Positions 1 through 64,000 of a DNA stretch of 64,000 nucleotides are shown piece by piece. The translations under genes were made by a program, and so were the position numbers. Below the pieces are notes generated by a model that ran no database searches, was not told where the DNA came from, and saw nothing but the letters and a program-made list of their open reading frames with translations. Source of the DNA: a virus; IMG/VR virus record IMGVR_UViG_3300045988_147738, positions 38,432 through 102,431 of that record; one strand, given 5' to 3'. How positions within the stretch are numbered: the stretch's first letter is position 1; every line of letters starts with the position of its first letter.

Positions 1-3000
1 GAATACGATTAGAGCAAAAGAGAAATTATTTCTGATTATACTAAACGCGGATAGACACATTATGATAATGATGTAGAATAGATTACTTCTAAAGATCTAG
101 ACACTATTATTAATGCTAAATTACGTAATCCAAACTTAGAAATTGATTCTGATACATTAAAAGATTTAGGCTTAGATTAGAGTGTTATTGATTTAATTGA
201 TAATAATACTGAATTACAAGATGCTATTAAAGAATTGACTATATAGGCACAACGAATTGCTGACACAGAAACTAATGATATGTATAATAAAATGGTTTCT
301 GACGGGATTTTAGAAGATTTAAAAGAGGCAGGAGTTAGTGATGAATATGCCTCTGATATTGCTTATAAAATGGCTGAAGATGCAGCCCGTAATTCTAATG
401 CTATAGATTATACTGACTAGTCTGCTACCGCTTTTAATGTTTTAAATAATTCAAATGAAAATATTCAAGAGTTTTTAAAAGAAAGAGGATATACTTATAA
501 AGACAATAATTTTTGGGGTAATCTATCTAAATTATAGAATGATAAAACCATTGAAGTATATACAGATGAAGATTAGAAAGAGACTAAAAATATTTCTGTT
601 TCAGAATTACGAGCTTGGTTGGAAAATAAATTAGCAGCTGAAGATACTGTGGCTAATATTGATGATTATGTAGGAATAGAAGCCGACAGTAAAACAACTT
701 GGGAAAATGCTTCTAAAGCAAAAGAAACTTGGAATAAAAATCAATCAATTGTAAATGAATTTGAACAAATAAATCAACAGGGGACTCCAAACGAAGATTC
801 TTTTGATAATACAGAAGATTATCAAGCGGCCTATAATAATTATCAAGATTAGTTAAAAGAAAAAGCTCAAGCTATGTCAGATATGTTAAAATAGAATTCT
901 GAAGAATATGCTTCTATGTTTGACATGACTAAAGAAGGTTTCGAAGAATGGATTAGTGATAGTGACAATATTATTGAACATTATGATTTAATTAAGAAAG
1001 CAGTTGAAGGAGACGCTGAAGCTGTAAATGAATTACGAAAATTAACTGGTCTTAATATTGGTACTATTAAAGATATTTAGGATGCTTGGAATGATAACAG
1101 TAAAGAACTAGATAAATATATTGAAAAATTAGAAAAAAATCAAGATTTAACAGAAGCTGAATACGAATCTTTTGGAGATTTTTTAAATGCTAATTCTGAT
1201 AGTTTTGCTTCTTTAGCAGCAGTGAGTGAAGATACATTTGATAAAATGTTATCTCATAACAAAGATTTTATTAAAAAATCTGGTCCATTGATTCCTAAAA
1301 TGATGAAAGGCGATACTAAAGCTGTTCAACAATTTAGAGTAGAAGCATAGCGTCAAATTGTTTTAGATGTTAATAATACTTAGGCTAGAAAAGCAATGGC
1401 CCAATTAGAGGAATCTGCAGGTGCTGCTGCTGGGACCGTTGAATCAGATGTTCAAAATGCTTTTGATTATATTTCTAATTATATAGAAAACAATCCGATT
1501 GAAGTCGGAGCAGAGATTAATGATGCTGGATTTATTGATGCTTGTAATAAAATAATTGCAGCTAGTGGATGGACATCTGAACAAGCACAAAAAGAATTTG
1601 CTAAAATGGGATTTAATTTAGAATTAAATCCTGTTGAACCTCAAGTAACTAAAAAACATTTTGATACATTAGTAGCCACTAATGAAACTGATACCGTTGA
1701 TGGCACTCATCATGTTCCAGGCGGAGTTTTTATTAAATCTTTAGACGGAGAAGATGTAATCGAATATCCTGCAGCAGTTAAGGCTGTAACTGGTGGTGGC
1801 TTAGAAATGGGGGGTGAAGTCACTGGAGGCACAAAACCTTCTGGAGTCACTGGAGGAAATGGTGGCGGTGGTAGTAGTGGAGGGGGCGGTGGAAGCTCAT
1901 ATACTCCCCCTCCTAAAAAAGAATATAAAGATGAAATCGAGCGTTATCATGTAATTAAACAAAAAATTGAAGATTTAGAAGAAGTAATGGAGCATTTAGC
2001 AAAAGCTAAAGAGCGGGCATTTGGCACTTCTAAATTAGAATTAATGGATCAAGAAATTGAGAAATATGATGAAATGATTGATTTATAGAATCAATATCTT
2101 GATGAAATTAATAAATATTGGGATGAAGATAGAGCTTTAATTGCATCTTATGGGGCTGAATTTGATGAAACTGGTGCTATTACTAATTATGATGAAATTA
2201 TGAAGCGCCAGATTGATAAATACAATTCATCTATTGGTAAAAATGAAGATGCTGATAATGCAGCTGAAGAAGCTTATGACGATTTTATTGAAGCTTTAGA
2301 ATAGTATGAAGAAACTAATAATTTGCGTCAAGATGAATTGGAAAAATTATATGATCTACAAACTGAATTAGCTGATGTAATTTTTGAAAAGACTTAGTAT
2401 AAAATTGAAATTAAGATTGCTGTTAAAGATGATGAATTGGAATATCTTGATTATTTATTAAGTAAAATTGAAGATGATGCTTATTCTGCGGCTGAGGCTA
2501 TAGCTTTAATTGGTGATAAAACTTAGAATACTCTTGATAAAATTACTACTTATCAAAAAGGATTAATGAAATTATTAAATAATCATGGTATTGATTCAAT
2601 AGAAGAATTAGAGGGAATGTCTGAAGCTGATTTAAAAGCTAAAGGATTTACTACTAAAGAAATTGAGCAATTAAGAGACTGGCGTTCAGAATTATTATCT
2701 AGTAATCAAGAATTACTTGAAATGCGTAATACAATTCAAGAAAAAGTATTAGATAGTTTCAATCAATTCAGTGAAGATATCGAACATCAAATTGAATTAT
2801 TTGATCATTATCAAAATATTCTAGAAGGTGTTAAAGATATTACATCATTATTAGGAATGTAGTTGGGAGAATAGTCTAAAATAGTAATTCGCAATTTAAA
2901 TCGTTCATTAATGAATAATAGTATTAATAACTTAGCTGGGACTAAAAAAGAATTAGAAGCATTGAAATAGATGCGCGCAGACGCTTAGGCTGAGCGTGAT

Positions 3001-4749
3001 AAAGTGGCAGCTAACGGAGATGAACAAGCTATTAAGAAATGGGATAAAACCTTACAAGAAATTGATGATAAAATTAATGGTGCAGAAGAAAGCTTTTTAG
3101 ATAGTTGGCAAGAAGCATTATAGAGAGCAAAAGATATCTTTGATGAAGAAATGAATAATATTATTCAAGAATTTGAAAAAGGAATTGCTCCTATTCAAGG
3201 CACCATTGATGCATTACAAGAAGCCATTGACCAAGCTAATGAAATTGATGCACAATATTTAAGTGATACTGATAAAACTTATGAATTAAATAAATTAAGA
3301 CGTTAGATTGAAGGTTCTATAGAAGATACTGATATTATCGCCCATAAACAAGCATTGAATAAATTACAAGATGAGTTAAATAAAAAATTAAAAGATGGTT
3401 CTTAGATTAGTGAATATGATTTGAAAATTTTACAATCTAAATATGAATTAGAATTAGCACGTCAAAAATTAGAAGATACTCAAAATAATAGTGAAGTTGT
3501 ACGCTTGACTCGTGATAATAATGGTAATTGGGGATATGTATATAGTGCCGATGAAGATAAAATTGCTGAAGCCGAATAGGCCTATGAAGATAAATTAAAT
3601 GCTTACCAAAAAGCAAATGAAGAATATTTAAAAACTCTTGAAAACAATATTCTCCAAGTGTAGGCGGACTATAAAGAAAAACTTAAAGAAATAGAGTTAG
3701 GATTGGCTGACGGAGAAATAACAAAAGAAGAAGCTGAAGCTAGAATTGCTAATTTGAACGATTGGTATTTAAATAAGATGCAATATCTTGAAGGCGAATA
3801 TAAAAAGTTATTTGAAAATAGTCAAGACGCAACAGAAAAATTCACTTCATATTATTAGACTAATACTGATAATATTAAAAATACATTTGAGAAAACTACT
3901 TTAGCTATTAAAGGTGGATATGAATCATTAGACGCAATGTTCAAACGATTCTGGGAAAGTCATGACAATGTATTAGATAATTCAATGAAACTATTAGATG
4001 ATCTCAGTAAAAAATAGGATGAAATAAATCAAACTGCTGGTATTGAAGGTAGTTTTGCTAATGAGGCCTCTGGTTGGTCTATTAAGATTACTGGTGATTC
4101 TGATAAGGCATTAGCTGATATGGATGGAATAGTTAAGAACGCTACCGATTCCTTCAAAGACGTTATTGAAGCAGCAGGTAAATGGGAAAAAATTTATAGT
4201 GAAAAAATTAATAGTGCCATTGATCGGAATGAAGCTCTCGTGATTAGTCTTAATAAAATGGTTGCATTATTATCTGGAATAGATAGCATCGATTATAGTA
4301 AGTATGGAAAGAAAATAGATTCTCGCGCTACCGCGACGGATAATAATATAATTAGCACTCAACATAATTCTAAAAGCTTTAACAGTACTGATTATATTGC
4401 AGAACAATCTTTCCCCTTAACTTATGATATATTTGATAGATTAGATATGAGTAAATAGATAGATGAATGGATGTAGAGTAATGAATTAACAATTGATACT
4501 GCATTAATTGATAGTTTAGATGTATCAAGTATTTTACAAAGTATAGGATTAAATGTTTAGACTATTGTAAATTATTTATCTAATTTAACTCCTTCTTCTC
4601 TTGGTATTGATAGAATTGCACAAGAATTGATGCAGCAAGTCTCTATTAATGCTGATTTCCCAAATGTGACTGATAGTAATGAAATTATGGAAGCATTTGA
4701 AATGATGGAGAATGAAGCAAGTCAATACGCTAGTCGAAAGACTATTTAA
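1..4749 (+). CDS. Tail tape measure protein, 5'-truncated at the window edge. Frame 1 is open from nt 1 to the TAA at 4747-4749, reading through dozens of in-frame TAG codons. At least 1583 aa.
   Basis: Frame 1 was hand-checked over 1-4749 and contains only TAG triplets, no TAA or TGA. Composition is long, helical and rich in E/K/Q/L, with a Gly-rich linker (GGGLEMGGEVTGGTKPSGVTGGNGGGGSSGGGGG) around 1790-1915. A hairpin terminator follows directly. The four frame-1 ORF-track fragments (619, 1396, 2566, 4120) are all pieces of this one frame. Confidence 0.8.
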
Positions 4750-4756
4750 TTTAAAT

Positions 4757-4789
4757 GGCGAGGTTTAATTACCTCGCCATTTTTTTATT
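4757..4789 (+). terminator. Rho-independent terminator after the tape measure gene
   Basis: Stem GGCGAGGT, loop TTAATT, stem ACCTCGCC, followed by ATTTTTTTATT. Confidence 0.7.
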
Positions 4790-4861
4790 GGTCAAATATA
4801 AATAATAAAATAAGATTTTTTCTTAAAAATTATTAGAATATGAGAAAAAGGAGAGCAAATT

Positions 4862-7669
4862 ATGTCTAATGAATTAAATGAAAAAATATTCCGATCAGTA
4901 GACACAATTGTATCTGCTCGATTATAGAATTTACCATTTGACTAGACAATAATCGGTGTGGTAGAAAGTGTACCTGAAAAATCAGGAGCGCAAAAATACA
5001 TAGTAAATTATAAAGGTGCAAAATTAACAGTATTTGTAAATGATACCGATAAAAAATATGCAATAAATGAAGAAGTATATGTATTAATTCCTGGTGGAGA
5101 TTTTTCAGCTAAAAAACTTATTACAGGTAGAGTTATAAGTGATTATTAGGCTGATGAAAAAAGAAATGAAAATAATTATCTGCCATCATTTAGCCATTGG
5201 GTTTCGTCTGAGCAAGAATATAGTTTAATTGTTGAAAATAGTAATTCAGAATCAACAAAATTAATTTATGAAGTTGCATTAAATGATTCTCCTATTATTG
5301 GTTATACAACCTTATAGTTAGCTTATAATATTGCCGCGGATTTATACAATAATGAAAAAATTGTTGATTAGGGAATATATGGAGTAAGAGTTATTTTAAC
5401 AGCAATTGATTAGAATACTGTTAATACTAATGATAATAATTTAAAACAAGACTTAATATATAATATGACTTGTGATAATATGTTATTAATGAATAAATAT
5501 CGTTCAGGTGGATATACGGCACAAAATTTCAATATTACGATTACTGATAAAATTATTACTAATATAAAAATTATTGCATACCACAATGGAAAATTTTATG
5601 ACAGTGATAATAATAAAATTACTCAAAAAGATGATTTATATGTTAAATTAAAAAATTTCACATTAACTACTGGGTATTTAAAAAAGGATTTAGACAATGA
5701 CAGTAATAGTGATATTGCAATTTATTTTTATTCTCTTAATGGTATATAGTATAAAAGTAATACTAATGAATTAAATGTTACAACAGCATTTCGTCCAGTA
5801 AATAAAGTTACTGGTACTATTATTACCTATCCTATTACTAATATTTAGTTATATAGATATAATGACAGCAATACTATCAATACGTCAGGAGTTGGAATAG
5901 GCTGGGATTTGATTAATAATGTAATTTAGAAAGACACTACATTAAGTTTTAAATTGCAATCTGGCGATTAGATTACAAAAGCGATTTATTGTGTTAAAAT
6001 TAGTTTTAATGTTAATAATATACCAAATGTTTATGCCGTTTCAAATAAATTAACATTTACTAATTAGACTTCTAATGAAAATATTTCATTATTAGCGGGA
6101 ATTACATTAACTCCTAATAATAATAGTAATGTTTTCTACTCTTATGGACAAGACAATTAGTTATTAGCTCGATCTGATAGCGAAAAACTATAGAGAATTG
6201 CTGTATCATTTTCGTCAAAAGATACAGCTGGAAATACTACATTAGTCCCAGGAGTCAATTTAACTTATTATTTACCAGTAAAGAATACTATGATTTTACC
6301 TGTTGATTCTAGACGAGAAATTAATAAAAAAAATCAATAGGAGTATTATACATTTAATAAAAAATTAACAAGCGATGATTTACAATCAAATATTTTTTAC
6401 ATCCCATTTAAAATTGCTAATTTATATAATCCATTATTTAAAAATAATACAATTATTTGTGATGTAGAAATTAATGATTAGACTTATACTCAAAACTTAG
6501 ATTTATTGTTCGGTGTTAGTGGTTCTTCAGGTGCTAATTATGTTTTATAGTTAGAATTATAGGATAGTGCTTCTAATTAGAAGGTAAAATCTATTTTTTA
6601 TAAAGCAACTAATTAGCCCGTGTATAAAATTTAGTATTATTTATATGATTATGCTTGGAATTCAATTCCTAATAATAATTTAAAAAATATTTCATTTACA
6701 TGGTATAATTCAGCATTAAACAATAATTCTAAAATAAAATTAGATAATAAAACGGGAGTTATTACTTTATTACAAGATTTAGTCGCAGAAGATGGAATTG
6801 CTTCTAAATTAATAGTTTAGATGACTGGCACTTATCAAGGAATTGAATTAAAAGGATATATCACAATACCAGTAAGTTTTAATCCTTTATGTGCTTGTAT
6901 TGATGGCTGTTCTATTATTACATATGATATAACAGGTAAAAAACCAATTTATGAAAAAACTCCTTATAGATTATATCAATATTCTGATTCGTTAGATTTA
7001 TAGGTTATAGATGATATAGAGTGGAATTTAATAGATGAAAGTGGATTATTAAAATTTAATTCTATTGATCCTAATGGGCCTAACTCTAAAATTAAAATTA
7101 TTACTCCACCAACAATTTATTCCCCACAAAATAAATCTTCATATATAACGGCTAGTCTAAATAGTTCAATTGTTTGGATATAGCCAATTTTAATGATAAA
7201 TAATACTTATCCAACAGCTATGTGGAATGATATGCGTGGAAATGAAATTAATTTTAATAACAATGAACTTCAATTATTTTCTGCAACTGTTGGACAATTA
7301 GATGCTAAACAAGCAAATGGAGTATTAATGGGGACTTTCATTAATAATAATAATAAAAAACAAGAATATGGGTTATATGCTTTTAGTGATAAAAATATTG
7401 TATTTAAAATTACAGATAATGGTGAGGCTTATATTTAGTAGTCTGAAAAAGCATATTGTTTATCAAATAAAGATGAAAATAGTACTCCATATTCAGTAGG
7501 TAGCAAAACTTAGCCTGTATATTTTGATTAGGGAGTTCCTAAATAGATAGATATTAATTTAACAAATATTAATAATAAAATTTTAACATTAGAAAATACT
7601 ATAAGTAATTTGCAATAGACTATTTAGAGTTTAACAAATAGAATTATAGCATTGGAGAAAAAAAAATGA
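4862..7669 (+). CDS. Large tail structural protein, 935 aa. By position it is a distal-tail or baseplate candidate. Read through many TAGs, ends in TGA.
   Basis: GGAG RBS sits 8 nt before the ATG at 4862. Frame 2 was hand-checked as open, apart from TAGs, through ORF-track fragments 4958, 5465, 6821 and 7193 to the TGA at 7667-7669. The C-terminal end is a coiled coil (LTLENTISNLQQTIQSLTNRIIALEKKK). It lies immediately downstream of the tape measure gene. Confidence 0.6.
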
Positions 7670-7689
7670 GAGTAAAAGGAGAATGATGT

Positions 7690-10600
7690 ATGCCTACAAG
7701 ATTATATCCTCCTCAAATAGCAGGAACATTACCGGCATTTTATAAATCTTATGATAGTGCTACTGGAGTGTTAAAGGAAAGTTCAATCACTATCCCATTT
7801 ACTTCAAGCGCGCTAGTTAGTTCGGCGGATTTTATAGGTTTTTACTTACGTTTGAAAACCTCTTCTACAAATACATATTTATTTCCGCCAATATATTCAA
7901 AAAATTATGATAGTAAAAATTCTACGGTTACATTCACATTAACCGCAGATTAGAGCGCGTTACTAAATGAAGGACAATATTACAAGATCCAAATAGCTTA
8001 TGTGTCTCAATATGTTGAGAGTGAAACTACTGATATTGACGATGATGGAAATATAATTACCAATAGTGTAATGAAAAAATTAACTGGCTATTATTCTACT
8101 ATTGGAATTATAAAATGTGTTCAAGAGCCTAAAGTTTCTATTTAGGGTTATTCAATAGATAGTATTAATTTATTTAATAATGAATTATTTGGTGTTTATG
8201 AGTTATCTTCAAATTTAGATTAGACTGAAAAAGTTTATTCTTATAATTTTTCATTCTATTTAGAAGATGGGGATTTATATTACTCCACTGGAGAGCTATT
8301 GCATAACAATGCTAACGATAATGAATATGGTTTATCTATTGATTCAGTAGTTTTAAGTAGTTTTATAAAAACTAGTGAAATATATAAATTAATTTATACA
8401 GTTACTACAATTAATGGATTGGTAGTGTCTAGTCCGACTTATAGAGTAACTGCGGAAACATTATTAGCTCCTAGTAAAAATTTAAATATTTTACCAAGAG
8501 CGGATTCAGAAACTGGTAGTATTAAAATTAATTTTAAAGGTTTAGAAAAAACTGTTAAAATTGAAAATACAATTAAGGAATTAAAACGCAAGGAAGTATA
8601 TTATAATTATAGTAAATCATTAATTTCTTAGATTAAATAGAAAATCAATCCTGACTATGAATATTAGGGAGAATAGATAACTAATTTAGAATATTTATTA
8701 AAGATAAGTTCAAATGATGGAATGACTCGATTTTTTGTCGCATTACAAAAATTATTAAGAGATAATGCAGGATTAATAAGTGAACTCTGTGGAGTTTCTC
8801 CTGGTTTGTTAATGTCATTAGTTGATATATCAGCAGACTATACTAAAGTGTTAAGTCAATATATTATATCAATTACAAAACCTACAATGGTTGAAAAAGA
8901 TTTTTAGAAGATTAATGATCAATTTTTAAAGAATACTACAAATTATATTCTTACTACAACAGGAGACTATAAAAATTTAAATACAATATTATAGGTTCGC
9001 TTAAACTCTTATGTAGGATATTTATTTAGTAGTATTGCTACTGATGAAACAGATTTTGATAGAATAGTAACAGATTAGAATTTAATTAATTTGGCTCAAA
9101 GTGTTATTACATTAGCTGGATTATCTGAAGAATTGGCTATAGAATATATGAGTATTTTAGGGTATGCGGCTAGTATTGTTGCCACTGAAGAAAAATCTGA
9201 AGATACTTATTTTGGACAATATATTCTTGTGCGCGCGAGTGAAGAAGATGATTATCGCTCTTGGTTAGAATTAAAACGTTTTAAATTAGAAAATATACGA
9301 CCTTCTGCAATTAATTATGTTGATTATACAGTAAAACAAGGCGTTAAATATATATATGGGATTATTCAATATAATTTATTTGGTATTTATTCTGCGAGAA
9401 TTGAGAGTGAGCCAATTTCTGTTGATTTTGAAGATATTTTTCTATATGATGGAGAACGTGTGTTAAAAATAAAGTTTAACCCTAAGGTATCTTCATTTAA
9501 ATCTACCATTTTAGAATAGAAGACAAATACGATTGGAAATAAATATCCATTTATTTTTAGAAATGGAAATGTGAATTATAAAGAATTTCCAATTAGCGGA
9601 TTAATTTCCTATTAGATGGATAATGAATTATTATTTTATAATCGTGAAATTGAAGAATATATTCGTAATTATACTTTTGATTTTAAATCGTTGGAACTAA
9701 AAGAACGTATTGAAAAACAAAAAGAATTTCTTAATAAAATGGATTAGATTTTAATAAATCCTTGTGATTTAGTAGAAGAGAATATCCATAAGGAAAGAGA
9801 TTTTAAAATTGAAGTATTAAATTGGTTAAATAACGGTAAACCTAAATTATTTAAATCAGGGCCTGAAGGCAATTTTATCGTTCGTATTATGAATGTATCA
9901 TTATCTCCTACTGACAGTTTAGGCCGTATGTTACATTCATTTACTGGTCAGTGTGCGGAAATAGCTGAGTTTAATTATAATAATTTATTACGTTATGGAT
10001 TTATTAAAGCAGATATTGTTAGTAAATATGTTTCTTTATGGAAAACTTATTATTTAAATGAATATAAGCCTGGTAAAGATATCGAATTATTATTTGACTC
10101 AGGTATTAATTATTTTGCTGTAGAAGATTTAAAACCTGGTAGTAGTATATTTTTAACTTATGGAGATACAATCGATCGGACTGAAGATGAAATCATAATA
10201 GGTATTACTGGAGCCTATCGGTATGAAAATTCTTCACGAATTATTTCAAAAATTAGAATACCTAATAGTATATATAATCATCCAATAGGAATATTAGAGT
10301 GCCAATATCAAGGTTTAAGATATTCTGATTTTGATGCAATTACTTCAGTTAATTTAAAAACTATAGTAAGTAATCAATATGTTGGTGTTGATCCAATATT
10401 AGAAAATATTAAAGCATTTACTACCGATCCCTCTGATTATGCTAAACAATTATTTATAAAAGCTTTAAAAGCTTTAAATGATCGAATTTTATTAAATGAT
10501 AATTTATCCTATTCAGACTTGCGAGAAAAACTGGTTGAACGAGGATTTGAACCAGGAGATATTGTTTAGCATATTAATTCATCATTTTATAACTATGAGA

Positions 10601-13600
10601 AAGACAAAGTTAAAATATTGAATTTAGAATAGTTAAAAATTAGAGTTAGAGAATTAATTCCTATTTATGCAGTTCCTTATGATTATATTACTCAAGAAGG
10701 ATGGGATAAATTACCAGACTCCGTTGTTTATTGGAATTCTAATGGTATGACTACGAGTTGTTATAAGGATAAAAAAGAAAAAAGATTTAGTCGTAGTGAT
10801 TATGAAAATTTATTTCCTAGTTAGAATTTATTATATTCAGTAACACCTTTTGGTAAACCTTATCCTATTGATGCATTAACTCCATTAGTCAAAGATTATT
10901 TTGATATTAATGATGAATTTTGTGTATTTTAGATGTTTGAATATTCAAAAGAATATCAAACTTGGATGCCGACTTGTCGAAATAATGTTTTTAATATTGC
11001 TACTGGACAATATTATGATTGTTATTGGCAATCTGTTCTTAAAGAGTATGATACATCATATTATATTGGAGAAAAATATCGTTATGAATAGATAGTCGAT
11101 ATCCAACGGGATGAAGAAACACAACGATATTATATTATAATTCAAAATAAAAAATATTATTTATCAGATGAATTTAATTTGTATGTTGAAATAAACGGAG
11201 AGTATAAATTATTAAAAGAAGTATATTTATTCCCAACTGATGAAGATGGATATTATACTATTATTACTAATAATGATTCTCGTATCCAAGATAATAGTTA
11301 TTTAAATGAAGCTGTTCGTTGGAAAAATAAAGATGATTATAACCCTGTTCCTGGGTATAATTTAACTACTAGAACTATTGATGAAAATAATATTGCTAAA
11401 TCAATAGTAAAAGCTTCTGAAATTAAACCATTTTATTTGAGAATAGATAATGCGATTCAATTAAATCAAGGAGATACATAGTATTATACAAATTTAGGTT
11501 CTCCAAAAGTAATAAAAATTGGAACTGGATTAATCGCTGAAGCTACATTTTAGTTAGAAGTATTAGACTATTTTACAGAAAAGAATGATGATAGTACATT
11601 TTTAGCTAAAAATAGATATTTAGAGCGATCTGAAATCTTAAAGAATTTTTATCGAAATTATGAAATTTTAGGAGATGCTGATAATAATTTTTAGAGATTT
11701 TTAACATTGAGTCGTTTTTATAATACGTTATTAAAAGGATTAACTGATAGCAATAATACTCCTTATGAAGATAAAAATACATATTAGTCTAATTTAAATT
11801 CACCATTGAATTATCAGGATAGAACTATTGTAAATGAAATTTTAAATACCGATAAAGACATAGATTTAAAAAATACTGAAATTGCTGATTTATGGACAGC
11901 AGATAATTCTTCACCTGAAAAGAAAAATAAAATCAAGAATGATATTAAAACTACGATAAATAAAATGCAAATAAATAAACGTATGAAAGAAGAATTAGTT
12001 TTACAAGATACTGAAGAAAATGATTTATTTGATTTAATTAAAAATCCTACTAAAGAAGGTATAAATGATAAATTAGCTAAATTAAATGAACTATATGAAT
12101 TATTAAGTTCTAATAAAAATACTACTATTATAAATAACTAGAATATAGCTTCTGATTATGCTTAGAAATTAAAAAATATAGATTTTGCAGTTAATTCTTA
12201 TAATAATGCAATCTATAATTATAAAGCTCATTTATGGTTGTATTGTTTAATTTATCAAAAAATTGCTAAATTAATATATATTGATACAGATAATTATGAT
12301 GAAAAATTATTAACTGAAGATACATTAGATAAAATGGAAGCTAACATTTCAATTTCTAACATTTTAGCTGAAATAAAAAATCATTATAATAAAATAATAG
12401 AAAATAAAAGTGAGAATGCATCTAATGAAGCAGAATTAATAAAATAGAAAAACTATTATTTAAATGCTTATGGAAGTATTTAGAAAAATTATTCTGAAAT
12501 TTTTACTTATAAATCAATTATAAATGAAAAAGAAGGAGATACTGCATTAGATGAATTATTAATAAAACAATTAATGAATTGTTTATTAGATATTTTTTAT
12601 CAATATTCTGTAATGATATAGGCTCGTAAAAATATAAATGAATTATTGAATGGTAAGGCTTAGGATGAAGATACAGATATATTTAAAAAATATATTGGAA
12701 TTAATGAAAATGCTGATTTGGCTCTCAGTAAAGTTAAACAAAAAATTAATACTTTAAAAATTGAAGTCATTAATAATAAAGACAATTTAACATTAGCAGA
12801 TTTATTTTCATAGTATAATTTTTCTAAAGATAATGTTTCTTATTTTAATTCATTAAATTAGAAATTAACTTATTCTAAAAATAATGTTTTAGGATTTTTA
12901 GATAGTCATGCCACTCAAGTAAAAGAATATGTCCAAAAAATTGATTATATGGAGTATATTTATAAAGGTGGTAAAGCTTTAGAATGGTAGCATTATAATT
13001 ATTCTCATTTTATTGGATTTGATAGATTGCCATATCAATTATGGGATTTAAATTCAAAAGATATAGATATAAAAAATTACACTTATGAAATTGAATTTAG
13101 ATCAAGAATTTTAAAATCATTTAGTTATTGGAAAGATAATAATTTTGGAGAAGAAGCTCCTGCTTATATATCTACTATGAGTTCAAATCAATAGAATGAA
13201 ATACGCAGTCAAGTTAATCGTAAAATTATTTTAGATATTAGTGAAGATAATATTAATACTGATGATTTAGATATTTATACAAGTTTTGAATTTGATGGAT
13301 AGATGGACTCAGCTGAATAGAAAGCTATTCAAAAAATTAAAATTCAAAAATTGTTAAGTATTATTGAGACATTTAAAGAGGCAACAGATTATCGTAGTGT
13401 ATTAGATAGTTTAAGTGATTTAATTTCATATATGAATAAAAATACGAATGGGCTTGGAGAAACTTGTTTTAAAACATTATATGGAGTTTCTGGCGATAAA
13501 GATTTAATTACAATACTTACAAATTATAATTAGACTATAAATTCTATTCAAGATGAATTAATAAAAAGTAATGAATTAGATACTTAGTTTATTAAAATTG

Positions 13601-14796
13601 GACAAATTAGTAAAACTGATTTTGATTTTTTCAATCCTTCTAAAGTTTACTATATTTTAAAAGATGATAATTATTAGTTATAGACTGTTTATTCAAATAC
13701 TGCTATTTATTATTTAAAATTAAAAGATTATTTAGTAAAAACTCATTTTGAATATTATAATGCATTAATGGTAGCAAAAGATTATTAGAATATTACAACT
13801 GAATTGATTTATAGTGTTTTAAATTCTTAGAATACTAAAAAAGCAGAATTTGAATTAGGAAAAATGCAATTATATAATTCAAATGGTTTTGTTCCTACTG
13901 TTATCACTAAAGAAAATTATCAAGAGTGTAATAATTTTGTTTATAATAATGTTACGAAATTTGAACGACAAACATTTGATTCAGCTATTAGTTATGATAA
14001 AAAGTCCAAAGATACATTCTTAGCGAAAAATATCACTGGTGGAGATAATGCATTATCAAGTCATAATAATTCAATTAATGCAATTTTAACTAATTATAAT
14101 AATTTAATAAAGAAAAATGGTATCGTAAATAAATTATATTCAACTTATTCAAAATTAGGCAATACCCCTATTGTTTTTACAGATGAGGGAAATAATGCTC
14201 TTAATGCATTAGATTTGTCTAAAATAAATATAAGTATATTAACTGCATCAGATACAACAGCAGTAGGAAAATTTAAACATCTATTATTAATTAAATATTT
14301 ATCTAAATTTATTAATTTGTTCTATTGGTGCAACACTTAGTTGTTTGTTGAATATGATTTAAATATTCGCTTAGCTGAATTATATACTAATTTACCAAAA
14401 CCATGGTCTGAAGCTTCTGAGAACTATCCTTCTATAACTGCTCATGGTATTGTATATTGGTATTTAGAATATGTTTTAAATAAAGCTATAAATGATTATA
14501 ATGATGCATTGGAATAGGCGGAATTATTAAATATTTTTTATACAAACAAATAGACAAACTATAAAGAGAAATAGGCATTATATGAGGCTAAATATAAAGA
14601 ATATTTATAGATTTTTACAGCATTTATGGCTCCTGAATATAAGGAATATTGGAAATATTATAACTCATCTGATATATTTAATAAAAATGAACAAATGAAA
14701 AAGTTAATTGAAGAAGTCAAAAATCTATGGTATGATTTTATTTTAACTCTTGATAAAGGGTTCAAAAAAGAGATAGAGGCGGGTATGTACCAATGA
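7690..14796 (+). CDS. Giant tail or baseplate structural protein, 2368 aa. It is a single frame-1 ORF spanning eleven ORF-track fragments.
   Basis: AAAGGAG RBS, then ATG at 7690. Frame 1 was hand-verified between every fragment (7953-8299, 8631-8722, 8907-9091, 9519-9889, 10569-11179, 11481-11806, 12141-12238, 12447-13351, 13533-13864, 14340-14796). It contains only TAG triplets until the TGA at 14794-14796. No RBS or start follows any internal TAG. Confidence 0.6.
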
Positions 14797-17564
14797 AAAA
14801 TAATCCATTGTTAGATACAAATTTTTTAAAACAGTTAGATTTAGAAAATTAGAAAGAAATATTTATTAAAATTATTAGTCTAAATCAAAATGAAGAACCT
14901 ATTGAAAGTATTGAAGGCCGTGCAACAGGAGGATCCATTAATATTGATGGATCCTCCGCAGTTAGACGAACTTGTTCAATTTCATTGGTTGCTGAAGGAG
15001 TTAATATTACTGATGTATATTGGGGATTAACTACTAAATTTTCATTACAAATTGGATTAAGCAATAATATTAATAAAGAATATGAAAAAATTATTTGGTT
15101 CCCACAAGGTATTTATCTAATTACATCATTTAAAACAGATGTCACTACTAATGGATATAAAATTTCTATTTCAGGTAAAGATAAAATTTGTTTATTAAAT
15201 GGTGAAATTAGTGGTAATTTTCCTAATCCAATTGATTTTGCTATTGAATTAGTAGAATATAATTCTAAAACATTAACAGTTGATGCTATGATTACTAAAT
15301 ATAATTTAGTAGAAAATTTACATTGGAAAGAAAATGAAGGAAAACGATATTTAACTACATTAGGTATTTCTTATATAAATGAACTTACTAATGAAGAATC
15401 TGTTGCAGAAATAATTGATGTAAAAGTTGGAAATAAAGTTAGTAAATATAAAAAAGTAAAAAAATCAATTGGATATATTATTAGAGAAATGATTCATCAT
15501 TATGGAAATGAACCATTCCATAATATTTTAATTAAAGATGTAGATAATAAAGGTTTAGAATTATTAAAATATTCAGAGGGTGATTTTTATGCATTTTTAG
15601 ATAAAACTGGAAAATATACTCATCTAGAATTTATTGATACATTAACTAGATATAAAGCTGATACAAATGTTCCAATTAAATTGAGCGATTTAACTGATGG
15701 AGATTTTTCTACCCCTGATAATCTACGGACAAAAATAAAAAATAATATTAGTGATACTGATTATTATTATGTGAATAAAATTAATGGCACTGACGCTGCG
15801 GGTTATCGTTCAGTCGAATTATATTGGCCTTCTAATGATGGTTTAGTTGTAAATGCAGGCGATACAATTACTTCTGTATTAGATAAAATTTGTTCAACGT
15901 TTGGTGAATATGAATATTTTTATAATGTATAGGGATAGTTTGTTTTTTAGAAAAAATAGACTTATATAAATTAGTCTTGGGATAATATTGTAAAGACAGA
16001 AAATAGTGCAAATCCAGATTTAGATTAGGATATTGATAATATTTATAAAGAAATTAAAGGAGAATATAAATATAGTCAATTATATGAAGAAGCCGCGATG
16101 CTAGCCTCTAAAAGTATTTATAATTTTTCTAATAATATTTTAATTTCATCATTTTAGAATACGCCTGATTTTTCTAAAATTAAAAATAATTTTACTATTT
16201 GGGGTAAACGTAAACCAGCATCGACTAACAGCGAAGGTACACCAATTCGTTTGCGTTACGCGATTGATGAAAAGCCTAAGACTTATACCACTTTTGAAGG
16301 AAAAACTTATCGCACTTATGACCCTTTAGAAACGGGTGAATTTGTTAAAACTCCGAATCCACCAGATACATTGCTTGGAGAGCCTCTTGATGAAAATTGG
16401 TGGGATGTGAAAGATTGGGCGGAATTATATCGAATGTTTATTGGAGAATATCCAAATCGAATGTTAAGTGCCTATTATTCAGACAAAGATGGTGTTTTTA
16501 TTGATTTAAATTCATTATATAAATCAGCCACAAATGAAGAATTAATGCAAAAAGTCTATGGTCGTTCTATTGGAAATTATTTTGGCAGATGGATAAATAA
16601 TTGGCAAGATGAAAAATTATATATTTTTGATTTATTACCTGATAATACTATTGGTTATGTAGGACATGGTTCTTATTGCACTCACTATTGGGATGAATGG
16701 TTTGATCCTTTATACCAAAAGGGTGGTAAAGCATATGTATATAAACCATTAATGCCAGGACAAGATAAAAATACAGTATATTATGCTAAATAGAATTGGC
16801 GAGAGCTAATTTATCAAATGGCATTAGATTATCAATTATATGGCCATAATGATAATTATGCAGTAAAATTAGCTTAGTTAAATCCAGAATATCCTAATGG
16901 CAGAACAGGTTATGAAAGTTATTATGCAGATTTTTTAGCTGAAGACGGATGGCGTAGTATATATAATCCAAAGTCAGAAGATTCTAAAAATTTTTTTGTA
17001 GGGAATATGTTGACTGATAAAGAAAAAGTTTATTATGGCTGGAATAGAAATGTTATAAATGATCCAACTCTTTTAAATTTTTGGATTGATTTTGTCGAAG
17101 ATAGTGAAAGTACTATAGGTAAATATTCTGTTCGAGCAATTGGAGATAGGCCGAAAATTGTTAATAATGATGCTATTAGAGCTATTATTTATAGAGATAT
17201 TCCTAATATAATTTATATTACTCCAGAAAAGTATGAACTGCAAAAATAGTAGAATTTATTACAAGATGGATATGATTATTTACCTTTACCAAATATTTAT
17301 GAGAGTAAATTTTCAATTACTACCAAAGGTAAAAGTGCTTATTCTGAACTTAATGATTTATTATATTAGTATGCTTATATGAATGAAAAAATTAATATAA
17401 AAACTATTCCAATATATTATTTAGAGCCAAATAATATTATTACAGTCGATGATAATAATAGTAATATTCATGGAGAATATGTCATTAATAAAATATCATT
17501 ATAGCTAGCGCATAATGGTATAATGACAATTACAGCGACAAAAGCGCCTCCAAGATTATTATAA
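14793..17564 (+). CDS. Tail or baseplate structural protein, 923 aa. Its start overlaps the previous stop (ATGA).
   Basis: ATG at 14793 overlaps the TGA of the upstream gene. Frame 0 is open through fragments 14985, 16251 and 17007 to the TAA at 17562-17564. The N-terminus reads MKNNPLLDTNFLKQLDLENQKEI. Placement suggests baseplate or tail-associated, but this is only positional. Confidence 0.55.
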
Positions 17565-17580
17565 GAGAGGAGAAGGAGTC

Positions 17581-17925
17581 GTGGCAAAAAAAATTATTTA
17601 GTTTAGATATTTTGGCGAATTAAATGAAAAAAACTATCCACCTACAATTACTAAGACTAAATTAATGTCTGGAGTTGTATTTGATGGATATACTCCAATT
17701 ATTAGATTAGGTATTCAAGCGCTTCCTGGTACTAAATTTAGATTAAATGCAAATCAAGATTATATTATGATTGGTAGTATTGGTTTATATGAATTAGATA
17801 TGACTCAAGGGTCAGGTTCAGTGACTTCTATTAATTTTGATGAAATGTCATTAACTAATATAGATGAGAATGAAGATGCTTATTTGTTGGTTGATATATT
17901 ATATGAATAGGAGGGATCTAAATGA
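17581..17925 (+). CDS. Small structural-module protein, about 114 aa. Start is GTG at 17581, or ATG at 17665.
   Basis: A tandem GAGAGGAGAAGGAG RBS precedes the GTG. The frame 1 ORF reads through TAGs to the TGA at 17923-17925, overlapping the next ATG. Confidence 0.4.
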
Positions 17926-20900
17926 GTTCTTTCTATGGAGACATTAAAGTAAATCCATAGATTTCATTAGTGTTTGATAAAACTTATCCTAATAGAAAAG
18001 CTATGGAAGAGGCTATTTAGAAGAATAATTTAGATGGTTCTTCTACTGGTAATATAAATGGCGATGGTGTTTATAATACTAGATACGTTTTTATTAATTA
18101 TGGTGAACGTAGATATTCATCTTACCATTTAGCAGAAATTTAGTCTTCTTGGTATACTGTGGAAAATGGTAAAAAATATTTTAAATCAATTTCTGAACGT
18201 CCTAGATTATTTATTTATCAAATAGGGACAAACACTTTAACAACTAATAAATCATTGAATGTAGATCTTAAAACTCGACCCTATGGTATATATAAAGAAA
18301 TTGATAGTGGCATAGTTGAATACGAACCAAATAATAGATATTATATCGCCACTGATAAGCTTGTTGGAGGTAATATAATATCTCCTGATGGTATTGATGA
18401 AAATTGCGAATATGCAATTAATAGAGAGATTGATGAAAATGAATATCAAAGTAGCTATGACCATACTGTTTGGCAAAAAATTTGGTGTTCTGTTGGAACA
18501 AGCTCTACAATTACTGAAAAATATATTATGGTAGCCAGCCTTGATGCTAAGGCCCCTAGATTTGAAGTAATTATTGATGCTCCAGCTAGTGATGATGGAT
18601 ATGAAGTAATAAATCATATTCAGAGTGATGGAACTCGAATTCCAATTACACCACTTGGAATATATTATACTCTAAATACAAAAACTAATAAATATGAATC
18701 ATTAGATTTAAATTGTATTAATTAGTGGAATAAAGGAATTGAGAAAGAAAAAATAGATTTTCCTGCTAATTCAGATAAAAATATTTATCAAGGAGAAGCA
18801 TCATTCTAGTATAAAGAAATTTTAAGTGATATTATAGAATATGTTCCATTACAAAAAAATGGAAATCAAATCATTACTGGCAAAGAAATGTTAGATATTT
18901 ATTTAAATTCTGTTGGTAATATTTATAAAAAAATAGAAAGAAATAATGTTATTACTTATACCCCTGTGCCTGTTGGTTCAAAATTTGAAGAAACAGATAG
19001 TGATAATTCTGTTGTCCGGTATTGTCATAAAACTACTAAAGATCCAGGGTATATTTCTGAAGATTTATTTGCTAGATTATTTAATACATCTTAGTCATTA
19101 TATTATTATGATACACAAACTGATGCTATAGTTTAGGTTAAATCAATAGATGAATATGATTCTGATACAAAATATTATAGAAAAGTAAGCCTTAAACATG
19201 GGCCTCATATTGATCCATTAAGAAGTACAGATTTAAATTATAAGTTACACATTCCTCGCAATTGGAAATTTAATCCAATTCCAGAATTTAAATATAATAA
19301 AAAAGGATTCTCTCCTACCGAATAGCATGAAACGAATGGAGAAAATCAAATTCATTTATAGAAAACAAGTTCTAATTCATTATACCCAGTTCATATGGAT
19401 GAATTTGGTCGTAAGTTATATACTAAAAATACAGAGTCTGGAACAATAAAAGGCGAAATTGCCACTGAAGTTAATATTCCAGAAGCTGGATATTATATTA
19501 ATAATGAATTACAATATGCAGAACAATTAGACCAATAGACATTTTATATTGATTTACCTGAATTAGGTAATATGGCATCTCAAATATGGGATATTGTTTA
19601 TCCAAGAGGTAAATTTATTAAATATCCGATAAAAGGCTCAATTACTTATGATGATAAAGAATATACCGCAGGACATTTATATTATAAAGAAGATGAAACT
19701 AAAGAACAATATACATTAATCGGCAAAAATGAGCCTTTAGATAGTAGATAGACTTATTATATTTTTGTCAGAGAAAATGAAGATGGCACTCCAGTAAAAA
19801 CTCGTTATATGTTTATTGGCAATGACCGCGATCCAAAAAGTACTGCAAAATATCCTGAAGCTTATCCAGAAGGCTATCCTAAAACTTTTGGAGAAGCAAT
19901 AAGATATATATACAGATTATTAGGGTTGGAATCTGATAATGATTATTTAGATAATTTTTCTGAAAATACCATTTGGGGAATGTGGAATGGTTTAAGAGAT
20001 TTATTAGGTAATTATAAAGATATTTATGATACAGATAATTTTATACCAATAAAATCTCACCCAAGCACTGTATCTGGTTTTCCTAGCCGGCCAGTTTTTA
20101 GTTATGGTAATGCTAGAGACTTAGTGTTTGGATATTTAAGTGGAGATTGGTTTAAAAAATTAAATAATGCTGCATTTGGGCCATTATATGAAATTTGTTC
20201 AACTAAAGACTATATTATTCAAATATAGGCAAATACTGAAATAGAACCAAATTCTAGTTATCGGTATTATATTTATGATTCAAATACTAATAGTTATATT
20301 TTAGCTGGTTCAGAAGGCATAATAAATGAGTTTGAGCCAGGACAAACTTATTATTATCGAGTTAATCGTAAATGTACAAATTGGATAATAGTTGATAAAT
20401 CACAAGGAGTTAAAAAAGGATTATAGTATTATTTACAAATTAAAAATAATATCTATGAACGAATTAATGATTCATTTGAACAATTTAATCCAGAGTTAGA
20501 ATATTATATTCCATAGATTGAATATAAAAAAGCGGAAATATTTAATTCTACTACTCAATACTATCGAAATATGAATAGTTTATGGGCATTATTAAATGAA
20601 TTCCAAAAAAATCGTGATGAATATCAAGCAGATTGGATTAAAGATAATCCAGGTTCTCCTACTCATATAGTAAATCGGCCAAAAATTATTTTTAGTGATT
20701 TAGATTGGACAGATAAATATGGAGATTATGATAATAAATTAGATTTTGTCTATGAAATCATTGAAGATATTAATTCAGATGAAAGTTTAGCTGAATATTT
20801 AACCGATGAAAAATTTAAAGAGATTGGAAATATTTATTATCAAGAGCAGATAAAAATTGGTGAGACTATAAAAACTGTATATATTAAAGTATCTAAAGAT

Positions 20901-21134
20901 AGTAAATACAATAATAAATATACATATTTTAAAATTACTAAACCAATTGATGTTAATTTAAGTGACTATTCTATTGGAACAAGATGGTCTGGAATAAAAG
21001 TAAATCGGTAGAATACTGGAAAAATAGTTAATTATAATCCTAATTCTGGCACAACTGATACTCAAACTATTACTTTAGAAGAATTAACTCCAAAGAGATT
21101 GGCAGAATTAATTAATATTGTAGAATCTGAATAA
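17922..21134 (+). CDS. Large structural protein, 1070 aa
   Basis: AGGAGGG RBS, then ATG at 17922 in an ATGA overlap. Frame 0 was hand-verified through fragments 18159, 18888, 19809 and 20571 to the TAA at 21132-21134. It contains many in-frame TAGs. Confidence 0.6.
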
Positions 21135-21141
21135 ATAATTA

Positions 21142-21180
21142 TGCTGGTCCATAATAGATAATTATGGACTAGCATTTTTC
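21142..21180 (+). terminator. Rho-independent terminator
   Basis: Inverted repeat TGCTGGTCCATAAT / ATTATGGACTAGCA with a short loop, then TTTTTC. Confidence 0.65.
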
Positions 21181-21250
21181 ATATTTTAGCGATAAGGAAA
21201 AAGATTTTCTTTATAATTATAAATAAATAATTAAAAGAAAGGAGAAAATT

Positions 21251-22162
21251 ATGCCAAATATTAATTATGTTAAGTTTTAGCGTGGTACATTAAAAGCTTA
21301 TAATTCACAAGTTAATAGAAACTTGATTGATAATAATACTTTATATTTTGTTTATGAATCTGCCGCGGCAACTTCTGGTCAATTATATTTAGGTAAAAAA
21401 TTAATTAGCGGAGTTGGCACTGGAACTTCTGTTACTAAATTATCTGAATTAAAAGATGTTATAGCTACTACTGCTGAAAATGGTTCATTTTTAGTATGTA
21501 ATGCAGAAGGTAAGTGGGAAGCAACTACATTAAATGATGTTGCCTCTTTAATCGCTAATCAATTACAAATTAATGTAAATACTAATACATTTGAATTTGT
21601 TGAAGTAAGTGGTTAGAACCCTGAATTAAATTTATTAGGATTTAATTCTGCTACACAGGGTTCTTATGTTAAAGTAGGCGATGATGGAAAGCTTAAATGG
21701 ATAAAACCAGATAAAGATTTTGATGTTATTGCTTAGGAAGTTGGTAATTTACAAACCACTATTGCAGGTTTAGATACTGTAATTGCTAATAAAATTGCTC
21801 AAGCTAATCACTTAACTTATAAAAAAGTTTCTAGTTTAGATGAAATTAAAGAAGCTAATACCATTTATTTAGTTCCAAAAGAAGGTTCAGAAAATGATGC
21901 ATATACTGAGTATATGTTTATTGATTCTAAAGTTGAACATTTAGGAACATTTAATAATGGTGATTTAAGCGGTTATGTTACTACTGAGTAGTTGCAAGCT
22001 GTTGATGGAAAATTTTAGAATTATGTTACAAAAACTGTATTTAATACAACAGTTGGTAATTTAGATGAATTAAATGATTACACTGAAGGTACTACTATTG
22101 TAAATGAAATTAATAACATTTATGATAGATTAGTATGGAAAGAAATTGAAACAGTTAGTTGA
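21251..22162 (+). CDS. Fibre-like structural protein, 303 aa. It shares an N-terminal module with three downstream genes.
   Basis: AAAGGAG RBS. The frame 2 ORF ends in TGA at 22160-22162. The N-terminus MPNINYVKFQRGTLKAYNSQ...TLYFVYESAAATSGQLYLG is paralogous to the N-termini of the genes at 22190, 23991 and 40970. Confidence 0.6.
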
Positions 22163-22189
22163 TAAAATTTTTTAGGGAGGTCTATTATA

Positions 22190-23848
22190 ATGGCTTTAAA
22201 TGATAAAGTAATGTTTAAACTTGGTACTCAAGCCAAGATTGACCAAATGATAACTAGTAAAACTGGTTATAGTGTTGGTACATTTTATTTAACTAAAGAC
22301 AGTGACCGTCTATATGTTGGTCAAGCTACTGGTCTAAAGTTATTAAATAAAAGTGTTCAAGTTGTTGAGACTGAAGCTGGTTTAGAATCATTAACTGCTA
22401 GTTGGGGTACTGACGCACTATCCCATAAAGATGATCTTGCTTATATCTCTGGTAAAAATATTTTTGCCTATTTTAATGGTACTGGTTGGACTCAAATTAA
22501 TCCTGACCATAATGATCAATTACAGTCAGTTCTTGTTAATGTAGAAGACGCTACCAAAGGCGCAAAAGTAACAACTGAAGTTACAGTTGGTAGTATTGTT
22601 AAATCTGATGCTTTTACTGTTACTGGCGCTAATGGAGCAAAAGTTGAAAGAGTCGATGGTAATAATATTAAAGTAACTGGTGATACTTATACTATGGCAG
22701 TCAATGCTGATAAAACTAATGATGTTGACATTGACTTAACAAGTTCATTAGGACAAACACCCAGTAAAGTACACTTAGTTGGTGGTAATAATGTTACCGT
22801 AAGCAAAGGAACTACTGACAATACTATTAATATTGCTGCTACAGATACTACTCTATCTGAAGGAGTAAGTTCCATTGATAATACCGGTAAATTAACTATT
22901 GAGTTCTCTGATACGGCTGGAAATAATCCTTCTACTAATGTAACTCTTGGAGCTTATTTAGATGACGGATTCCATGCTATTGGTGGTAATACTAATGAAA
23001 CTAAATCTCAATGGCCTGTATATACCAAGAGTCAAGTTGATGATAAATTTAAGACTCTAAATCCTATGCGCTATAGAGGCACATTAGGCTCTTCTGGTCA
23101 GCATAATATTACTACTGATTTTAATTTAGTTGATGGTTTAACTGATGTTAGCTCTGGTGATATGTTCTTAGTTAGCGGTTCTGCTAAATATGGAACAGAC
23201 AAAACAGCAAAGTCTGGCGATATTTTAATTGCTAGCGGCACAGAAAATAATGATGGTGTATTTGACGCTACTCATCCAATTACCTGGAATTTTATTCCTT
23301 CTGGCGATGAATAGGCACTAGATACTCAGTATATATTTACCGTTGATAAGAGCACCAATACTATGACTATTTATAGTAACTTAAATGGTGCTGAGAATAG
23401 TGTCGGTAAGATTCAATTATTAGCAGGTTCTGATATTACACTATCTACTACTACCAATGATACTCCTACTGGTGGCGGGGATAAAAATCAACTCTTAACT
23501 ACTATTGCTCACGCTGCTCTATTTGATGCAGCTAAGAATATTAGTAAGAGTACTGCTAATTTAACCCAAGCTAATAATACTTTTAATGCTATTAAAAATA
23601 TTACTGTTAATAAAAATGGACATGTTACTGCCATTGAGACTGAGACTGTAAATCCAATTACTTATACACCTGGCCCTGGAGCTGTTGATGCTATTGACAA
23701 AGGGGTTAAATTTAGTTATAGTCTTAACGCTGGCGATGAGGCAGTGACTGATGACAATGCTTACTTCAATTTAACTTCAACAACTCTATCTGTTACTGCC
23801 GCAAGTTCTGCAACAGCATCTGTTGAATTACTATGGGGCGAGTTTTAA
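22190..23848 (+). CDS. Abundant-looking structural protein, 552 aa (fibre, spike or major structural candidate). It has only one TAG codon.
   Basis: Strong GGGAGG RBS. Frame 2 is open from 22190 to the TAA at 23846-23848, with a single TAG at 23312. The N-terminus MALNDKVMFKLGTQAKIDQM...GTFYLTKDSDRLYVGQ carries the shared module. The protein is rich in T/S/G/N/V/D, suggesting beta structure. A terminator follows. Confidence 0.65.
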
Positions 23849-23908
23849 TTTAAGGACAATCTATAATAATTATATTCGTGGTTTTTTTAAAAATCAACGA
23901 AGGAATTT

Positions 23909-23942
23909 GGGAGAGGAAAAATTCCTCTCCCATTTTTTTTAT
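23909..23942 (+). terminator. Rho-independent terminator
   Basis: Stem GGGAGAGGAA, loop AAA, stem TTCCTCTCCC, followed by a T9 run. Confidence 0.7.
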
Positions 23943-23990
23943 ATATAATTTTGTTTTATATAAAATTTAAGATAGAAAGGAGATACTTGC

Positions 23991-26900
23991 ATGAGCAATA
24001 AACGATTCATCCCTGTTCGTGGTACTGAAGCTAAATTAGATTTAATGGGTTTTAATGATGGGTATGTTTATTTTGCAGTTGATACTGGTAAAATTTTCAT
24101 AGACTATACTCAAGCTGATGGTACAATGGTATCACGAAAGCTTTTAGGAAGCGGTAGTGGTGGTGGCTCAGGAAGTAATTCTGGTATTTATTATGCCAAT
24201 TATACTCCGACTGATGCTGAAAAATTAGAAGATGAAATCAATATTCCAATCGGAGCTATTGAAGGTGGAGAGTACCCTGAAGAAGATGATTTAATTATCA
24301 ATTTAGGTAATAATTGTTTTTATCGTGTAATAAAAGTTCAGCGAGCATTTCAAAATGTGCTATGTCGTCGTTTAACTGTTGCTGGTGGAGGCGGAGGAGA
24401 TGACCCTAGTTCATTGGCTTCTGACATTGAATTAACTGTAGACTCATTACCTACTGTTAACTTAATTAATGGACGCTCTCAAGAAATAACATTTGTTGCC
24501 ACATCAGCTAAAAATAAAAAGGGTAATTCTTATGACTCTATTCTAACAATTAATTGGAAGTTAGAATATACTGATGATGGCACCAATTATAATCAATATA
24601 ATTCAGGAACATTCCAAGTGCCTGATGGTGAGAAATATGCTTTTGAATTTGGTAAATTGGCCAAAGATGATGCTTCTTCAAGATTAGTATTAGTGGCTAG
24701 CCAAACCAATCATCCAAGCACAGTTACTCGTTTGATAACATTTAAAACTTCTAAGTTAGAATTACAAGAATCAAGTAGTTTTTCTAATTTAAGTTATTTC
24801 GAACCTAGTAAATTAGTATTACAATGTAATGTTAATGGTGCTATGGATAAAATTGTTGAATATTATTTTGACAATGAAGATGAACCATTTTTAAGTGTGC
24901 CCTTAGCCGCCAATTCGGCTACATTATAGACTGTTAATGTTTCACAATATACCCCTGTAGTTAATGGTTACCATAAAGTTTGGATTCGTTTATTCCAATC
25001 GATTAATGGCAAAAAAGGAATCGAAGTTAATCCTTTAATTTTTGAAGTAGCTGTTTATGATGGCCTAGACCCTCAAGCTCCTCCAATTATTTGGTTAGGA
25101 GACTATAAAGATGAATATTATAATTATGACACTATTCAAATTCCTTTCCGTGTTTTTGACCCATAGGCTGAAAACCCAGTAGTGCATTTTAAACGTAATA
25201 ATATTGAACTTTCTTATTCTCCTCAAACAATTACAGATTCTAAGAAATTTGCTATTTTTGAAATTGCTAATCCTGAATTAAATGTAATTAATCACTACAC
25301 TATTACTTGTGGTGATGGAGCTCGTGAGACTACTCGTAAAATTGAAATTCGTGTTGTAAATGACCCGACAAGAATAGACTTTGGTATTTAGAAGCAAGGC
25401 TTCTTAACTTATTTATTAAACACAGTAGGTAGTGGACGTTCTAATTCTGAAACGTTGGCTAAACGCACTACTTTAGTAAATTCTTCTACAGCTCTAGGGG
25501 CTGAACCTTGTGCGGCGACGTTTACTAATTTTAATTGGTATAATAATGGTTGGACTACGGATGAAGATAATAAAACTTGTTTACGTATTAGTAATGGTGC
25601 TAAATTATCTATTCCTATTGGTCGCACTGTATTTTCAAATCCTAGTGGCTCTCAAGCTACTGAGCAGTCTCATAGTATTGAATTAACTTTCAAAATTCGT
25701 AATGTTTAGGATTATTCAAATTTAATTCGTACTATTACTCGTTATAAAAATGATGAAAAATTATATAAAGCATTTTATGATGAAGAAACTGGTAAATTTA
25801 ATACTACATACACCAACTATGATGCATTTTTAGCTTGGTATTTAAAAACTTATGAAGTTGAATTTGTTGATAAAAAAGGTAATAAGCGTAGAATGGAATA
25901 TGATGACTTAGAGTTCAGTCATATTGCCAAGCAAATTAATTTAAGTAATGTTATAGGTAGTTACTCTTCTGGTAATACTAAAGCCGTTACTGGTTTATGC
26001 TTAGGACCATAGGATGCGTTTTTCTCTAATGGTACTGATACCGTAAACGTATCTTATGTAGAAAATAAAATTATTACTTTATCTGTTGTATGTAAATATA
26101 GTAAAGAAAAAATTCAAAATTTAATTTATATTTATTTAAATGGTGTACTAACTAGTGTTGTTAGAAACACTCAAGAAAATGGATTTGTTGTAGAAAATGA
26201 TAAAATTGAATTTAACAGTGATTATTGTGATATTGATTTATATAAGGTCCGAGTATATCGCACTGATTTAAACGTTAATGATATTGTCATGAATTATGCT
26301 GCAGATTTTGAGAATGTAAATATTTACGATCAAAATAAATTAGCAGAAGAAAATACTGCTATTGATGAATTCCAGTTTAGCTATACTAATATGATAAAGT
26401 ATAATAATGAACACCCTGATGCCCCATTAATGCCTTATATTATTTTTGATACTACTAAATTAGAAGATAGTGAAAATAAACTTCCTTATTCTAAAAAGGT
26501 TAAATTAAACGTTGGAGTTGAATTTGTTAACACTCCACTTGAAATGTATTATAATAAAGGTAAATTGGAAGAATTGGCTAAGGCTGATAAATTATTTGGT
26601 GATGGTGCGACAGCAGCTGAAAAACAAAAAGCTGTTGAAACTTATTATAAATATCATTGTCCTTCATTTATTAGTGATAGCGCATCAATGAGCGTCCAAG
26701 GAACTTCATCTGAATTCTATCCTCGTAGAAATTATAAAGTTAAAACTAAAAATAACGATGCGGTTGATGGCGAAAAGCGCGTTAATATTTTCTTAAACCG
26801 CGGTCCATTCAGAGAATAGTATAATGCTGATGTATTAGGTTCTACTCAGAAACCTTATATTTTAAGTACAACATTGGGGCCTCTAGTTGATTCTGCTACT

Positions 26901-29900
26901 GGTCAATTAAAAATTAAATATTATGAAGATGAAAATGGTGAAAAGGAAGTTACATTTAGTGAGACTAATCCTTATAAACCTAATACTTTTTATATTGAAA
27001 ATACTGCTTACGTAAAACGTGGCAATGAAAAAACTCGTCAAAAATATTGGTATTTTAATAATTATACTTGCGGAACTCATAAATTTACTATGAAGATTGA
27101 CTACATGGAATCTTCTGGAACTTATAATATGGGATTTGCAAATATGGTTAAAAATGCTTATTCTAAACATCCATTAGACGATTATAATAATGCAAAAGCA
27201 TTTTAGGTTTTAGACCCTGACAAAACTGTTGAGACTGAAACAACTGAGTATGTTCCTGGAACTACTTATACTTATTATAATCATAAGGGTAATCCGAAAA
27301 CAGCAAGTAATGAAGTCTTAGAAGATAATATTGTGATTACCAGCAAAGAAGATTTTGATTTAGGTCCATACGCATTATATCAAAAATTAATGGCTGAAAA
27401 TCCAACTGTTTATTCAAAATTAAAAGTAGCTGATTCAAGTAATCCTAAATATAATAAATGGTATATTATGAAACCTGGATACAGCGATTTTAAGGTTGAA
27501 AATACTGATGATTATCGTACTTCTGTACGAGGGTTCCGTGTACTTGCATTCCATAAAAAGAAACCAGTCGATGGTAGCACAGAGCCTATTTATCAATTTA
27601 TTGGTATATACAATATGCTTTTAGATAAAGGTTCTGATGAAGTATATGGATTCGCACTTGACAGCACTACTGGTAAAGATCCAAAAGCTAAATTTATAGG
27701 CGATGGTACTAAGAGTATGCCTAAAGTAGCAGAATGTTGGGAGTTTGAAAACAATAGCCGCACCTTCTGCTCATATCGTGACCCACAAGACCGCAAAGAT
27801 TTGAAATTTGATGTATTTAATGCTGATGGTTCTCGTGTATTAAATGCAGTTCAATCTGCCCCTGTGGTAGCAGACTCATTTGAATATCGTTATCATAATG
27901 ACGAAGATATTCTTGATTATATTATGGCTCCTGATGGAGAATGTAAAAAAGACCCAACATTAACATTCTCTAAGGATGATATTACATTAAATCAAGAAAA
28001 TCGCGCTCAGCATTTATTGAAAGATTATTCTAATTGGGAACGCGCTGTAGCTTGGGTTTGGAGTACTTGTACTGAAAAAGTTGTATCAAATGGTACTTAT
28101 AAAATTTGTGATGTTGGTGAAGAGTTATTTGATAGTAATAAACATTATATTATGACAACTAATCCATTAACTTCTGAATAGATTTATACCTTAGCTGAAG
28201 AATATATAGAAGGCACTACTTATTATAAAAAGAATCCTGACTATAATCCTAATCAAGAAAATAGTCATGAATATATTGTTGCTTATGTTGGAACAGTATT
28301 ATTTAGTGCTATTAAAACTAAATTATATACTGGTGAAATTGATAAAAATAATAATATTACTTATGTTCCTTGTTATAGTACTGATACATTTAACCCCGAT
28401 AAACGTTATTATACTTTGGAATCTTATAGCGATGAAGAGTTAGATACAAAGGCTGATAGATTAGTTGTTTTATGTAAAGATGAAACATTTGATGCAAGTA
28501 AAACATATTATAATTATGATGGAAATGCTAAATGCGGTAAAGCAGTGACTAAAGCTACTGTAACTGCTGAAACTTATGAGCCAAATAAATATTATATTGG
28601 AACCACTATTATTTATGGTGACCGCTCTTATAAATATGATACACAAGAGTATCGTGGTGATAAATTTACTTATGAATTAAGTGACCACTTCGATAAAGAA
28701 TATATGGCTACATATTTTGTTATGACAGAAATTTTTGAATGTTATGACTCTCGTGGTAAAAACTGCATGATGGCTTCTTGGGGTCCTCAAAAGAAAGGCG
28801 GAGACTATATTTGGTATCCAATTTTCTATGATATTGATACTCAATTAGGTATTAATAATACTGGTATCCCTTCATTTGAATATAATGTTGATGCTACTGA
28901 AGATGGTAACTATTCTACTTCTGATAGTGTTTTATGGAATAACTTCTATAAATATTTTAAAACTGGTTTAATTATCCCTAAATATAGACATTTACGTGGT
29001 ATTACTACTGATGTATTTGATTCTAATTTAAAACAACCACCTTTAAAAACTGTTGATCGTATTGAGTCATATTATTTAACTGATTATAATATAACAAATA
29101 ACTTAGCTGACTTGGGCACACGTCCATTAGTAGCAGTTAATTTAGATGAATATTATAAATATATCACTATTACGAATGATGCTTCTTACTTAGATGGTAC
29201 TACTGGACATATTAGTAGTGATACAACTGGTGTATATACTGTTGATACTAATGGTACTTATTTCTATGCTTTACAAGGAAATAGAAGTCTATCTCGTCAA
29301 CAGTTCCTATCTAACCGTTTAGAGTATATTGACTCTTGGTTAAATGAAGGTAACTATCAACGTGGTGGTGCAAACCGCATTCGTGGTCGTGTTGCTGCGA
29401 ACAATAAAAATAAAACTTCAGATAAATGGATTGAAACTGCTAGCGAGCCTTATTTCAAAGATGAAAGCACTTTAACTAAAAATCATTTATTTGATGCTGA
29501 ATATTGGATGACATTAACTCCAGCCCACTCTTCTTATGTTACTCTTGGTGATGACAATGAAGCCTATCCTTCTCGTAAATATGATGGTGTTCATGCACTA
29601 AGATTTAATATTGATTCTATTGAAAATGGTGTCCGTAAGAGTGAAAATTATCCTGAACAATTACTATATGTTTATGGTATTAATCAAATGAAAGACCTTG
29701 GCGATATGAGTAATCTATATTGGCAAGAGTTTGAAATTTCTGGTGATGCTACTAAATTAACTAGTTTGAAATTAGGATATGATGGTTTGGATGAAAATGG
29801 AGAGCGTTGGCATAATGACAATGTTAACCAATTCAGTATTCCTGCCAGCTCTTCTGATAGTAAAGGCATGCCCTTATTAAAAGAAGTAAATATGAGTAAT

Positions 29901-32165
29901 ATTCAATTTAATGCTGCTTCTCCTATATTAGATTTAACCAGTTGTGAAAAATTAGAGAATTTCCGTGCTACTGGTTCTAATTTAATTAATGTCTAGTTTG
30001 CTAAAGGCGTCGCATTAAATACTGTATATTTACCTACTAGTATTACAAATCTTGAATTAGTTGAAGCTAATTTATTAAAGAATGTAATCACTGAAGATGA
30101 ATATGAGAATCCTATCCGTGATGATGAAGGTAATTTACATGCTAATCCTGGTTTATATCTCCAAGGTTTCTTTGATAAAACCTCAACTGGAGATAAGGGC
30201 GATACAGTAATTGCTTCTCTAAATATTGCTGGTGGTGGCTTAGGCTATGATAGTTATAAACTATTAAAACAATATTATGCTATCCGCAGTCAATAGACTA
30301 ATACTTCTCAAATTTCTATGACCGATGTTAATTGGTGTCCATATGTTTAGATGACTGTTGATGATGAACGTAATCCATCTACTATTTATTATGTGGATAA
30401 TGGACATTATGGACTAGAACCTTATACTTATACTAATTTTGATGCATGGACTATTAAAGTTGAAAATGGTGAAATTTATCGTAAGGATGAAACAATTCCA
30501 GAAGATAAAATAAATCAAATTACTGATTTAGCTATGTTTAAAGAATTTATTAGTGATAAAAAATGGGTTAAAAATTCTAGTAAAAATATTCCTGATATCT
30601 CTGGTATTATTTATATTAATAATACAGAAGTTATTAAAGAATCTGAATTACGTAATATTATTCAAGTCGCTTATCCTGATTTAACAATTTTCTGTGCAAA
30701 CGTTGAATAGGGATATACTGCTAGATTTGTAATTATGAATGAAGATGAAGGTAATGACGGTCGTTATCAGTTAATTGGCTCTATGACTTTAAAAGATGGC
30801 GAAACTTGGTTTGCTGATCCTATTGATACATTTGGTGATGTTAGTGAGAAAAAGCCGAATCATGATTTCTATGGTTGGGCATTGACAAATTCTGCTAGCG
30901 CTGATATTCTTATTAATATTGATAAAAGTATCAATAAATGGAATGAACAAACTCTTGATAATAATATTCATACTTATACATTCTATGCTATTTGTCCTAT
31001 TCACAAATGGAGTGTTAAATATTATTATAAAGATAGTACATTAATTGAAGAGAAAAAAATCCCTCATGGTAATTATGCTGTAATGTCTACTATTATTCCT
31101 TGGAAAGATGATAGTGATTTACCATTGGAATAGACCTATAAATTCTTAGGATATAATCGTTCTGCTACTTCTAATACAGTTATGAAATTAGAAGAATATA
31201 TGATTACTGAAGATACTACTTTCTATGCCGTATTTGATTCTAATCCTATAAGTGTTTATGATGATATCCATACTGAATATTTTGAGCCTACTACTCAAGA
31301 ATATAATTCACTATCTTCTCCATCTTCTTGGATATTTAGCGATCCAACAGAAGGTTTTAATAGTAAATGGTCTGTAATGAGTGATGGTATTGTTTTAGGT
31401 TTATGCAAAAAAGTTAAAGGTAAATTGACAGTTCCTGCATTTTATGAATACAATGGTAAAAAATTAAAAGTTATTGGTATTGATGCTTCATTTAGTTCTC
31501 CTGGTGATGTTACTAATAGTAACCAAGCAACGCCAAATGCTAAAACGATTGGTGGTAATACTATTGTAGCAACTTGTTATGGAGAAGATTTAACTCATGT
31601 ATTCTTCGAGAAGTATACTGATAATGATGGTAATTAGAAATGTAATATTAGAAAATTTAATATCGCTACATTCTCTCATTCTTATGGTTTAAAATGGGTA
31701 GAATTCCCTGAAGGCTTACGAGTAATTGATGCTTACTGTTTTGCTTTAAATGGCGATCGTGATAAAAAATTAGTTGGTTCTTTAGAAAATGCTAATATTA
31801 GTGGAACAATTACTGAAATAGGTTAGAGCGGATTTAAAAATAGTTTTAGTCCTAAAGTTGAGACATTAATTATTGGTCCTTCTGTGAGCTATATTGATGT
31901 TCAAGGTATTGATTTCTGGTCTAATTCAGATTTGAATAAAGGATTAACTGGTGGTATTAATAAAATTATTATTGGTACTCCAGAAGAAAAATCTAAATTA
32001 TATACTTAGAAAAAGCTCGATTATGGTTCAACAGGTATTAGAGGATATAGAACCAATGCTGATCGTAAGATTAATAGTATTGATTGGTATACTACATTAT
32101 CTCGTGATGATACTATTTCAGTCTTTGGTAGCGGTATTGATACCAGTACGGTAAATTATTTATAA
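23991..32165 (+). CDS. Giant fibre or receptor-binding-type protein, 2724 aa. It has the shared N-terminal module and C-terminal BspA-type leucine-rich repeats.
   Basis: AAAGGAG RBS, then ATG at 23991. Frame 0 was hand-verified across all eleven ORF-track fragments (25182, 25455, 26289, 26874, 27333, 28416, 30351, 30735, 31182 and others) with only TAG triplets until the TAA at 32163-32165. N-terminus: MSNKRFIPVRGTEAKLDLMGFNDGYVYFAVDTGKIFIDY. The C-terminal region near 31640-32160 has IG..AF...IxIPxSV-type repeats. Confidence 0.6.
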
Positions 32166-32180
32166 GGAGGAGAAAAGAAA

Positions 32181-32378
32181 ATGACTAAAATTGTGATGTA
32201 TGAATACTTAGGCACAAATGGAACTATTCTTTCTCCCGTTCATTTAGAAGATATATATTATATCAGAAAACTACGTTTAATTGCTGATGTGAATAAACGT
32301 TTGACAAAAAATGATAAAGATTATTGTCAAGCAATAGTTATTCCAGAAGAAGAATTAGATTAGTGGAAAGAGGTTTAA
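32181..32378 (+). CDS. Small protein, 65 aa
   Basis: AAGGAGGAG RBS 8 nt upstream. The ORF reads through one TAG to the TAA at 32376-32378. Confidence 0.4.
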
Positions 32379-32422
32379 TTGGGTAGTTCCAATTATCTAA
32401 TATATAACTTTTTTGAAAAATA

Positions 32423-32450
32423 GAGAGAAGAGATTAATTCTCTTCTCTCT
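32423..32450 (+). other. Perfect hairpin, weak terminator candidate
   Basis: AGAGAGAAGAG, loop ATTAATT, CTCTTCTCTCT. The downstream T-run is poor. Confidence 0.35.
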
Positions 32451-32490
32451 ATAAGGGAAAATTATTTTAGAAAGGAAGGTTTTCTAGTCT

Positions 32491-34461
32491 ATGATTACAA
32501 AGTATAAAGACTCTGTTAAATTAGCTTATTAGAAATTGTATGAAGACATTAATAAAGCTAGTAATGGGGAAATCCAAATTGATAACCTTGAGAGCTTTTT
32601 TGGTAACATACAAGAAATTAGTAAGTTAGATGAAAAGTTTTTAAGACTTCCTTTGGATGAGCCTTTATTTGAAATTGATGCTGATAGTCGTAAAATTACA
32701 GTTCCTTCAAATTTTGCTACTAATGGGTTATCAGTTCAAGGCGATCATTTAGCTGAAACTGTTTTCTTTAGTATTGATAGATATTTTGATTATAAAGATT
32801 TAAATACTTGTAATATTCGTATTAATTGGAAAATTGGTGAGGCTTCTGGCCAATCTATCAATTTCTCCAAAAGCACAGACGCTGAGCCTGGTAAAATTAT
32901 TTTTGGTTGGCCCGTAGCTAAGGATTTAACTGGCAAAAGTGGTACACTTAGTTTTGCTGTTGAATTTTATAATGAGCATAATGGTAATGTTACATATAGT
33001 TTAAATACTCTAATTTCTACCATTAATATTAAAGAAGGTTTAGCATTAATTGAGCCTACCGTAATTAATGTTAATGACGATATTCTGAATATGCTTCAAA
33101 ATAGTGCATTTGGTGAGGGAGATGCAGAAGTCCCTGACTTAAAATGGTTAACTAATGGTTTAGTGTTATCTCCTGAAGATACTGTAACATTTAAAGTTAT
33201 TAATTTAGCTGGTAATGCTACTGATGCTGGATTGGATACTCAAAAGTTATCTTCTGTTCCTGTAAAATTATATGCTCGTGCGCAAGCAGGCGCAGCTGAT
33301 ATTAAATATAGTACTCCTGCAGAACGAGATGACCCTGTTGATGAATATATTCTTGTATCTAAAAAAGATAATGATGGAAATCGTATTAAGTTAGCAGAAG
33401 ATGGAATTTATTACGTAAAAACTAGTGATGGTACTGCTTATCAATTAGCCGAAGCAGATGATATTTTAACTTGGAATAATCCTGATATTATTTCTCCTAA
33501 TAAAAGTGAAATTTATGCTCGCTATACTACTATTATGGTAGAAAAGGCAGGAGAGTATTATGTAAATGCTCAAGGAGTAGTATTTGAAACCGAGAAAGAT
33601 GAAGAAGGACATGTAATAAAACGTAAAATCGGTCAAGGGCCATTAGAAACAACTCCATTCGTTATTTGTCCTGAGCCTGATGCTCCAGACACTATTTCTA
33701 TTAGTTCTGACCATGCTGATTTAACTGGTACAGGATATTCTATTGATTTAGAATTTGCAGATTCTACAGCGTTTTTAACTGATGGAGCTGTAGTTTTAGT
33801 AGCTAAAGCTTCTGGGTATGATAATAAAGATGCTTATGAAGCGCCTGCTGAAGGTATTGAACCAAAAGCGTTAATTCAATACATTTGGTATAAAGAAGGT
33901 TCTGAACAGCCTATTTCTACATCTAAGTGGGTACGTTCTAATGTAGAAGGTTCACTTGAAATTTCTGAGGAAGGTAAATATACTGTTGGTATTAAATCTT
34001 TCTTAAATGGTCATACTAGTGTGGATGAAGTAAAATCTAATCCTTATATTGTATCTCCATTAGCATCTAAAATTAATAATGATATTGCATTTAGTGGATT
34101 AACTCGTAAAAATGGTCAATATTGGATTAATTTAAATAGATATACTGGTGATTCTGATAGAAATGCTACTAAAGAATTTAATATTACATACACTCTTAAT
34201 GGTAATTATAGTGATGAAGTTATTTGTACTTTATTTGTTCGTGAAGATGGTGAAGATGAAGGTTCATCTACTATTAGCCCAGTTACTTCTGCTTCTGGAG
34301 TAAAAATCGTTGTTAAAGATATTGAAGGTGGTAAACACATTACTTTAAGTTCTGGAGCAATTGATAATAAAGAAGGAAATTATTTCATTCGTTTGACTAA
34401 TAAATATAATGGAAGCGCTTATTCAGCAGATAGCGATACATTTTATATTAATATTAACTAA
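32491..34461 (+). CDS. Structural protein, 656 aa (receptor-binding or baseplate-type candidate)
   Basis: ATG at 32491, 45 nt upstream of the ORF-track start and in the same frame, with a GAAAGGAAGG RBS. One TAG lies near the N-terminus. TAA stop at 34459-34461. The N-terminal domain is paralogous to the next gene. Confidence 0.55.
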
Positions 34462-34490
34462 TAAATTAAAAGAAAGGAGAATGAATAATC

Positions 34491-35099
34491 ATGATTACTA
34501 ATTATCAAGATTATGAGAATAAGCTTTGGTCCATTGATAAATAGATGCGAACTTCCAAAGCCATTCTCCTTCCAACTCCACCTAAAGAAGAATTAATCCC
34601 TATCGATTTAAATGAACGTAAAATAAAAGTGCCTAAGTCCTTCATTATCGTCTCTCAGGACCATTCGGCTGAGACTTTATACTTTACATTTGATCGATAT
34701 TTTGATGGCATGGATTTATCTAATACTTGCTGTATCATTCAATTCCAAAATGCAAAAGGTGAAGCTTATTATTATGTAGTACCTTATATGGATATTACTA
34801 CTGATAATGTAAATCAAAAAATTATTATGCCTTGGGTAATTCAAAATGCCGTTACTAAATATGCTGGTACTGTAAAATTTGCTATTAAATTTTTTAAATT
34901 GAATGCTGCAGGACATTTAATGTATGAATTAAATACATTAGTTGCTGAAGCTATTGTAGAACAAGGTTAGAATTGGGATTTAGATAATATCTCTCAAGAA
35001 GAATTTGTTTTTGATAAAGCATTTATTTAGGCAATTCATGATTTAGAGCAAGCACATCAGAAAGGTACATTTGCTTTAGAGTGGATTGATAATTTTTAA
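34491..35099 (+). CDS. Paralog of the N-terminal domain of the preceding gene, 202 aa
   Basis: AAAGGAG RBS. MITNYQDYENKLW... parallels MITKYKDSVKLAY.... The shared core is KIxVPxxF...QxDHxAETxxFxxDRYFDxxDLxxxxC. The ORF reads through TAGs at 34968 and 35028 to the TAA at 35097-35099. Confidence 0.55.
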
Positions 35100-35112
35100 T
35101 AAAATGAAAATA

Positions 35113-35151
35113 AAGGGAAGACTTTAAATTAGTCTTCCCTTATTTTTTTTT
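35113..35151 (+). terminator. Rho-independent terminator
   Basis: AAGGGAAGACT, loop TTAAATT, AGTCTTCCCTT, followed by T10. Confidence 0.7.
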
Positions 35152-35229
35152 GGGTAAATATAAATAATATTTTGATGTAAATTTTTATAATAAATGTATA
35201 TAATTTACAAAGAGGAAAGGAGTTATAAA

Positions 35230-36897
35230 ATGCTTAAAAAAGGCGATATAATTACTCTTGACTTAGGTGATGGATATGGTAATAGAAAATATCGTATTTT
35301 AAAAATAGATGGCCCTATAGCTGAAGTTTTAGGTTTATTTGATTTAAATTATGGACAAGTAATACCTTACACTAAAGATGTATCTCACACAATTACAATT
35401 GGTAATATTACTTTCCAAAATTATAATAACAATGAAATTGATCAATTTATAAATAATGAATGGTATAATGATCATTTATCCAATAAAGCAAAATCAGCAA
35501 TTTAGCCATAGTTATTTAATCAAGATGTTTGGTATTTTACTATTAACGGTTATTTACACAATGGTTCTCCTAAATATAATGGCGCTTATAGTAATGGTAG
35601 TTATCAAATTAGTAATGCTGGTATATTTTCTACTATTGGACCTAAATATATTCGCATCCCAGGAGTCCAAGATATTTTAGATTATTTTGCAGATAAAGAT
35701 TTAAGAGTCGATCCTGAGGGTATATTTTCTAGTAAAAATATTTGGAAAATGTTTTGGGATCAAGATAAGGGCAACTCTGAAATGATGTGGCTGTCTTCTA
35801 GTTCTGCAAATGATTCTACAAAAGTTGGATTTATTGATGGTTCTACTGGATTAGTAAGTATGCAAGGAACTGCTACTTATATAGGTACAGTTCATCCAAT
35901 ATTTACTATTGATTTAACTCAATTTTTACCTTTAGAATTTAAACAGTATATTTCTCCTTATACAAATACAGTTATTTTACAAGATGATGCATTAAATTTA
36001 TTAATGCGTATGACAAAATGTTATCCTATTGCGGGAGATGGTACTGGTATTACTTTGGTTCCTACTCCAGATGATTAGCATATTCAAATATAGAATGCTA
36101 TAAAAATTTATTCAGTCTTAAGTGATGGAACGGCTGAAGAAAAAGAAAAGCATCCAGGATGTATTTGCATTTGGGATACTTCAGCTAGCAAAAATAATAA
36201 ACAATATATTTAGGCTGGTTCATTATTAGATTTTTATACAAGTGAATTATCATCTGGCCTTAAAGGAAAAGACATAAAAGCTAATCAATATGGCTCTTTT
36301 ATTCTTATTAAAAATAAAGATTATAAAAATCCTATTGTCGTTCCTATTAAAGGATTTGACAGCCAAGGAAATTTAATTTTACCAGGAAAAAAAATTCAAT
36401 CTGCTATAATTGAATCTACTGGAGCTATTACGGCCACTGGTAATATTACTTCAAGTGCTATTATCACAGGGAAAAAAGTGCGTGGTGCAGTATTTAATGA
36501 TTATGCTGAGTATAGAGAATCTTATATTAAAGAGCCTGGCCGTTGTGTAATTGAAACTGGTTATGGAGATTTAGAATTGTCAACTAAACGTTTACAATTG
36601 GGCGGCAATATTATTTCAGATACATTTGGTTTCTCTATTGGCGAAACAGATAAGGCACAAACTCCTATTGCTGTTTGTGGTAGAGTATTAGCTTATCCTG
36701 ATGAAAATAAAGAATTATATAAGCCAGGAGCGGCTGTGTGCAGTGGTCCAAATGGAACTGTGTCATTAATGACTCGTGAAGAAATTAAAGAATGGCCTGA
36801 TGCAATAATTGGGTATGTAAGTGAAATTCCTTATTATGATACTTGGGGAACTGATAATATTAAAATAAATAATAGAATTTGGATTAAAATAAAATAA
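35230..36897 (+). CDS. Structural protein, 555 aa. Its C-terminal domain of about 140 aa is shared with the tail fibre at 40970-43693.
   Basis: AGGAAAGGAG RBS, then ATG at 35230. The ORF-track ATG at 35194 lies inside the promoter-like TATAAT region. Frame 1 was verified through fragments 35749 and 36478 to the TAA at 36895-36897. The C-terminus ...AVFNDYAEYRE...DTFGFSIGETDKAQTPIAVCGRVLAYP...CSGPNGTVSLMT...RIWIKIK is paralogous to the C-terminus of the 40970 gene. Confidence 0.6.
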
Positions 36898-36904
36898 AAA
36901 AAAA

Positions 36905-36938
36905 TAGCAGATAACTGAAATGTTATCTGCTATTTTTT
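36905..36938. terminator. Bidirectional rho-independent terminator between convergent genes
   Basis: TAGCAGATAAC, loop TGAAAT, GTTATCTGCTA. The hairpin is flanked by an A-run upstream and a T-run downstream. Confidence 0.7.
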
Positions 36939-38247
36939 ATAATTCAGTTGATATATTTTTAAAATAACTAATTTGATTATTTATATCATATACCCCTGAA
37001 ACAATAATTCTTTTTAATGTAAAATTATCATTTAAATTAGTATAGTCATTAGGAATAAGTGCCTCAAAATTTACATAATAATAATCAATATCTTTATCAT
37101 ATATATGTTGTCCTACATTAATTATTGACCAAATTGTATCTTTAAATTTTATTTTATTAAATTTTATATTATCAAAATAATTTATTGCAATTAAATATAA
37201 TAAATTTGCTGGTGTTTCACGGTGATTAATAGTAAAAGTAGAAGTATTTACATCTCCAAAATACTAATAATTACCTGTCCAAACTTGAGGCATTGTATCC
37301 ATATTAACATAAATTACTTTATTATTATCATATTCCCATTTTGTTACTACAGTATTATGAGTATTTTCAAAATATATGGCAAAAGGTATTGTTATTGGTA
37401 GTGTTATTTTATTAAAATTTAAAAGAAAAGCATAATATAATGTTGTATTATTTTTTGCTGTCTCAAATTCTGTTGCATTTTGGATAGTATGATTGTCATC
37501 TGTAAAATAAAGAGAATAATATCCTTTACTAAGCCAAATATAAAAAATTGAATTTATTTCTAAAGCATTTACTTCTTCTGTTGAAAGTTTAACTAATTCA
37601 GACCCAGAGCGTTTATATATTCTATCCTCATAATTTTCTTTATAATAAGTTAATTCTTCTACAGTTTTACAATTTATATCAATGAAATCAGTATCTGCTT
37701 TAGTAAAATAATAAACATTTTCATTATAACTTTGTTTAGGGTCTACGGGATAAAAATTCGTTTCTTGACTGGTAATATAAACAATATTATCATAATTAGA
37801 ATTATTAAAATACTGTTGAACTTCTTCCAAAGCTAAATAACGATATTTACCTAAATTTTCATTCTGTAAATTAAACAAAGCTGTTTTTAAATTTAAATTT
37901 AATTCTGCAATTTCTTGAGCAGTAGGTAATGGTAATGAATCTTTTAGATTATTTTCAATTGATTCAATTTTATTGGCATTTATACCTGTTGTGGTAATAA
38001 GAGTGCCAATATCACTTTTATTAGAGTTTATTCTGTCATTTAATTTTTCTTGCTAAGTTGATAAATTATCAATAGTATTTTTAAGAGTTTCTAATGATTC
38101 AACAGTTTGCTATAAATTTGCTATTTTATTCTATAAGTCAATAATATCCTAAGCATTGATATCATCAAAATTTAAATTATTAATTTTATTTAAAATTTCT
38201 TGCCACAAAGCTTTAATGCTTTCATCGGTCCAATAATAATTATTCAT
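36937..38247 (-). CDS. Minus-strand late-type protein, 436 aa. Coiled-coil N-terminus and beta-rich C-terminus. Five in-frame TAGs.
   Basis: The ATG at 38247 has a GGAGGA RBS. The frame was hand-verified down to the TAA at 36937-36939, through TAGs that include the one ending ORF-track fragment 37264-37878. Confidence 0.55.
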
Positions 38248-38328
38248 ATTATATTTCCTCCATTCTCTTTATAAAAATAAAAAATATAAATAAAAAATTA
38301 TTTATATCTGTCCAATTTTAATTATAAT

Positions 38329-38357
38329 TTGACATTTATAATTTTTTATGGTATACT
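38329..38357 (+). promoter_or_regulatory. Near-consensus sigma70-type promoter driving the Cys-rich / radical-SAM cassette
   Basis: TTGACA (38329-38334), exact 17-nt spacer, TATACT (38352-38357). An AAAGGAG RBS and the ATG at 38384 follow. Confidence 0.55.
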
Positions 38358-38383
38358 TAAATTATATGAAAGGAGATTTGCGA

Positions 38384-39160
38384 ATGGCAGCGACTGATTT
38401 TTCTTCTTTATTTGCTGGAGAAAAAATAAAAAAAGCAGATTTAATTTAGTTAAAACAAGAAATACGTGAAATGATATTAAAACGTATGTATAATATTAAT
38501 ATTTCACAATATGGTTCTAGTTTATATGATTATACTGATTCTTAGAAAGATTTAACACTTCAAGATGAAGAGATTATTAATGATTATTTTAATAAGATTT
38601 TAGAGCCTATGCAAGCCATTAATCCTACTAAATTAGGATTTAACGAAAAATATGATGCCACCTCTAAAAAAACAACTCTTTTCAAATAGGATGAAGCTAT
38701 TCCAAATTTAAAAGAATTAATTTCATTTTTTTAGATTTGCCAAGCTGAAAAAAATCAAAATAAATTAGATATTAGTAAGAGTAATTGTTTAAATCAATGT
38801 ACTGGCATGTGCGTTAACTTATGTGCTATTGGATGTACTGCACGTTGTGCTAGTAGTTGTTCTGGAGACTGTGAAGGTCGAACTTGCCAAAGTGGTTGTG
38901 ATGCAGGTTCAGGAGGCTCCACTCCAGACCCTGATCCTACACCACCCCCTAGTGGAGGAGGCGGCGGTGGGTGTCCTTGTACTGGAAATTGCACGGGAAG
39001 CTGTAATATTGCTTGCACAACTACTTGTCACGGTGGATGCCATGGAGGATGCTCTGGGTATGCTTGCAGAAATGATTGTAATAACACATGCTCTGGCAAC
39101 TGTGGTCGTAGCACTTGTACGGATATATGTAATGGTGGTACATAGGGCTCTATGCATTAA
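38384..39160 (+). CDS. Cys-rich repeat protein, 258 aa. A roughly 140-aa N-terminal region with 4 TAG codons is followed by a roughly 115-aa C-terminal CxxxC-repeat region. Candidate substrate of the radical-SAM maturase.
   Basis: Frame 2 was hand-verified from 38384 to 38807, and on to the TAA at 39158-39160. The C-terminus reads CTGMCVNLCAIGCTARCASSCSGDCEGRTCQSGCDAGSGG...PPPSGGGGGGCPCTGNCTGSCNIACTTTCHGGCHGGCSGYACRNDCNNTCSGNCGRSTCTDICNGGT. The surrounding ORF-track entries 38794, 38823 and 38909 are GC-rich artefacts of this region. Confidence 0.6.
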
Positions 39161-39193
39161 TATAAAAAAGAGTAAAAGGAGATTTTATTATAA

Positions 39194-39472
39194 ATGATTA
39201 AAAAAGTTCAAATTCCTCAAGAAATTATTTTAGAGGTTCAACGATTATGGTTTGAATATCAATCTAATTTAAATATTTTAGGTTATTTAATGACTTAGAA
39301 TGATATTAATAAAGAATTATTAGCAGAATATAATTAGGATACTAAAATTCGATTTACTGAATGTGAAATGTATAAACAAAAAATAGCAGATTTATATAAC
39401 CCCTTTGATTTTAATTGTCAATATATTTTTGATTTTGATAATAGTTTAATTCAATATAGTAAAAATGATTAA
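39194..39472 (+). CDS. Small cassette protein, 92 aa, translationally coupled to the maturase gene
   Basis: AAAGGAG RBS. Two in-frame TAGs. The TAA stop at 39470-39472 overlaps the ATG at 39465 of the next gene. Confidence 0.45.
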
Positions 39473-40823
39473 AAGAAATAAAATTCAAGAACATTCAGAA
39501 ATAATTCATAATTTATATAAAGAGTTATATCCTAACGCTAATAATATTTTATGTCCTTCAATTACATTTCAAGTAACAGACGATTGTTGTTGTAACTGTA
39601 GCTATTGTTATCAAGGAAATAAAAATAAACATTATATGACTCCTGAAACTGCTATACAAATTGTTGATTATTTATTTGATCTATATGAGAAAAATGATAT
39701 TAATAATTTGATTAATAAAAATACAGCAGGTATTATATTAGAATTTATTGGTGGAGAACCATTGATGAATATTGATGCTATTGATGCGGCTTGTACTCAT
39801 TTTTTAAATTATTGTTTAATTCATAATCATCCTTGGCTACGAACTTTTAGAATTTCAATGATCTCTAATGGAAAATATTATTTTGATTCAAAAGTTCAAG
39901 ATTTTTTAAAACGTTTTCATAATTTTATTTCTTTTGGTATTACTTTAGATGGCCCAGAAGATATACACGACAAATGTCGTAAATATTTTGATGGAACAGG
40001 TAATTTTAAAGATGCTTTTGCAGCATTAAAATACCATAATCAGCATTATAATTAGATTAGAACCACCAAAGTCACTATTGCTCCAGAAAATTTATTAGAG
40101 ATAAATAAATTAATTGATTTCTTTATAAATGAAGCTGGCGCTACTGATATTTTTATGAATCCTGTATTTGAAGCAGAGTGGACTAATGAAGAAGCTTCTA
40201 TTTATTATTAGGAATTAAAAAAAATAGCAGATAAAATGTTAAATGTTAATCAATCAAATGAATTAATTAATAATATAGTATTTGCTGATAATATTGGATA
40301 CCCATTAGAGGATACTGATACTTTAAATTGGTGCGGTGGTACTGGCGCAATGATGAGTTTTGATTATAAAGGGAAAATTTACCCTTGTATTCGATATATG
40401 GAATCATCATTGGGGAAAGAAAGAGAGCCTATTATAATTGGTTCTATTAATACAAATGATAATAATGAAAAATATTTAAAGAATTTAGAAAATTTAAAAA
40501 AAATTACTCGACAATCTCAATCTACAGAAGAATGCTTAACTTGTCCAATTGCTGCTGGATGCGCTTGGTGTTCTGGGTGGAATTATTAGTTATACGGCAC
40601 ACCCAATAAACGCTGTACTTATATTTGCCCAATGCATAAAGCTCGTGTCTTAGCAAATGTTTATTATTGGAACAAGCTTTATAAGATTAAAAATCAAGAT
40701 AAAGTATTTGAGTTAAATCTTCCAAAAGAAGAGTGTTTAAAATTTATTAATGAAAATGAATATAATATGTTGTTAGAATTAATTCAAAAATAGAAGGACA
40801 AAATAAATCAAATAGATAATTAA
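39465..40823 (+). CDS. Radical SAM enzyme with a C-terminal SPASM/twitch-type Cys cluster, 452 aa (peptide or protein maturase family)
   Basis: CxxxCxxC in DDCCCNCSYCYQG near the N-terminus. C-terminal WCGGTGAMMSFDYKGKIYPCIRYM...CLTCPIAAGCAWCSGWNY. Frame 0 was verified through TAGs at 40053, 40209, 40587 and 40791 to the TAA at 40821-40823. Confidence 0.75.
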
Positions 40824-40889
40824 CTCTTTCAAAAATATATATGAAAGAGTAAGATACCTTTCAAAATATTATAATTTTATTTATTTTTA

Positions 40890-40935
40890 TGGGAAAGTCT
40901 TACTATAGGCTTTCCCATTTTATTTTTTTTTTATT
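40890..40935 (+). terminator. Rho-independent terminator after the cassette
   Basis: GGGAAAG...CTTTCCC hairpin followed by a long T-run. A second hairpin, CTCTTTCA...TGAAAGAG, sits at 40824-40850. Confidence 0.65.
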
Positions 40936-40969
40936 TTTAAACTTTTTTTCAGAGAAGGGAGTTTAGTTA

Positions 40970-43693
40970 ATGGCTTTATTTAAAATTAATAAAGGTTTAG
41001 CAACAAACTTAGCAAAGAATATGCCTTATGCCAAAGAAGGCTTTGCATATTTTACTAAAGATGATGGTAAATTTTACATTGATATTGATGGTGATGGTAC
41101 TACTACTAAAGCTGAAATTAATGTCAATCGTATACCATTAAATGCTGCTAAAGCTGATATAGCTACAATGATTCAAGCTACAGCAATGGCAACTGATGAT
41201 AGTAAAGTATATCCTATTTTAGCATTTAATATAACTGATTCTACTAAGAATTTAGTTGAAGCTAAGTATAGCCAAATTGGCATTAAAAATGGCACTCTTG
41301 TTATTCCAAGTGTTGAAGATAAAGATGAAATTCTTATTTCTAATGAGGGCCTTGGCCGAGGTATTGTTATTGATAACAAAGGTACTAATAATGCTATTGA
41401 AATTCTTAATGGTAAAGGTATTAAAGTTGCACAAGATCCAACTGAAAATTTAGAATTAACTACTAAATAGTATGTTGATAATAAATTAGCTAATAAATCA
41501 AATACCGGACATAATCATGATGCAACCTATAAAAAAATTCAAACAGCAGTACCTAGTCCTAAAGCATCTAATACAGATATTTCATTTATTGATACAGTAT
41601 CATAGGATACTTAGGGTAAAATTACTGCTACTAAAAAAACAGTAAGAGATGCTTCAGCTAGTCAATCCGGTGTTGTATCTACTGGGACTCAAACATTTGC
41701 CGGAGAAAAAACATTAAATAATAAAACTCATTTTTCTAAAGGCTTTGATCTAAAAACTGATAACGGAAATGCTTAGTTTAATGCTAATACTGTAAGTGTT
41801 AGCGGTGGTACTGATTATGTTGATTTATATGCCTCTACTGTTGGGGGTGGAAATGACAATAAGGCTAGACCATTAGTATTAAATGCTAATGCAAATGGTT
41901 CTGGTAATGTAGGTATTGGAATTACTTAGCCAACAGAGAAATTAGAGGTAGATGGCAATGTTAAAGCCATTTAGTTTAAAGGTAATGCTGATACAGCTGA
42001 TAAATGGAAAACGGCTAGAAAACTAACAATTGGTTCCACTGGAAAAGATGTTGATGGTAGTGCTGATGTTAACTGGTCATTAGATGAAATTGGTGTAGCT
42101 GCAAAAAAACATACTCATACTAAATCAGATATTACAGATTTTGCCCATACACATGATGATAGATATGTTATTAAGTCTGGCGACACAATGAGTGGAACAT
42201 TGAGAGTCCTTGAAAATGGTATCGGTAGCGATCTTAATAATGATGGAGTATCTCTTGCAAATAATTCAATTCTCTTATGTAGTGGAGGCTATGAGGATTA
42301 TGAATATTTTCAATTGGGAGGAACATCACAGCGTCCTGATATTTTTATAGATCGTCCAGGAAATCCAATAACATCAACTTCATCATTACCGAGAGATGAA
42401 AATATTCCTTCAGAAGCTCCTGCTTTATCCATTCGAGGTAATAATTTACAAAATGGATTTACATTTTATATAGATAAATTAATAGACCCTGAGAATTCGC
42501 TTGATACTGGTATGGGAAAGATATGGCTTCGTTCATTAACCAATCAAGCCGTTCAATTAAAAGGTATTTGCGGTCCAACAGAAGATGAGGATGCTGCTAA
42601 TAAATATTATGTTGACAATTAGATATCCACAAAGAATACTAATTTAATGGGTATAGTTTCTCACACTTATGTTAAAAAATCCGGTGACACAATGACCGGG
42701 GATTTAACTCTTAATAAAAAATTAATAGCAAATAATCTTATAGTTTTAAAAAATGGATAGACTTATGGAACCAGCGCTCCTACCAGTGGCACAACTGGTC
42801 AGTTATTCTTCGCTCAAGATACTAGTGATTCAGATTATTTGCCATTAACAGGTGGTACATTAAGTGGTAATTTAACTCTTAATGAAAAATTATTAATTAC
42901 TAATAAAATGTATGGAACTACAAAGCCTAACAATCCAGTAGAAGGACAAATTTTCTTCCAAGAGAATGATGGCTCTTTAACATTACCTGCTGGAGGAACA
43001 GCTGGATAGTATTTAGTTAAAAATAGTTCTAATGATAGCGATGCTAGTTGGAAGAGTTTACCTGCATTAAATTATTTACCATTATCTGGTGGTACTTTAA
43101 CAGGAAATCTTACTATTTCTCATTCAGATACAAATGATGCTACTGTTCGTGTTACTAATTCAAAAGGATCTATCGGATTATTATCTTCTACCAATCGTGG
43201 TCTATATGATTATACTAAGAGTAAATGGTTAATCTATACAGATGGTACAAAAGCTTCAACTTCTTACGCGTTATATGGCGCAGTATGGAATGACTATGCT
43301 GAATTCCGTGAAGGAGATACTATTGATGCTGGTCGTTGTGTAGTTGAAGTTGGTGATGATACTCTTATTACTTCGACTGAACGTTTGATGCCGGGTGCGA
43401 ATATTACATCTGATACATTTGGTTTTGCTATTGGTGAGACTGAACAAGCTAAAACTCCAATAGCAGTAAGCGGACGTGTTTTGGCTTATCCATATGAATC
43501 TCGTGAAGAGTTTAAAAAGAATGTTGGACGTCCAGTATGTTCCGGCCCTAATGGGACAGTTTCTATTATGACTGATGAAGAATATAGAAATAAAGGTTAT
43601 TGCGCGATTGGCACGATTTCAGCAGTTCCTGATTATGAAGAATGGGGAACTGGAAAAGTTAAAGTTAATGGGCGCGTATGGATTAAAGTGTGA
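40970..43693 (+). CDS. Tail fibre protein, 907 aa
   Basis: GAAGGGAG RBS. The N-terminus MALFKINKGLATNLAKNMPYAKEGFAYFTKDDGKFYIDIDGDG carries the shared module. Fibre-type repeats include SGDTMSGTL, KKSGDTMTGDLTLN, HTHTKSDITDFAHTHDDRY and LPLSGGTLTGNLT. Frame 2 was hand-verified across 41470-42188 and 42622-43385. Stop is TGA at 43691-43693. The C-terminal domain is shared with the 35230 gene. Confidence 0.7.
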
Positions 43694-43714
43694 TAAAGGA
43701 GAGTGAATTAATAT

Positions 43715-45442
43715 ATGGCAACTTATGATTTAGCAACAACATCTCCAAGCTTTACTTCCTTGCGAGCCGGAGATATTATAAATTGTTCATATAGTGGAGC
43801 AAAAAAAAATATTGATCTTCCAGCTGGTACTTATAAGTTAGAAGTATGGGGCGCTTAGGGAGGCAGTAGAAATACTAACAATCAAGGCGGTCCAGGAGGT
43901 TATTCAATAGGTACTTTAACATTAACTACTAAAACAACGCTTTATATTTATAGTGGAGGGCAACCAACAGCAGTAAAAGTTGGAGGATTCAATGGTGGTG
44001 GAGCTGGTTATACCTCTGGATATGGAGGAGGTGGAGCTTCTGATATCCGCATCGCTAAAGATAGTTTATATGCTAGAGTAATTGTTGCTGGCGGCGGAGG
44101 AGGAGCTTGTTATTCAGTTACTTTAAAAGGAGCTGGTGGAGGTACATAGGGCCTCGGAGGAAGTAATAATGAAACAACTATCGCCGGAAGTAATAGAAGT
44201 GGCGGTGGAGGCACTCAAACTCAAGGAGGCCACCCTTACGCTATAAGTGTTACTACTTATCCTGAAGCTGTGGGAACTTTTGGAAAAGGTGGAGCTGGTG
44301 GCGCAGGTAAAATTGGATATAGTTGTGGTGGAGGCGGCAGCGGCTGGTATGGTGGCGGCGGCGCTTATGATAATGACTCTGATTCTGATGGAAAAAGTGG
44401 CGGAGGCGGCAGTGGTTATGTATATACAAGTACGACTGCTGCTAATTATCCATCTGGCTGTTTATTAAATAGTAATTATTATTTAGCTAATGCTTCTACA
44501 AAAAATGGTACTGTTTCATTTGTAAAACCTGCGGGAGGAAATGAAACAGGACATACTGGCAATGGATATGCTCGTATTACTATATTAACTACAACAGCGA
44601 AAACTACTTATACTTTCAATGTTAATGGAGGCGCTTCTACTCCCGCTTCAATTACTGTAAATTGGGGAACGACTAAAACATTACCTTCTGCTATTAATCG
44701 AGCAAGTAAGGGAGTTAATTTTACTACTCTTTGTTACGGTGCAGGTGGTACAGATGTAACAGCTACTGGGCTAAAGACTGCTAATTATACATTTGCTGGA
44801 TGGAATACTAATGCTCAAGGAACTGGGACTAATTATAATGCAGGAGCTTCTATCTCATCCTCATCAACGGGAGCGACGAATTCAGTTACTTTATATGCAA
44901 AATGGAATGTTAGTTATAGTTATAGCGCTAATAACCAAATTAAAACTATTCCTCATCCTACCAGGGCCAATTCTACTACTTCTTTTACTATTAAAGGAAA
45001 CTGTAATGGTGGTATAAATAATACTTCATTAACTGGCAATTAGACTATTTCTTATACTTTTACCGGATGGAATAGTTAGTATGATGGAAAAGGTACGGCT
45101 TATGATATAAATTCAACTGCTACATTTAATGAAAGTACAATGCTTTATGCTCAATGGAATTAGACAATATCTTATAATAATAATACTATTAATTTATTAC
45201 CAATTCCTACTCGGTCTAAATATATTTTTACAGGATGGAATACTGCAGCAAATGGTAGTGGAGGGACTTATCCTAAAGGCTCTACTGAATAGATTAAATC
45301 ACCATAGACGTTATATGCTCAATGGTAGAGAGAAGCTTACAATTATGTTCCGTTTATTTATACAAATGGAAAATGGGTAAAAATGACTCCATTAATTTAT
45401 AATAATGGAACTTGGACAAATAGACTAGTTGATTTAAAATAA
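43715..45442 (+). CDS. Gly-rich fibre or adhesin-like protein, 575 aa, with three Listeria-Bacteroides-type repeats
   Basis: AAAGGAG RBS, then ATG at 43715 in frame 2. This is the frame of ORF-track 44270, not 44247. Gly-rich stretches include GGFNGGGAGYTSGYGGGGAS and GGGGSGWYGGGGAY. Repeats: YTFAGWNTNAQGTGTNY...VTLYAKWN, YTFTGWNSQYDGKGTAY...MLYAQWN and IFTGWNTAANGSGGTYP...TLYAQW. Frame verified to the TAA at 45440-45442. Confidence 0.6.
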
Positions 45443-45449
45443 AAAAAAT

Positions 45450-45495
45450 GGGAAGTGAATCATTTAGAATCACTTCCCATTTTATTATTTTCTAA
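45450..45495. terminator. Bidirectional rho-independent terminator at the end of the + strand late module
   Basis: GGGAAGTGA...TCACTTCCC hairpin between an A8 run and ATTTTATTATTTT. Confidence 0.65.
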
Positions 45496-45828
45496 TCGTT
45501 GCTTAGAATTATCAATATAATGATTTATTTTTTCATTTGAAAAATATGTAATTGGTTTATCTAATTTCCTAGCATAGCAGATTTCTTGATAACCAGTCGG
45601 CCCAATATATTCATTTTCTCCAGTAATAAAATAAATGGCATCAGCCATATTAATTTTATTTTTACTAGAGTTTAACAATCTAGTTTCTGTGTCTGATGAT
45701 AATATAATATTATCTGCATGAGCAAATACTTTAGGAGATAAAACAATATGTCCTTCGAGAGATAGGATTGCTCCTAACTTCTCGAAGGACTCTTTGAATT
45801 TAGTGCTTCCGCACAAACAAATAATCAA
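45460..45828 (-). CDS. Nucleoside 2-deoxyribosyltransferase / DNPH1-like protein, 122 aa
   Basis: LIICLCGSTKF (compare IYLAGP) and ADAIYFITGENEYIGPTGYQEICYARKLDKPITYF (compare aDxvva.ldG...GTxxEIGyAxAlgKPv). TTG start directly after the upstream TAA. TGA stop. Confidence 0.5.
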   Translation of the reverse strand: MIICLCGSTKFKESFEKLGAILSLEGHIVLSPKVFAHADNIILSSDTETRLLNSSKNKINMADAIYFITGENEYIGPTGYQEICYARKLDKPITYFSNEKINHYIDNSKQRLENNKMGSDSK

Positions 45829-46242
45829 TTAATCTTCAACCTTTTTAGGCTGAGCTTTATTTGTGTTGACCTCAGACTCGATTTTAGTAGTAATATATCC
45901 ACTTAAATCACCAAGGGCTTCATCAAGATACTCTTTAGCATCTTCAGTCAGAATACCCATTACGGCGTCATAAGTCTTTTTGAATGCTTCCAATTGAGCA
46001 TTTTTATCAAATGCATTTTGCCCCTTCAGACTTTCAACATATGTTTGATTTGTTGCTAATACACAATCAGTAATTGTTTTATTAAGCATGTCCATATATT
46101 TTTGAAGAGTTTCATCATTGGTTTTAGCCTTCAATTCATTGGTTTTAGACTGAATAAAACGAACCAAGAATAAAGAGACAGCTGTTAGTACTGGAACAAT
46201 AAGAATATTGAAAATTTGTTGTAGCATTTCTAGCCAATCCAT
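45829..46242 (-). CDS. Holin-like protein, 137 aa. N-terminal transmembrane helix and long coiled-coil tail, LL-H-holin-like architecture.
   Basis: AGGAGG RBS. MDWLEMLQQIFNILIVPVLTAVSLFLVRFIQ followed by a charged helical region. No TAG codons. Confidence 0.45.
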   Translation of the reverse strand: MDWLEMLQQIFNILIVPVLTAVSLFLVRFIQSKTNELKAKTNDETLQKYMDMLNKTITDCVLATNQTYVESLKGQNAFDKNAQLEAFKKTYDAVMGILTEDAKEYLDEALGDLSGYITTKIESEVNTNKAQPKKVED

Positions 46243-46375
46243 AAATTATTTCCTCCTATTCTATTTTCTGTATTATAAAATAAATTTTTGGAAAAGTCAA
46301 TAAATGTCAATTCCTATTTAATATGAAAAATATTCTAGATAGTTTTCTCGAAAATAACCAGGCAAAAACCATTAA

Positions 46376-46404
46376 TTGGTCCATCTTAATTTACATTATA
46401 TAAT
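46376..46404 (+). promoter_or_regulatory. Candidate promoter for the 46491-48772 gene block
   Basis: TTGGTC, 17-nt spacer, TATAAT (about 46397-46402), upstream of the operator-like repeats. Confidence 0.35.
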
Positions 46405-46416
46405 GGAGGAGCTTAG

Positions 46417-46465
46417 TAAAATTTTTTACACCATTGTAAAATTTTTTACTCCGCTGTAAAAAATT
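46417..46465. repeat. Operator-like direct repeats. Two copies of GTAAAATTTTTTAC plus the variant GTAAAAAATTT, each near-palindromic.
   Basis: tagTAAAATTTTTTACaccattGTAAAATTTTTTACtccgctGTAAAAAATTTgg lies between the candidate promoter and the ATG at 46491. Confidence 0.4.
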
Positions 46466-46490
46466 TGGAAAGCGAGGTATTTTCTAGAAA

Positions 46491-46931
46491 ATGTATCCAA
46501 ACAGTTATAACTATTATCCTCAATCTCAAAATCCCTACCTGAATCGTTATATGCCTACTAACCAATATACTCAACAACTTCAAGGATTAAAAGGTCGGCC
46601 GGTCTCTAGTCTTGAAGAAGTTCGAGCAACAGGTATTGATTTTGACGGGTCGGTTTTCTATTTTCCAGACCTAGCAAATCGACGTATCTACACAAAACAA
46701 ATCAATTTAGATGGAACAGCTTCATTAAATATGTATGAATTAAAAGCTACTCCTCCTCCAACAGCATAGCCAGAAGCAACACCATCTGACGCTTCTTATG
46801 TAAGCAAAGAAGAATTCGAGAAAACAGTCACAATTCTAGTTAATGAAATTAATAAACTGAAAGGAGCTAACGCAGATGAATCCAAACCAAATGATGAATC
46901 CAATGGCGATGCTACAGAATTTAAATTCTAA
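46491..46931 (+). CDS. Tyr/Pro/Gln-rich N-terminus protein, 146 aa
   Basis: MYPNSYNYYPQSQNPYLNRYMPTNQYTQQ.... One TAG. TAA stop at 46929-46931. Confidence 0.5.
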
Positions 46932-47082
46932 TCCCTTATTCCAATAGGCACAAAGAATGGCTCAAGGAAAATCAGAAGCAGAGATTATTCAAATCGCACG
47001 TAATATCTGCCGAGAAAAGGGAATCAATTTTGATGAAGCTTATTCTATCTTCCAATCTCAATATAATTAGAAAGGAATGTAA
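46876..47082 (+). CDS. Small protein, 68 aa, overlapping the 3' end of the previous gene in another frame
   Basis: A GAAAGGAG RBS lies 9 nt before the ATG at 46876, inside the upstream gene. Frame 1 is open, with two TAGs, to the TAA at 47080-47082. Confidence 0.4.
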
Positions 47083-47087
47083 AAATT

Positions 47088-47765
47088 ATGGCTTTAACTG
47101 AAAACGGATTATCTCCTGCTGATATCATGGCAATGACCCAAGGCGACAATAACAATAATGGTTTTGGCGGCACTTGGACTTGGGTATTCTTCTTATTCTT
47201 CCTACTGGCTTGGGGAGGCGGCGGATTATTTGGCGGCGGTTCTACTCAAGGCGCTTTAACTCGCGCTGAATTAGCTGATGGCCTAGGTCGTCAAGATATG
47301 TTCCGCAATCAAGATATGATCCTTACCGAAGTAAGCGCATTTGAACGTGATGCTACTAACCGTTGGGGTAATATCCAATACGAAGTAATGAAAGGGTTAA
47401 ACGATAATCGTTTCGCCCAGCAAGAATGTTGTTGCACAACTAATCGCAATATTGACGCTGTGAGATATGAGAATGCTAAAAATACTTGCGATATTGTAAA
47501 TACTAGCAACTTAAATACTCGTGATATTTTAACTAATCAAAATGCTGGTGTCCAGCGTATTCTTGATTATTTAACTACCGATAAAATTGAAGGTCTGCGT
47601 ACTGAATTGCAGTCTGCCAACTTAACAATTCAGAACATGAATCAGACTTCTGATTTATTAAATGTCTTACGTCCATATCCTACTCCTGCATATATTACTT
47701 GCAGTCCTTATACTTCAAGTAATATTTATAATGCATTTAGTGGATGCGGAGCTTGCGGTAATTAA
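47088..47765 (+). CDS. Membrane protein, 225 aa
   Basis: AGAAAGGAA RBS. The TM segment WTWVFFLFFLLAW is followed by GGGGLFGGG. No TAG. TAA stop. Confidence 0.6.
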   Translation: MALTENGLSPADIMAMTQGDNNNNGFGGTWTWVFFLFFLLAWGGGGLFGGGSTQGALTRAELADGLGRQDMFRNQDMILTEVSAFERDATNRWGNIQYEVMKGLNDNRFAQQECCCTTNRNIDAVRYENAKNTCDIVNTSNLNTRDILTNQNAGVQRILDYLTTDKIEGLRTELQSANLTIQNMNQTSDLLNVLRPYPTPAYITCSPYTSSNIYNAFSGCGACGN

Positions 47766-47823
47766 TTTATTGAGGGAGGAAATATCCTCCCTCTATTCTA
47801 ACTAAGAAAGGAGTTCATACGAA

Positions 47824-48244
47824 TGAGTACTTGTTCAAATTGCTCTAACCCAATTCTAACGACTACCTCTACAACTAGCTAGACTCTTGCTACGGGTAAT
47901 CCTATTCCACTTCAAAATAATATATTCCAAAGTGGCTGTGGTATTTCTCATATCGCAGGCAGTCCTGCGATTAGTTTAACTCGAACCGGCACTTATTTAG
48001 TTGCAGTTACTGCAACTGGTGATGCTGGCTCTGGCAACACATTTTCAGTCTAGGCTTACAATAATGGAACTGCCATTCCAACCGCAATTGCAAGTCTAGT
48101 TGACACTGGTACAGTTCATTTTACTACATTAGTAAAAGTTCTGCCATCATGTCGTTCTATAAATAACAATGCCAATTTGACATTTGTTAACACTGGTGCA
48201 ACAACCTATTCAACTGTTGAAGTCGATATCATAAAGGTCGGGTG
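47824..48244 (+). CDS. Small Cys-containing protein, 139 aa
   Basis: AAAGGAG RBS. MSTCSNCSNP.... Two TAGs. TGA stop at 48242-48244. Confidence 0.5.
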
Positions 48245-48250
48245 AGTTGA

Positions 48251-48772
48251 ATGGATTGCCAAGAATATATGATTTCTATAATTAAACGCCAAACAGAGGG
48301 AGTAGTTTATCACGAAAATATGACTGACTATTACCGTTTTTTATGTTTAGATGGTTTAAAAGAAATCCATTGTCATCAATCTTAGGAAGAATTAGAAACT
48401 CTTCAATGTATTAAAGATTGTTATGCAAAAATATATTTTTCAATTCCACAATTTGAAATGGAAAACACAACATTAATTCCAGCAGAATGGTATAGTAAAA
48501 CATCTATGGATGTTACCAAAGGAGCCATTAAATCATTAAGTAAAGAAAGTCTCTACCATTGGCTCGATTGGGAGAAGGAAACAGTGAGCATCTATAAAGA
48601 GGCTGCTATGCACTTCAAAGAAAATATGGCATTCCACGAGTTAAAAATAGCTAAAAAATTAATTAAAAATGTTTCCGCAGAAATTTGTGAAATTGAAGGA
48701 TTGATTACAGAAGGGTTAGCTTACGATTTTAGCCCTGAATTTTTAAAATATTATTATAAAATAGAAGAATAA
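48251..48772 (+). CDS. Ferritin/rubrerythrin-like four-helix-bundle candidate, 173 aa. Extends ORF-track fragment 48458 upstream through one TAG.
   Basis: Repeated E..H motifs: EGVVYHE, KEIHCH, ENMAFHE. Frame 2 is open from the ATG at 48251 to the TAA at 48770-48772. Confidence 0.45.
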
Positions 48773-48781
48773 ATTATTATA

Positions 48782-48822
48782 AGCCGAGAATTAAGTTTTA
48801 TTTAATTCTCGGCTATTTTTTA
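48782..48822. terminator. Bidirectional rho-independent terminator
   Basis: AGCCGAGAATTAA, loop, TTAATTCTCGGCT, followed by T-rich sequence. Confidence 0.7.
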
Positions 48823-49314
48823 TTCTTTGTAGGTAGATAAACTATTTCTAAATTTCTATTCTACCATTTGGAATAGTTTATCTCCTGTATGATTTCCATT
48901 CATTTTATTATATGTCTCATGGTCGCTCTCAATTTCTTCAAATTCATCGAGAGTGATTTCATGGTCTGGATTTAATAATTTTCGACAATCATTTTTAAAT
49001 TGTTTTCCCTAAATAGATAAAATACCATCTCTTACAACATCTATTTTATCATTTACATTATAAATTTCTTGTTTTAAACTATCGTTTTCTTGTTTAGATA
49101 AATTTCGCTCAGTTTGCAGTAAATTAGCTGTAGTTTTATGTTCATCACTAATTTTACTTTTTAATTCTTTAATAATTTTTTCATGAGCTTCATCTTCTAA
49201 ACGCTATTTTTCTTTTTTATATAAGTTATAAAAATATTTAGCTAAACCCGTAAGTCCTAATGCGATTATACCAAATAAAAACTCAAGCCAATATTTGGCG
49301 ATAAAATCAAGCAT
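48820..49314 (-). CDS. TM plus coiled-coil protein, 164 aa (lysis-associated or spanin-like candidate). Absent from the ORF track because of 3 TAGs.
   Basis: GGAAAGGAG RBS. MLDFIAKYWLEFLFGIIALGLTGLAKYFY followed by a long charged helix. Hand-translated to the TAA at 48820-48822. Confidence 0.5.
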
Positions 49315-49320
49315 TTAAAA

Positions 49321-49383
49321 AACTCCTTTCCGTAAGAATCTCTATCCATTTGTTCTTACAAATAAGGAGTTATTTTTTTTTGT
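49321..49383. terminator. Extended imperfect hairpin followed by T9. Terminator for the minus-strand replication operon, or bidirectional.
   Basis: AACTCCTTTCCGTAAGAA...TTCTTACAAATAAGGAGTT. The 5' arm is the reverse complement of the RBS of the 48820-49314 gene. Confidence 0.5.
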
Positions 49384-49392
49384 ATTTTGGCC

Positions 49393-49902
49393 TTATTCCC
49401 AATTATACTCTTCTTGAGATTTAGTGAAATATGCAGTATATAAACATATAGCATCACATACATCATCATTAGCCACTATACCATATTTATTTTTTACAAA
49501 CTCAATATCTGCTTGTTTAAGTGCTACTCGTTTTACTTTTGGACCAAGTTTCATTCCAAGTAATTTTCGCCATGATGATGAATTCATAAATTCAATAAAA
49601 TCGTAATCAATGCTAGTATCAATACTATGAGCACCTAATGCCACAGACCCTTGAAGCCACATTAAAACACGTTCAGTATGAGACTTATTCCCATATGCTT
49701 CTGGATGCACATCTTCTGCAACTATTTTACCAACACTATTTTCTTTTATCAAATCTACAATTTTATCAGTCATTTGTTTAATACGTTCAAGAGTATTGTC
49801 TCCTGAAATAGGAATTAATCCCCATTTGAGCATTTCCCCTTTTTCAGAAGATAAACACCATCCAGTAGATTTAGATGATAAATCTAAAAATAATATATTC
49901 AT
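49393..49902 (-). CDS. RuvC-like Holliday junction resolvase, 169 aa
   Basis: MNILFLDLSSKSTGW.... The size, layout and context match RuvC-family phage resolvases. Confidence 0.65.
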   Translation of the reverse strand: MNILFLDLSSKSTGWCLSSEKGEMLKWGLIPISGDNTLERIKQMTDKIVDLIKENSVGKIVAEDVHPEAYGNKSHTERVLMWLQGSVALGAHSIDTSIDYDFIEFMNSSSWRKLLGMKLGPKVKRVALKQADIEFVKNKYGIVANDDVCDAICLYTAYFTKSQEEYNWE

Positions 49903-50459
49903 TAAGTTAGACTAGCTTGATTGGCTTCTGGGCTACTTGTAGTAGAACCAAACCCACCAAGCCGTTGACCAAAAGCATTATCATCATCTGTTGTTAGATA
50001 AGACTTAATAATACCTTGGCCAATTTTATCTCCCTTTTTAAGTTGAATATCAAATGGAGTAAGATTAATTACTTGAAAATAAATATGTCCTTCATTATCG
50101 GGATTATTATAATAATCAGCATCAATAATACCCACTCCATTAGCAAGAATAATCCAATGCTTTAGTGGAGTAGAACTACGTACTGATAATTCAAGATATG
50201 TATCCGCATCAAGACAACATTTAATTCCAGTAGGAATAAGAGTAGGTTTTATTTTTAATTCTTTAGTAAAACTAGCCATTTCAGTTAGAGTATAAGTATG
50301 GCCTGTTCTACCCCATCGAACCATTTCACTCATTTGGTTAGAATAAGATGGGATTACAATATCATCGGCCACAGTAAAATCATATCCGGCGGAATTCACT
50401 GTGCTACGAGTAGGAATTACAGCATCAGGGTATTTAGAAACTCTTTCAAACTTAATCAT
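49902..50459 (-). CDS. dut: dUTP diphosphatase, 185 aa
   Basis: Trimeric dUTPase motifs: AGYD, RSS, GVIDADY, GDKIGQ, GGFGSTT. Confidence 0.85.
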   Translation of the reverse strand: MIKFERVSKYPDAVIPTRSTVNSAGYDFTVADDIVIPSYSNQMSEMVRWGRTGHTYTLTEMASFTKELKIKPTLIPTGIKCCLDADTYLELSVRSSTPLKHWIILANGVGIIDADYYNNPDNEGHIYFQVINLTPFDIQLKKGDKIGQGIIKSYLTTDDDNAFGQRLGGFGSTTSSPEANQASLT

Positions 50460-50710
50460 TAGAAATCAATTTGCTCCCCATATTTAATATTAACAACAGA
50501 AATAGGGTCTTTTTCATCATTGAATTTCTTGGTTAATGAAACTTGATACCATTCATCAATGATTTCTCCCTTCTATTTCTTTTCTTTTTTTACAGAACTA
50601 TACTTAGCTAATTCATACATACTATCATGCTTAGCCTTCTCAATTAAAGAAGCAGCACTAGCTTCATCATCAACTCTATATACTTCAGTTGTACTTACTA
50701 GGTATTCCAT
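50459..50710 (-). CDS. Small protein, 83 aa, read through one TAG
   Basis: Its ATG overlaps the upstream TAA, and its TAA overlaps the dut ATG. The frame was hand-checked. Confidence 0.4.
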
Positions 50711-50952
50711 TATTTTCCTTCTCCACAATCAATAATTAGATTTAAATTTTCATATGCATAATTAGTTTTACAAAATTCCATCATTCTTTGTTTCATTTCA
50801 AATGTGTAATCAGTAATACCTAACAAATGAATTACATTAATATTATTATTTTTGCAGTAGGATGGAACAGCTTCAATCATATCGTCGAACGTACAACTAA
50901 ATGTATCTATGATATTGCCATTATTATCTACTGCATAAATTTGTTGAACCAT
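50710..50952 (-). CDS. Hypothetical protein, 80 aa
   Basis: Intact ORF in the operon. No recognisable motif. Confidence 0.4.
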   Translation of the reverse strand: MVQQIYAVDNNGNIIDTFSCTFDDMIEAVPSYCKNNNINVIHLLGITDYTFEMKQRMMEFCKTNYAYENLNLIIDCGEGK

Positions 50953-50984
50953 ATCAAATGGCTATAAGCTACAAAATAAACGAT

Positions 50985-51530
50985 TCACGAAAAATCCACC
51001 ACCCCTGCATCATATCCAAATAAATAGAACATATAAATATTATCATCAATAGACATCCAAATTTCAATAGCGCCTTGTTCTTCATTCCAATCTAATGTTT
51101 TGATTTTACCAACATCAGCGAGGCAATCTAATACAGATTTACCGAATGAATCAGCAATAATTGTTGGTTCATAATGGAATACAGTATAATAATTATAATC
51201 TCTACATAACATAAGATAATAATTATTATTCACTTTTCGATGATAACTATTAATTTTTTGTTGATAATCTCCTAATGTATCTGTATCGGGGTCTGGTAAT
51301 GAACGCACTAAAGATTTATTTAAATCATATAAATTTAAGTTTAAATTAGCTTTAGTATCATCAATTTTGTCGACAGTACCATAATTTGGTACTTCTTCCC
51401 ATTTATTATCTATATAACAATATACTTTTTTATCATCAGTATATGCTACTACCCCATTTTCAAATACTTGAGGAGAATATTTTAATTCATCAATGGTTTT
51501 TACACCAATACATTTTAATCCATTAGTCAT
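50985..51530 (-). CDS. Hypothetical protein, 181 aa
   Basis: Intact ORF in the operon. Confidence 0.45.
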   Translation of the reverse strand: MTNGLKCIGVKTIDELKYSPQVFENGVVAYTDDKKVYCYIDNKWEEVPNYGTVDKIDDTKANLNLNLYDLNKSLVRSLPDPDTDTLGDYQQKINSYHRKVNNNYYLMLCRDYNYYTVFHYEPTIIADSFGKSVLDCLADVGKIKTLDWNEEQGAIEIWMSIDDNIYMFYLFGYDAGVVDFS

Positions 51531-51557
51531 TTATTATCCTCCATTTTTTATATTATA

Positions 51558-52052
51558 TCACATTTTTTCCCATAAGTCAAATGGAGCATAATAAACTTTT
51601 TGATTGCGTGAGCCACGCATAGGTAAGGTAATATCTCGTTGCTCAATCTTGAATGGGCCGTCAATAATACAGTCAATATTATCAACAATATTTTTTAGAT
51701 GTGGCTCTCTACGCATAGCCAATTCATCCATTGTATACCCAGTCCATAAGAAAATTTTTGTTTTGGGAAGAGCTTCTTTAATATGTTCAATAATTAAATC
51801 TACAAGAAATAGATTTTCTGGGGCGAGAGGCTCTCCACCCATAATACAAAAATCACGATGTATACCATTAGCAGTAAGAGCATTCACTATATCATCTAAT
51901 GTATCTGTAGTAAATTCTTTTCCGCCATTAAAATCCCAAGTTTCTGGATTCTAACAACCTTCGCAATGTCTTGCACATCCTTGAATGAAAAATGAGACAC
52001 ACACTCCAGGAGCTCCAGCAATATCATTTTTAATTATTCCTGCGTATCTCAT
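51558..52052 (-). CDS. nrdG: Anaerobic ribonucleotide reductase activating protein, 164 aa. Extends ORF-track fragment 51558-51887 through one in-frame TAG.
   Basis: The extended N-terminus reads MRYAGIIKNDIAGAPGVCVSFFIQGCARHCEGC-TAG-NPETWDF. It carries the radical-SAM Cys cluster missing from the ORF-track fragment. Its ATG overlaps the nrdD TGA (ATGA). Confidence 0.75.
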
Positions 52053-54298
52053 TCCATCACTCCTACGTGTTTGACTCGATGTTCAACTTCATCTTGCTTT
52101 CCTAAATTAAATGCAGTTTTATAATTACCAGTTAAATAGCCGGTCACACGACGAAGTTGCTGGATTTCTTTACTACCACATTCTGGACATTTATCATTGA
52201 ATTCACCAGTATATCCACACTTGAGACAAGTGTCATTAGGAACATTTACAGCAAAATAAGGAATATCTTTATCCATAGCATAATTTACAATTTGTTCAAG
52301 AGCAGTTAAATTATTAGATACTGTAGAATCTAACTCAACATAAGTAATACAACCGGCATTACTATATCCAGTCAATTGACTCTCAATATCAATTTTGTCA
52401 AATGGGCTCATTTCTTTCCATACAGGAACATGAATTGAATTAGTAAAAAATTCTTTATCACTTACATTAGGAATTTCGCCATACTTAGCCTTAAATTTCT
52501 TCATTGCAGTATAGCAGAGATTTTCCGCGGGAGTGTAATAAACACCGAAGTTTAATTTATATTGTTCCTTAAATTCCGCACAACGCTGTTTAAATAAGGA
52601 TTCAATTTTTTTTGCTAATTCCATTCCTTCTGGAGTAGTGTGGTCAACGCCAATAAGAATTTGTAGAGTTTCTGCTAGCCCTAACTGGCCTAGAGCCAGT
52701 GTTCCATGTTTAAGCGCACTTCTAATTCCTTCTTCTGGAATGTAGCCTGCCATCAAATTATTTTCATACATGAATTTAGCTGAAGCTGGGCTTTGAGAGC
52801 AAATCCAATTAAAACGTTCAATTAATTGATCTTTTGCTTCATGAATTTTTTCATCAAGTAAAGTCATAAAACTTCTAATTCTAGCAGCTTTTGGAATTAA
52901 TTGAAAATCACTGTTTTCAGTGGCTTCTTTTGCCAGCATAGCTAATGTAGGCATAATAATGGTTACTGGACAAATATTTCCACGACCATCTTTTAATTGG
53001 CCTAAGCCGTTAATATCATATCCATTAGCGGTTCGGCATCCCATTGTGCTAAAATAGGTGCGTGGGTTATTAATATCATAGCCAGCATTTTCAGACCAAT
53101 CAACATTCGCATAATTAGGATATAATCTTTTAGCAGTAGATTTTAACGCAAGTTTAAATAAATCATAATTCGGGTCACCTGGTTCTCTATTAACACCCTT
53201 CATGCATTGGAAAATTCCACAAGGGAAAATAGAAGTTTTATGTAATTTACCTAATCCTTCAAGAGACACTTCTAATAGGGCTTTTGTAATCATTCTTCCT
53301 TCTGGAAGAGTACAAGTTCCATAGTTAATAGAAGTAAATGGAAGTTGGTTACCACTACGACTTTGAAGAGTATTTAAATTATGATACATACCTTCAACTG
53401 CTTGATGGATTTCTTTTTCTGTCTGTTTTAGAGCATAATTATAAGTATTTTGATGACCAAATTGACTTTGCAATTCTTTATTAGAAATTTCAATAGGCTC
53501 ACAATCACTCATAATTTGTAGAGCCATACCTTCACTATAATCATCAACATCAGTTAAATAGGCTTTAAAATGTTTTCTAAAACTCTTTTTAACATAAGGA
53601 ACCATAGTCCAATCAAGATGAGTAGCACTAACTCCACCAAACTGTTGAAGAGATTGTAATTGAAAAATAACTGCAACTAATTGGAATGCTGTATTTACTG
53701 AACCCGCTGGACGCACATCTGTTTGACGAGTATTAAATCCATTAGCAAGTAAATCATCAAATGGAATTGATAAACAGTTATGGTCGCCCACAGCATAATG
53801 GTCAAGGTCGTGAGTGTAAATCATATTCTCTTCATGATTACGTTTTGTGCGAGGAGATACGATATAATCAAGGGCATATTGTTTCATTAAGAGACTATTG
53901 GCTTCCCCCATACGCCCACCAAATGATGCTTCATCAACATTAGCATTTTGATTTTGAATATTAGCTCCACGAATTTTTTCACCAATCGCAGTAATAAATT
54001 CAGTTGAATGAGTGCGAGCGACTTCTTTTTTATATCTATAGCGAATATAAGCACGAGCAATATCAGGACGCTCTGATGCCATTAACGCTTCTTCAATCCA
54101 ATTTTGGATGTCTTCAACATTAACACTTCCATCGGGGAAATGACTCGCTCTATATTCTACTTCATCAGCGATGCTATTAATACTATCTGATTCAAAAATA
54201 TTTTTATCTACAGCAATAAATGCTTTAGTAATAGCATCAATAATTTTTTGTTTGTTAAATGGCATTACATCGCCATTACGTTTAATTATATAAAACAT
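52049..54298 (-). CDS. nrdD: Anaerobic (class III) ribonucleoside-triphosphate reductase, 749 aa
   Basis: C-terminal Zn ribbon CLKCGYTGEFNDKCPECG and glycyl-radical-type RRVTGYLTG. Length and nrdG coupling match the family. No TAG codons. Confidence 0.85.
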   Translation of the reverse strand: MFYIIKRNGDVMPFNKQKIIDAITKAFIAVDKNIFESDSINSIADEVEYRASHFPDGSVNVEDIQNWIEEALMASERPDIARAYIRYRYKKEVARTHSTEFITAIGEKIRGANIQNQNANVDEASFGGRMGEANSLLMKQYALDYIVSPRTKRNHEENMIYTHDLDHYAVGDHNCLSIPFDDLLANGFNTRQTDVRPAGSVNTAFQLVAVIFQLQSLQQFGGVSATHLDWTMVPYVKKSFRKHFKAYLTDVDDYSEGMALQIMSDCEPIEISNKELQSQFGHQNTYNYALKQTEKEIHQAVEGMYHNLNTLQSRSGNQLPFTSINYGTCTLPEGRMITKALLEVSLEGLGKLHKTSIFPCGIFQCMKGVNREPGDPNYDLFKLALKSTAKRLYPNYANVDWSENAGYDINNPRTYFSTMGCRTANGYDINGLGQLKDGRGNICPVTIIMPTLAMLAKEATENSDFQLIPKAARIRSFMTLLDEKIHEAKDQLIERFNWICSQSPASAKFMYENNLMAGYIPEEGIRSALKHGTLALGQLGLAETLQILIGVDHTTPEGMELAKKIESLFKQRCAEFKEQYKLNFGVYYTPAENLCYTAMKKFKAKYGEIPNVSDKEFFTNSIHVPVWKEMSPFDKIDIESQLTGYSNAGCITYVELDSTVSNNLTALEQIVNYAMDKDIPYFAVNVPNDTCLKCGYTGEFNDKCPECGSKEIQQLRRVTGYLTGNYKTAFNLGKQDEVEHRVKHVGVME

Positions 54299-54310
54299 TT
54301 ATAACCTCCG

Positions 54311-54354
54311 CACTAAATATAGTGGAAAAAATTAGGATATCCACTATATTTAGT
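54311..54354. promoter_or_regulatory. Perfect 16-bp inverted repeat immediately 5' of the nrdD RBS. NrdR-box-like operator pair, or a leader hairpin.
   Basis: CACTAAATATAGTGGA (54311-54326) and TCCACTATATTTAGTG (54339-54354). Each arm fits the near-palindromic NrdR-box shape CwAtATaTwG. Confidence 0.4.
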
Positions 54355-54370
54355 GTTTGTTGTAAATAAA

Positions 54371-54967
54371 TTAATAAGTTGTGTCCAGATGCTCCGGCCA
54401 CTGAGACAGAAATAATGCTAAATCTTTATATATACATTCTAATTCCGCGGGAGTATTATTTATATATAACCAATTACATAAATCATCAGCGTCTTCAAAA
54501 TCAAGTTTATCTGTTTTATATCGACGAATAATTTCATCAATATCCGGGTTAGCCTCTCGATTTAGCTATCTAATTAATCGAATTTTATCATCTGCGTGAA
54601 TATAAACGATAATTAAATTTACTCGTTTATCATGTAATAAAATCTCTGCGCCTTCTGGATTAAATACTCCTACATTGATAGCGCCTTCTTTGACTGATTC
54701 AATTCCTGTGCCATAGCACCATTCATTAAAAACAGTAGCTTCAAACATTTGATTCTATAAAATCATTTCAGCAAATTTTTCTGCTGAGATAAAATGGTAG
54801 TTAATACCATCCACTTCTTTTTCTCTTGGAGGTCTTGAAGTATAACTTATAATTTCATGTAGAGGTAATTTACCATTATAATAATGTTTTGTATCATCAA
54901 TTAGTTTACGGAGAATGGTATCTTTACCACTCCCCGCTTCACCAATTAATGCTAATATATTATACAT
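54371..54967 (-). CDS. P-loop (d)NMP / guanylate-kinase-like protein, 198 aa. Joins ORF-track fragments 54755-54967 and 54566-54748 plus a further segment through two TAGs.
   Basis: P-loop GEAGSGKDT in the first fragment, Gmk-like ...FNEWCYGT... in the second. The TAGs at 54755-54757 and 54566-54568 fall inside the conserved fold. TAA at 54371-54373. Confidence 0.65.
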
Positions 54968-57900
54968 TAATTAGCTCCTCCATTGTATCTTTCATCTTTT
55001 AATTCAATATCACCATTATCTAAAATTTTATCAATTTTATACAACTGGTGACCGCCAGAACTAGCATACTTTTTTGCTATAAAATTATCGCCTTGACGAA
55101 TGCCTTGAACAGCAATCATATTACCACGATTAAACCAACTTTTTTCCATTACTTTTTTAGTGCCATCAATTTGTTTTTCTGAAATCTGTTTATCAAATAA
55201 TGAGAAATATTCTTTTCTAAATTTAACTTCGACAACTCCAGAAGTAGTAAGTAATGTAACTGTAGATTTAGTTTTATTTTTAGCAATACAAGTTCCGCAA
55301 ATCTTATGTAATTTATACATAGTAATTGTTTTATTGCCTTTAGAAAATGTTTTATCAATAATGGGCTCTTCTGGCAGATGGAAGAAATCAACAAATCCAT
55401 ATTTACTATTATTTACATGGGCTAATTCATGCTCATGATAATAGAAACATAAGACTTCCATTTCCCACGCTGAAATAGATTTAGATGCATATTTATCCCA
55501 ATCTTCTTTAAATATTTTATTATTTAATTTATTTAAAATAATATCTTTATTTTCTGCAATCCAAGTTCGGAATATATCCATATATTTTTGATATACTTTA
55601 TCCCAAGCTTTAGAATCTAATAAATAACAACTACCAATTAAATCATCGCAACCAATTTCAATTAAAAAATTAATCGCTCGTTCATCAACTTTATAGATAT
55701 TACCATCTTTACAAACAGCTTTTAAATATCTATTAAATTCATAAACTCGTCTTGCCATTACATATTCATCTTTATCTTCTGGTAATAAATTATAACGAAT
55801 TAGAGTTGCTAAATTTTGTAATGTTAAACGAGATTTTTTATCACACGTTTCCCAAATATACCAAATCATTAAATCTTTACGGTCCATCATTTCATCAAAT
55901 GCACCGCTTTTAATCAATGAAATCATTGCTTGCTTACTTGGTTTAATACGATAATAAAAATCTTTCACTGATATATACGGACGATTTGCAATAATATTAT
56001 TAATCAAATCATCGCCAACGTTCAACAATCCTTTTAAGCCAAATAAAATTTGGTTATTTTCAACATCAGGCGCAAATCCAAATCTAGCTTTATTAATATC
56101 AGCCAAACTTACTTTAATACCAGCTGACTGTATATCTCCAATAGCTTTTGCGATTTTACCATAATCAGTGCTAGCTACTTTTTTATTTTTTGATTTATTC
56201 TCCATTATATCTTCTGGAGACGCACCACAATATTCTTCACCGGAATAATCATAATCTTCATCAGTTATTTCTTCTGGTTTATTTTCTAACGCTCCACTGT
56301 TTACAATTAAACAAGCGCAATTCCAATAAATAGGATTGAAATTAATTGCCAAATAAATCATTTGAATTGCAACAAATGAATAAGGAAGAGAGTGATTTAA
56401 GCTAAACGCATATCCTAACTGAGGAGCGATCGCATTTTCCCAAAAATATTCAGCATTATGTTCATTAGTAAATTTACTAAATACTTGCTCTTTTAATTGA
56501 GGAATTTTTGCCATTTGCTTTTTAGCAACAACTTTACGCGCGCTATTTGCTTCGCCTAATGTAAATCCAGCGACATCCATAAGGATTTCCATCATTTGCT
56601 CTTGAAGTGGACAACATCCATAATATCTATCACAATGCTTGTGCATTTTTTCAATCATTTCTTCTGGCAAATGATTATCTTTCATTTCTTTATCAAAAAC
56701 TTGAATACCAGCTTTTTGGATTCGATAATATCTATCTTGCTGACTTTCTTTGCCCTTTTCACTCATTAGACGCATCATAGCGTTTGCAGCGGTCATTTCC
56801 ATAGGATCTTTTGGTTTCAATTTTTTAGCAATAGCTAAACCTACACCAGTAGAGAATTGGAATACGTCAAGAATATCTCCTGCCGCCAAGTGTTCCCAAA
56901 TGCGTTTATCAGAAGTATCTATTACTTCTGGATGAAGATATTTATTATAAAAATCACGTAGACCAATATCAGGGATTTGATTATCTTCTTTTAATAAATT
57001 ATAGCATTGAATAATTTTATCGCAAGCTTCTGTTACCAGGAAGTCATATTTAGTATCTCCGGCGGCTTCGGCTTTATGTAAGTCCCAACAAGTAATTAAA
57101 TCACCACTAGGAGTTTTCATAAATGATGCAGTTTCAAATGGGTCTTCACCATATAAAATAACACCAGAAGCATGAGAAGAACGTTTATTAATAATTCCTT
57201 CAATATATACAATAATATCCAATAAACCAGGATATTGATTTACCTTTTGGATAAATGTAGTAACTGGCTTTCTATCTTTATCAGGATTACCATTTACCAC
57301 ATCTTTCATCGGCCATAAAATTCCACGTTCCTGCGGGATTAATGAAGACATAAATTGAGCTTCATCTACATCAATACCATTGGGATAATCATCACTTCTA
57401 TAGCCACGACAAGCAGTTAAGATTGCTTGCTTTGTTCCTTCAGTTCCAAATGTTGCAACTTGAATTAAACCTAATGTTCCACGTTCTTTACGAATAGCAC
57501 TAAAAATTGCAGGGCGTTTACTTGGCGCAAGATCGATATCAATATCAGGCAATTCCGCGCGCTCTAAATTTAAGAAACGCCAATATGGTAATCCCCAACG
57601 AATTGGATCTAGCTGAGTAATTCCTAATAAATAATTAGATAAGAAACCAGTTGCTGAACCTCGACCAGGACCAACAATACTCCCGCACTCCCAAAATAAA
57701 TCAATATAATGTTTAAATGTATTAAAATAAGCAAACAAACAGTCTTCAAGTTTTTCGCCAATATTTTTAATTACATTAGCTTCAGTTTCAAGACGAGATA
57801 TATATATTTCATTCTCATATAATTGTTTTTCTTGCAAGGCTTTAATACATTCATTTACCCAATATCGTTCTTGAATATCATCACTATTAATTAATGAACA

Positions 57901-58938
57901 AATAACAGGATATTTCTCAAGCCAATCTGCTGGAATAAATCCTTTTTTATAATCAATTACTTCTACTCTTGGAATTTGTTGTTTACGTTCCAGAGAATAA
58001 AATTTTATTTTCTTTTGAATTTCTAATGTATTGTCAAAAATCCAATTCATAATCTCTTGAGGAGTTTTATCTTTATCCCAAGTATCCATATATGGTAGCA
58101 TTAATTCTTCTACTTCATCACTATTCATTACATAAGCAAACTCATAGAATGAATCAACTTCACGCTCGCCATCTTTAGAATTTAAATAAGCTTTATGAAT
58201 TGGTCTATCTTTCTTTGTTAAATAATGAGCATCGGTTCCAATTACCATTTTTAAATCATATGCTTTTGCTACTTGATAAATCTTTTGATTTACTACAAGT
58301 TGGTCTTTCATGGTAGATGGAGCGCACTCCAAATAAAAATCATCTTTACCAAAAACATTTATACAAAATTCAATGAATTTAACAACATTATTATAATAAA
58401 TGCTTTTAGTTTGCATATCGCCTACTACTTCAGCCTCATACATTGGATATAAATTAGAACCTAATTCACCACCAATGCAAGCTGTTGTTGCGATAACATG
58501 TCCTTTGTATTGTGCCATTACATTTTTTAATTCAGACTTTAATGTTGGCACACGTTCCATTTTTCTATCAGTATAAGAATTAATCCAAGCAATTGAACTT
58601 AATTCTTTTAATGCTTTATAACCAATTTCATCTTTTGCCAATAGAATAAAATGATAATACTTTTGACCACAATCTCTTGTATCAGTTAAATAAATTTCAT
58701 TACCTAGCGCAATAGTAAAATCAGGATGCTCTTTTAAAAAATCTTTTGCAAATTGATTAACTTCCATATGAGCAGATAAACAGTCATGGTCAGTAATTGC
58801 TATACCACTTAATCCTAATTTTTCTGCTGTTTTAATCAACTCTTCTGGTCTATTAATAGAATCTAATAAACGCAGATTTGAATAGTGAGTATGGTTGTGT
58901 ACGCCAAAATATGGTCGCATAATCCACCTCTTTCTCAT
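54967..58938 (-). CDS. DNA polymerase III alpha subunit (DnaE-type, N-terminal PHP domain), 1323 aa
   Basis: N-terminus ...HNHTHYSNLRLLDS...GLSGIAITDHD. Length and architecture match Pol III alpha. No TAG codons. AAGAGGTGG RBS. Confidence 0.8.
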   Translation of the reverse strand: MRKRWIMRPYFGVHNHTHYSNLRLLDSINRPEELIKTAEKLGLSGIAITDHDCLSAHMEVNQFAKDFLKEHPDFTIALGNEIYLTDTRDCGQKYYHFILLAKDEIGYKALKELSSIAWINSYTDRKMERVPTLKSELKNVMAQYKGHVIATTACIGGELGSNLYPMYEAEVVGDMQTKSIYYNNVVKFIEFCINVFGKDDFYLECAPSTMKDQLVVNQKIYQVAKAYDLKMVIGTDAHYLTKKDRPIHKAYLNSKDGEREVDSFYEFAYVMNSDEVEELMLPYMDTWDKDKTPQEIMNWIFDNTLEIQKKIKFYSLERKQQIPRVEVIDYKKGFIPADWLEKYPVICSLINSDDIQERYWVNECIKALQEKQLYENEIYISRLETEANVIKNIGEKLEDCLFAYFNTFKHYIDLFWECGSIVGPGRGSATGFLSNYLLGITQLDPIRWGLPYWRFLNLERAELPDIDIDLAPSKRPAIFSAIRKERGTLGLIQVATFGTEGTKQAILTACRGYRSDDYPNGIDVDEAQFMSSLIPQERGILWPMKDVVNGNPDKDRKPVTTFIQKVNQYPGLLDIIVYIEGIINKRSSHASGVILYGEDPFETASFMKTPSGDLITCWDLHKAEAAGDTKYDFLVTEACDKIIQCYNLLKEDNQIPDIGLRDFYNKYLHPEVIDTSDKRIWEHLAAGDILDVFQFSTGVGLAIAKKLKPKDPMEMTAANAMMRLMSEKGKESQQDRYYRIQKAGIQVFDKEMKDNHLPEEMIEKMHKHCDRYYGCCPLQEQMMEILMDVAGFTLGEANSARKVVAKKQMAKIPQLKEQVFSKFTNEHNAEYFWENAIAPQLGYAFSLNHSLPYSFVAIQMIYLAINFNPIYWNCACLIVNSGALENKPEEITDEDYDYSGEEYCGASPEDIMENKSKNKKVASTDYGKIAKAIGDIQSAGIKVSLADINKARFGFAPDVENNQILFGLKGLLNVGDDLINNIIANRPYISVKDFYYRIKPSKQAMISLIKSGAFDEMMDRKDLMIWYIWETCDKKSRLTLQNLATLIRYNLLPEDKDEYVMARRVYEFNRYLKAVCKDGNIYKVDERAINFLIEIGCDDLIGSCYLLDSKAWDKVYQKYMDIFRTWIAENKDIILNKLNNKIFKEDWDKYASKSISAWEMEVLCFYYHEHELAHVNNSKYGFVDFFHLPEEPIIDKTFSKGNKTITMYKLHKICGTCIAKNKTKSTVTLLTTSGVVEVKFRKEYFSLFDKQISEKQIDGTKKVMEKSWFNRGNMIAVQGIRQGDNFIAKKYASSGGHQLYKIDKILDNGDIELKDERYNGGAN

Positions 58939-58957
58939 TTATTTTATTTATAATAAT

Positions 58958-58986
58958 ATTATATCATATAATTTATTATAAATCAA
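58958..58986 (-). promoter_or_regulatory. Candidate sigma70-type promoter for the polymerase operon
   Basis: On the minus strand: TTGATT, 17 nt, TATAAT, just upstream of the RBS. Confidence 0.35.
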
Positions 58987-58991
58987 TTGAA

Positions 58992-60188
58992 TTATTTTCT
59001 AATAAGAACTAAACGCTCTTTAGCTCTTGTGGCTAAAGTATATAGATATTTTTTATGAGTTTCTCTATCATATGGAGGAGCTTCTTCAAATCCTAATACT
59101 TTATTATATTCACTACCTTGGGCCTTCCAACAAGTAATAGCATAGGCATATGAAAAATCAAATGGAGGGTCAGGACAATTTTTATTCTTTTTAATTTGAT
59201 AAATTTGTTTTCCTTCAAATGTTCTTTTGCCAGTTAATAATTGATTATAATCAATAGGGACTCCACAAAATGTATCATTATCATCAAGTCTTAATTGAGC
59301 ATACATAAATGGTACAGGATTTTTATAAATCCAATATGGGAATCGTATGTCTTCGACATAAAAATCTTCTAATGTTCCAATAGTCCCATTAGTTAATGCC
59401 CATGTATGATTAGAAGATATAAAATCCCATTGATTATGTAATCCAATTAATTTATCTCCAATACAAGGCCGGGCTGGGTCATATCCTTTTTGAGTTCGGA
59501 TTATACGATTAATATCATTTCGTTTTTCATTTGTTGAGCAAATAATTTGGTCTGCCCAATTATACATCTAAGGAAGCATTTCATCCCATTTAAATCGAAT
59601 TAAAACTTGCTCTTCAGTGCCTTTATATGAAGAAATTGGTTTGTTATCACGAATCCACATTGAAAATCTAATAATTTCACTATCTTGAGCTTGACGCATA
59701 ATTTCATCAAGGAAAACATGCGGATTGTCGAGCACATGATTATTATCTTCATCGACTATTGGCGGTAATTGACCGGGGTCTCCAGTAGCTAAAATATAGA
59801 TGCCATGAGATAAAAGCAATTCCCACATAGCTTTAGGGAGCATTGAAACTTCGTCTACTACAATTACTTTATAGTGTACTATTTCTTCTCTCGGTCTTGG
59901 AAAAAATTTATATGTTCCATTAGGGGTAATCCGTGCTTTATATAATAACTAATGAGCAGTAGTTGCATTTGGGCAACCTTTAGTCTAGAGAACTGTAGCT
60001 GCTTTACCCGTAAATGCCACATAACAAACTTCTTCTTCTGGATTTACTCCCAAGGCAGAGATAATAAATTTAATTAGAGTTGATTTACCACTTCCAGCAT
60101 AACCTGCTATTACTGTATATCGTTCTTTATTTTTATATCGTTCTACTGCTATCTTTAATCCTTGTTCTTGTTTATTTGTTAAAATCAT
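58992..60188 (-). CDS. SF1 Dda/RecD-like DNA helicase, 398 aa. Joins three ORF-track fragments through 3 TAGs.
   Basis: Walker A IAGYAGSGKST, TGKAATVL, T-A-H-(TAG)-L-L, VIVVDEVSM, and GDPGQLPPI in the middle fragment. TAGs at 59985-87, 59949-51 and 59568-70 were hand-verified as in frame. Confidence 0.7.
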
Positions 60189-60216
60189 TTATATCACCAT
60201 TTTGGTATAAAAATTT

Positions 60217-60420
60217 TTAAATCACTTTTTCATTTTGGATTTCGGTTCTCAGAGCCATAAACGACTGAGCGAAATCTTTTGGTGTTGTAAGGAATGTCTC
60301 TACGAAAATTTTACTAATTTCAAATACTTCATTATATATCTCATTATTAGATTTTTCTGTATTATATAATAAATTATGTAAGTCTTGAGTAATATCCCAA
60401 GCTAATTTAAATTCTGTCAT
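60217..60420 (-). CDS. Small hypothetical protein, about 67 aa. The longer ORF-track version runs through a terminator hairpin.
   Basis: Internal Met of ORF 60217-60504, after the hairpin. No RBS. Confidence 0.25.
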   Translation of the reverse strand: MTEFKLAWDITQDLHNLLYNTEKSNNEIYNEVFEISKIFVETFLTTPKDFAQSFMALRTEIQNEKVI

Positions 60421-60431
60421 ATTATTTCTAT

Positions 60432-60476
60432 AAATGAAAATAAGGGTTATATGGAGAAATACCTCTCCATATAACC
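60432..60476 (-). terminator. Hairpin plus T-run terminator on the minus strand after the lipoprotein gene
   Basis: GGGTTATATGGAG, loop, CTCTCCATATAACC. Followed on the minus strand by TTATTTTCATTT. Confidence 0.5.
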
Positions 60477-60484
60477 ATATATAA

Positions 60485-61315
60485 TTAAGATGCAAAATAT
60501 TCAAAAGCGATTAAAGCATTTGATTGTCTCACATCATAAGAACCTGATCCACAGCGCTCATAACATTTAGCAAATGCTAATGCAATTTCTTCAATATCAG
60601 TCATTTCAATAAAATCATCATAATCAAATCCTGATTTATATTCACCACCAAATGAATTAAATTCATTTTCAATAGTTTCAACTAAATATTGACATTGTTC
60701 AGATAAATTCATACCTTTAGTATTACTATATTTTAAACTCCATTGACATATGCCATAATATCCTGGATGAGTATTGGTAGTATGTTCAATATCTAAAGTA
60801 TGCCCACCAACCTCAGCCATTATATTGCCAAGGATACCCGCGCATATTTCATCGCTATACCCTTGATCGCTTAAATATAGCCAAATACTAGAAGCAGTTG
60901 GATATTTCTCAATTCGAATTTCCCAACATTTTTGTTCTAACCGATTTTCATAAATTGTAATCAATTCATTTAATTGTTCAATTTCAGCGGTTGTTGTTTT
61001 AACTACTGGATGTTTATCAGTGTATCCTAAATTATCAGCCAATACTAGCATTTGTTCAGCGGATTCTTTTAATGTTTTACACTCTTGGATTAGTGTTCTT
61101 AATTCTTGTGTATCTTCTGTTTTAGATATATTTCTAATTTGTTTATACTCAATAGTAGTAGTAAGATCTACCACAGAAGACATTTCAGAAGGGATGTAAG
61201 CTTCCGAAAGTGCATTTCGAGTAATAGCTGACGCTTCAACGATTTTAACGCTGCATCCAATAATTAATACACAGCTTAATGCAATCAGCCATTTATTCAA
61301 AATAGTATTTTTCAT
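60485..61315 (-). CDS. Secreted lipoprotein, 276 aa, with a lytic-transglycosylase/lysozyme-like C-terminal domain
   Basis: Signal peptide plus lipobox (LIIGCSV). C-terminus ...MAEVGGHTLDIEH...GYYGICQWS resembles SLT-type E...GxxQ motifs. AGGAGG RBS. Confidence 0.5.
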   Translation of the reverse strand: MKNTILNKWLIALSCVLIIGCSVKIVEASAITRNALSEAYIPSEMSSVVDLTTTIEYKQIRNISKTEDTQELRTLIQECKTLKESAEQMLVLADNLGYTDKHPVVKTTTAEIEQLNELITIYENRLEQKCWEIRIEKYPTASSIWLYLSDQGYSDEICAGILGNIMAEVGGHTLDIEHTTNTHPGYYGICQWSLKYSNTKGMNLSEQCQYLVETIENEFNSFGGEYKSGFDYDDFIEMTDIEEIALAFAKCYERCGSGSYDVRQSNALIAFEYFAS

Positions 61316-61368
61316 AATTGTAATTCCTCCTAATAGGTTTTTGGTCTATTAGTCGTAAGTGTCAATTA

Positions 61369-63114
61369 TTAAAAATAATAATTTGCCCTATCTACAATTT
61401 CGTAATCTTTAATCATAACTTGAGGACTAATTTTATTATTCCAAATATTTCGTTCGCATTCACCAACGATATTAATTGTCACATAACCTAATTCAGAATA
61501 TAGTTTATCATATTCCTCTTCAGACGACCTAAACTTCATAAAATTGATGCCGTTAGGCAACATTATCTTTAGAGTAGGATTTTTATCTGGCGATAGAATA
61601 CGTATATTGTCCTTGTGGACTTTAATACCTTCTACAGCAATTTCAGCTTCTTCTACTCCTTGACCCCATAAGCTTTTCATTCCTGCGATGTCAATAACTT
61701 CATCAGGAGTTAGCTCATCTGATTTGTAGATAAAATCTACATTATAGATTGGGGTGAAATCAAAACCATCTAGAGCAGAATTTGTAGATGCAATAAATGC
61801 GCTAATATCTTCATCTTTAATGCCAATACCAAATGCATTAGCATGACCTTCAGCATACATAACGTATTTATTATTTTCTAAAAATCCTCTAAAATCTTTC
61901 AATCGAGATTTGTCGTATCCTCTACCAGACCCTTCCCAAGTTATTGTACCATCTTCATTTTCAATTTTATTTAAGATTAAAACAGGTCTTTGATATTCAC
62001 TCATTAATTGATTTGCTATTAATCCAGTTAGGTTGCGGTCAGTAATCAAATCATCTAATTGAACGATTAAGATTTTATTACTCAATAAATTTTGATTTAC
62101 TATTATCTATTCAATTCTTTCTAAGCTATTGTCTCGAATTTTGGTTTGTCTACTTTTAATATTGGTACAATTTCGACAAGCTTGTTCTACTCTCGTCTCT
62201 GCTTGACCTTTACATCCACGTTTCGTTGATGGGACAAGTTCGTATCCCCGAAAATCAAGCATTGATTCAAATAGCATGAGCTTTTCTTCTTGCGTTCCGA
62301 CGCGAGTTGTCGCGTTAATTAATGGAGCAATATAAAAAGCTACTCCAATAGGTGTAATCTCATTTGTAAAATGAAATTGGTCTTTATCAATCGCACCTCT
62401 GAAGTAAGGATTGCGGATTTGTTGAAGTCCTTTATCTATTAATCTTCTTGTTTCAAAATCTCGCACATCCATCATGTCGGCCACCAATCCAAGAGCCACT
62501 AAATCTAAAAACTTCTATGCATGGTCAGTTTTTAATAATATATCAATATAGCAACAAAATTTCCAGACCATTGCTACACCAGATAATGATTTAGTGGGAT
62601 AATCACATAACTAATTATTAATTATACAAGCATACTCAGAAATGTGATCGGCTTCATGGTGGTCTATTACCAACACGTCAACTCCACTCAAATTTAAATA
62701 TTCATGTACTTCATAATCATTTGAACTTGAATCTGGAGCAATTACTAATTTAACATCTTCCGGAATTGTATCTGGAATGATGCCGTGCTGTTTTCCCATA
62801 TGGACACGATAAGAAATGTTATTATTCACAAAACTGGGAAATAGACAATATAAGTAATTCATTAATAATGCAGCGGAAGTATATCCATCACAATCACTAT
62901 CTACCTATATCAGAACTTTGTCATTTTGTGAAATATGTTTAATAAGCATTTTAGCGCCTTCATCCAAGTGCGGTATTAACCGAGGGTCTAAAATGTCATT
63001 ATCAGTAGTGTTTAAATAATGATTAATCTAATCGTAGGGTATTCCACGATTTACTAGCACTTGTTCTACCGGTGTATATATCGGGAACTCGGGTGCTCTT
63101 AGGCGGTATTCCAT
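61369..63114 (-). CDS. DHH/DHHA1 RecJ-like phosphoesterase or nuclease, 581 aa. Joins ORF-track fragments 62611-62862, 62107-62499 and 61369-62085 plus an unlisted N-terminus through 5 TAGs.
   Basis: Motif I VDSDCDGYTS, DHH motif VLVIDHHE, DHHA1 YAEGHANAFGIG. GGAGGG RBS, ATG at about 63114. All joins were hand-checked as in frame. Confidence 0.7.
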
Positions 63115-63186
63115 AGAATAGTCACCCTCCTTTCATTAAATCACTACCTATATATTTTAATTTTTTTATTAAATTTATTATTTATA

Positions 63187-63498
63187 TCAGTCCTTTTCTG
63201 GATAATAATATTCAAACCCATGATAAGGAAAATCAGTGGTACAAGGTTTAATAATAGTATCAACAATATCATCAGCAATTTCACGATCAATATAAGAAAT
63301 ATTACATTTATATCCTCGACTATTAGTATTACCTCGTATAGCTCTCCAATTATCTCCATTTTCATAAGTAATTGTATATTCATTTTTAGTTTTAACTATT
63401 TGAATAGGGCTAATATGGAGATATTCATATTTTAGTGCTATCTAATCTAATTTATTTACTGCTGAAATCCAACGATTACCCCAAACGATACCTTTCAT
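63187..63498 (-). CDS. Hypothetical protein, 103 aa, one TAG
   Basis: GGAGAA RBS. Coherent hand translation. The ORF-track entries in this region (63144-63383 and 63220-63435) are low-complexity artefacts in other frames. Confidence 0.45.
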
Positions 63499-63652
63499 AG
63501 TGTGATTCTCCTTTTATTACTTTTCCACAGTTGGGACATTTATCATATTCTTCTTTAAAACTTTTATAACATAATGGACATTGATATCTTATATCTGGGA
63601 ATGGATCTAAATCTGCGGCTGCATTATATTTATTCCAATGTAATTCATTCAT
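63476..63652 (-). CDS. Small zinc-ribbon protein, 58 aa
   Basis: CPLC...CPNC. Its ATG overlaps the primase TAA. Its 3' end overlaps the next gene's start. Confidence 0.4.
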   Translation of the reverse strand: MNELHWNKYNAAADLDPFPDIRYQCPLCYKSFKEEYDKCPNCGKVIKGESHYERYRLG

Positions 63653-64000
63653 TATATTATAATCCTTTCTTTAAATAATTTCAAGAAAATATCTTTACCA
63701 TCATCGATTGGTGAATCCTTATAGCCAAGCAATCCTATTTTATCAAACATAAATGATATTGTAGCATAATTTTTAAATTTACTTCTTGCTTTTAATAAAT
63801 TTAATTTAAGATGTTTAAATTCATCATCACCAAGTTCTTTAAACTGTCTATCGAATGCAATAATAATTTCTTCAACTCCACAGTCTAATAATAATTGAAC
63901 TTGATGGCTAGATAAATTACTCCCGCAACAGGCCACAGATATATCATTATTAAGACCAAAATAAGTTTTATATTTTAAAACAGATTTTTCTCCCTCAAAT
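63652..64000 (-). CDS. DnaG-type primase, C-terminal Toprim region (partial, continues beyond the window)
   Basis: ...VEEIIIAFDRQFKELGDDEF... is a Toprim-like acidic motif. The frame stays open to the window edge. Confidence 0.5.
   Translation of the reverse strand, partial: FEGEKSVLKYKTYFGLNNDISVACCGSNLSSHQVQLLLDCGVEEIIIAFDRQFKELGDDEFKHLKLNLLKARSKFKNYATISFMFDKIGLLGYKDSPIDDGKDIFLKLFKERIII

Follow-up and report, generated by a model that had tools for sequence, protein, structure and literature searches.

The window and its genes

The window, the whole 64-kb stretch analyzed here, is a piece of the ~197-kb genome of an uncultivated tailed phage (GC 29.7%). Greedy tiling of open reading frames, with stops limited to TAA and TGA, places 42 genes on 97% of the window, most of them starting behind AGGAG-like ribosome-binding sites (RBS). 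These genes contain 224 in-frame TAG triplets among 20,703 codons; they end at TAA (31 genes) or TGA (11 genes), and none ends at TAG.

Plus-strand tail and virion genes come first. The tiling opens with the tail tape measure gene, g01 (1..4749; 1582 aa, 31 in-frame TAGs, stop TAA), whose 5' end lies outside the window and whose match to the tape measure family phrog_34405 (residues 644-1243) crosses many TAGs. It is followed by g02 (4862..7669; 935 aa, 30 TAGs, stop TGA), a tail-module protein with neither a Pfam nor a PHROG match, in which TAG reaches its window maximum of 61% of glutamine-type codons (binomial P = 3e-6 for enrichment), and by g03 (7690..14796; 2368 aa, 45 TAGs, stop TGA), a giant virion-module protein with full-length homologs of 1400-3100 aa and no match in a PDB sequence search. 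The end of g03 overlaps the start of g04 as ATGA; g04 (14793..17564; 923 aa, 14 TAGs) is a tail or baseplate protein that matches phrog_32343 and phrog_1887 (tail protein). Further along lie the structural gene g06 (17922..21134; 1070 aa, 15 TAGs); g07 (21251..22162; 303 aa, 5 TAGs), which matches phrog_24103; g08 (22190..23848; 552 aa), with a single TAG (6% of its glutamine-type codons); a second giant, g09 (23991..32165; 2724 aa, 16 TAGs, stop TAA), for which a Pfam search returned no family; and g11 (32491..34461; 656 aa, 1 TAG). The radical SAM/4Fe-4S protein g17 (39465..40823; 4 TAGs) matches Pfam Radical_SAM over residues 37-219, across TAG codon 197; the tail-fibre-like g18 (40889..43693; 934 aa, 10 TAGs) precedes g19 (43715..45442; 575 aa, 8 TAGs), a glycine-rich protein with Listeria-Bacteroides repeats whose match to Pfam ALK_LTK_GRD (residues 32-291) crosses TAGs and which also matches Flg_new repeats. 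From ~42167 onward, within g18, the sequence diverges from the sister contig described below.

The replication and nucleotide-metabolism genes lie on the minus strand, and the replication genes have a Bacillota-type look. They include a dUTPase (g28, 49902..50459; Pfam dUTPase match), which has no TAG; the NrdG activase (g32, 51558..52052), with one TAG at codon 34 (51951-51953), immediately after the Cys cluster and within a Fer4_12 match (residues 15-153); and the anaerobic ribonucleotide reductase NrdD (g33, 52049..54298; 749 aa; Pfam NRDD match, 1.8e-147). Next are a guanylate-kinase-like kinase (g34, 54371..54967), whose Guanylate_kin match (residues 4-160) spans both of its TAGs; a YorL-like, DnaE-type DNA polymerase III alpha (g35, 54967..58938; 1323 aa); a RecD/PIF1-like SF1 helicase (g36, 58992..60188; 3 TAGs), with an AAA_30 match (residues 14-188) across TAG codons 68 and 80 and a UvrD_C_2 match; and a RecJ-like DHH phosphoesterase (g39, 61369..63114; 5 TAGs), with a DHH match (residues 66-209) across TAG codons 70, 168, and 200 and a RecJ_OB match. 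A TAG-free gene for a phage tail lysozyme-like protein (g38, 60485..61315; Pfam Phage_lysozyme2) is on the same strand.

TAG is a sense codon

The longest frames from stop to stop in the window measure 1323 and 749 aa under the standard code; when TAG is read as sense, they become 2733, 2369, 1582, and 1323 aa. Reading TGA as sense brings no comparable gain, and reading TAA as sense lengthens no long frame. The tiling exactly reproduces the 2368-aa and 2724-aa proteins proposed in the initial annotation, which had assembled each from eleven fragments; in fact, g03 and g09 split into 46 and 17 TAG-bounded pieces, respectively.

Could TAG still be a stop, the pieces being separate small genes or pseudogenes, or the full-length proteins arising only by rare readthrough? 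In its favor, the JGI/IMG and GenBank Phass-1 records list pieces of this kind as individual hypothetical proteins. Yet the probability of this reading is negligible. The TAG-bounded fragments have a median length of 42 aa, and an RBS-plus-start motif follows 4 of the 224 TAGs, proportionally fewer than CAA codons (14/494); the earlier statement that no TAG is followed by an RBS or start was thus nearly correct. Frames of 1582-2724 codons devoid of TAA and TGA have a chance of random origin below 1e-34 (P ~4e-52 for the 2368-codon frame at the lower off-frame rate), and TAGs are spread evenly over the length of the genes (KS p = 0.78). The TAGs are also spanned by full-length homologs and by Pfam domains, which run uninterrupted in six cases: guanylate kinase, AAA_30 helicase, DHH (RecJ-like), NrdG, radical SAM, and the glycine-rich tail protein; the kinase, helicase, DHH, and NrdG had been singled out at the outset as domains interrupted by TAG. 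In relatives, TAG positions are conserved or exchanged with glutamine codons, and rare readthrough cannot make essential genes with 30-45 TAGs. The sequence evidence refutes TAG as a terminator; TAG is a sense codon in the window, where TAA and TGA terminate.

The 2368-aa protein is already present at full length, translated with glutamine, in a public protein collection (P0001; 97% identical to g03, with Q at 45/45 TAG sites), whereas the JGI/IMG record fragments the gene; the expectation that such genes would be missed entirely goes too far.

TAG most probably encodes glutamine

Glutamine, initially put forward as the most likely meaning of TAG, is now well supported by comparisons with 218 related loci, which cover 191 of the TAG positions. 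The commonest non-TAG partner at these positions is CAA (39 positions), followed by CAG (16), and the log-likelihood for glutamine is -427 as compared to -497 for Glu, the next best; all other amino acids are further behind. Glutamine still fits best if the comparison is restricted to standard-code-looking relatives (-89.6 vs. -96.0). The exchange with CAA is not a neighbor artefact because CAA is two mutational steps away from TAG, while the Tyr, Trp, Leu, and Ser codons that are one step away are rare partners. Together, TAG, CAA, and CAG make up 3.7% of codons in the window genes.

Individual alignment columns are most telling. Codon 134 of the kinase gene (54566-54568) is CAA in 26, CAG in 10, and TAG in 10 of 46 homologs, and codon 168 of g39 (62611-62613) is CAA in 33, CAG in 13, and TAG in 23 of 69, with nothing else in either column; codon 375 of g17 (40587-40589) is CAA in 17 of 19 aligned homologs. 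Other columns give some room for His, Glu, Lys, Tyr, Trp, or pyrrolysine: relatives have Lys/Arg at g36 codon 80, Asp/Asn at g39 codon 200, and often His at NrdG codon 34. The latter column, in which the initial annotation saw Tyr or His and left the identity unsettled, holds CAT 12, CAC 2, CAA 10, CAG 7, TAG 7, and TTT 4; since His, Gln, Phe, and TAG all occur, glutamine is a natural occupant. Set against a margin of 70 log-likelihood units over Glu, and more over the rest, and against columns made solely of glutamine codons and TAG, a different amino acid is highly improbable. Pyrrolysine has one more argument in its favor, the name that ARAGORN gives to the cognate tRNA (see below), and one more against: TAG makes up ~1% of all codons, far above known pyrrolysine usage.

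A suppressor tRNA in sister genomes

What reads UAG? A tRNA search of the 64-kb window found none. A canonical tRNA with a CUA anticodon, which the initial annotation had suggested looking for elsewhere in the genome, is present in a 98.5%-identical sister contig, ~43 kb past the window, as part of an array with at least 15 tRNAs; its exact core is found in sister contigs 160359, 140174, and 163304 (98-99% identity). The tRNA is thus present in three sister genomes and presumably in the window's own genome. It (L221:1466-1539) scores 55 bits against the Rfam tRNA model and has a canonical cloverleaf, G18G19, a TTCGAAT T-loop, two bases separating the acceptor and D stems, a U1.U72 mismatch, and the discriminator G73. 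ARAGORN labels it "tRNA-Pyl(cta)", a name that the program prints for any CUA anticodon. Three features of the tRNA, its G18G19, standard T-loop, and two-base acceptor/D-stem spacer, are absent from tRNA-Pyl and argue against this identity. By contrast, G73 and the absence of a G-C pair at 1:72, identity features of tRNA-Gln, are shared by the CUA tRNAs of relatives and Phass-1 (G73 in 6/6; a G-C pair at 1:72 in 0/6). The overall similarity does not assign an isotype: the tRNA is 66% identical to Phass-1 tRNA-Gln(CUG) and about the same to Gly, Arg, and Thr tRNAs. Another check proposed at the outset, for a release factor 2 gene, was negative: ~118 kb examined contain no release factor or tRNA synthetase gene.

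The bases that follow TAG suggest that this tRNA may have a competitor. The +4 base is A after 49% of TAGs vs. 35% of other NNG codons, and C after 8% vs. 17% (P = 5e-5). This bias matches the context optimum of the supE suppressor and the preference of release factor 1 (RF1) for C at +4 (PMC6266110), as would be expected if the tRNA competed with RF1.

Alternatively, the host could itself read UAG as glutamine or carry an amber suppressor, making the phage tRNA dispensable. The window has no tRNA, and a suppressor tRNA is detectable in just 40% of TAG-recoded phage genomes; the same survey, however, predicts that all phage clades other than the code-25 ones have Firmicutes or Bacteroidetes hosts with a standard code (Borges et al., bioRxiv 10.1101/2021.08.26.457843). 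An identical CUA tRNA is kept in three sister genomes, the +4 bias suggests competition with RF1, and TAG is avoided in DnaE and beside the tRNA array, which would be pointless if the host read TAG. Decoding by the host is therefore improbable.

The best explanation as a whole, and a very probable one, is that UAG is glutamine (NCBI translation table 15), UAA and UGA are the sole terminators, and the phage's own tRNA(CUA) does the decoding. The phage would supply this tRNA itself. The genes that flank the array on one side are nearly free of TAG and so would be translatable by host ribosomes with the standard code. Once accumulated, tRNA(CUA), presumably charged with glutamine, would compete with host RF1 and insert glutamine at UAG, giving full-length TAG-rich tail and virion proteins along with moderately recoded replication and lysis proteins; we infer the timing of this switch.

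Uneven use of TAG

The initial annotation described the reassignment as genome-wide. This goes too far: 12 of 42 genes lack TAG, so the reassignment is not evenly spread. TAG density is graded along functional modules: structural and tail genes have 13.7 per 1000 codons, those for replication 2-5, and the neighbors of the tRNA array 1.1; in tail and virion genes, TAG makes up 37% of glutamine-type codons. At the low end, TAG accounts for 0 of 45 glutamine-type codons in DnaE (depletion P = 1.9e-7) and 0 of 33 in NrdD (P = 1.2e-5). The early/late split is not clean, however: TAGs are present in the kinase gene between DnaE and NrdD and in the NrdG, helicase, and RecJ genes.

Does this pattern reflect timing? 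History and mutation could also produce it, if DnaE and NrdD were recent imports from standard-code genomes and if AT bias turned CAG into TAG elsewhere, TAG-to-TAA changes being lethal. TAG outnumbers CAG 224 to 51 in the window genes of this low-GC genome; TAG-containing and TAG-free genes alternate in one apparent operon; and NrdD, TAG-free here, has TAGs in relatives (6.3%; up to 9). DnaE behaves differently: its 50 homologs, at 34-99% identity, have 10 TAGs vs. 2002 CAA/CAG codons (0.5%), which favors ongoing selection over an import in recent times. With the gradient also following functional modules, as in other code-15 phages, history and mutation alone are a possible but rather unlikely account, and selection linked to timing is preferred.

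Relation to known recoded systems

As the initial annotation stated, this code is established for uncultivated phages: code-15 phages are well documented, with proteomic validation (PMC9523058), and the present phage is one more case. Like code-15 gut phages (crAss-like, Lak, and the Borges et al. clades), it has in-frame TAG for glutamine, the heaviest recoding in structural and lysis genes with variation among replication genes, low GC, a genome of ~200 kb, and a phage-encoded tRNA(CUA), here in sister contigs. Unlike them, it lacks genes for release factor 2 and tRNA synthetases in the ~118 kb noted above.

By their replication genes, SPbeta-like Bacillus phages and Enterococcus phages EF1, H1, and VRE9 are relatives that presumably use the standard code. 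They are similar at the protein level only: the g35 polymerase is ~39% identical over 99% of its length (SPbeta YorL), and there is a weak match to the giant virion protein. These cultured phages are not known to be recoded.

E. coli supE, the classical amber suppressor, resembles the phage tRNA: it is of the Gln type, has CUA as its anticodon, pairs weakly at 1:72, and carries G73, and it inserts glutamine at UAG in competition with RF1, favored by the +4 A that is enriched here. But supE suppresses only partially, in a genome that keeps TAG as a stop, whereas the window genes have no TAG terminators and hundreds of obligatory sense TAGs.

Phass-1 (OQ749652, proposed Phassvirus) reads TAG as glutamine and has a tRNA array that includes tRNA-Sup-CTA (PMC10607447). 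In a curated phage collection, its match to part of the 2368-aa protein is the best (45% identity over 86 aa). It is nonetheless distant: its genome is 136 kb vs. ~197 kb, there is no nucleotide-level match, and its suppressor tRNA is only 62% identical to the tRNA(CUA) of the sister contig. The body of Phass-1 tRNA-Gln(UUG), however, is near-identical to the sister contig's split tRNA gene.

TAG Is Read as a Sense Codon

Read with the standard code, the window (29.7% GC) offers stop-to-stop frames of at most 1323 and 749 aa. Treating TAG as sense gives longest frames of 2733, 2369, 1582, 1323, and 1070 aa; treating TGA as sense brings almost no gain, and treating TAA as sense extends no long frame. 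A greedy tiling in which TAA and TGA are the only stops places 42 genes on 97% of the window: most starts are preceded by an AGGAG-type ribosome-binding site, adjoining genes often overlap as ATGA, and the 2368-aa (g03; 7690-14796) and 2724-aa (g09; 23991-32165) genes proposed in the initial annotation are reproduced exactly. These genes contain 224 in-frame TAGs among 20,703 codons and terminate at TAA (31/42) or TGA (11/42), never at TAG (0/42). The reassignment had been described as genome-wide; that TAG is sense, and never a terminator in the 42 genes, holds, but its use is graded rather than uniform.

Could such frames stay open by chance? In the two non-coding frames, 4.9% and 15.1% of triplets are TAA or TGA, and the probability that a frame of 1582-2724 codons is open by chance is 1e-35 to 1e-60. 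TAGs are placed uniformly along genes (KS p = 0.78), and three genes have one within their last five codons, where chance would give about 2.3. The fragments that they bound have a median length of 42 aa, and a ribosome-binding site plus start codon follows only 4 of the 224 TAGs (14 of 494 CAA codons, taken as a control). The open frames through TAG are real, far beyond chance.

Homology also continues across in-frame TAGs, in six Pfam domains and in full-length homologs. In a family search run with X at the TAG positions, Guanylate_kin spans residues 4-160 of the kinase g34 (TAG codons 71 and 134); AAA_30, residues 14-188 of the helicase g36 (68 and 80); DHH, residues 66-209 of the RecJ-like g39 (70, 168, and 200); Fer4_12, residues 15-153 of the NrdG g32 (34); Radical_SAM, residues 37-219 of the radical SAM protein g17 (197); and ALK_LTK_GRD, residues 32-291 of the glycine-rich g19 (two TAG codons). 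The tape-measure PHROG match of g01 covers residues 644-1243, crossing many TAGs. A large protein collection contains 66 homologs of the 2368-aa protein, ranging from 1400 to 3100 aa, and a public 2368-aa protein in a large public collection, 97% identical to it, has Q at 45/45 TAG sites. No Pfam family matches g09, no PHROG family matches g02 or g06, and the g03 homolog has no PDB sequence match.

The Amino Acid at TAG

Which amino acid is inserted? The codons opposite the window TAGs were tabulated in 218 related IMG/VR loci, which were fetched and translated with TAG masked. Over 191 covered TAG positions (for structural genes, single-protein searches recovered only the two closest genomes, and most TAG-rich positions are compared with two relatives only), the partner, where it is not TAG, is most often CAA (39 positions), followed by CAG (16), GAA (13), and AAA (10). 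CAA is two mutational steps away from TAG, so this pairing is not a neighbor effect. When each amino acid's substitution profile in the same alignments is used for scoring, Gln has the best log-likelihood (-427, compared to -497 for Glu and -508 for Lys), and it remains the best when only relatives whose fetched region looks standard-coded are considered (-89.6 vs. -96.0 for Lys; 15 positions). Single columns are telling: homologs of kinase codon 134 (54566-54568) have CAA in 26 cases, CAG in 10, TAG in 10, and no other codon; those of RecJ-like codon 168 (62611-62613) have CAA in 33, CAG in 13, TAG in 23, and again no other. At NrdG codon 34 (51951-51953), where the initial annotation had left the residue in doubt, the column holds His (14), Gln (17), TAG (7), and Phe (4): Gln is an ordinary occupant of this site. 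At 3.7% of codons for TAG, CAA, and CAG taken together, the glutamine content is ordinary. To the extent that sequence evidence can decide, the amino acid is Gln; with 224 in-frame TAGs and the best likelihood for Gln, both the observation that TAG is sense and its interpretation as a probable Gln codon were correct.

In the window, TAG outnumbers CAG 224 to 51, more than fourfold. G-ending codons therefore make up 36% of the Gln type, a higher share than for Lys (12%) or Glu (15%), so base composition alone predicts far less TAG than is used. ORF coverage hinted that TGA, too, may be sense in some relatives (L035, L154, and L158), but the homologs of window genes contain no in-frame TGA.

A tRNA with a CUA Anticodon in Sister Genomes

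The initial annotation suggested a search for a tRNA with a CUA anticodon elsewhere in the genome. The window itself has no tRNA (ARAGORN, Rfam), and no public contig identical to it was found. Two contigs are near-identical to it: IMGVR_UViG_3300045988_160359 (197,570 bp; 98.5% identity to the window, colinear from approximately contig position 46,243) and NCBI ULOZ01046417.1 (197,566 bp; 99.1% identity over 9.1 kb). No tRNA(CUA) lies in 49 DnaE loci, 58 ATPase loci, or 60 scanned GyrB loci, and a local ARAGORN run with a positive control confirmed its absence over all 196 loci (3.4 Mb). Contig 160359 was walked in 10-kb steps beyond the window, past genes for an AAA ATPase, topoisomerase subunits, ligase, endolysin, and PhoH, then small near-TAG-free genes, into an array of at least 15 tRNAs; tRNA(CUA) came into view only after the fourth step, approximately 43 kb past the window end, near contig position 157.2 kb (L221:1466-1539, a piece of this contig; ARAGORN, and Rfam at 55 bits). 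It is recognizable by the sequence TCCGGCTTGGAGTAATGGTAGCCCGCCTGACTCTAAATCAGGTCGCCTCGGTTCGAATCCGAGAGCCGGTGCCA, and three sister contigs (160359, 140174, and 163304; 98-99% identity to the window) share its exact 35-nt core. A matching suppressor tRNA thus exists in sister genomes, and the window's own genome probably carries one too.

Two lines of evidence bear on what this tRNA carries. First, its acceptor end has a U1.U72 mismatch and the discriminator G73; among six CUA tRNAs (from the clade and from the phage Phass-1), G73 is present in 6/6 and a G-C pair at 1:72 in 0/6, features by which the acceptor end of tRNA-Gln is recognized. E. coli supE exemplifies how tRNA-Gln(CUG) becomes such a suppressor through one substitution, G36 to A. 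Across its whole sequence, similarity singles out no one isotype. Second, pyrrolysine decoding of UAG is rejected on architecture: tRNA-Pyl lacks G18G19, its T-loop is atypical, a single base separates its acceptor and D stems, and its variable loop has 3 nt. The CUA tRNA instead folds as a canonical cloverleaf in which the D-loop contains GG, the T-loop reads TTCGAAT, the linker has two bases, and the variable loop has 4 nt.

Approximately 0.9 kb from tRNA(CUA), the sister contigs have a tRNA-Gln(UUG)-like gene (L238:8269-8465, minus strand, equivalent to L221:357-553, plus strand; also L240:3049-3245) whose two halves are nearly identical in sequence to tRNA-Gln(UUG) of Phass-1. They are separated, in the anticodon loop, by an insert of approximately 118 nt that has inverted-repeat ends (CGAGAAA/TTTCTCG), is kept in two sister contigs with 2 differences, and is shorter than group I introns typically are. 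Rfam calls a tRNA over the whole 194 nt (43 bits), ARAGORN calls Arg or Glu with an intron, and the fold of the split gene is no more stable than those of shuffled sequences (z = -1.08). It is conceivable, though improbable, that tRNA(CUA) and the split gene act together in these genomes as a compact, timed Gln code-switch unit. If the insert regulated the supply of Gln-decoding tRNAs, whether as a small tRNA intron of a new type or as a switch in processing, it would add a new regulatory layer to stop-codon recoding.

Graded Use of TAG

TAG is not spread evenly among the genes. In the tail/virion block (1-45442), it occurs in 19/19 genes at 13.7 per 1000 codons, 37% of Gln-type codons (TAG, CAA, and CAG); in the rest of the window, the values fall to 11/23 genes, 3.6 per 1000, and 10%. 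In the sister contig, the region for replication and lysis has 2.3-5.1 TAGs per 1000 codons (8-14% of Gln-type codons), some of them in the endolysin and a holin-like gene, and the block that adjoins the tRNA array has 1.1 (4%). The extremes are g02 (61%) and g03 (48%), both enriched, and the window genes for DnaE (TAG at 0/45 Gln-type codons, P = 2e-7) and NrdD (0/33, P = 1e-5), both depleted.

Is the absence of TAG from these two genes selected? For DnaE (54967-58938, minus strand), 50 homologs at 34-99% identity (loci L001-L049) contain 10 TAGs against 2002 CAA/CAG codons, while the genes adjoining it are recoded; with the gene near TAG-free across all of these homologs, avoidance looks selected. 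NrdD is different: its homologs use TAG at up to 6.3% (RecJ homologs, at 19.7%), and the TAG-free NrdD of the window is not a feature of the clade.

Late genes, for structure and lysis, carry most of the recoding, but the boundary blurs within the replication block: there the TAG-bearing kinase, NrdG, helicase, and RecJ-like genes alternate with genes that lack TAG, so the early/late division is only approximate. The gradient, with most TAGs in the tail, fewer in replication genes, and almost none next to the array, supports the idea of recoding as a timer of late expression.

Sequence Context of TAG

The base that follows an in-frame TAG is A in 49% and C in 8% of the 224 cases in the window, whereas other NNG codons have A next in 35% and C in 17% (P = 5e-5); after true stops, the next base is T in 24/42 genes. 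Non-identical contexts in relatives have the same sign but a weaker effect (A, 39% vs. 34%), in data that are not independent and in which some TAGs are spurious. In E. coli supE suppression, a change of the following base from C to A is reported to give a ten-fold gain, and RF1 to prefer C at +4 (PMC6266110). An A-rich, C-poor +4 position would fit competition between a suppressor tRNA and host RF1. If selected, the bias would count as direct evidence, from sequence, for the tuning of each TAG against this factor in recoded phages.

Relationship to Known Recoded Phages

TAG-to-Gln phages of gut microbiomes have low GC and recoded structural and lysis genes, with replication genes recoded variably, and suppressor tRNAs are detected in 40% of their genomes (Borges et al., bioRxiv 10.1101/2021.08.26.457843). 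In crAss-like phages, code 15, in which TAG is read as Gln, has been confirmed by metaproteomics (PMC9523058). For other phages, then, all three elements (code, amino acid, and tRNA mechanism) are already established, and the present case opens no new question about them. The closest curated phage, Phass-1, is a TAG-recoded gut phage of 136 kb with 36 tRNAs, including tRNA-Sup-CTA, filed by NCBI under "Caudoviricetes code 15 clade". The code-change module of Jade, Lak, and Agate combines a suppressor tRNA with release factor 2 and an aminoacyl-tRNA synthetase; by contrast, approximately 118 kb of the phage studied here (the window and positions 114-164 kb of the sister contig) contain no release-factor GGQ motif in any frame.

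In the curated phage collection, positions 40000-64000 have no megablast match and only distant protein-level relatives. Judged by DnaE, its relatives with the standard code are SPbeta-like phages of Bacillus and phages of Enterococcus (approximately 39% identity). The phage adds a lineage of approximately 197 kb, probably with a host in the Bacillota, to the code-15 phages. A GTDB host search returned two short MAG contigs, labeled "Tenericutes" and "Clostridium" (L236 and L237), whose DnaE relatives are 58% and 47% identical; these are most likely misbinned phage contigs and do not point to a host.

Public annotation has not caught up with the code. JGI/IMG cuts the 2368-aa gene of the sister contig into pieces of 58-226 aa (P0067-P0070). 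Because standard-code annotation shreds the virion genes, gene-catalog, host-range, and structural studies of this clade need table 15. The GenBank record of Phass-1 (OQ749652; L219 and L220) lists short standard-code ORFs, and code-15 annotation is still fragmented in public.

Other Observations

Seven relatives (L020, L021, L024, L029, L041, L048, and L049) have a DnaE match of 4.8-5.1 kb, against 3.97 kb in the window, with approximately 1 kb extra inside. In Enterococcus phages EF1 and EF5, an HNH homing endonuclease splits the DnaE gene, the same gene that is enlarged here; by this parallel, the extra segments are probably introns or inteins.

Within 38348-40823 (g15, g16, and g17), g15 ends in long Cys/Gly-rich repeats of the CxxxC type, just upstream of the g17 radical SAM/4Fe-4S protein; the arrangement, inside the tail-fiber module, recalls a peptide-plus-maturase pair. 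Further along, at approximately 42167-45442, the alignment to the 98.6%-identical sister contig stops in the C-terminal part of the tail-fiber-like g18 and in the glycine-rich g19, a divergence that points to a receptor-binding region swapped between strains.

Follow-up and report, generated by a model that had tools for sequence, protein, structure and literature searches.

We found that positions 7690 to 14796 on the plus strand of the viral DNA analyzed here (a stretch of 64,000 nucleotides, hereafter the window) hold one continuous reading frame which, judged from its codons and homologs, is one real gene of 2,368 amino acids (aa) read through TAG as glutamine (Gln). We hold with considerable confidence that it is a late gene of a TAG=Gln tailed phage of the phAss-1 and Enterococcus phage EF1-like group and that it would make one 2,368-aa polypeptide, most likely a minor tail (tail-tip) protein. 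Gene calling with the standard code breaks up this 7.1-kb gene along with the entire late block of 46 kb; under code 15, they make up a coherent tail module. TAG recoding, the giant-protein family, and the clade were all known before from publications and databases (phAss-1 ORF21), and existing knowledge of recoding is unchanged by the giant gene; the main value of the result lies in annotation, and it adds a well-documented case in the phAss-1/EF1-like lineage. The features, with predicted domains taken from the models described below, are as follows.

280-4749, plus strand: tape measure gene, identified by PHROG TMP hits; with TAG read as sense, it has at least 1,583 codons and runs off the 5' end of the window
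7676-7681, plus strand: Shine-Dalgarno sequence AAGGAG, 8 nt upstream of the ATG at 7690, read from the sequence
7690-14796, plus strand: whole giant gene, coding for 2,368 aa, with 45 TAGs (Gln) and a TGA as its stop
7690-8544, plus strand: predicted N-terminal beta-sandwich (Ig/FN3-like) domains, aa 1-285, opening with the family motif LYPPQIAGTLPAF
8587-9159, plus strand: variable alpha-helical insertion, aa ~300-490 (AlphaFold2 helices at 309-489)
9163-10059, plus strand: conserved core, aa 492-790, where conservation within the family is highest
10060-11079, plus strand: further predicted beta and mixed domains, aa 791-1130, from the AlphaFold2 model and the family profile, conserved within the long forms
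11080-11568, plus strand: linker, aa 1131-1293, low-confidence where modeled (1170-1293) and holding the start of the conserved block IKIGTGLIAEATFQLEVLDYFTE
11569-14793, plus strand: lineage-specific C-terminal extension, aa 1294-2368, from the AlphaFold2 model (pLDDT 66.7)
14407-14793, plus strand: conserved C-terminal region, aa 2240-2368, predicted long helices ending ..AGMYQ
14793-14796, plus strand: ATGA overlap, seen in the sequence, of the giant-gene stop with the start of the downstream 923-aa gene
Late plus-strand gene order: tape measure, 935 aa, 2,368 aa, 923 aa, 1,070 aa, 303 aa, 552 aa, 2,724 aa, then more genes

Translation gave a single ATG-to-TGA frame of 7,107 nt and 2,368 sense codons, beginning with the ATG at 7690 and ending with the TGA at 14794-14796, and so reproduced exactly the extent given in a preliminary description of this DNA. 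That description also had the TGA overlapping the next ATG, as the ATGA shows, and placed the frame after the tape measure gene and a 935-aa ORF, in agreement with the PHROG TMP hits and the ORF table. It was right that the frame contains TAGs but understated their number, given as at least ten; there are 45. A TAA or TGA that it might have missed does not occur in the 2,368 codons. These two triplets make up about 5.6% of the codons in this frame across the window, which has a G+C content of 29.7%, and the chance probability of a run as long as this one free of both is about 1e-59. Standard-code calling of the region yields exactly 11 ORFs of at least 60 aa, all on the plus strand and 60 to 226 aa long. 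The same number had been described as unrelated small ORFs, but arithmetic on their start coordinates puts 10 of the 11 in the giant frame and a single one (10901-11095) in another plus-strand frame, and most of the internal fragments start at TTG. Splitting of the frame by internal starts had been raised as well; of its 27 in-frame ATGs, however, the only one beyond the start with a Shine-Dalgarno-like site is at codon 2366, where that site serves the next gene, so that no internal ATG with its own ribosome-binding site was found.

The codons of the whole late-gene block show TAG in use as sense (code 15, TAG=Gln). When TAG is translated in this way, the first 46,000 or so positions of the plus strand form a close-packed series of large genes. 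An AGGAG-type signal also precedes the late genes at 4862, 17922, 21251, 22190, and 23991, and each late gene whose upstream sequence was read has either such a Shine-Dalgarno sequence or coupling by overlap. Of the first eight late plus-strand genes, seven have TAG for 22 to 61% of their Gln codons (48% in the giant gene), and the 552-aa gene (22190-23848) has it for only 6%; the minus-strand DNA polymerase III alpha (PolIII-alpha) and NrdD genes have it for 0%. Such TAG-rich late genes beside TAG-free PolIII-alpha and NrdD match the pattern described for stop-codon-recoded gut phages, in which recoding is concentrated in late genes (bioRxiv 10.1101/2021.08.26.457843), and for the phAss-1 group in particular (PMC10607447). 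Three features of code-15 phages were thus found, namely, in-frame TAGs with termination by TAA or TGA only (of 30 ORFs tabulated across the window, not one has TAG as its stop), interchange of TAG with CAA and CAG, and concentration in late genes. A fourth, a phage suppressor tRNA with anticodon CUA, was not found in the 64-kb window, where ARAGORN and Rfam detected no tRNA of any kind; nor was a suppressor tRNA found in the flanks of relatives or in the 176-kb relative MT835469, which proved to be a standard-code phage. A phage-encoded CUA suppressor tRNA is common, not obligatory, in code-15 phages, and such a tRNA can be detected in only about 40% of genomes with TAG recoding (bioRxiv 10.1101/2021.08.26.457843).

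Homologs keep the frame and exchange its TAGs. Two IMG/VR relatives with 97% and 89% protein identity retain it with 45 and 48 TAGs, and 14 of the 21 TAG differences from these close relatives are changes to or from CAA or CAG. In distant pairs, the residues opposite TAG mirror those opposite CAA and CAG, and in an alignment of five lineages TAG is kept throughout in only three columns. Because TAG positions are rarely conserved and have partners like those of CAA and CAG, the TAGs do not mark boundaries. A database search returned 52 homologs of 1,402 to 3,139 aa, all of which begin KLYPPQI.G.LPAF and most of which end ...GMY; the giant protein is 98% identical to one of them (P0001), from which it differs at 36 of 2,368 positions, and it has the N-terminal motif, conserved core, and C-terminal helical domain of this long-form family in one frame. 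All eight long forms examined at the DNA level are recoded, with the frame kept at 32 to 98% identity and 23 to 71 TAGs; the six distant ones among them (6/6 recoded, 23 to 71 TAGs) stop at TAA or TGA. That every long form checked is recoded probably reflects shared ancestry rather than a causal link.

Homology to TAG-free genes leads to the same reading. In MT835469 (176 kb), whose large ORFs carry zero or one TAG, the N-domain and core lie in one TAG-free 963-aa ORF beginning MAFEINIYPPIVDTYMPAF, and homology to this ORF and to the 617-aa protein of Enterococcus phages crosses TAG codons 610, 642, and 686 of the giant gene. Between codons 686 and 960, the giant gene has no TAG.

We also compared codons with the 89% relative, from which the giant gene differs by 334 synonymous and 222 nonsynonymous codon changes. 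Synonymous changes clearly exceed nonsynonymous ones in most 200-codon segments of aa 1 to 1400 and 2201 to 2368, with near parity at aa 201 to 400 (34 synonymous versus 30 nonsynonymous). In aa 1401 to 2200, the two are about equal or nonsynonymous changes are slightly more numerous. Because nonsynonymous sites are about three times as numerous, this indicates that aa 1401 to 2200 are still under constraint, though a weaker one, with an estimated dN/dS of about 0.3 to 0.4. By this comparison, the giant gene is under purifying selection along its whole length. The Shine-Dalgarno sequence, frame conservation, TAG/Gln exchange, selection, and paired terminal motifs bear out the preliminary reading of a single large ORF, for which a structural role would be the likely one.

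Next, we examined the architecture of the protein by running AlphaFold2 on fragments of P0001, with the 52-sequence alignment for the model of aa 1 to 1130. This model (14 differences from the window protein in that part) has a mean pLDDT of 80 and predicts beta-sandwiches up to residue 300, the helices of the insertion at 309-489, and a core rich in beta structure at 492-640, followed by helices at 652-713, strands at 719-875, and mixed domains to 1130. The insertion (aa ~300-490) has low occupancy and identity in the family profile and is missing from three homologs (P0012, P0016, and P0038) and from the short forms. The core carries an invariant FNPKVSSFK..TIG.KYPFI.RNG..YKEFP segment and a LNWLNNGKPKLFKS.EGN motif, and it may have a tail-tube-like fold. 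It is homologous to aa 347 to 603 of the 617-aa protein of Enterococcus phage VRE9_3 and to the 963-aa protein of MT835469, as well as to a 592-aa protein of one standard-code relative (L008) and a 554-aa protein of a recoded one (L009); the L008 homology extends to aa 869. Residues 601 to 629 are the most conserved stretch, yet they are the only part of the monomer model with a pLDDT of <50, which would fit a segment that becomes ordered only within an oligomer. The model of aa 1170 to 2368 has a pLDDT of 66.7, with low-confidence coil at 1170-1293. From residue 1294 on, 65% of the model is helix and 4% is strand, and the longest helix spans 71 residues. This extension holds 26 of the 45 TAGs; self-BLAST found no internal repeats in it, a hydropathy search found no transmembrane-like segment, and the family HMM found no counterpart of it in loci with short-form homologs. 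Conservation across the family is high at 1-280, 500-1000, 1040-1120, 1240-1340, and 2240-2368 and low elsewhere, the last of these regions being conserved in most long forms of 1,615 to 3,139 aa.

Searches with known domain models gave no direct assignment. Pfam and PHROGs yielded no match to the full giant protein; for 14 core sequences searched against Pfam, as for a profile run against PDB sequences, the hits were chance ones only. The gp27-like, carbohydrate-binding, or lysin domains proposed in the preliminary description did not appear in these Pfam, PHROG, and PDB-sequence searches. Two candidate identities, a siphophage Dit (Sipho_tail, PF05709) and a tail-associated lysin or gp27-like hub (Prophage_tail PF06605, Phage_base_V, and similar models), gave no sequence match to their family models. 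A third, the tape measure itself, was rejected in that PF10145 and the PHROG TMP models match the gene upstream (280-4749) and homologs of that gene and do not match the giant protein. In the PDB, the Foldseek hits were all generic ones to FN3, macroglobulin, and cytokine-receptor structures (TM <0.12). Against BFVD, Foldseek returned long alignments to uncharacterized Siphoviridae proteins (E down to 2e-35) and matches to minor tail proteins of Gordonia phage Teatealatte, Rhodococcus phage Trina, and Streptomyces phage Coruscant and to an FN3 protein of Bacillus phage Anath. These four siphovirus tail-module proteins align over several domains (~790 to 1,090 columns; E of 2e-11 to 5e-7). They differ in having 7 to 10% identity, a TM of 0.08 to 0.26, lengths of 845 to 1,308 aa, and no long helical extension, and the fold matches to tail proteins score no better than the generic FN3 hits. 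Thus, the modeled N-module resembles siphophage minor tail proteins, though much of this match may come from strings of FN3 domains.

Gene order is the second line of evidence on function. In the window, a single gene separates the giant gene from the tape measure upstream, and the same arrangement recurs in four of seven distant contexts examined; a fifth distant contig begins too close upstream to show a tape measure, and the other two have no called tape measure in the part of their sequence that was covered. The 923-aa gene is its constant partner, directly following the homolog in every relative examined, and the product of this gene has weak DUF5047 and DUF5048 hits and matches phrog_32343. 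Enterococcus phage VRE9_3 has its homolog some 21 kb beyond the tape measure on the downstream side, where the structural and lysis module ends, and phAss-1 has the homologous pair flanked by its portal and major capsid genes. Both placements imply that adjacency to the tape measure is lineage specific. Taken together, gene order, the layout of a conserved anchor and a variable tail, and the fold matches point to a minor tail (tail-tip) protein as the most likely identity.

We compared the gene with known systems on both sides of the code boundary. By tblastn, the core matches phAss-1 at the locus of ORF21, and the 923-aa protein encoded downstream matches it at ORF22; ORF21 is described as a TAG-recoded 1,879-aa "Ig domain containing protein" and ORF22 as a "putative flagellin-like protein" (PMC10607447). 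Like phAss-1, the window phage reads TAG as Gln, comes from the human gut, has a giant tape measure, and carries genes for PolIII-alpha, NrdD, and RecJ. However, identity is about 30% and limited to the core, the proteins differ in length (1,879 versus 2,368 aa), the pair lies after the tape measure in the window rather than between portal and capsid genes, and two tRNA-Sup-CTA genes adjoin the phAss-1 NrdD, whereas the window has none. The 617-aa protein of Enterococcus phages EF1 and VRE9 (phrog_30026) and the 963-aa ORF of MT835469, which also has the N-domain with its IYPP...MPAF motif, share the core and are directly followed by an ortholog of the 923-aa gene. In contrast to the giant gene, both are without TAG recoding, the helical insertion, and the 800-2368 region, at 23 to 30% identity. 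Recoded gut phages of other groups (crAss-like, Lak, Garnet, Jade, and others) likewise have low GC, TAG concentrated in structural genes, TAG-free replication genes, and TAG=Gln (Borges et al., bioRxiv 10.1101/2021.08.26.457843; Peters et al., PMC9523058), but the window phage is of another lineage, long-tailed, with a giant tape measure, and related to Firmicutes phages. As to tail type, EF1 and EF5 are tabulated as Myoviridae in a source that does not give the evidence (PMC6435515), no sheath gene is annotated in VRE9_3, and the siphovirus morphology of phAss-1 was inferred from its long tape measure (PMC10607447). A megablast search of the region against 50,697 phage records returned no match.

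We propose the following sequence of events for the tail-tip protein. With TAG decoded as Gln, ribosomes starting at the ATG at 7690 would pass 45 TAGs and end at the TGA at 14794, the decoder presumably being a phage suppressor tRNA(CUA) encoded outside the window. Before such decoding, standard-code translation by the host would halt at codon 88, so that recoding would gate production to late infection. Decoding 45 TAGs in succession at a full-length yield of 50% takes an efficiency of at least 98.5% per codon, and an efficiency of 90% gives <1%. Therefore, TAG would have to be almost fully reassigned when the giant gene is expressed, which is consistent with the late-gene gating model (bioRxiv 10.1101/2021.08.26.457843). 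The conserved N-module (aa 1-790, with the helical insertion inside it) would anchor the protein in the distal tail complex beside the 923-aa gene product, and the variable C-terminal extension would project from the tail tip or line it.

Two other accounts of the single giant protein are, in our estimate, unlikely to a similar degree. In one, it is not a tail-tip component and is instead a head-associated, ejected internal, or Ig-like decoration protein. The position of ORF21 and its partner between the portal and major capsid genes of phAss-1 would fit this account; Ig/FN3 domains are common on capsid decoration proteins, and long helical proteins are typical of ejected proteins. In the other, also improbable, the ~1,075-aa helical extension is a functional module of its own, either an ejected, channel-forming, or lumen-filling tape-measure-like segment fused to a tail-tip anchor or a giant central fiber that covaries in length with neighboring tail genes. 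By analogy, a projecting central fiber and a lumen-resident segment are both possible for this extension, which has so far been seen only in TAG-recoded members of the clade, whose tape measures are 2,900 to 4,179 aa long. On length covariation, we observed that in L009 giant size is found instead in the adjacent gene, the homolog of the 935-aa gene (2,201 aa).

Somewhat less likely again is a single frame with at least two products, in which the N-module (~790 aa) and the helical extension become separate through internal initiation, partial TAG read-through, or proteolysis. Relatives do have stand-alone short forms of 554 to 617 aa, and L008, with the standard code, has the N-domain and core split between two genes of 185 aa and 592 aa. 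The junction (aa 1170-1293) is modeled as low-confidence coil, and C-terminal extensions of tail-tip proteins are cleaved in some siphophages. However, the lack of an internal in-frame ATG with a ribosome-binding site argues against internal initiation, the absence of TAG from codons 686 to 960 means that none marks a short-form boundary near 775-800, conservation is unbroken from 790 to 1130, and the N- and C-terminal motifs occur together in all long forms. Finally, the standard-code account, in which the TAGs are true stops in a region that is noncoding or codes for about ten small proteins unrelated to one another, fits the calling of 11 ORFs of 60 to 226 aa and a window without a suppressor tRNA but is on the sequence effectively refuted by the common frame of 10 of these ORFs, their mostly TTG-initiated internal fragments without ATG and Shine-Dalgarno sequence, the improbability of the TAA/TGA-free run, a frame that persists at 32 to 98% identity while TAG positions do not, the swaps of TAG with CAA and CAG, and homology to TAG-free ORFs across TAG codons 610, 642, and 686.

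The giant protein is one form within a far larger set of relatives. Besides the split form of L008, there are short forms of 554 aa (the recoded L009) and 617 aa (Enterococcus phages), an intermediate form of 963 aa (MT835469), and long forms, comprising the window protein and 52 others. A phmmer search with a complete 554-aa short form (P0154) against 1.84 billion cluster representatives matched 2,917 proteins at E<=1e-3 and 1,137 at E<=1e-30. In the best 150 of the 2,917, the match begins, almost without exception, no more than a few residues from the N-terminus; these proteins are 470 to 2,163 aa long. This amounts to a large uncharacterized phage family (~2,900 clusters) that shares an N-terminal module and carries C-terminal extensions ranging from none to >2,400 aa.

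In the recoded relative L009, the size order of the homologs of two adjoining tail genes is reversed: the homolog of the giant (the 2,368-aa predicted tail protein) is only 554 aa long, versus 2,201 aa for that of the 935-aa protein encoded directly upstream. Large extensions seem to be mobile between neighboring tail genes. In the standard-code relative L008 (GC 34.5%), the giant's conserved N-terminal module is encoded by two genes, one for the N-domain (185 aa) and one for the core (592 aa), and the 923-aa partner encoded downstream is also divided, into genes of 293 and 549 aa. These divided genes may be unfused or ancestral versions.

L009 2796-9401, homolog of the 935-aa neighbor, itself giant in size
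L009 10001-11665, short homolog of the giant
L008 9428-15572, N-domain, core and partner genes

A small ORF of 54 to 57 aa lies just 5' of the giant's homolog in several relatives. It shares 11 nt with the start of that homolog in L005 and L007 and stops 2 nt short of it in L009. The window has no such ORF before the giant, whose start codon is preceded by a gap of just 20 nt (7670-7689).

L005 9847-10011, L007 4637-4804 and L009 9825-9998, small ORF

The tape measure gene crosses the 5' end of the window and is therefore incomplete, with at least 1,583 codons. Its homologs in relatives (PF10145) have called lengths of 2,900 to 4,179 aa, from which we roughly estimate that tails in this group are unusually long, at several hundred nm. 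The tape measure of L008 has just 814 aa.

Window 1-4749, +, tape measure gene, incomplete
L005 1-6633, L006 1-7542, L009 1-2669 and L012 1-2951, tape measure homologs

The nearest GenBank relative, MT835469.1 (L014-L017; 176 kb, unannotated and marked "UNVERIFIED"), uses the standard genetic code. It contains TAG-poor ORFs of 2,362 and 2,733 aa, neither of which matched, by BLAST, any of the window proteins with which they were compared.

The late block contains further large or domain-bearing genes.

Window 23991-32165, +, another giant recoded gene, of 2,724 aa with 16 TAGs
Window 35194-36897, +, 567-aa protein
Window 39465-40823, +, 452-aa radical-SAM/4Fe-4S protein
Window 40889-43693, +, 934-aa protein
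Window 43715-45442, +, 575-aa protein with an ALK/LTK-type glycine-rich domain (E 8e-45) and Listeria-Bacteroides repeats

Because its L005 homolog has an LRR_5 domain, the 2,724-aa protein may act in host interaction. The 567-aa and 934-aa proteins have in common a C terminus of ~110 aa (AVFNDYAEYRE...GRVLAYP...NGTVS...WIKI), which we take to resemble the self-cleaving chaperone end of tail fibers; a Pfam scan of the 567-aa protein, the one of the pair scanned, gave no match.

Neither ARAGORN nor Rfam found a tRNA in window 1-64000, and Rfam detected no family of any kind in these 64 kb, whereas the related phage phAss-1 has 36 tRNAs, including two tRNA-Sup-CTA genes beside NrdD. The replication and nucleotide module occupies the opposite strand.

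Window 48820-63132, -, replication and nucleotide module

Its 1,323-aa and 749-aa genes, which on visual inspection look like PolIII-alpha and NrdD, carry no TAG codons. Smaller neighbors, among them a RecJ-like gene with five, do contain some, and thus TAG recoding does not exactly match the strand boundary.

What the first reader, a model, noticed from the sequence alone, without database searches (positions are those of the whole stretch)
23991..32165. 2724-aa receptor-binding-type giant protein with a fibre anchor module and BspA-type LRRs
- Frame 0 is continuous over 8.2 kb with about 16 TAGs and a TAA stop.
- It starts with the shared fibre N-terminal module.
- It ends with a block of IG..AF/IxIP.SV-type leucine-rich repeats near 31640-32160.
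- Farther upstream it has LxxLxL-type LRR-like segments, near 29700-30100.
- BspA-type LRRs are cell-surface binding modules, so this looks like an unusually large host-recognition protein.
Basis: partly seen in the sequence, partly recalled or inferred. Interest (0 to 1): 0.6.

Follow-up and report, generated by a model that had tools for sequence, protein, structure and literature searches.

The report
Giant phage tail protein hiding kinase

Summary
Window 23991-32165 (+) is a single 2,724-codon ORF with 16 in-frame TAG, no TGA and one terminal TAA (chance about 1e-76). A non-recoded relative encodes the same protein as one uninterrupted ORF and has CAA (Gln) where the window has TAG at a near-invariant Gln column.

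Giant LamG-CotH-LRR phage proteins are already described as DGR targets, but nobody has studied their function. This one is a non-DGR variant tipped with a BspA-type LRR. No function was tested; receptor binding and kinase activity are inferred.

The parts
23908..23932 (+). Intrinsic terminator (11-bp stem, T-run) that ends the preceding fibre gene. The giant gene therefore starts a new unit.
   Evidence: sequence
23976..23982 (+). Shine-Dalgarno sequence AAAGGAG, 8 nt before the ATG
   Evidence: read directly from the sequence
23991..32165 (+). Single CDS of 2,724 codons plus TAA, with 16 in-frame TAG read as Gln
23991..24155 (+). N-terminal motif (aa 1-55, F.P.RGT.A.L...G.VYF..DTGK.), shared weakly with genes 40889-43693 and 22190-23848. 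Proposed virion-attachment module (inferred). It is followed by Gly/Ser linkers at aa 53-62 and 131-136.
   Evidence: absent from gp353 and the Hankyphage target
24408..25430 (+). Region aa 140-480, not modelled. It overlaps a match to PHROG 24896 (function unknown); by eye the sequence looks beta-rich, but no tool assessed its secondary structure.
   Evidence: phrog_24896, aa 266-585, 3.6e-19
25488..26360 (+). LamG / concanavalin-A-like lectin domain (about aa 500-790), assigned through relatives
   Evidence: BLASTP of giant 661-786 to gp353 443-596 and of 510-574 to Hankyphage 695-748. Laminin_G_3 scores above threshold in gp353 and the Hankyphage target and matches 4 of 19 distant members.
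26628..29570 (+). CotH-type atypical protein-kinase fold (about aa 880-1860) with large lineage-variable insertions (aa 951-1000, 1101-1150, 1400-1540)
26694..26750 (+). N-lobe motif VQGTSSEFYPRRNYKVKTK (aa 902-920), largely invariant in the family. It aligns with gp353 WQGTSSKNYPVKNWTIKLR and, by eye, with CotH YRGAHIREFEKKSYHVMFY.
28743..28763 (+). Catalytic loop YDSRGKN (aa 1585-1591). D1586 and N1591 correspond by motif to B. subtilis CotH D228 and N233.
   Evidence: invariant
28824..28850 (+). Metal-binding motif FYDIDTQLG (aa 1612-1620). D1614 and D1616 correspond by motif to CotH D251 and D253.
   Evidence: invariant
29694..30161 (+). Classical leucine-rich repeat solenoid (aa 1902-2057)
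   Evidence: LRR_8 in 3 of 18 relatives
30216..30695 (+). Alpha/beta domain of unknown function (aa 2076-2235), modelled with high confidence
30717..31235 (+). Two Listeria-Bacteroides (InlB B-repeat / Flg_new) domains (aa 2243-2415)
31386..32159 (+). BspA-type leucine-rich repeat domain (aa 2466-2723), the most variable module of the family
32181..32378 (+). Conserved 65-aa ORF with its own GGAGG, 18 nt after the giant's stop. It sits in the same place in two relatives, including the non-recoded one. Possible partner or chaperone (inferred).

Best explanation
The region is one late gene of a large gut phage (GC 30%) that reads TAG as glutamine. Its host is probably a low-GC Bacillota or Mollicutes-like bacterium. 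The product is a modular giant protein of the tail module.

Proposed arrangement: a short N-terminal motif, shared with two other fibre genes, attaches it to the virion (inferred). A LamG-like lectin domain and a CotH-type kinase fold form the conserved body. The distal end carries classical LRRs, an alpha/beta domain, two InlB-type B-repeats and a hypervariable BspA-type LRR that recognises a host surface ligand (inferred from fold, position and variability).

The kinase keeps the counterparts of the two aspartates that are essential in Bacillus CotH, and this region is the most conserved part of the protein. I therefore expect it to be an active phosphotransferase. My preferred guess is that it works inside the infected cell, where ATP is available, by phosphorylating the protein itself or partner tail proteins during assembly, as CotH does for spore-coat proteins.

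Because the gene has 16 TAG codons, it can only be made once TAG suppression is active.

What is shown: the ORF, the recoding, the folds, the homologies and the conservation pattern. What is inferred: virion location, ligand binding, kinase activity and its substrate.
For: Single gene and recoding. More than 120 full-length homologues exist. Relative L001 has 0 TAG in 2,672 codons and carries CAA at the window's TAG573. L002 carries CAA at TAG573 and TAG674.

Tail context: tape measure and tail-protein PHROG matches upstream. In Hankyphage the homologue directly follows the 'minor tail protein'.

Binding end.

Variability gradient: catalytic lobe 0.66 mean identity, BspA LRR 0.18.

Module swap: the C-terminus is a DGR-diversified lectin in Hankyphage and a BspA LRR here.
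Against: There is no proteomic or structural evidence that this protein, or any relative, is in the virion. Nothing in the sequence marks a trimeric fibre: no tool detected coiled-coil or collagen-like stretches.

The N-terminal 'anchor' is statistically weak and no domain library recognises it.

The link to CotH cannot be detected by direct sequence comparison: hhalign probability 0.2%, no phmmer signal, no Pfam CotH hit on the window protein. The mapping of catalytic residues rests on motif alignment and the order of secondary-structure elements, not on a superposition I could inspect.

A kinase on an extracellular particle has no obvious ATP supply, so the proposed role in assembly is a guess.
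Confidence: 0.6

Rival explanations
1. It is a host-manipulating effector rather than a structural adhesin. The kinase phosphorylates host proteins, for example in division, dormancy or sporulation pathways, and the LamG, LRR and BspA modules select the substrate.
For: The catalytic motif is the best-conserved part of the protein. Roux et al. proposed exactly this role for the DGR-targeted CotH-like phage proteins (bioRxiv 10.1101/2020.04.01.020958). No signature of a trimeric fibre was found.
Against: The gene lies inside the tail module, between fibre-like genes. It is rich in TAG like the other late structural genes, whereas most replication genes have none. In Hankyphage the homologue follows the minor tail protein and is treated as the tail fibre. 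BspA-type LRRs and B-repeats are typical of extracellular surface proteins.
Confidence: 0.15
2. It is a virion decoration that binds the animal host's mucus or epithelium, not the bacterial receptor. This would keep the phage in the mucus layer, as proposed in the 'bacteriophage adherence to mucus' model.
For: The closest solved folds for the distal modules include proteins described as binding animal tissue or located on pathogen surfaces: InlB B-repeat, PcpA and TpLRR. Benler et al. suggested mucus adherence for the Hankyphage target (PMC6199706). Relatives come from gut and rumen metagenomes.
Against: The extreme divergence of the BspA LRR between related phages (18% identity) fits tracking of diverse bacterial receptors better than binding of conserved mucins. 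Many BspA-type LRR proteins come from gut commensals and have no known animal ligand. The gene lies in the tail module, not the head module.
Confidence: 0.12
3. The kinase fold is catalytically dead and serves only as a scaffold or binding surface, as proposed for fungal CotH invasins (this comparison is from my own knowledge). The protein would then be a pure adhesin.
For: Direct sequence comparison with CotH fails. Large insertions interrupt the fold. The counterpart of the nucleotide-binding N-lobe residues could not be verified.
Against: D1586, N1591, D1614 and D1616 are invariant across the aligned relatives, which are 24-99% identical to their reference sequences. They match the residues whose mutation inactivates CotH. 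Dead kinases usually lose these residues (from my own knowledge).
Confidence: 0.1
4. It is an artefact: a row of separate short genes or a decayed pseudogene that only looks continuous when TAG is ignored.
For: Under the standard code the frame breaks into 17 pieces. A public catalogue holds a relative as separate fragments (Siphoviridae sp. ctxMM9: 469, 145 and 324 aa).
Against: There is no TAA or TGA in 2,724 codons (P about 1e-76). A non-recoded relative has the same protein as one ORF without TAG. TAG aligns with a CAA-encoded Gln at near-invariant columns. AlphaFold models that span several TAG sites are confident.
Confidence: 0.01

Closest known systems
Hankyphage (Bacteroides phage p00, BK010646.1) DGR target protein and the related 'category f1' / 'PC_00012' / 'domain group 3' DGR variable proteins (PMC5758913; bioRxiv 10.1101/2020.04.01.020958; bioRxiv 10.1101/2024.11.15.621889)
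   Same: Giant size (2,245 aa against 2,724 aa). Location in the tail module. A LamG-like domain followed by a CotH-type kinase core, with the same D-x4-N and D-x-D motifs (BLASTP 4e-21 over giant aa 1544-2023). LRR-containing distal part. A specialised ligand-binding module at the extreme C-terminus. Function untested.
   Different: Here the C-terminus is two B-repeats plus a BspA-type LRR, not a C-type lectin. No template/variable repeat pair touches the gene in this window (I did not search for a reverse-transcriptase gene). The N-terminus is unrelated. The phage is a large TAG-recoded phage with a DnaE polymerase, not a 43-kb transposable Bacteroides prophage.
Bacillus phage G gp353 (YP_009015656.1, 2,055 aa)
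   Same: Colinear LamG, CotH and LRR architecture. It is the best sequence link to the giant (26% identity over 489 columns, E 1.8e-23). It passes Pfam thresholds for CotH, Laminin_G_3 and an LRR family, and has a weak LRR_5 match.
   Different: Different N-terminus. No B-repeats were detected. It lies among non-tail genes (metallophosphoesterase, diguanylate cyclase, nucleases) in a 498-kb genome. Standard genetic code.
Bacillus CotH spore-coat kinase (PDB 5JD9/5JDA; Pfam PF08757)
   Different: CotH is a stand-alone 360-aa cytoplasmic enzyme of sporulating cells. Here the fold is spread over about 1,000 aa with three large insertions, shares only 11% identity, and is embedded in a 2,724-aa multidomain phage protein. 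Substrates are unknown.
BspA-type LRR surface proteins (Pfam LRR_5; TpLRR 6mlx, BACOVA_04585 4fs7, PcpA 4cp6) and Listeria internalin B
   Different: Those are bacterial cell-surface or secreted proteins with signal peptides or wall anchors. By inspection, this protein has no signal peptide and is encoded by a phage. The window's own copy scores below Pfam's threshold.

Membership tests
CotH kinase family (Pfam PF08757) | Match to the Pfam CotH model above the gathering score | tested here: not met
   No CotH hit on the window protein at E<=1, nor on 18 close relatives at E<=0.05. Three of 19 distant members hit weakly (best 1.2e-4). The homologue gp353 passes (60.3 bits against 23.8). Membership by sequence is therefore only transitive.
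CotH kinase family (Pfam PF08757) | CotH-type atypical protein-kinase fold | tested here: met
CotH kinase family (Pfam PF08757) | Catalytic Asp (B. subtilis D228) with downstream Asn, and metal-binding Asp (D251) | tested here: met
   YD1586SRGKN1591 and FYD1614ID1616 align by motif with NYD228GFVHN233 and PWD251YD253. Spacing is 28 against 23 residues. The residues are invariant in the family and aligned through gp353. The mapping is by motif, not by inspected superposition.
CotH kinase family (Pfam PF08757) | ATP-dependent Ser/Thr phosphotransfer activity | not testable with these tools
   Needs a biochemical assay.
BspA-type LRR (Pfam PF13306 LRR_5) | Match to LRR_5 above the gathering score | tested here: not met
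   Window protein: 17.8 bits against 27.7, E 0.0031, aa 2554-2635. All 18 relatives scanned match at E<=0.05, best 1.4e-17.
BspA-type LRR (Pfam PF13306 LRR_5) | BspA-type LRR fold | tested here: met
Giant LamG-CotH DGR variable proteins of phages (Wu 2018 category f1; Roux PC_00012; Macadangdang domain group 3) | More than 2,000 aa with CotH-like and LamG/carbohydrate-binding motifs, in a phage structural context | tested here: met
   Direct homology to the Hankyphage target at 4e-21.
Giant LamG-CotH DGR variable proteins of phages (Wu 2018 category f1; Roux PC_00012; Macadangdang domain group 3) | C-terminal C-type-lectin variable repeat with a nearby template repeat and reverse transcriptase | tested here: not met
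   No direct repeat involves the 3' end of the gene anywhere in the 64-kb window. The C-terminus is a BspA LRR. I did not search the window systematically for a reverse-transcriptase gene, and a DGR elsewhere in the genome cannot be excluded.
Phage receptor-binding protein / tail fibre | Encoded in the tail morphogenesis module | tested here: met
   Tape measure at 280-4749 and tail protein at 14793-17564 upstream. Fibre-like genes on both sides. The Hankyphage homologue is adjacent to the minor tail protein.
Phage receptor-binding protein / tail fibre | Present in the virion and needed for adsorption to the host | not testable with these tools
   No proteomic or genetic data exist for this family. 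PMC12135933 calls the Hankyphage protein a 'putative tail fiber'.
Genetic code 15 (TAG = Gln) phage gene | In-frame TAG at positions that are Gln, encoded by CAA/CAG, in relatives that use the standard code | tested here: met
   TAG573 corresponds to CAA in L001 (standard code) and in L002. TAG674 corresponds to CAA in L002. Gln is found in 119 of 120 and 115 of 120 relatives at these columns. No suppressor tRNA is present in the window.

The most novel reading that the evidence does not exclude
The phage particle carries an active CotH-type kinase at the business end of its tail. On contact with the host, or during assembly, it phosphorylates either the host's surface receptor or wall polymer, or the phage's own fibres. 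Phosphorylation would then be a step in adsorption or in arming the tail, a mechanism not known for any virus. The BspA-LRR, or in relatives the DGR-lectin tip, would position the enzyme on its target.
Probability: 0.12. Interest if true: 0.85.

Novelty: new variant of a known kind. Interest (0 to 1): 0.5.

Why it matters
Giant phage proteins that combine a lectin, a CotH-like kinase and a specificity module have been noticed three times as targets of diversity-generating retroelements, and each time were set aside as unstudied.

This locus shows that the same body plan is widespread outside DGR phages: 1,555 cluster representatives match the core profile. It also shows that the C-terminal module is exchangeable (hypermutated lectin or BspA-type LRR), and that the kinase catalytic motif, not the binding tip, is what selection preserves most strongly. 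The open question therefore shifts from 'what does the tip bind' to 'why does a tail protein need a kinase'.

It also points to tractable systems: Bacillus phage G gp353 has a cultured host, and Hankyphage is induced in the laboratory. On the practical side, standard-code annotation breaks these genes into fragments (the Siphoviridae sp. ctxMM9 entries), so they are under-counted in phage catalogues.

Tried and rejected
- Megablast of the gene against 50,697 phage records: no match.
- phmmer of the whole protein against PDB sequences: nothing at E<=1.
- Pfam on the window protein: only a sub-threshold LRR_5 hit.
- PHROGs: two families of unknown function.
- hhalign of the trimmed core alignment against the B. 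cereus CotH sequence: probability 0.2%, uninformative.
- phmmer of B. cereus CotH against all 263 collected family members: no signal.
- Pfam Mtd_N, or any other domain, for the N-terminal motif of the giant and neighbouring fibre genes: none at E<=1. Only a 'faint' precomputed Mtd_N hit exists on the upstream gene of a relative. I therefore dropped my initial idea that the N-terminus is an Mtd/HylP-type module.
- DGR hypothesis for this locus: no template/variable-type repeat.
- Suppressor tRNA: none in the window or in eight related loci.
- Homology of the small downstream ORF to the 64-codon ORF after the Hankyphage target: none.
The models are therefore of P0001, which is 99% identical (30 substitutions).
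- The paper by Nguyen et al. 2016 on the CotH structure is not held, so N-lobe residue assignments could not be checked.
Full report
**1. The observation**

Window 23991-32165 (+) is an ATG-initiated frame of 2,724 sense codons. It has exactly 16 TAG, no TGA and a single terminal TAA; the nearest upstream in-frame TAA is at 23961. At the region's composition (A 0.345, T 0.345, G 0.176, C 0.134), the chance of avoiding TAA and TGA for 2,724 codons is about 1e-76. The other two frames carry 111 and 472 such stops. TAG occurs 16 times against 57 expected from composition, as suits a rare sense codon.

Treating TAG as sense raises the total ORF length in the window from 9,224 to 20,592 aa. All long + strand genes from 280 to 45442 contain in-frame TAGs. 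Several replication genes on the - strand contain none, including the DnaE-type polymerase (54967-58938) and the ribonucleotide reductase-like gene (52049-54298).

A strong terminator (23908-23932) and an AAAGGAG ribosome-binding site precede the start codon.

**2. One gene, TAG = Gln**

More than 120 full-length homologues of 2,430-2,870 aa (34-99% identity) exist on metagenomic contigs up to 238 kb. The closest, P0001, differs at 30 residues and has Gln at all 16 TAG sites.

The decisive control is relative P0110 on an NCBI assembly contig (L001). It translates under the standard code and has no TAG in 2,672 codons. Another relative (L002) has 17 in-frame TAGs at mostly different positions.

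At column 573, Gln is found in 119 of 120 relatives. There the window has TAG, and both L001 and L002 have CAA. At column 674 (Gln in 115 of 120), L002 has CAA.

The 'separate genes' and 'overlooked stop' refutations therefore fail. No suppressor tRNA lies in the window or in the fetched parts of related contigs.

**3. Genome context**

The polymerase is about 39% identical to those of SPbeta-like Bacillus phages and Enterococcus phages. Relatives of the giant sit on 160-175-kb contigs binned with Mollicutes, Tenericutes, Erysipelotrichaceae and Clostridia MAGs. Together with the 30% GC, this suggests a low-GC Bacillota-type host; this is inference.

Upstream lie a tape-measure protein (280-4749) and a tail protein (14793-17564). 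Several fibre-like genes flank the giant.

**4.

*N-terminus.* BLASTP finds no paralogy. A profile of the family's first 55 residues detects gene 40889-43693 at aa 31-83, which is probably its true N-terminus (E 2e-6). It detects gene 22190-23848 weakly (E 1.4e-3) and does not detect 21251-22162. No Pfam family matches. The motif is absent from the more distant homologues gp353 and the Hankyphage target. So it is a real but short, lineage-specific motif. A role as a virion anchor is plausible but untested.

*C-terminus.* The window protein scores below threshold on LRR_5 (17.8 bits against 27.7). All 18 relatives scanned match LRR_5 (best 1.4e-17). Three match Flg_new and three match LRR_8. 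The family profile hits solved BspA-type LRR proteins at 2e-23.

From the model's strand pattern I place the modules as follows:

| Module | Residues | Window nt |
|---|---|---|
| Classical LRR | aa 1902-2057 | 29694-30161 |
| Alpha/beta domain | aa 2076-2235 | 30216-30695 |
| Two B-repeats | aa 2243-2415 | 30717-31235 |
| BspA LRR | aa 2466-2723 | 31386-32159 |

**5.

Conservation along the family peaks at aa 1551-1650 (79-89% identity), not at the ends. No sequence library recognises this region.

Sequence evidence arrives through intermediates:
- The catalytic lobe matches Bacillus phage G gp353 (tblastn 3e-18) and 22 Bacteroides phage records, mostly Hankyphage-type (1e-11).
- gp353 passes Pfam's curated thresholds for CotH (60.3 bits against 23.8, aa 640-977), Laminin_G_3 and an LRR family.
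- The giant aligns colinearly with gp353's LamG (E 0.003), its N-lobe motif (E 0.005) and its catalytic lobe plus LRR (E 1.8e-23).
- Among 19 more distant members of the giant's own family, Pfam finds CotH in 3, Laminin_G_3 in 4 and LRR_5 in 17.

*Catalytic residues.* In B. subtilis CotH, D228Q and D251A abolish activity (PMC7821199). These residues lie in NYD228GFVHN233 and PWD251YD253ATWG. The giant has CYD1586SRGKN1591 and FYD1614ID1616TQLG. gp353 has VDNLGKN...FYDVDSLYG, inside its Pfam CotH match. The Hankyphage target has VDQRAKN...YYDGDTQMG. These residues are invariant in every alignment I made, including the distant set. In the model they follow a helix-loop-strand-strand-loop order that fits a kinase catalytic loop and metal-binding loop.

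Direct profile-sequence comparison with CotH fails, and I could not inspect a superposition. The residue mapping is therefore a well-supported inference, not a demonstration.

**6. What is already known**

In Bacteroides phage p00 (Hankyphage, BK010646.1), the homologous 2,245-codon ORF follows the minor tail protein. It carries the DGR variable repeat at its 3' end, followed by the template repeat and a reverse transcriptase.

- A 2025 study calls it the putative tail fibre (PMC12135933).
- Wu et al. described about 2,000-aa DGR targets with weak CotH and Laminin_G_3 motifs (PMC5758913).
- Roux et al. described a 2,284-aa viral target with a CotH-like kinase (bioRxiv 10.1101/2020.04.01.020958).
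- Benler et al. called such proteins 'currently unstudied' (PMC8008677).
- Macadangdang et al. described variable proteins over 2,000 aa with CotH active-site motifs, carbohydrate-binding motifs and LRRs (bioRxiv 10.1101/2024.11.15.621889).

The viral structure library also holds crAss-like and other gut-phage proteins annotated as CotH or spore-coat-like. In addition it holds three fragments (38-73% identical) of a close relative that standard-code annotation has broken up.

The core profile finds 1,555 cluster representatives at E<=1e-3, mostly 2,200-2,700 aa. The body plan is therefore known and common, but functionally unexplored.

**7. How this one differs**

No template/variable-type repeat touches the gene in the 64-kb window. 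The C-terminus is B-repeats plus a BspA LRR rather than a C-type lectin. The N-terminus is unrelated to those of gp353 and Hankyphage.

Among 109 relatives below 60% identity, mean identity per module is:

| Module | Mean identity |
|---|---|
| Catalytic lobe | 0.66 |
| Kinase N-lobe part | 0.56 |
| Classical LRR | 0.55 |
| LamG-like | 0.50 |
| N-terminal motif | 0.42 |
| B-repeats | 0.32 |
| BspA LRR | 0.18 |

The tip that is hypermutated by a DGR in one lineage is replaced here by a module that diverges fastest by ordinary evolution. This is the strongest, though indirect, argument that the C-terminus is the specificity determinant.

**8. Mechanism**

The most likely reading is a tail-borne adhesin or receptor-binding protein. 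Its variable BspA-LRR tip recognises a host surface ligand, and its conserved body contains an active CotH-type kinase (confidence 0.6 for the whole reading; the substrate is unknown). I favour action during assembly in the ATP-containing cytoplasm, by analogy with CotH-driven patterning of the spore coat (PMC7821199). That step is speculative.

The rivals are a host-directed effector kinase, a mucus-adherence decoration, a dead-kinase scaffold, and an artefact (refuted).

**9. Verdict**

The gene is real and its boundaries are correct. The most interesting feature is the hidden kinase. In novelty terms, this is a non-DGR variant, tipped with a BspA-type LRR, of a giant phage protein type that is already described but has not been studied.

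Noticed in passing
window 32181-32378 (+): A 65-aa ORF (MTKIVMYEYLGTNGTILSPVHLEDIYYIRK...) with its own GGAGG and one in-frame TAG starts 18 nt after the giant's stop. It is conserved at the same position in relatives L001 (18031-18240, standard code) and L002 (18053-18250). It may be a dedicated partner or chaperone of the giant. It is not similar to the 64-codon ORF after the Hankyphage target.
   Followed up: partly
window 43715-45442 (+): A 575-aa protein with a strong ALK/LTK glycine-rich domain match (PF12810, 8e-45) followed by three Listeria-Bacteroides repeats (Flg_new, 7e-19). This is an unusual domain to find in a phage tail module.
   Followed up: no
window 38348-39160 (+) and 39465-40823 (+): A protein whose C-terminal 130 aa or so is extremely Cys-rich (repeated C-x3-C) is followed directly by a radical-SAM / 4Fe-4S enzyme (PF04055 3e-6, Fer4_12 1.2e-4). 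This looks like a maturase and substrate pair inside the structural module.
   Followed up: no
window 36580-36705 and 43373-43498; genes 35194-36897 and 40889-43693: The two genes share a C-terminal module of 138 aa (57% identical; DNA repeat 71% identical). This suggests a common C-terminal assembly or processing domain on two different fibre proteins.
   Followed up: no
window 32491-34461 and 34491-35099 (+): Adjacent paralogues (38% identity over 138 aa), both matching PHROG 25888 (function unknown), directly downstream of the giant. The same pair of gene sizes is conserved in relatives L001 and L002.
   Followed up: no
whole window: TAG use follows the gene modules. Every long + strand (late or structural) gene from 280 to 45442 has 1-45 in-frame TAGs. 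Seven of the - strand genes have none, including DnaE polymerase 54967-58938, 52049-54298, 49393-50459 and 50985-51530. This fits recoding as a switch for late genes. No suppressor tRNA is in the window.
   Followed up: partly
BFVD entries A0A8S5T6D1, A0A8S5T6R9 and A0A8S5T622 (Siphoviridae sp. ctxMM9): Three separate UniProt proteins (469, 145 and 324 aa; 38-73% identical to parts of the giant's core) appear to be fragments of one recoded homologue, split by standard-code gene calling.
   Followed up: no
window 40889-40969: The mechanical ORF 40889-43693 probably starts at the internal ATG at 40970 (MALFKINKG...), because the shared N-terminal motif begins there. The 27 codons before it look like read-in.
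   Followed up: no

Follow-up and report, generated by a model that had tools for sequence, protein, structure and literature searches.

What does a radical-SAM enzyme do among the tail genes of a phage? The question is raised by a three-gene cassette in a 64,000-nucleotide stretch of viral DNA (the window; positions are counted from its first letter, and all features described lie on the + strand). The cassette encodes a protein with a Cys-repeat C-terminal part (A), a small accessory protein (B) and a radical-SAM/SPASM enzyme (C). In the reading that we prefer, and to which we assign a probability of about 55%, this is a phage copy of the CXXX-repeat system, in which C, aided by B, would cross-link A into a late tail-associated protein. 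Within this reading we infer how C acts on A chemically, what B does and that A ends up in the virion.

Cassette layout and expression signals

The initial annotation had described a three-gene cassette lying between tail-protein genes, with a promoter ahead of it and a terminator behind. Both signals were recovered, the former by a promoter scan and the latter as a hairpin with a T-run. The sigma-70-type promoter (38329..38357) consists of a −35 TTGACA and a −10 TATACT separated by a 17-nt spacer with TG, and is the best regional match, being the sole 11/12 match within 36800..41100. Its −35, spacing and −10 are kept in the related locus L164, despite a dS of ~1-1.9 in the coding sequence of A there, and the ribosome-binding site of gene A is conserved along with the promoter in this relative. 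That site, read from the sequence as AAGGAG (38370..38375), lies 8 nt 5′ of the ATG at 38384. The intrinsic terminator has a 12-bp stem followed by the T-run (40889..40935, with the hairpin itself at 40889..40918), and across this region identity to L164 and L167 is 92%.

Both flanks are tail-fibre-like, as the annotation had it. On the upstream side, a 567-aa tail-fibre-like protein (35194..36897) ends in what we term the TFC domain (tail-fibre C-terminal domain). On the downstream side, a 907-aa tail-fibre protein (40970..43693) has the same C-terminal domain and matches PHROG 26292 and 21722, both tail fibre. The TFC domain was located in both proteins with an HMM; it matched nothing in Pfam or among PDB sequences.

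The phage uses TAG as a sense codon: once TAG is no longer treated as a stop, open reading frames of at least 100 aa add up to 21600 aa, nearly twice the 11431 aa obtained otherwise. The four in-frame TAG codons previously reported in the N-terminal half of A are present (aa 22, 54, 102 and 117), and a fifth lies at aa 254. Per 100 codons, TAG occurs 1.37 times in the cassette, 1.35 times in the tail genes and 0.27 times in the replication genes, so that the cassette has ~5 times the density of the latter. With a promoter and a terminator of its own and an in-frame TAG density equal to that of the tail genes, the cassette is taken to be made late, which fits the earlier proposal of production alongside virion proteins.

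The radical-SAM/SPASM enzyme

Gene C (39465..40823) encodes 452 aa and contains four in-frame TAG codons. Its radical-SAM cluster motif, C41-x3-C45-x2-C48, is encoded at 39585..39608, and its SPASM region at 40332..40628. The latter contains seven cysteines in the arrangement C290...G303-x4-C308, C357-x2-C360-x5-C366-x2-C369, C388. Conservation was assessed in 86 standard-code homologues: C41 and C48 are kept in all of them, C45 in 83, and all seven SPASM cysteines are invariant (86/86). The architecture proposed earlier, an N-terminal CxxxCxxC with a C-terminal SPASM Cys cluster, is thus borne out with ten conserved ligand cysteines, from which C is predicted to carry one SAM cluster and two auxiliary clusters.

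The top family for C is TIGR04115 (“radical SAM peptide maturase, CXXX-repeat target family”), with an E value of 8e-101 and 338.1 bits against a cutoff of 350, over model positions 3-359 of 359. This score is more than 185 bits above that of the next family. C also matches PHROG 1802 (5e-51). Values for the general models were 27.9 bits for PF04055 (gathering 29.5), 22.8 for Fer4_12 (gathering 22) and 26.2 for the SPASM model TIGR04085 (cutoff 27). The only solved structure found by sequence, and therefore the nearest, is CteB (5wgg, E 3.9e-14).

Other assignments were rejected. As an anSME (TIGR03942), C scores 51.8 bits against a cutoff of 349, and other non-peptide radical-SAM classes were likewise rejected on scores. 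As a PapB orthologue or PapB-type ranthipeptide maturase (NF047865) it scores 152.6 bits against 340, and the residue at Cys+4 in A is itself Cys in 18 of 24 gaps. The SCIFF family gave 69 bits. Taken in order (TIGR04115 338 bits, PapB 153, SCIFF 69, anSME 52), the family scores support the suggestion that C is a peptide- or protein-modifying maturase.

The Cys-repeat protein

Gene A (38384..39160, ending in TAA) encodes a CXXX-repeat target protein of 258 aa, as seen from its translation and from the homologues P0001-P0003, and contains five in-frame TAG codons. A mostly helical, family-wide N-terminal domain (aa 1-134; 38384..38785) is followed by two Cys-repeat blocks. Block 1 (C135-C172; 38786..38899) has 10 cysteines in CxxxC spacing and block 2 (C197-C249; 38972..39130) has 14; between them lies a Pro/Gly-rich linker, DAGSGGSTPDPDPTPPPSGGGGGG (38900..38971). 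The length and the C-terminal CxxxC ladder agree with the initial annotation, but its figure of more than 30 Cys does not, since 25 were counted, 24 of them in the last 124 aa. The gap between successive cysteines is exactly four residues in 18 of 24 pairs, which none of 100000 shuffles equalled. The GC content of the Cys region is 0.48, and that of the window 0.30.

These features are common to a family. The start of block 1, C-x3-C-[ST]-G-[LMT]-C, is shared among its members, and over 70 of them 82% of Cys gaps are CxxxC, with 11 to 88 Cys per protein. Family members are 152-891 aa long, and full-length homologues of A retain every Cys as well as the N-terminal domain. An HMM of that domain matched 291 cluster representatives among 1.84 billion proteins; among the listed matches of at least 140 aa, 76 of 89 have a Cys-rich stretch. 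The N-terminal domain matched no NCBIfam model, and its profile matched no PDB sequence. An AF2 model, made on the homologue P0001 (88% identical), is of low confidence (pLDDT 46) and has three helices in the N-terminal domain.

Comparison with families of the RiPP-precursor type, which had been recommended for the Cys-rich protein, returned the expected class of targets for relatives of A. A from the window itself matches a single NCBIfam target model, TIGR04118, and that below the cutoff, with an E value of 0.0018 and 18.2 bits (cutoff 35). Its homologue at L004 scores 21.3 bits with TIGR04114, above the cutoff of 20, and among 15 homologues TIGR04114 is matched by 7 and TIGR04117 by 9. For PF27846 (tSAM_targ_Cxxx_rpt) there is a faint precomputed match on P0001. 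An assignment of A as an ordinary metal-binding domain protein was rejected, as it found no support in Pfam, NCBIfam or PHROG.

The small accessory protein

Gene B (39194..39472) encodes a 92-aa protein with two in-frame TAG codons and belongs to a family seen in related loci. Its stop overlaps the start of gene C, as had been noted, the overlap being 8 nt (ATGATTAA). For structure prediction the homologue P0004 (95% identical) was used, and AF2 gave a topology of beta-alpha-alpha-beta-beta at pLDDT 92. The sole convincing matches in a structural search were three uncharacterised phage proteins, and sequence and profile searches of NCBIfam, Pfam, PHROG and PDB returned no match. Judged by the model, B is predicted to be a confidently folded, phage-only protein without a known relative. 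A PqqD-like RiPP recognition element was considered and rejected, the predicted fold differing from the winged helix (three-stranded sheet, then three helices).

Conservation and context in related loci

The genetic code of each related locus was set by counting in-frame stops inside the radical-SAM gene. A Cys-rich stretch on the same strand and within ~4 kb of the enzyme gene was present in 112 of 121 loci; the N-terminal domain of A was found by HMM in 83 of 122, and the B family in 79 of 122. With R for the radical-SAM gene and X for an extra gene that is missing from the window, the gene orders are A-B-R, A-X-B-R and B-R-A. The pairing of enzyme and Cys-rich protein extends over more than 100 loci, from phages with the standard code as well as TAG-recoded ones, and the survey therefore bears out co-conservation of the three genes in related phages. 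Three findings had been named in advance as counting against the original reading (C being an anSME or of another non-peptide class, A being an ordinary metal-binding protein, the genes not being co-conserved); all were tested for and none applies.

Residues between the cysteines of A evolve fast. The dN/dS ratio is 0.61 in the Cys region (against L167), 0.09 in the N-terminal domain and 0.09 in the enzyme, and relative to the 99%-identical locus L001 all three amino-acid differences fall in the Cys region of A. In L164 the cassette is swapped relative to its flanks.

A TFC-domain protein is encoded on the same strand upstream of the radical-SAM gene, mostly ~3 kb away, in 48 of 122 loci. The commonest PHROG families among the 90 nearest neighbours are tail fibre, tail, tail collar fibre and endolysin. 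In one member of the A family, P0091, an additional domain is inserted, with matches to “host range and adsorption protein” (2.5e-14) and also to tail protein, tail fibre and PblB-type receptor-binding families. The genome matches were Faecalibacterium, Blautia, Oscillospiraceae and Lachnospiraceae; the hosts of this phage group are strictly anaerobic gut Firmicutes. To judge from these neighbourhoods, the cassette family recurs in tail modules of more than 100 phages of anaerobes. A search of a phage collection returned no isolated phage with a close copy, the only close matches being two unannotated gut contigs.

The initial annotation knew of no described radical-SAM cassette of this shape in a phage structural module. 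A claim that none is described is not supported: NCBIfam/TIGRFAMs (TIGR04114-04118), Pfam (PF27846) and PHROG (1802) all have entries for the gene family, and the window adds a new cassette to a system that has been catalogued but not characterised. In the databases the family has only a descriptive name, and no experiment on it was found in the literature. A full-text search of the literature yielded nothing on the function of the CXXX-repeat system, a link to phages or an association with phage tails.

Proposed function and alternatives

In the preferred reading, the substrate of C would be A, encoded two genes upstream. The conserved helical N-terminal domain of A would act as a handle for the C-terminal ladder of 24 cysteines in (C-x-x-x)n register. 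B, which is translationally coupled to C, most likely recruits A or presents it to the enzyme, because C is without the N-terminal recognition domain (~90 aa) of related maturases. By analogy with PapB, CteB and QhpD, C would convert Cys thiols to redox-insensitive thioether cross-links. Note that Cys+4 in A is mostly Cys again; PapB-type acceptors (Asp/Glu at Cys+4) are therefore mostly impossible, and the chemistry in A may differ. The cross-links would yield a compact domain resistant to protease and to reduction. Mature A would then be a tail-associated component, of the fibre or of the adsorption apparatus, as the position of the cassette and the single domain fusion suggest.

A different outcome for the same chemistry is that A is a long precursor, and that its Cys-rich C-terminal part, cross-linked by C, has its effect away from the virion, either once the cell has lysed or as a product of a lysogen, as a toxin, bacteriocin, signal or superinfection-exclusion factor. 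Such a released RiPP-like product, or “moron”, seems fairly unlikely to us, even though the enzyme falls in a clade of RiPP maturases and the wider family includes small peptides, for example TIGR04118 with its 46-aa profile. The cassette is also autonomous: its own promoter and terminator at a tail/lysis junction are also a textbook arrangement for phage accessory genes, and related cassettes sit at the tail-fibre/endolysin junction, a frequent site of such genes. A hypervariable RiPP core would account just as well for the fast-changing residues between the cysteines. On the other side, no leader peptidase, exporter or other peptidase or transporter gene was found in or adjoining the cassette in the window, or in the commonest PHROG families of the 90 neighbours. 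Members of the A family, at 152-891 aa, have a conserved N-terminal domain of ~100 aa under purifying selection (dN/dS 0.09) rather than a short leader, and one of them contains a phage adsorption domain. For A itself, a RiPP in the strict sense (short leader and core, protease, export) was rejected, the precursor being 258 aa long with a conserved N-terminal domain of 134 aa. Finally, since the cassette is untranslatable without TAG decoding, the phage studied could not express it as a lysogen in a host that uses the standard code. Between a virion component and a released product, the evidence from sequence and gene context leans to a tail-associated A.

A could also stay in the cell, its ladder binding metals or Fe-S clusters, or it could be an assembly factor or scaffold for tail fibres, or an anti-defence decoy; in that case C would either modify A for such a role or target another protein, such as the fibre. 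With 24 Cys in 124 aa and small residues between them, A does resemble metal-binding proteins, AF2 was unable to fold the repeat region alone, and fibre chaperones are often encoded just downstream of tail-fibre genes. We nevertheless consider an intracellular, non-virion role quite improbable. Metal-binding and chaperone families were unmatched in Pfam, NCBIfam and PHROGs, the repeats are strictly paired (112 of 121 loci) with a SPASM maturase of the thioether-forming clade, which points to their covalent modification, and the adsorption-domain fusion in P0091 speaks for a structural or adsorption role. The deviant GC content of the Cys region and several overlapping open reading frames in other frames and on the opposite strand might suggest that the Cys-rich frame is low-complexity, non-coding or mis-framed, next to an unrelated auxiliary metabolic gene for the radical-SAM enzyme. 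The comparative data refute an artefact of this kind and leave it a negligible likelihood: full-length homologues retain every Cys and the N-terminal domain, that domain is under purifying selection, the pairing with the enzyme is conserved in more than 100 standard-code and TAG-recoded loci, and ribosome-binding site and promoter are conserved.

The reading of A as a tail-associated protein can be extended, more tentatively and with some doubt on our part, to the whole CXXX-repeat radical-SAM family. It might be mainly a phage tail system: in the cytoplasm of hosts that are strictly anaerobic gut Firmicutes, phages would rely on the oxygen-sensitive enzyme to staple a fast-evolving ladder of 11-88 Cys into a thioether-laced, reduction-proof fibre-tip or adhesin protein. 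If so, the protein would be the first in a virion known to owe its maturation to a radical-SAM enzyme of the phage, and the stapling a new route to receptor-binding domains. The window and the ~120 related loci firmly tie the family to the tail-fibre modules of phages, where its substrates are of protein size. Should the product be a tail or adsorption component, thioether stapling by an enzyme would join a short list of covalent virion reinforcements, and the tracking of anaerobes by the system would be accounted for. RiPP enzymologists would gain an enzyme from nature that can process a folded protein at dozens of sites, and phage biologists a new and rapidly diversifying candidate for a host-range determinant in gut phages, stop-codon-recoded ones included. 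Should the product be released instead, the phage would be encoding a RiPP of unusually large size.

Comparison with known systems

The second-best family for C is that of PapB, the freyrasin maturase (NF047865; 1.5e-44). PapB links each Cys through a thioether to the Asp at Cys+4. Both enzymes are SPASM proteins and both substrates have tandem Cys-x3 motifs, but Cys+4 in A is Cys, not Asp or Glu, and the substrate is a 258-aa protein instead of a short peptide.

With CteB, the SCIFF thioether maturase, the radical-SAM and SPASM regions of C align. C is without the first ~90 residues of CteB, which form its peptide-recognition domain, so that the alignment starts at CteB residue 94, corresponding to phage residue 28. 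The phage has instead the separate, coupled 92-aa B, whose predicted fold is unrelated.

QhpD/QhpC (TIGR03906) is the third-best family for C (1.7e-22). QhpD is a SPASM enzyme that places several Cys thioethers in a protein that is kept in a larger assembly and not released as a peptide. C scores 79.7 bits against a cutoff of 453, and substrate and biological context are unrelated.

Fibre-tip adhesins of the T-even gp38 type are ~260 aa long and encoded beside tail-fibre genes; their N-terminal part is conserved and serves attachment, while the C-terminal part is rich in Gly and evolves fast. The analogy with A is one of position and layout only; unlike A, gp38 has no Cys ladder and needs no radical-SAM enzyme.

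Closest of all is the CXXX-repeat system itself (TIGR04115, with targets TIGR04114, TIGR04117 and TIGR04118, and PF27846), which Haft and Basu reportedly defined in 2011 by bioinformatics. The phage cassette departs from it in that C falls 12 bits below the curated cutoff, A from the window falls below the cutoff of every target model, and the N-terminal domain of A and the B family lie outside all NCBIfam models. It agrees with it in the match of C to the full length of the enzyme model and in a nearby gene for a protein with C-terminal Cys-x-x-x repeats, A, whose relatives reach the target models.

Organization of the cassette

The cassette consists of three plus-strand genes: A, encoding a cysteine-repeat protein (258 aa, start at 38384, preceded by AAGGAG); B, encoding a small accessory protein (92 aa, 39194..39472); and C, encoding a radical-SAM/SPASM enzyme (452 aa, 39465..40823). 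As the initial annotation had claimed, a TTGACA-17-TATACT promoter, here with a TG extension, precedes the genes (38329..38357, plus strand; no other site in 36800–41100 matches at 11/12), the end of B overlaps the start of C (8 nt), and a terminator follows, read from the sequence as a plus-strand hairpin at 40889..40918 and then a T-run. The −35 element, spacing, −10 element and ribosome-binding site are kept in the related locus L164 despite a dS of ∼1–1.9 in the A coding sequence. A small inverted repeat, CTCTTTCA...TGAAAGAG (40824..40849), lies directly 3′ of the C stop codon, before the main terminator, and is kept in L164 and in a further locus, L167.

The surrounding plus-strand tail block (235 to 45442) encodes a 1504-aa protein judged to be tape-measure-like, giant ORFs and tail-fibre proteins. 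The giant ORFs, 2368 and 2724 aa in length (7690..14796 and 23991..32165), contain 45 and 16 in-frame TAG codons, respectively. A lone minus-strand gene within the block (36937..38247, 436 aa, coiled-coil N-terminus) is kept in L164 and L167; the hairpin that follows it (36899..36938, 17-bp stem) could terminate both strands. Directly after the tail fibre, 43715..45442 encodes a 575-aa protein with an ALK/LTK glycine-rich domain (PF12810, 8e-45) and Listeria-Bacteroides repeats (PF09479). The tail block is followed by a minus-strand holin gene (45829..46242) and, beyond it, by a minus-strand replication block, whose products were judged from sequence to resemble NrdD, Pol III alpha, helicase and RecJ proteins.

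The cysteine-repeat protein

Protein A contains 25 cysteines, fewer than the more than 30 originally counted, and 24 of them fall within the last 124 aa, where the linker DAGSGGSTPDPDPTPPPSGGGGGG divides them into two blocks. Gaps between successive cysteines are exactly 4 residues in 18 of 24 cases, a value reached by none of 100000 shuffles. The protein itself has only a weak match, to TIGR04118; its relatives match TIGR04114 and TIGR04117 (Cys-Xaa-Xaa-Xaa repeat radical-SAM target families), and PF27846 (tSAM_targ_Cxxx_rpt) is listed in the gene table for P0001, which is 88% identical to A. Among 70 distinct family members, cysteines number 11–88 (median 36), with CxxxC accounting for 82% and CxxC for 15% of gaps, and mainly S, T and G between them. 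This ladder of evenly spaced cysteines begins with a motif common to the family, C-x3-C-[ST]-G-[LMT]-C, and the last cysteine is followed by a 5–9-residue tail, often aromatic.

The first 100–130 residues form a distinct conserved domain (motifs LK..VKAE..RR, YDY and EH..K), found by HMM in 83 of 122 loci and, in a search of 1.84 billion proteins, in 291 cluster representatives. A Cys-rich stretch is present in 76 of the 89 listed matches that are 140 aa or longer. The AF2 model of P0001 (pLDDT 46) has three N-terminal helices, and no confident structure for the ladder. In another family member, P0091 (543 aa), an extra domain is inserted between the N-terminal domain and the ladder; this insert matches a “host range and adsorption protein” (2.5e-14) and tail protein, tail fibre and PblB-type receptor-binding families; its match to CBM_4_9 is weak. 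P0049 (334 aa) reads as A joined in frame to B. If the fusion is genuine, it would support A–B interaction; a read-through gene call, as may arise in a recoded phage, is equally plausible.

The enzyme and the small protein

The best family match of C is TIGR04115 (“radical SAM peptide maturase, CXXX-repeat target family”; 338.1 bits, E 8e-101, model positions 3–359 of 359), at a score below the 350-bit cutoff. Other NCBIfam scores were 152.6 bits for PapB, 79.7 for QhpD, 68.6 for SCIFF maturase and 51.8 for anSME, and PHROG 1802 (“radical SAM domain-containing protein”) matched at 5e-51. The radical-SAM and SPASM-type cysteines described initially are borne out: C41, C48 and seven SPASM cysteines are invariant across 86 standard-code homologues, and C45 is present in 83. 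Among solved structures, sequence searching found one relative only, the thioether-forming enzyme CteB (5wgg, E 3.9e-14). Because their alignment starts at residue 94 of CteB and residue 28 of C, the phage enzyme lacks the N-terminal peptide-recognition domain that CteB has.

Members of the B family are present in 79 of the 122 loci. AF2 of P0004 (95% identical to B) gave a beta-alpha-alpha-beta-beta topology with pLDDT 92, and Foldseek against viral models returned three uncharacterised gut-phage proteins (TM-scores 0.83–0.91). No match to B was found in NCBIfam, Pfam, PHROG or PDB sequences, so B is not recognisable as an RRE. Since B is translationally coupled to an enzyme without an RRE, the most economical guess is that it recruits the substrate. 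In 35 loci a further gene, X (∼190–205 aa), separates A from B; the window has no such gene.

Genetic code, expression timing and evolution

The window has a GC content of 29.7%. Reading TAG as sense approximately doubled summed ORF length (≥100 aa) from 11431 to 21600 aa, and merged ORF fragments, the longest product being 2724 aa. A tRNA gene search of the 64-kb window found none, hence no suppressor tRNA there. In-frame TAG codons number five in A, two in B and four in C; the four attributed earlier to the N-terminal half of A are at aa 22, 54, 102 and 117, and the fifth is at aa 254. At aa 375 of C, the best-conserved TAG position, Gln occurs in 36 homologues and Glu in 42, and the closest relatives carry Gln, a pattern that fits decoding as Gln without proving it. 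TAG density per 100 codons is 1.37 in the cassette, 1.35 in tail genes and 0.27 in replication genes. Among TAG, CAA and CAG codons together, TAG accounts for 37% in tail genes, against 8% in replication genes.

Values of dN/dS, calculated for the window versus L167, were 0.09 for the A N-terminal domain, 0.61 for its Cys region, 0.19 for B and 0.09 for C. All three amino-acid changes in A relative to the 99%-identical locus L001 fall in the Cys region. Compared with L164, 34491..40935 is a mosaic: a flanking 202-aa gene has 96.5% protein identity (dS 0.24), whereas A, B and C are 60–79% identical (dS 0.7–1.9). This divergent stretch ends 3′ at the C stop codon, directly beyond which identity returns to 92%; the cassette therefore moves as a module.

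Related loci

Pattern scans yielded 80 viral and ∼40 Firmicutes genome loci (including Faecalibacterium, Blautia, Oscillospiraceae and Lachnospiraceae), with enzymes 35–59% identical to C. In-frame stops assign the standard code to 101 loci, TAG as a sense codon to 20 and TGA as a sense codon to one. A same-strand Cys-rich stretch lies within ∼4 kb of the enzyme gene in 112 of 121 loci (upstream in 86; in 26, downstream only). Of the nine others, several are on contigs that end within 1–2 kb of that gene. With R denoting the radical-SAM gene, the gene orders are A-B-R, A-X-B-R or B-R-A. The window's cassette is 99% identical to one on IMGVR_UViG_3300045988_160359 (197.6 kb); the phage record collection contains only two close copies, both unannotated. 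Some ∼259 kb phage contigs carry two cassettes: IMGVR_UViG_3300045988_125976 has two distinct copies (L148 and L155), and IMGVR_UViG_3300045988_138928 has one at each end (L120 and L146), which may reflect a terminal repeat.

The two tail-fibre-like genes beside the window's cassette (35194..36897 and 40970..43693) share a C-terminal domain of ∼135 aa (36490..36897 and 43280..43693; motif GAV[FW]NDYAE...SDTFGF.IGET...VCSGPNGTVS...WIK). It had no match in Pfam or PDB sequences and could represent an uncharacterised chaperone or processing domain at the C terminus of fibres. A gene ending in this domain lies upstream on the same strand in 48 of 122 loci, mostly ∼3 kb from the radical-SAM start. 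Sampled neighbours match PHROG tail, tail-fibre and virion structural families. Among the 90 nearest, the most frequent families are tail fibre, tail, tail collar fibre and endolysin, and none of these most frequent families is an exporter or peptidase. Three of the 90 match a reverse-transcriptase PHROG, a hint of diversity-generating retroelements in the same tail-fibre regions.

Proposed function and relation to known systems

Probably C acts with the aid of B to cross-link the cysteines of the A ladder, giving a product that would be a late, tail-associated protein. A possible rationale is twofold: thioethers, unlike disulfides, would withstand reduction in the anaerobic gut, and an anaerobic host would let the radical-SAM enzyme work. 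Less probably, the cassette may yield a released RiPP-like product or be an accessory gene set, or it may have an intracellular or assembly role.

No described cassette of this shape had been known to the initial annotation; the kind is in fact already catalogued at database level, as the CXXX-repeat radical-SAM system, on which the searchable literature gave nothing about function or phage-tail association. The cassette is a divergent member of that system, and in the loci sampled here the system forms part of phage tail modules.

Follow-up and report, generated by a model that had tools for sequence, protein, structure and literature searches.

A phage that reads TAG as glutamine keeps its DNA polymerase III α gene almost free of TAG

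The gene for DNA polymerase III α (PolIII α) in the genome of an uncultured phage of ~197 kb is nearly devoid of in-frame TAG throughout a clade of related phages, whereas several of its neighbours in the same replication cluster use TAG as a sense codon. The DNA analysed here, referred to as the window, is a 64,000-nt part of that genome. We consider it probable that the phage employs genetic code 15 in a host with the standard code, that it brings its own tRNA(CUA), and that purifying selection has left its genes dependent on this suppressor to graded extents. This account is built on direct observations, namely, the codon counts, the equivalence of TAG and Gln, a family-specific and conserved avoidance of TAG, and the tRNA with its promoter.

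TAG is read as glutamine and a suppressor tRNA is present

Genes were called as stop-to-stop ORFs with TAA and TGA as the sole stops. On the plus strand, read-through of TAG raises the length covered by ORFs of 150 aa or more to 44.3 kb, from 19.3 kb under the standard code; the gene set used contains 216 in-frame TAGs and the recoding extends over the whole window. Most of the related loci are likewise TAG-recoded, their coding density being restored by read-through. Across 426 TAG columns, 21.9% of the partner residues are glutamine (background, 3.4%), and TAGs are found in columns of invariant Gln, including those of residue 168 of the RecJ-like protein (16 Gln and 6 TAG) and residue 134 of the guanylate-kinase-like protein (16 Gln and 4 TAG). 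Moreover, CAG and TAG are exchanged for one another between strains that are at least 99% identical. Judged from its sequence, the phage is a code-15 phage in which TAG stands for glutamine, and annotation of this clade requires that code; the host, we infer, uses the standard code.

The 64-kb window itself encodes no tRNA. It does, however, align collinearly, at 98–99% identity, with a contig that carries a tRNA(CUA) (L215:905-978; 55 bits against the Rfam tRNA model). In the near-identical contig, this tRNA is on the same strand as the PolIII α gene and ~48 kb upstream of it, corresponding to a position ~43 kb to the right of where the window ends. It lies within an array of 14 tRNAs, has a perfect TTGACA-17-TATAAT promoter ~85 nt upstream, and recurs in each of the five genomes that make up the closest group. 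This promoter is conserved. The 13.7-kb array contains four perfect promoters, where 0.015 would be expected, and the surrounding genes are mostly TAG-free. Neither a release factor (RF2) nor an aminoacyl-tRNA synthetase was found in the ~125 kb examined. From its sequence, the tRNA(CUA) is predicted to be the phage suppressor that decodes TAG. The initial annotation had left the suppressor and its promoter class to be located, and had offered either an early-expressed suppressor tRNA or a host that natively reads TAG: the perfect sigma-70-type promoter in the near-identical contig favours the former, and the latter is made unnecessary. This tRNA(CUA), together with its strong consensus promoter, may be of use in synthetic biology as an amber suppressor of natural origin.

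TAG density differs between the tail and replication modules

The tail/virion block (positions 1–45442) is on the plus strand, apart from a single minus-strand gene (36937–38268), and contains giant ORFs of 941–2733 aa together with tail-fibre-like genes. It holds 196 TAGs in 14,634 codons (13.4 per 1000; 36% of Gln codons), versus 20 in 5,636 codons (3.5 per 1000; 10% of Gln codons) for positions 45460–64000. The steep gradient between modules that was originally noted is therefore borne out by a count per 1000 codons, as the density is not uniform. Within the tail block, the per-gene density is also uneven (1.5–32 TAGs per 1000 codons; χ2 p = 6e-5): a plus-strand gene at 22166–23848 (552 aa), which has no family match in PHROG or Pfam searches, contains one TAG and three CAGs, and a second low-TAG gene at 32455–34461 (656 aa) also has a single TAG. 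Family matches are lacking for most of the giant ORFs, none of which has a firm match in Pfam; the block is labelled structural because of tail-fibre PHROG matches at 40853–43693, an adjoining virion-protein match just left of the window, and a tape-measure-like composition. Upstream, candidate lysin and membrane-protein genes, with functions assigned by eye, carry three and two TAGs, respectively. Recoded stops are thus concentrated in structural genes and depleted in replication genes, as in the model of Borges et al. (10.1101/2021.08.26.457843).

TAG-free and TAG-bearing genes alternate in the replication cluster

The replication genes between 48.8 and 64 kb are co-directional and closely packed, all of them on the minus strand. 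The PolIII α gene (DnaE-type; 54967–58938; 1323 aa; PHP, DNA_pol3_alpha, finger and HHH_6 domains in Pfam) contains 0 TAG, 7 CAG and 38 CAA codons, and the gene for NrdD, the anaerobic ribonucleotide reductase (52049–54298; 749 aa), contains 0 TAG and 5 CAG codons. Also lacking TAG in the window are the dUTPase gene (49902–50465) and, past its ATG, the gene for a Phage_lysozyme2-domain protein with a lipoprotein-like N-terminus (60485–61348). These alternate with TAG-bearing genes. The gene for the RecJ-like DHH exonuclease (61369–63132, with its ATG at 63114) has five TAGs (63028–63030, 62905–62907, 62611–62613, 62515–62517 and 62107–62109) and encodes DHH (residues 66–209) and RecJ_OB (460–570) domains; that for the SF1 helicase (58992–60188; AAA_30/UvrD_C_2) has three (59985–59987, 59949–59951 and 59568–59570); the guanylate-kinase-like gene (54371–54970), the start of which overlaps the PolIII α stop, has two (54755–54757 and 54566–54568); and that for the NrdG activase (51558–52082, with its ATG at 52052) has one (51951–51953), immediately behind the CxxxCxxC cluster motif. 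The counts first reported for these six genes are reproduced, and Pfam confirms their identities. At the right edge, the window cuts through a primase-like gene, of which the C-terminal part remains (63652–63999; weak Toprim match); the full gene in a near-identical contig (L027:4178-5284; 368 aa) contains 0 TAG. Among the other TAG-free genes, that for an SPFH/flotillin protein has a GC3 of 0.41 and uses AAG at 86%, and GC3 is 0.28 in the neighbouring AAA_24 gene and likewise in a gene of 312 aa.

Taken together, PolIII α and NrdD have no TAG among 78 Gln codons, versus 16 among 90 in the other minus-strand replication genes (Fisher p = 2.5e-5); for G-ending Gln codons, the figures are 0 TAG to 12 CAG versus 16 TAG to 3 CAG (p = 3e-6). 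Their codon usage is otherwise ordinary (GC3 0.18–0.19), which argues that they are not recent imports. The code thus changes from gene to gene, rather than in the contiguous one-code blocks that define a dual-code genome of the Mgcod type. The helicase and PolIII α genes are 53 bp apart, and the gap holds a promoter-like site on the minus strand (58958–58986; TTGATT-17-TATAAT, preceded by TG), which matches 10 of 12 consensus positions; however, it may be a chance match, because promoter-like sites in this region are no commoner than in shuffles. A terminator-like hairpin is located at 60445–60476. These two features qualify the suggestion that the genes form one operon.

Avoidance of TAG is conserved in some families and not in others

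The comparison set comprised ~300 related IMG/VR loci, in which TAG/(TAG+CAG) was used as an index for each family. PolIII α orthologues from eight lineages, spanning 34–100% identity, have 2 TAG, 57 CAG and 276 CAA in 335 Gln codons (binomial p = 1e-17 against the pooled rate), and the topoisomerase subunits are similar, with 1 TAG in 209 Gln codons for GyrA and 0 in 70 for GyrB. The primase (9 in 231, 16 lineages) and AAA_24 avoid TAG a little less strictly than these three, and the lysozyme2-like gene has 3 TAGs in 90 Gln codons over eight lineages. Four families are TAG-rich throughout the clade: RecJ (92 in 361 Gln codons, 16 lineages), the kinase (14 in 51; index 0.70), an endonuclease-like gene (40 in 94), and NrdG, which has one TAG each in 8 of 10 lineages, at positions that differ between lineages. 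The SF1 helicase is intermediate (0.40 over 14 lineages) and the dUTPase has an index of 0.33 in the clade. RecJ and PolIII α are equally conserved (74% and 76% identity, respectively, to the 76% group); their unequal use of TAG is therefore not accounted for by constraint on the proteins.

The constraint on PolIII α is strong, but not absolute: codon 1250 has changed from CAG to TAG in one strain that is 99% identical (L017), and in the relatives with the heaviest recoding (L015, L016, L029 and L031), TAGs occur in NrdD, in the DnaB-like helicase and also in PolIII α. For NrdD, the count is one to five TAGs in relatives at 95–99% identity and reaches nine at greater distance (L016), and codon 218 is CAG in the window, but TAG in L011; the zero count is specific to this strain, and illustrates that zero TAG in a single genome is weak evidence. 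The initial annotation had separated truly early genes from TAG-gated ones within one operon. What survives is the near-absence of TAG from PolIII α across the clade; the two classes do not, as NrdD is a strain-specific case and the index spans 0 to 1 without a break. Nor does freedom from TAG mark a gene as truly early, as had been proposed, given that a late virion structural protein, phrog_2729, is equally TAG-free: over 56 loci, it has 5 TAGs in 538 Gln codons and favours CAG, versus 26% TAG for its neighbours, and the TAG-free gene is flanked by genes with two to eight TAGs. Since this late protein avoids TAG as PolIII α does, the avoidance must have at least one cause besides timing, and TAG counts by themselves provide no map of timing. 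They do provide a gene-by-gene, clade-wide picture of which genes are kept readable under the host code, for which TAG/(TAG+CAG) is a simple index.

A model of graded suppressor dependence and its alternatives

In the explanation that we favour, the suppressor promoter would be readable by the host RNA polymerase, probably from the start of infection. TAG would arise at conserved Gln positions through CAG to TAG transitions, could also replace Glu or Lys codons at variable positions, and would build up in those genes that can afford to depend on the suppressor. Purifying selection would remove it from PolIII α, GyrA and GyrB, to a lesser degree from the primase, AAA_24 and the DnaB-like helicase, and, as a separate group, from the most abundant virion protein. 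With a read-through probability of s at each TAG, the yield from a gene carrying n of them would scale approximately with the nth power of s: synthesis of the replisome could proceed even with s near 0, accessory genes with one to five TAGs (RecJ, SF1 helicase, kinase and NrdG) would rise as the tRNA accumulates, and tail genes with 14–45 TAGs would appear only at s close to 1. The timing is here read solely from gene function, and, like the dependence on n, we infer it; the near-absence of TAG from PolIII α fits a need for translation without the suppressor. The consensus, host-type promoter suggests that TAG decoding starts at once, in which case the period over which TAG-free genes have an advantage may be short, which counts against timing.

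Tentatively, this may be taken further, such that TAG number acts as a graded translational timer, with the suppressor transcribed from the first minute and a separate selection for efficiency clearing TAG from the top virion protein. Genes without TAG (replisome and topoisomerase) would be made immediately; those with one to five (RecJ, helicase, kinase, NrdG and endonuclease-like) would be delayed in proportion to their number; and the 14–45 TAGs of the tail genes would form a near-digital late switch. TAGs in the replication-region genes lean modestly towards the 5' end (mean relative position 0.413, versus 0.473 in a within-gene permutation), which in the middle class would have been selected for a cheap, early halt to translation. 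It is, on the other hand, possible, albeit doubtful, that timing plays no part: TAG would be a slightly costly Gln codon, with suppression never complete, that is added by AT-biased mutation and removed by selection according to the harm done by a truncated or reduced product, as in codon bias, so that the gradient would follow incidentally from how strongly genes are expressed and how sensitive they are to dosage. The 5' lean speaks against this, but conserved-Gln columns show no 5' bias of TAG. It would account for the abundant, CAG-preferring virion protein and for the continuum across families, and a crude estimate of the mutational equilibrium places TAG at 30–70% of unconstrained Gln codons; as the tail genes (36% overall, up to 61%) are at or below this level, positive selection for TAG is unneeded. 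Additionally, the sister lineages L008, L033 and L035 have zero TAG in this module, so the TAGs in RecJ and its like are not needed for module function. Yet ORFs with 30–45 TAGs would imply a late per-codon read-through near 1 and a cost per TAG of ~1% or less, too weak to purge TAG from low-copy enzymes such as PolIII α, GyrA and GyrB, except if these are made at a stage of far lower read-through; moreover, RecJ and PolIII α, similarly conserved and presumably both of low abundance, differ 40-fold in TAG fraction.

The remaining alternatives are far less probable. PolIII α and NrdD could have been acquired recently from a standard-code donor (the host or another phage), with no time to gain TAG, which we regard as highly improbable. 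In its favour, some of the TAG-free neighbours have a foreign or specially biased look (the SPFH/flotillin, AAA_24 and 312-aa genes), and the nearest cultured PolIII α homologues, at 39% identity, belong to standard-code SPbeta-like and Enterococcus phages. However, PolIII α is syntenic and nearly TAG-free in lineages down to 45–58% identity, close strains differ at 116–246 of its codons, mostly synonymously, which would be ample time, and its GC3 (0.18) and shares of G-ending codons match the genome; for this gene, the proposal is largely refuted, and NrdD readily gains TAG in close relatives. Least probable of all is that TAG has no regulatory meaning, either because the replication genes with TAG are pseudogenes in decay or because the host natively reads TAG. 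The lack of tRNAs in the window, and in ~112 kb of a related contig ahead of the array searched with ARAGORN, would be in keeping with this, but the phage has its own tRNA(CUA), and, with a TAG-reading host, strong avoidance of TAG in core replisome genes would serve no purpose. As to decay, orthologues bearing TAG are conserved in 10–16 lineages, with Pfam domains intact on either side and TAGs in invariant-Gln columns, which refutes the pseudogene reading and upholds the original view of these genes as real ones that depend on TAG being decoded.

Comparison with known systems

The phage fits the published code-switch model, and the regulatory idea is not new: both the model and variably recoded replication genes were described by Borges et al. 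for the Lak, crAss-like, Jade, Sapphire, Agate, Garnet, Amethyst and Topaz clades (10.1101/2021.08.26.457843), and a concentration threshold for the suppressor tRNA has been discussed (PMC10879173). With those code-15 gut phages it shares an AT-rich genome, in-frame TAG at Gln positions, a tRNA(CUA), heavily recoded structural and variably recoded replication genes, and close relatives that differ in the extent of recoding. At ~197 kb, it is compatible with Jade and Sapphire (~200–210 kb) by size and TAG recoding only, the terminase being outside the window. It differs in that TAG-free and TAG-bearing genes are interleaved within one co-directional replication cluster, rather than arranged in code blocks, in that freedom from TAG extends to an abundant late virion protein, and in the lack of a release factor or aminoacyl-tRNA synthetase in the ~125 kb.

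Block-wise recoded crAss-like phages (Yutin et al. 2021, PMC7886860; Mgcod, 10.1101/2022.06.29.495998; PMC9523058) likewise combine late genes in which TAG encodes Gln with standard-code-compatible early genes and suppressor tRNAs, and proteomics has confirmed the assignment of TAG to Gln in two of them (Peters et al. 2022, PMC9523058). They are, however, unrelated, with Bacteroidota hosts and PolA/PolB replication, whereas the module here is DnaE-type, and their code shifts between genome blocks instead of gene by gene. In T4-like phages, phage tRNAs also shift the set of efficiently read codons during infection (cited in Borges et al., 10.1101/2021.08.26.457843), but the codons concerned are sense codons that are read inefficiently, whereas here a stop codon would abort translation in the absence of the tRNA. 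A search of INPHARED gave no DNA-level match. Among cultured phages, the nearest PolIII α homologues are of the YorL type and belong to SPbeta-like Bacillus phages or related phages of Enterococcus; the alignment with SPbeta YorL spans 99% of PolIII α at 39% identity. The relation is distant, and these phages use the standard code and have no suppressor tRNA. They, too, possess large siphovirus-type tail modules with giant proteins.

Distribution of TAG codons in the window

The window has an AT-rich composition (21-36% GC), with a flip in GC skew at ~46 kb: to the left of this point genes lie nearly all on the plus strand, and between 48.8 kb and the right edge on the minus strand. On the plus strand, long ORFs occupy 44.3 kb with TAG read through versus 19.3 kb under the standard code. 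Six genes of the minus-strand region have identities upheld by Pfam, with domains flanking their TAG codons on both sides. PolIII alpha (54967-58938; 1323 codons) and NrdD (52049-54298; 749 codons) contain no in-frame TAG; the RecJ-like gene (61369-63132; 581 codons) contains five, the SF1 helicase (58992-60188; 398 codons) three, the guanylate-kinase-like gene (54371-54970; 198 codons) two and NrdG (51558-52082; 164 codons) one. The ORF and per-gene tables thereby reproduce the counts of the initial annotation, and the steep gradient that it described between modules is borne out: the tail block holds 196 TAGs in 14,634 codons (13.4 per 1000) versus 20 in 5,636 (3.5 per 1000) for 45460-64000. 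Thus, its observations were confirmed; as detailed below, its interpretation is only partly supported.

The absence of TAG from PolIII alpha and NrdD is not due to chance: together they have no TAG among 78 Gln codons, compared with 16 of 90 in nearby genes on the minus strand (Fisher P = 2.5e-5), and, when only G-ending Gln codons are considered, 0 TAG and 12 CAG versus 16 TAG and 3 CAG (P = 3e-6). TAG density is also uneven within the tail block itself, ranging from 1.5 to 32 per 1000 codons (chi2 P = 6e-5). The 'structural' label of this block has a limited basis, namely, tail-fibre PHROG matches (40853-43693), a virion-protein match just left of the window and a tape-measure-like composition; neither Pfam nor PHROGs assigned a family to most of the giant ORFs.

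Decoding of TAG in the replication genes

In dereplicated orthologue alignments, the residue opposite TAG is Gln at 21.9% versus a background of 3.4% (426 columns), followed by Glu and Lys. The columns that contain the TAGs at RecJ residue 168 and kinase residue 134 are otherwise exclusively Gln or TAG. Moreover, the TAG differences between near-identical strains are CAG/TAG swaps only: codon 218 of NrdD and codon 1250 of PolIII alpha are both CAG in L027, a stretch of a near-identical contig, and are TAG in the related loci L011 and L017, respectively. Given the Gln columns and the strain swaps, the TAG-bearing replication genes are functional and depend on TAG decoding. The possibility that they are pseudogene remnants, considered in the initial annotation, is contradicted by those Q/TAG-only columns and by the domains on either side of the TAGs.

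TAG avoidance across the clade

Gene families were taken from a composite region of the near-identical contig, and their orthologues from 187 loci, dereplicated and restricted to TAG-recoded loci. The index TAG/(TAG+CAG) is 0 for GyrB (no TAG in 70 Gln codons) and SPFH/flotillin, 0.02 for GyrA, 0.03 for PolIII alpha (2 TAGs in 335 Gln codons, 8 lineages), 0.14 for both AAA_24 and DNA ligase, 0.18 for the Lysozyme2-like family, 0.23 for NrdD, 0.26 for the primase-like, 0.31 for the DnaB-like, 0.33 for dUTPase and 0.40 for the SF1 helicase. It rises to 0.66 for RecJ (92 TAGs in 361 Gln codons, 16 lineages), 0.70 for the kinase, 0.80 for NrdG, 0.83 for a membrane/coiled-coil protein, 0.91 for an endonuclease-like gene (10 lineages) and 1.0 for a small membrane protein. 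TAG avoidance by PolIII alpha is a selected feature, conserved across the clade. RecJ and PolIII alpha are similarly close to the same group in protein identity (74 and 76%, respectively), and yet TAG is 40-fold richer in RecJ; nor does recent import of PolIII alpha explain the absence, since its codon usage is ordinary.

The initial annotation had treated PolIII alpha and NrdD as one TAG-free class, which holds for the former, but not for the latter. In NrdD, relatives at 95-99% identity carry 1-5 TAGs, and L016 and L031 carry nine and six, respectively, such that the zero count is strain-specific. In the most heavily recoded loci (L015, L016, L029 and L031), neither PolIII alpha nor the DnaB-like gene nor NrdD is free of TAG, and in-frame TAG is absent from the whole replication module of three sister lineages, L008, L033 and L035. 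TAG use is, then, a continuum that shifts with the spread of recoding in each lineage. TGA read-through raises ORF coverage in L008 and L035, as TGA recoding might, but their replication orthologues lack in-frame TGA as well as TAG. A fixed TAG site in NrdG was rejected: 8 of 10 lineages have one TAG each, at varying positions, which is near expectation with ~5 Gln codons per gene.

Several genes with unusual TAG content or codon usage were seen alongside these families. A 231-aa endonuclease-like gene with five TAGs (L027:3304-4005) lies between the DnaB-like and primase-like genes of one close genome and is missing in another (L017); it recalls the preferentially recoded homing endonuclease of Borges et al. 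(10.1101/2021.08.26.457843). Amid the replication genes is one for a Phage_lysozyme2-domain protein (60485-61348, minus strand), which begins with a lipoprotein-like signal sequence and is almost TAG-free in 8 lineages. Upstream, TAG-free genes with atypical G-ending codon usage occur at L170:942-2345, L050:8908-9846, L027:70-1077 and L193:6872-8281; such genes include SPFH/flotillin (GC3 0.41, AAG 86%), and have CAG/CAA counts of 8/0 in a 312-aa gene, 10/1 in the AAA_24 gene and 13/0 in an RNA ligase. Either a foreign origin or membership of a highly expressed early class would account for this.

A suppressor tRNA and its promoter

ARAGORN found no tRNA in the window, and Rfam gave nothing there at gathering thresholds; allowing introns and lowering the thresholds in ARAGORN returned nothing or obvious junk. 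Contig positions 36-148 kb, reached outward from both window ends in IMG/VR, were similarly devoid of tRNAs. However, a tRNA with anticodon CUA is present at L215:905-978 in the near-identical contig (55 bits against the Rfam tRNA model), on the same strand as PolIII, ~48 kb upstream of the PolIII start and ~43 kb past the right edge of the window. It belongs to a 14-tRNA array (Ile, Arg, Ile, Pro, Arg, Val, Sup, Tyr, Thr, Ser, Leu, Gly, Lys, Cys), the interval of which was also placed at L226:3853-13337, and has a U1/U72 mismatch, G73 and an encoded CCA. An anticodon-arm search recovered it from each of the five genomes in the closest group.

A perfect TTGACA-17-TATAAT promoter is predicted ~85 nt upstream of tRNA(CUA). 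It is conserved in the four genomes for which the fetched sequence reaches it, with diverging flanks; the fifth (L243) is cut inside, leaving the TATAAT box only. The array has four such perfect promoters, where 0.015 would be expected, and in each case a tRNA follows 70-135 nt downstream. Most of the genes that separate the array from the replisome lack TAG. The initial annotation had offered a choice between an early suppressor and a host that natively reads TAG, and had proposed locating the tRNA and its promoter class as a check. With a phage-encoded tRNA(CUA) behind a consensus sigma-70-type promoter, these sequence features favour a suppressor expressed early by the host polymerase, and a natively TAG-reading host would be unnecessary.

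Two further ideas about the suppressor were set aside. Alignment revealed no special similarity to the tRNA-Gln(UUG) of other phages that share its anticodon arm, as might suggest an origin from a phage tRNA-Gln, and a search for a theta or HDV-like ribozyme beside it (L215:1-7000; Rfam E <= 0.01) returned tRNAs only.

Possible causes of TAG depletion

A crude equilibrium estimate, based on the A/G and C/T synonymous ratios, predicts that unconstrained TAG would make up 30-70% of Gln codons. The TAG-rich tail genes would, therefore, require no positive selection; what calls for an explanation is the depletion in other genes. We infer a mechanism in which, with s as the read-through at each TAG, n TAGs would bring the yield of a gene to roughly s to the power n. 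For ORFs with 30-45 TAGs, s would have to be close to 1 late in infection, whereas the low-copy replisome enzymes, from which TAG is strongly purged, would imply that s is low when they are made; genes with one to five TAGs would be delayed or attenuated.

Timing is not the whole explanation. A virion structural protein (phrog_2729; 359 aa; E = 1e-52) is encoded two genes upstream of a tape-measure-like ORF, at L188:3527-4603 in the near-identical contig, ~6.4 kb left of the window start. In 4 of 4 close genomes it has no TAG and 4-6 CAG, with 2-8 TAGs in each of its neighbours. Over 56 loci of the wider clade it prefers CAG (5 TAG, 312 CAG and 221 CAA), as compared with 1549 TAGs in 6043 Gln codons (26%) for the genes around it. 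On these counts, an abundant late protein shuns TAG as strongly as PolIII alpha does, and the equation of TAG-free with truly early, made in the initial annotation, fails. At least two forces act against TAG, timing being one candidate and the translation efficiency of highly expressed genes another. A 5' lean of TAGs in the replication region (L001-L218) is only suggestive of gating: their mean relative position is 0.413 versus 0.473 in within-gene permutations, and 20 of 28 families show it, but as evidence it is ambiguous, as the lean is absent when conserved-Gln columns alone are used.

Relatives and other recoded phages

Megablast against INPHARED found no DNA match to 45460-64000; the best protein matches of PolIII alpha, at 39% identity, are YorL of SPbeta-like Bacillus phages and Enterococcus phage polymerases. 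Within IMG/VR, contig IMGVR_UViG_3300045988_160359 (197,570 bp) matches the window collinearly at 98-99% identity, and further contigs, from genomes of 160-200 kb, encode PolIII alpha at 41-99% identity. TAG recoding in this region is common to most of these relatives.

Borges et al. (10.1101/2021.08.26.457843) described suppressor tRNAs, recoding concentrated in structural and lysis genes and a variable degree of it among replication genes, and proposed that early genes in standard code precede a code switch. Decoding of TAG as Gln was confirmed by proteomics by Peters et al. (PMC9523058), and a concentration threshold of suppressor tRNA was discussed by Kienbeck et al. (PMC10879173). Our lineage is a further example of the phenomenon reported by Borges et al., its key elements having already been described; its genome size is compatible with the Jade or Sapphire clades. 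What is added here is a gene-level, clade-wide quantification of TAG, the strain-specific nature of the zero count in NrdD, a TAG-free abundant virion protein and the promoter class of the suppressor tRNA.

Neighbouring signals and genes

Immediately upstream of PolIII is a promoter-like site that matches at 10/12 positions and has a TG motif, and there is a terminator-like hairpin at 60445-60476; relative to shuffles, the region is not enriched in promoter-like sites. Between the convergent genes 48251-48772 (plus) and 48820-49314 (minus), a hairpin with a 15-bp stem followed by a T-run (48782-48814) probably terminates transcription in both directions where the two modules meet. A 169-aa gene (49393-49977) resembled RuvC on inspection, but, having no match in Pfam, is kept as hypothetical. 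At L170:6240-8452, a 612-aa gene and the 123-aa gene after it (three and two TAGs, respectively), which by eye resemble a cell-wall hydrolase and a membrane protein, lie directly upstream of TAG-free aminotransferase-like and gyrase genes on the same strand, and may form a lysis cassette. Lastly, in the tail-fibre block, a radical SAM enzyme (39450-40823, plus; phrog_1802, E = 5e-51) lies beside a Cys-rich 270-aa protein (38342-39160, plus), the C-terminal third of which is almost all Cys, Gly, Ser and Thr; each gene has 4-5 TAGs, and the two could be maturase and substrate.
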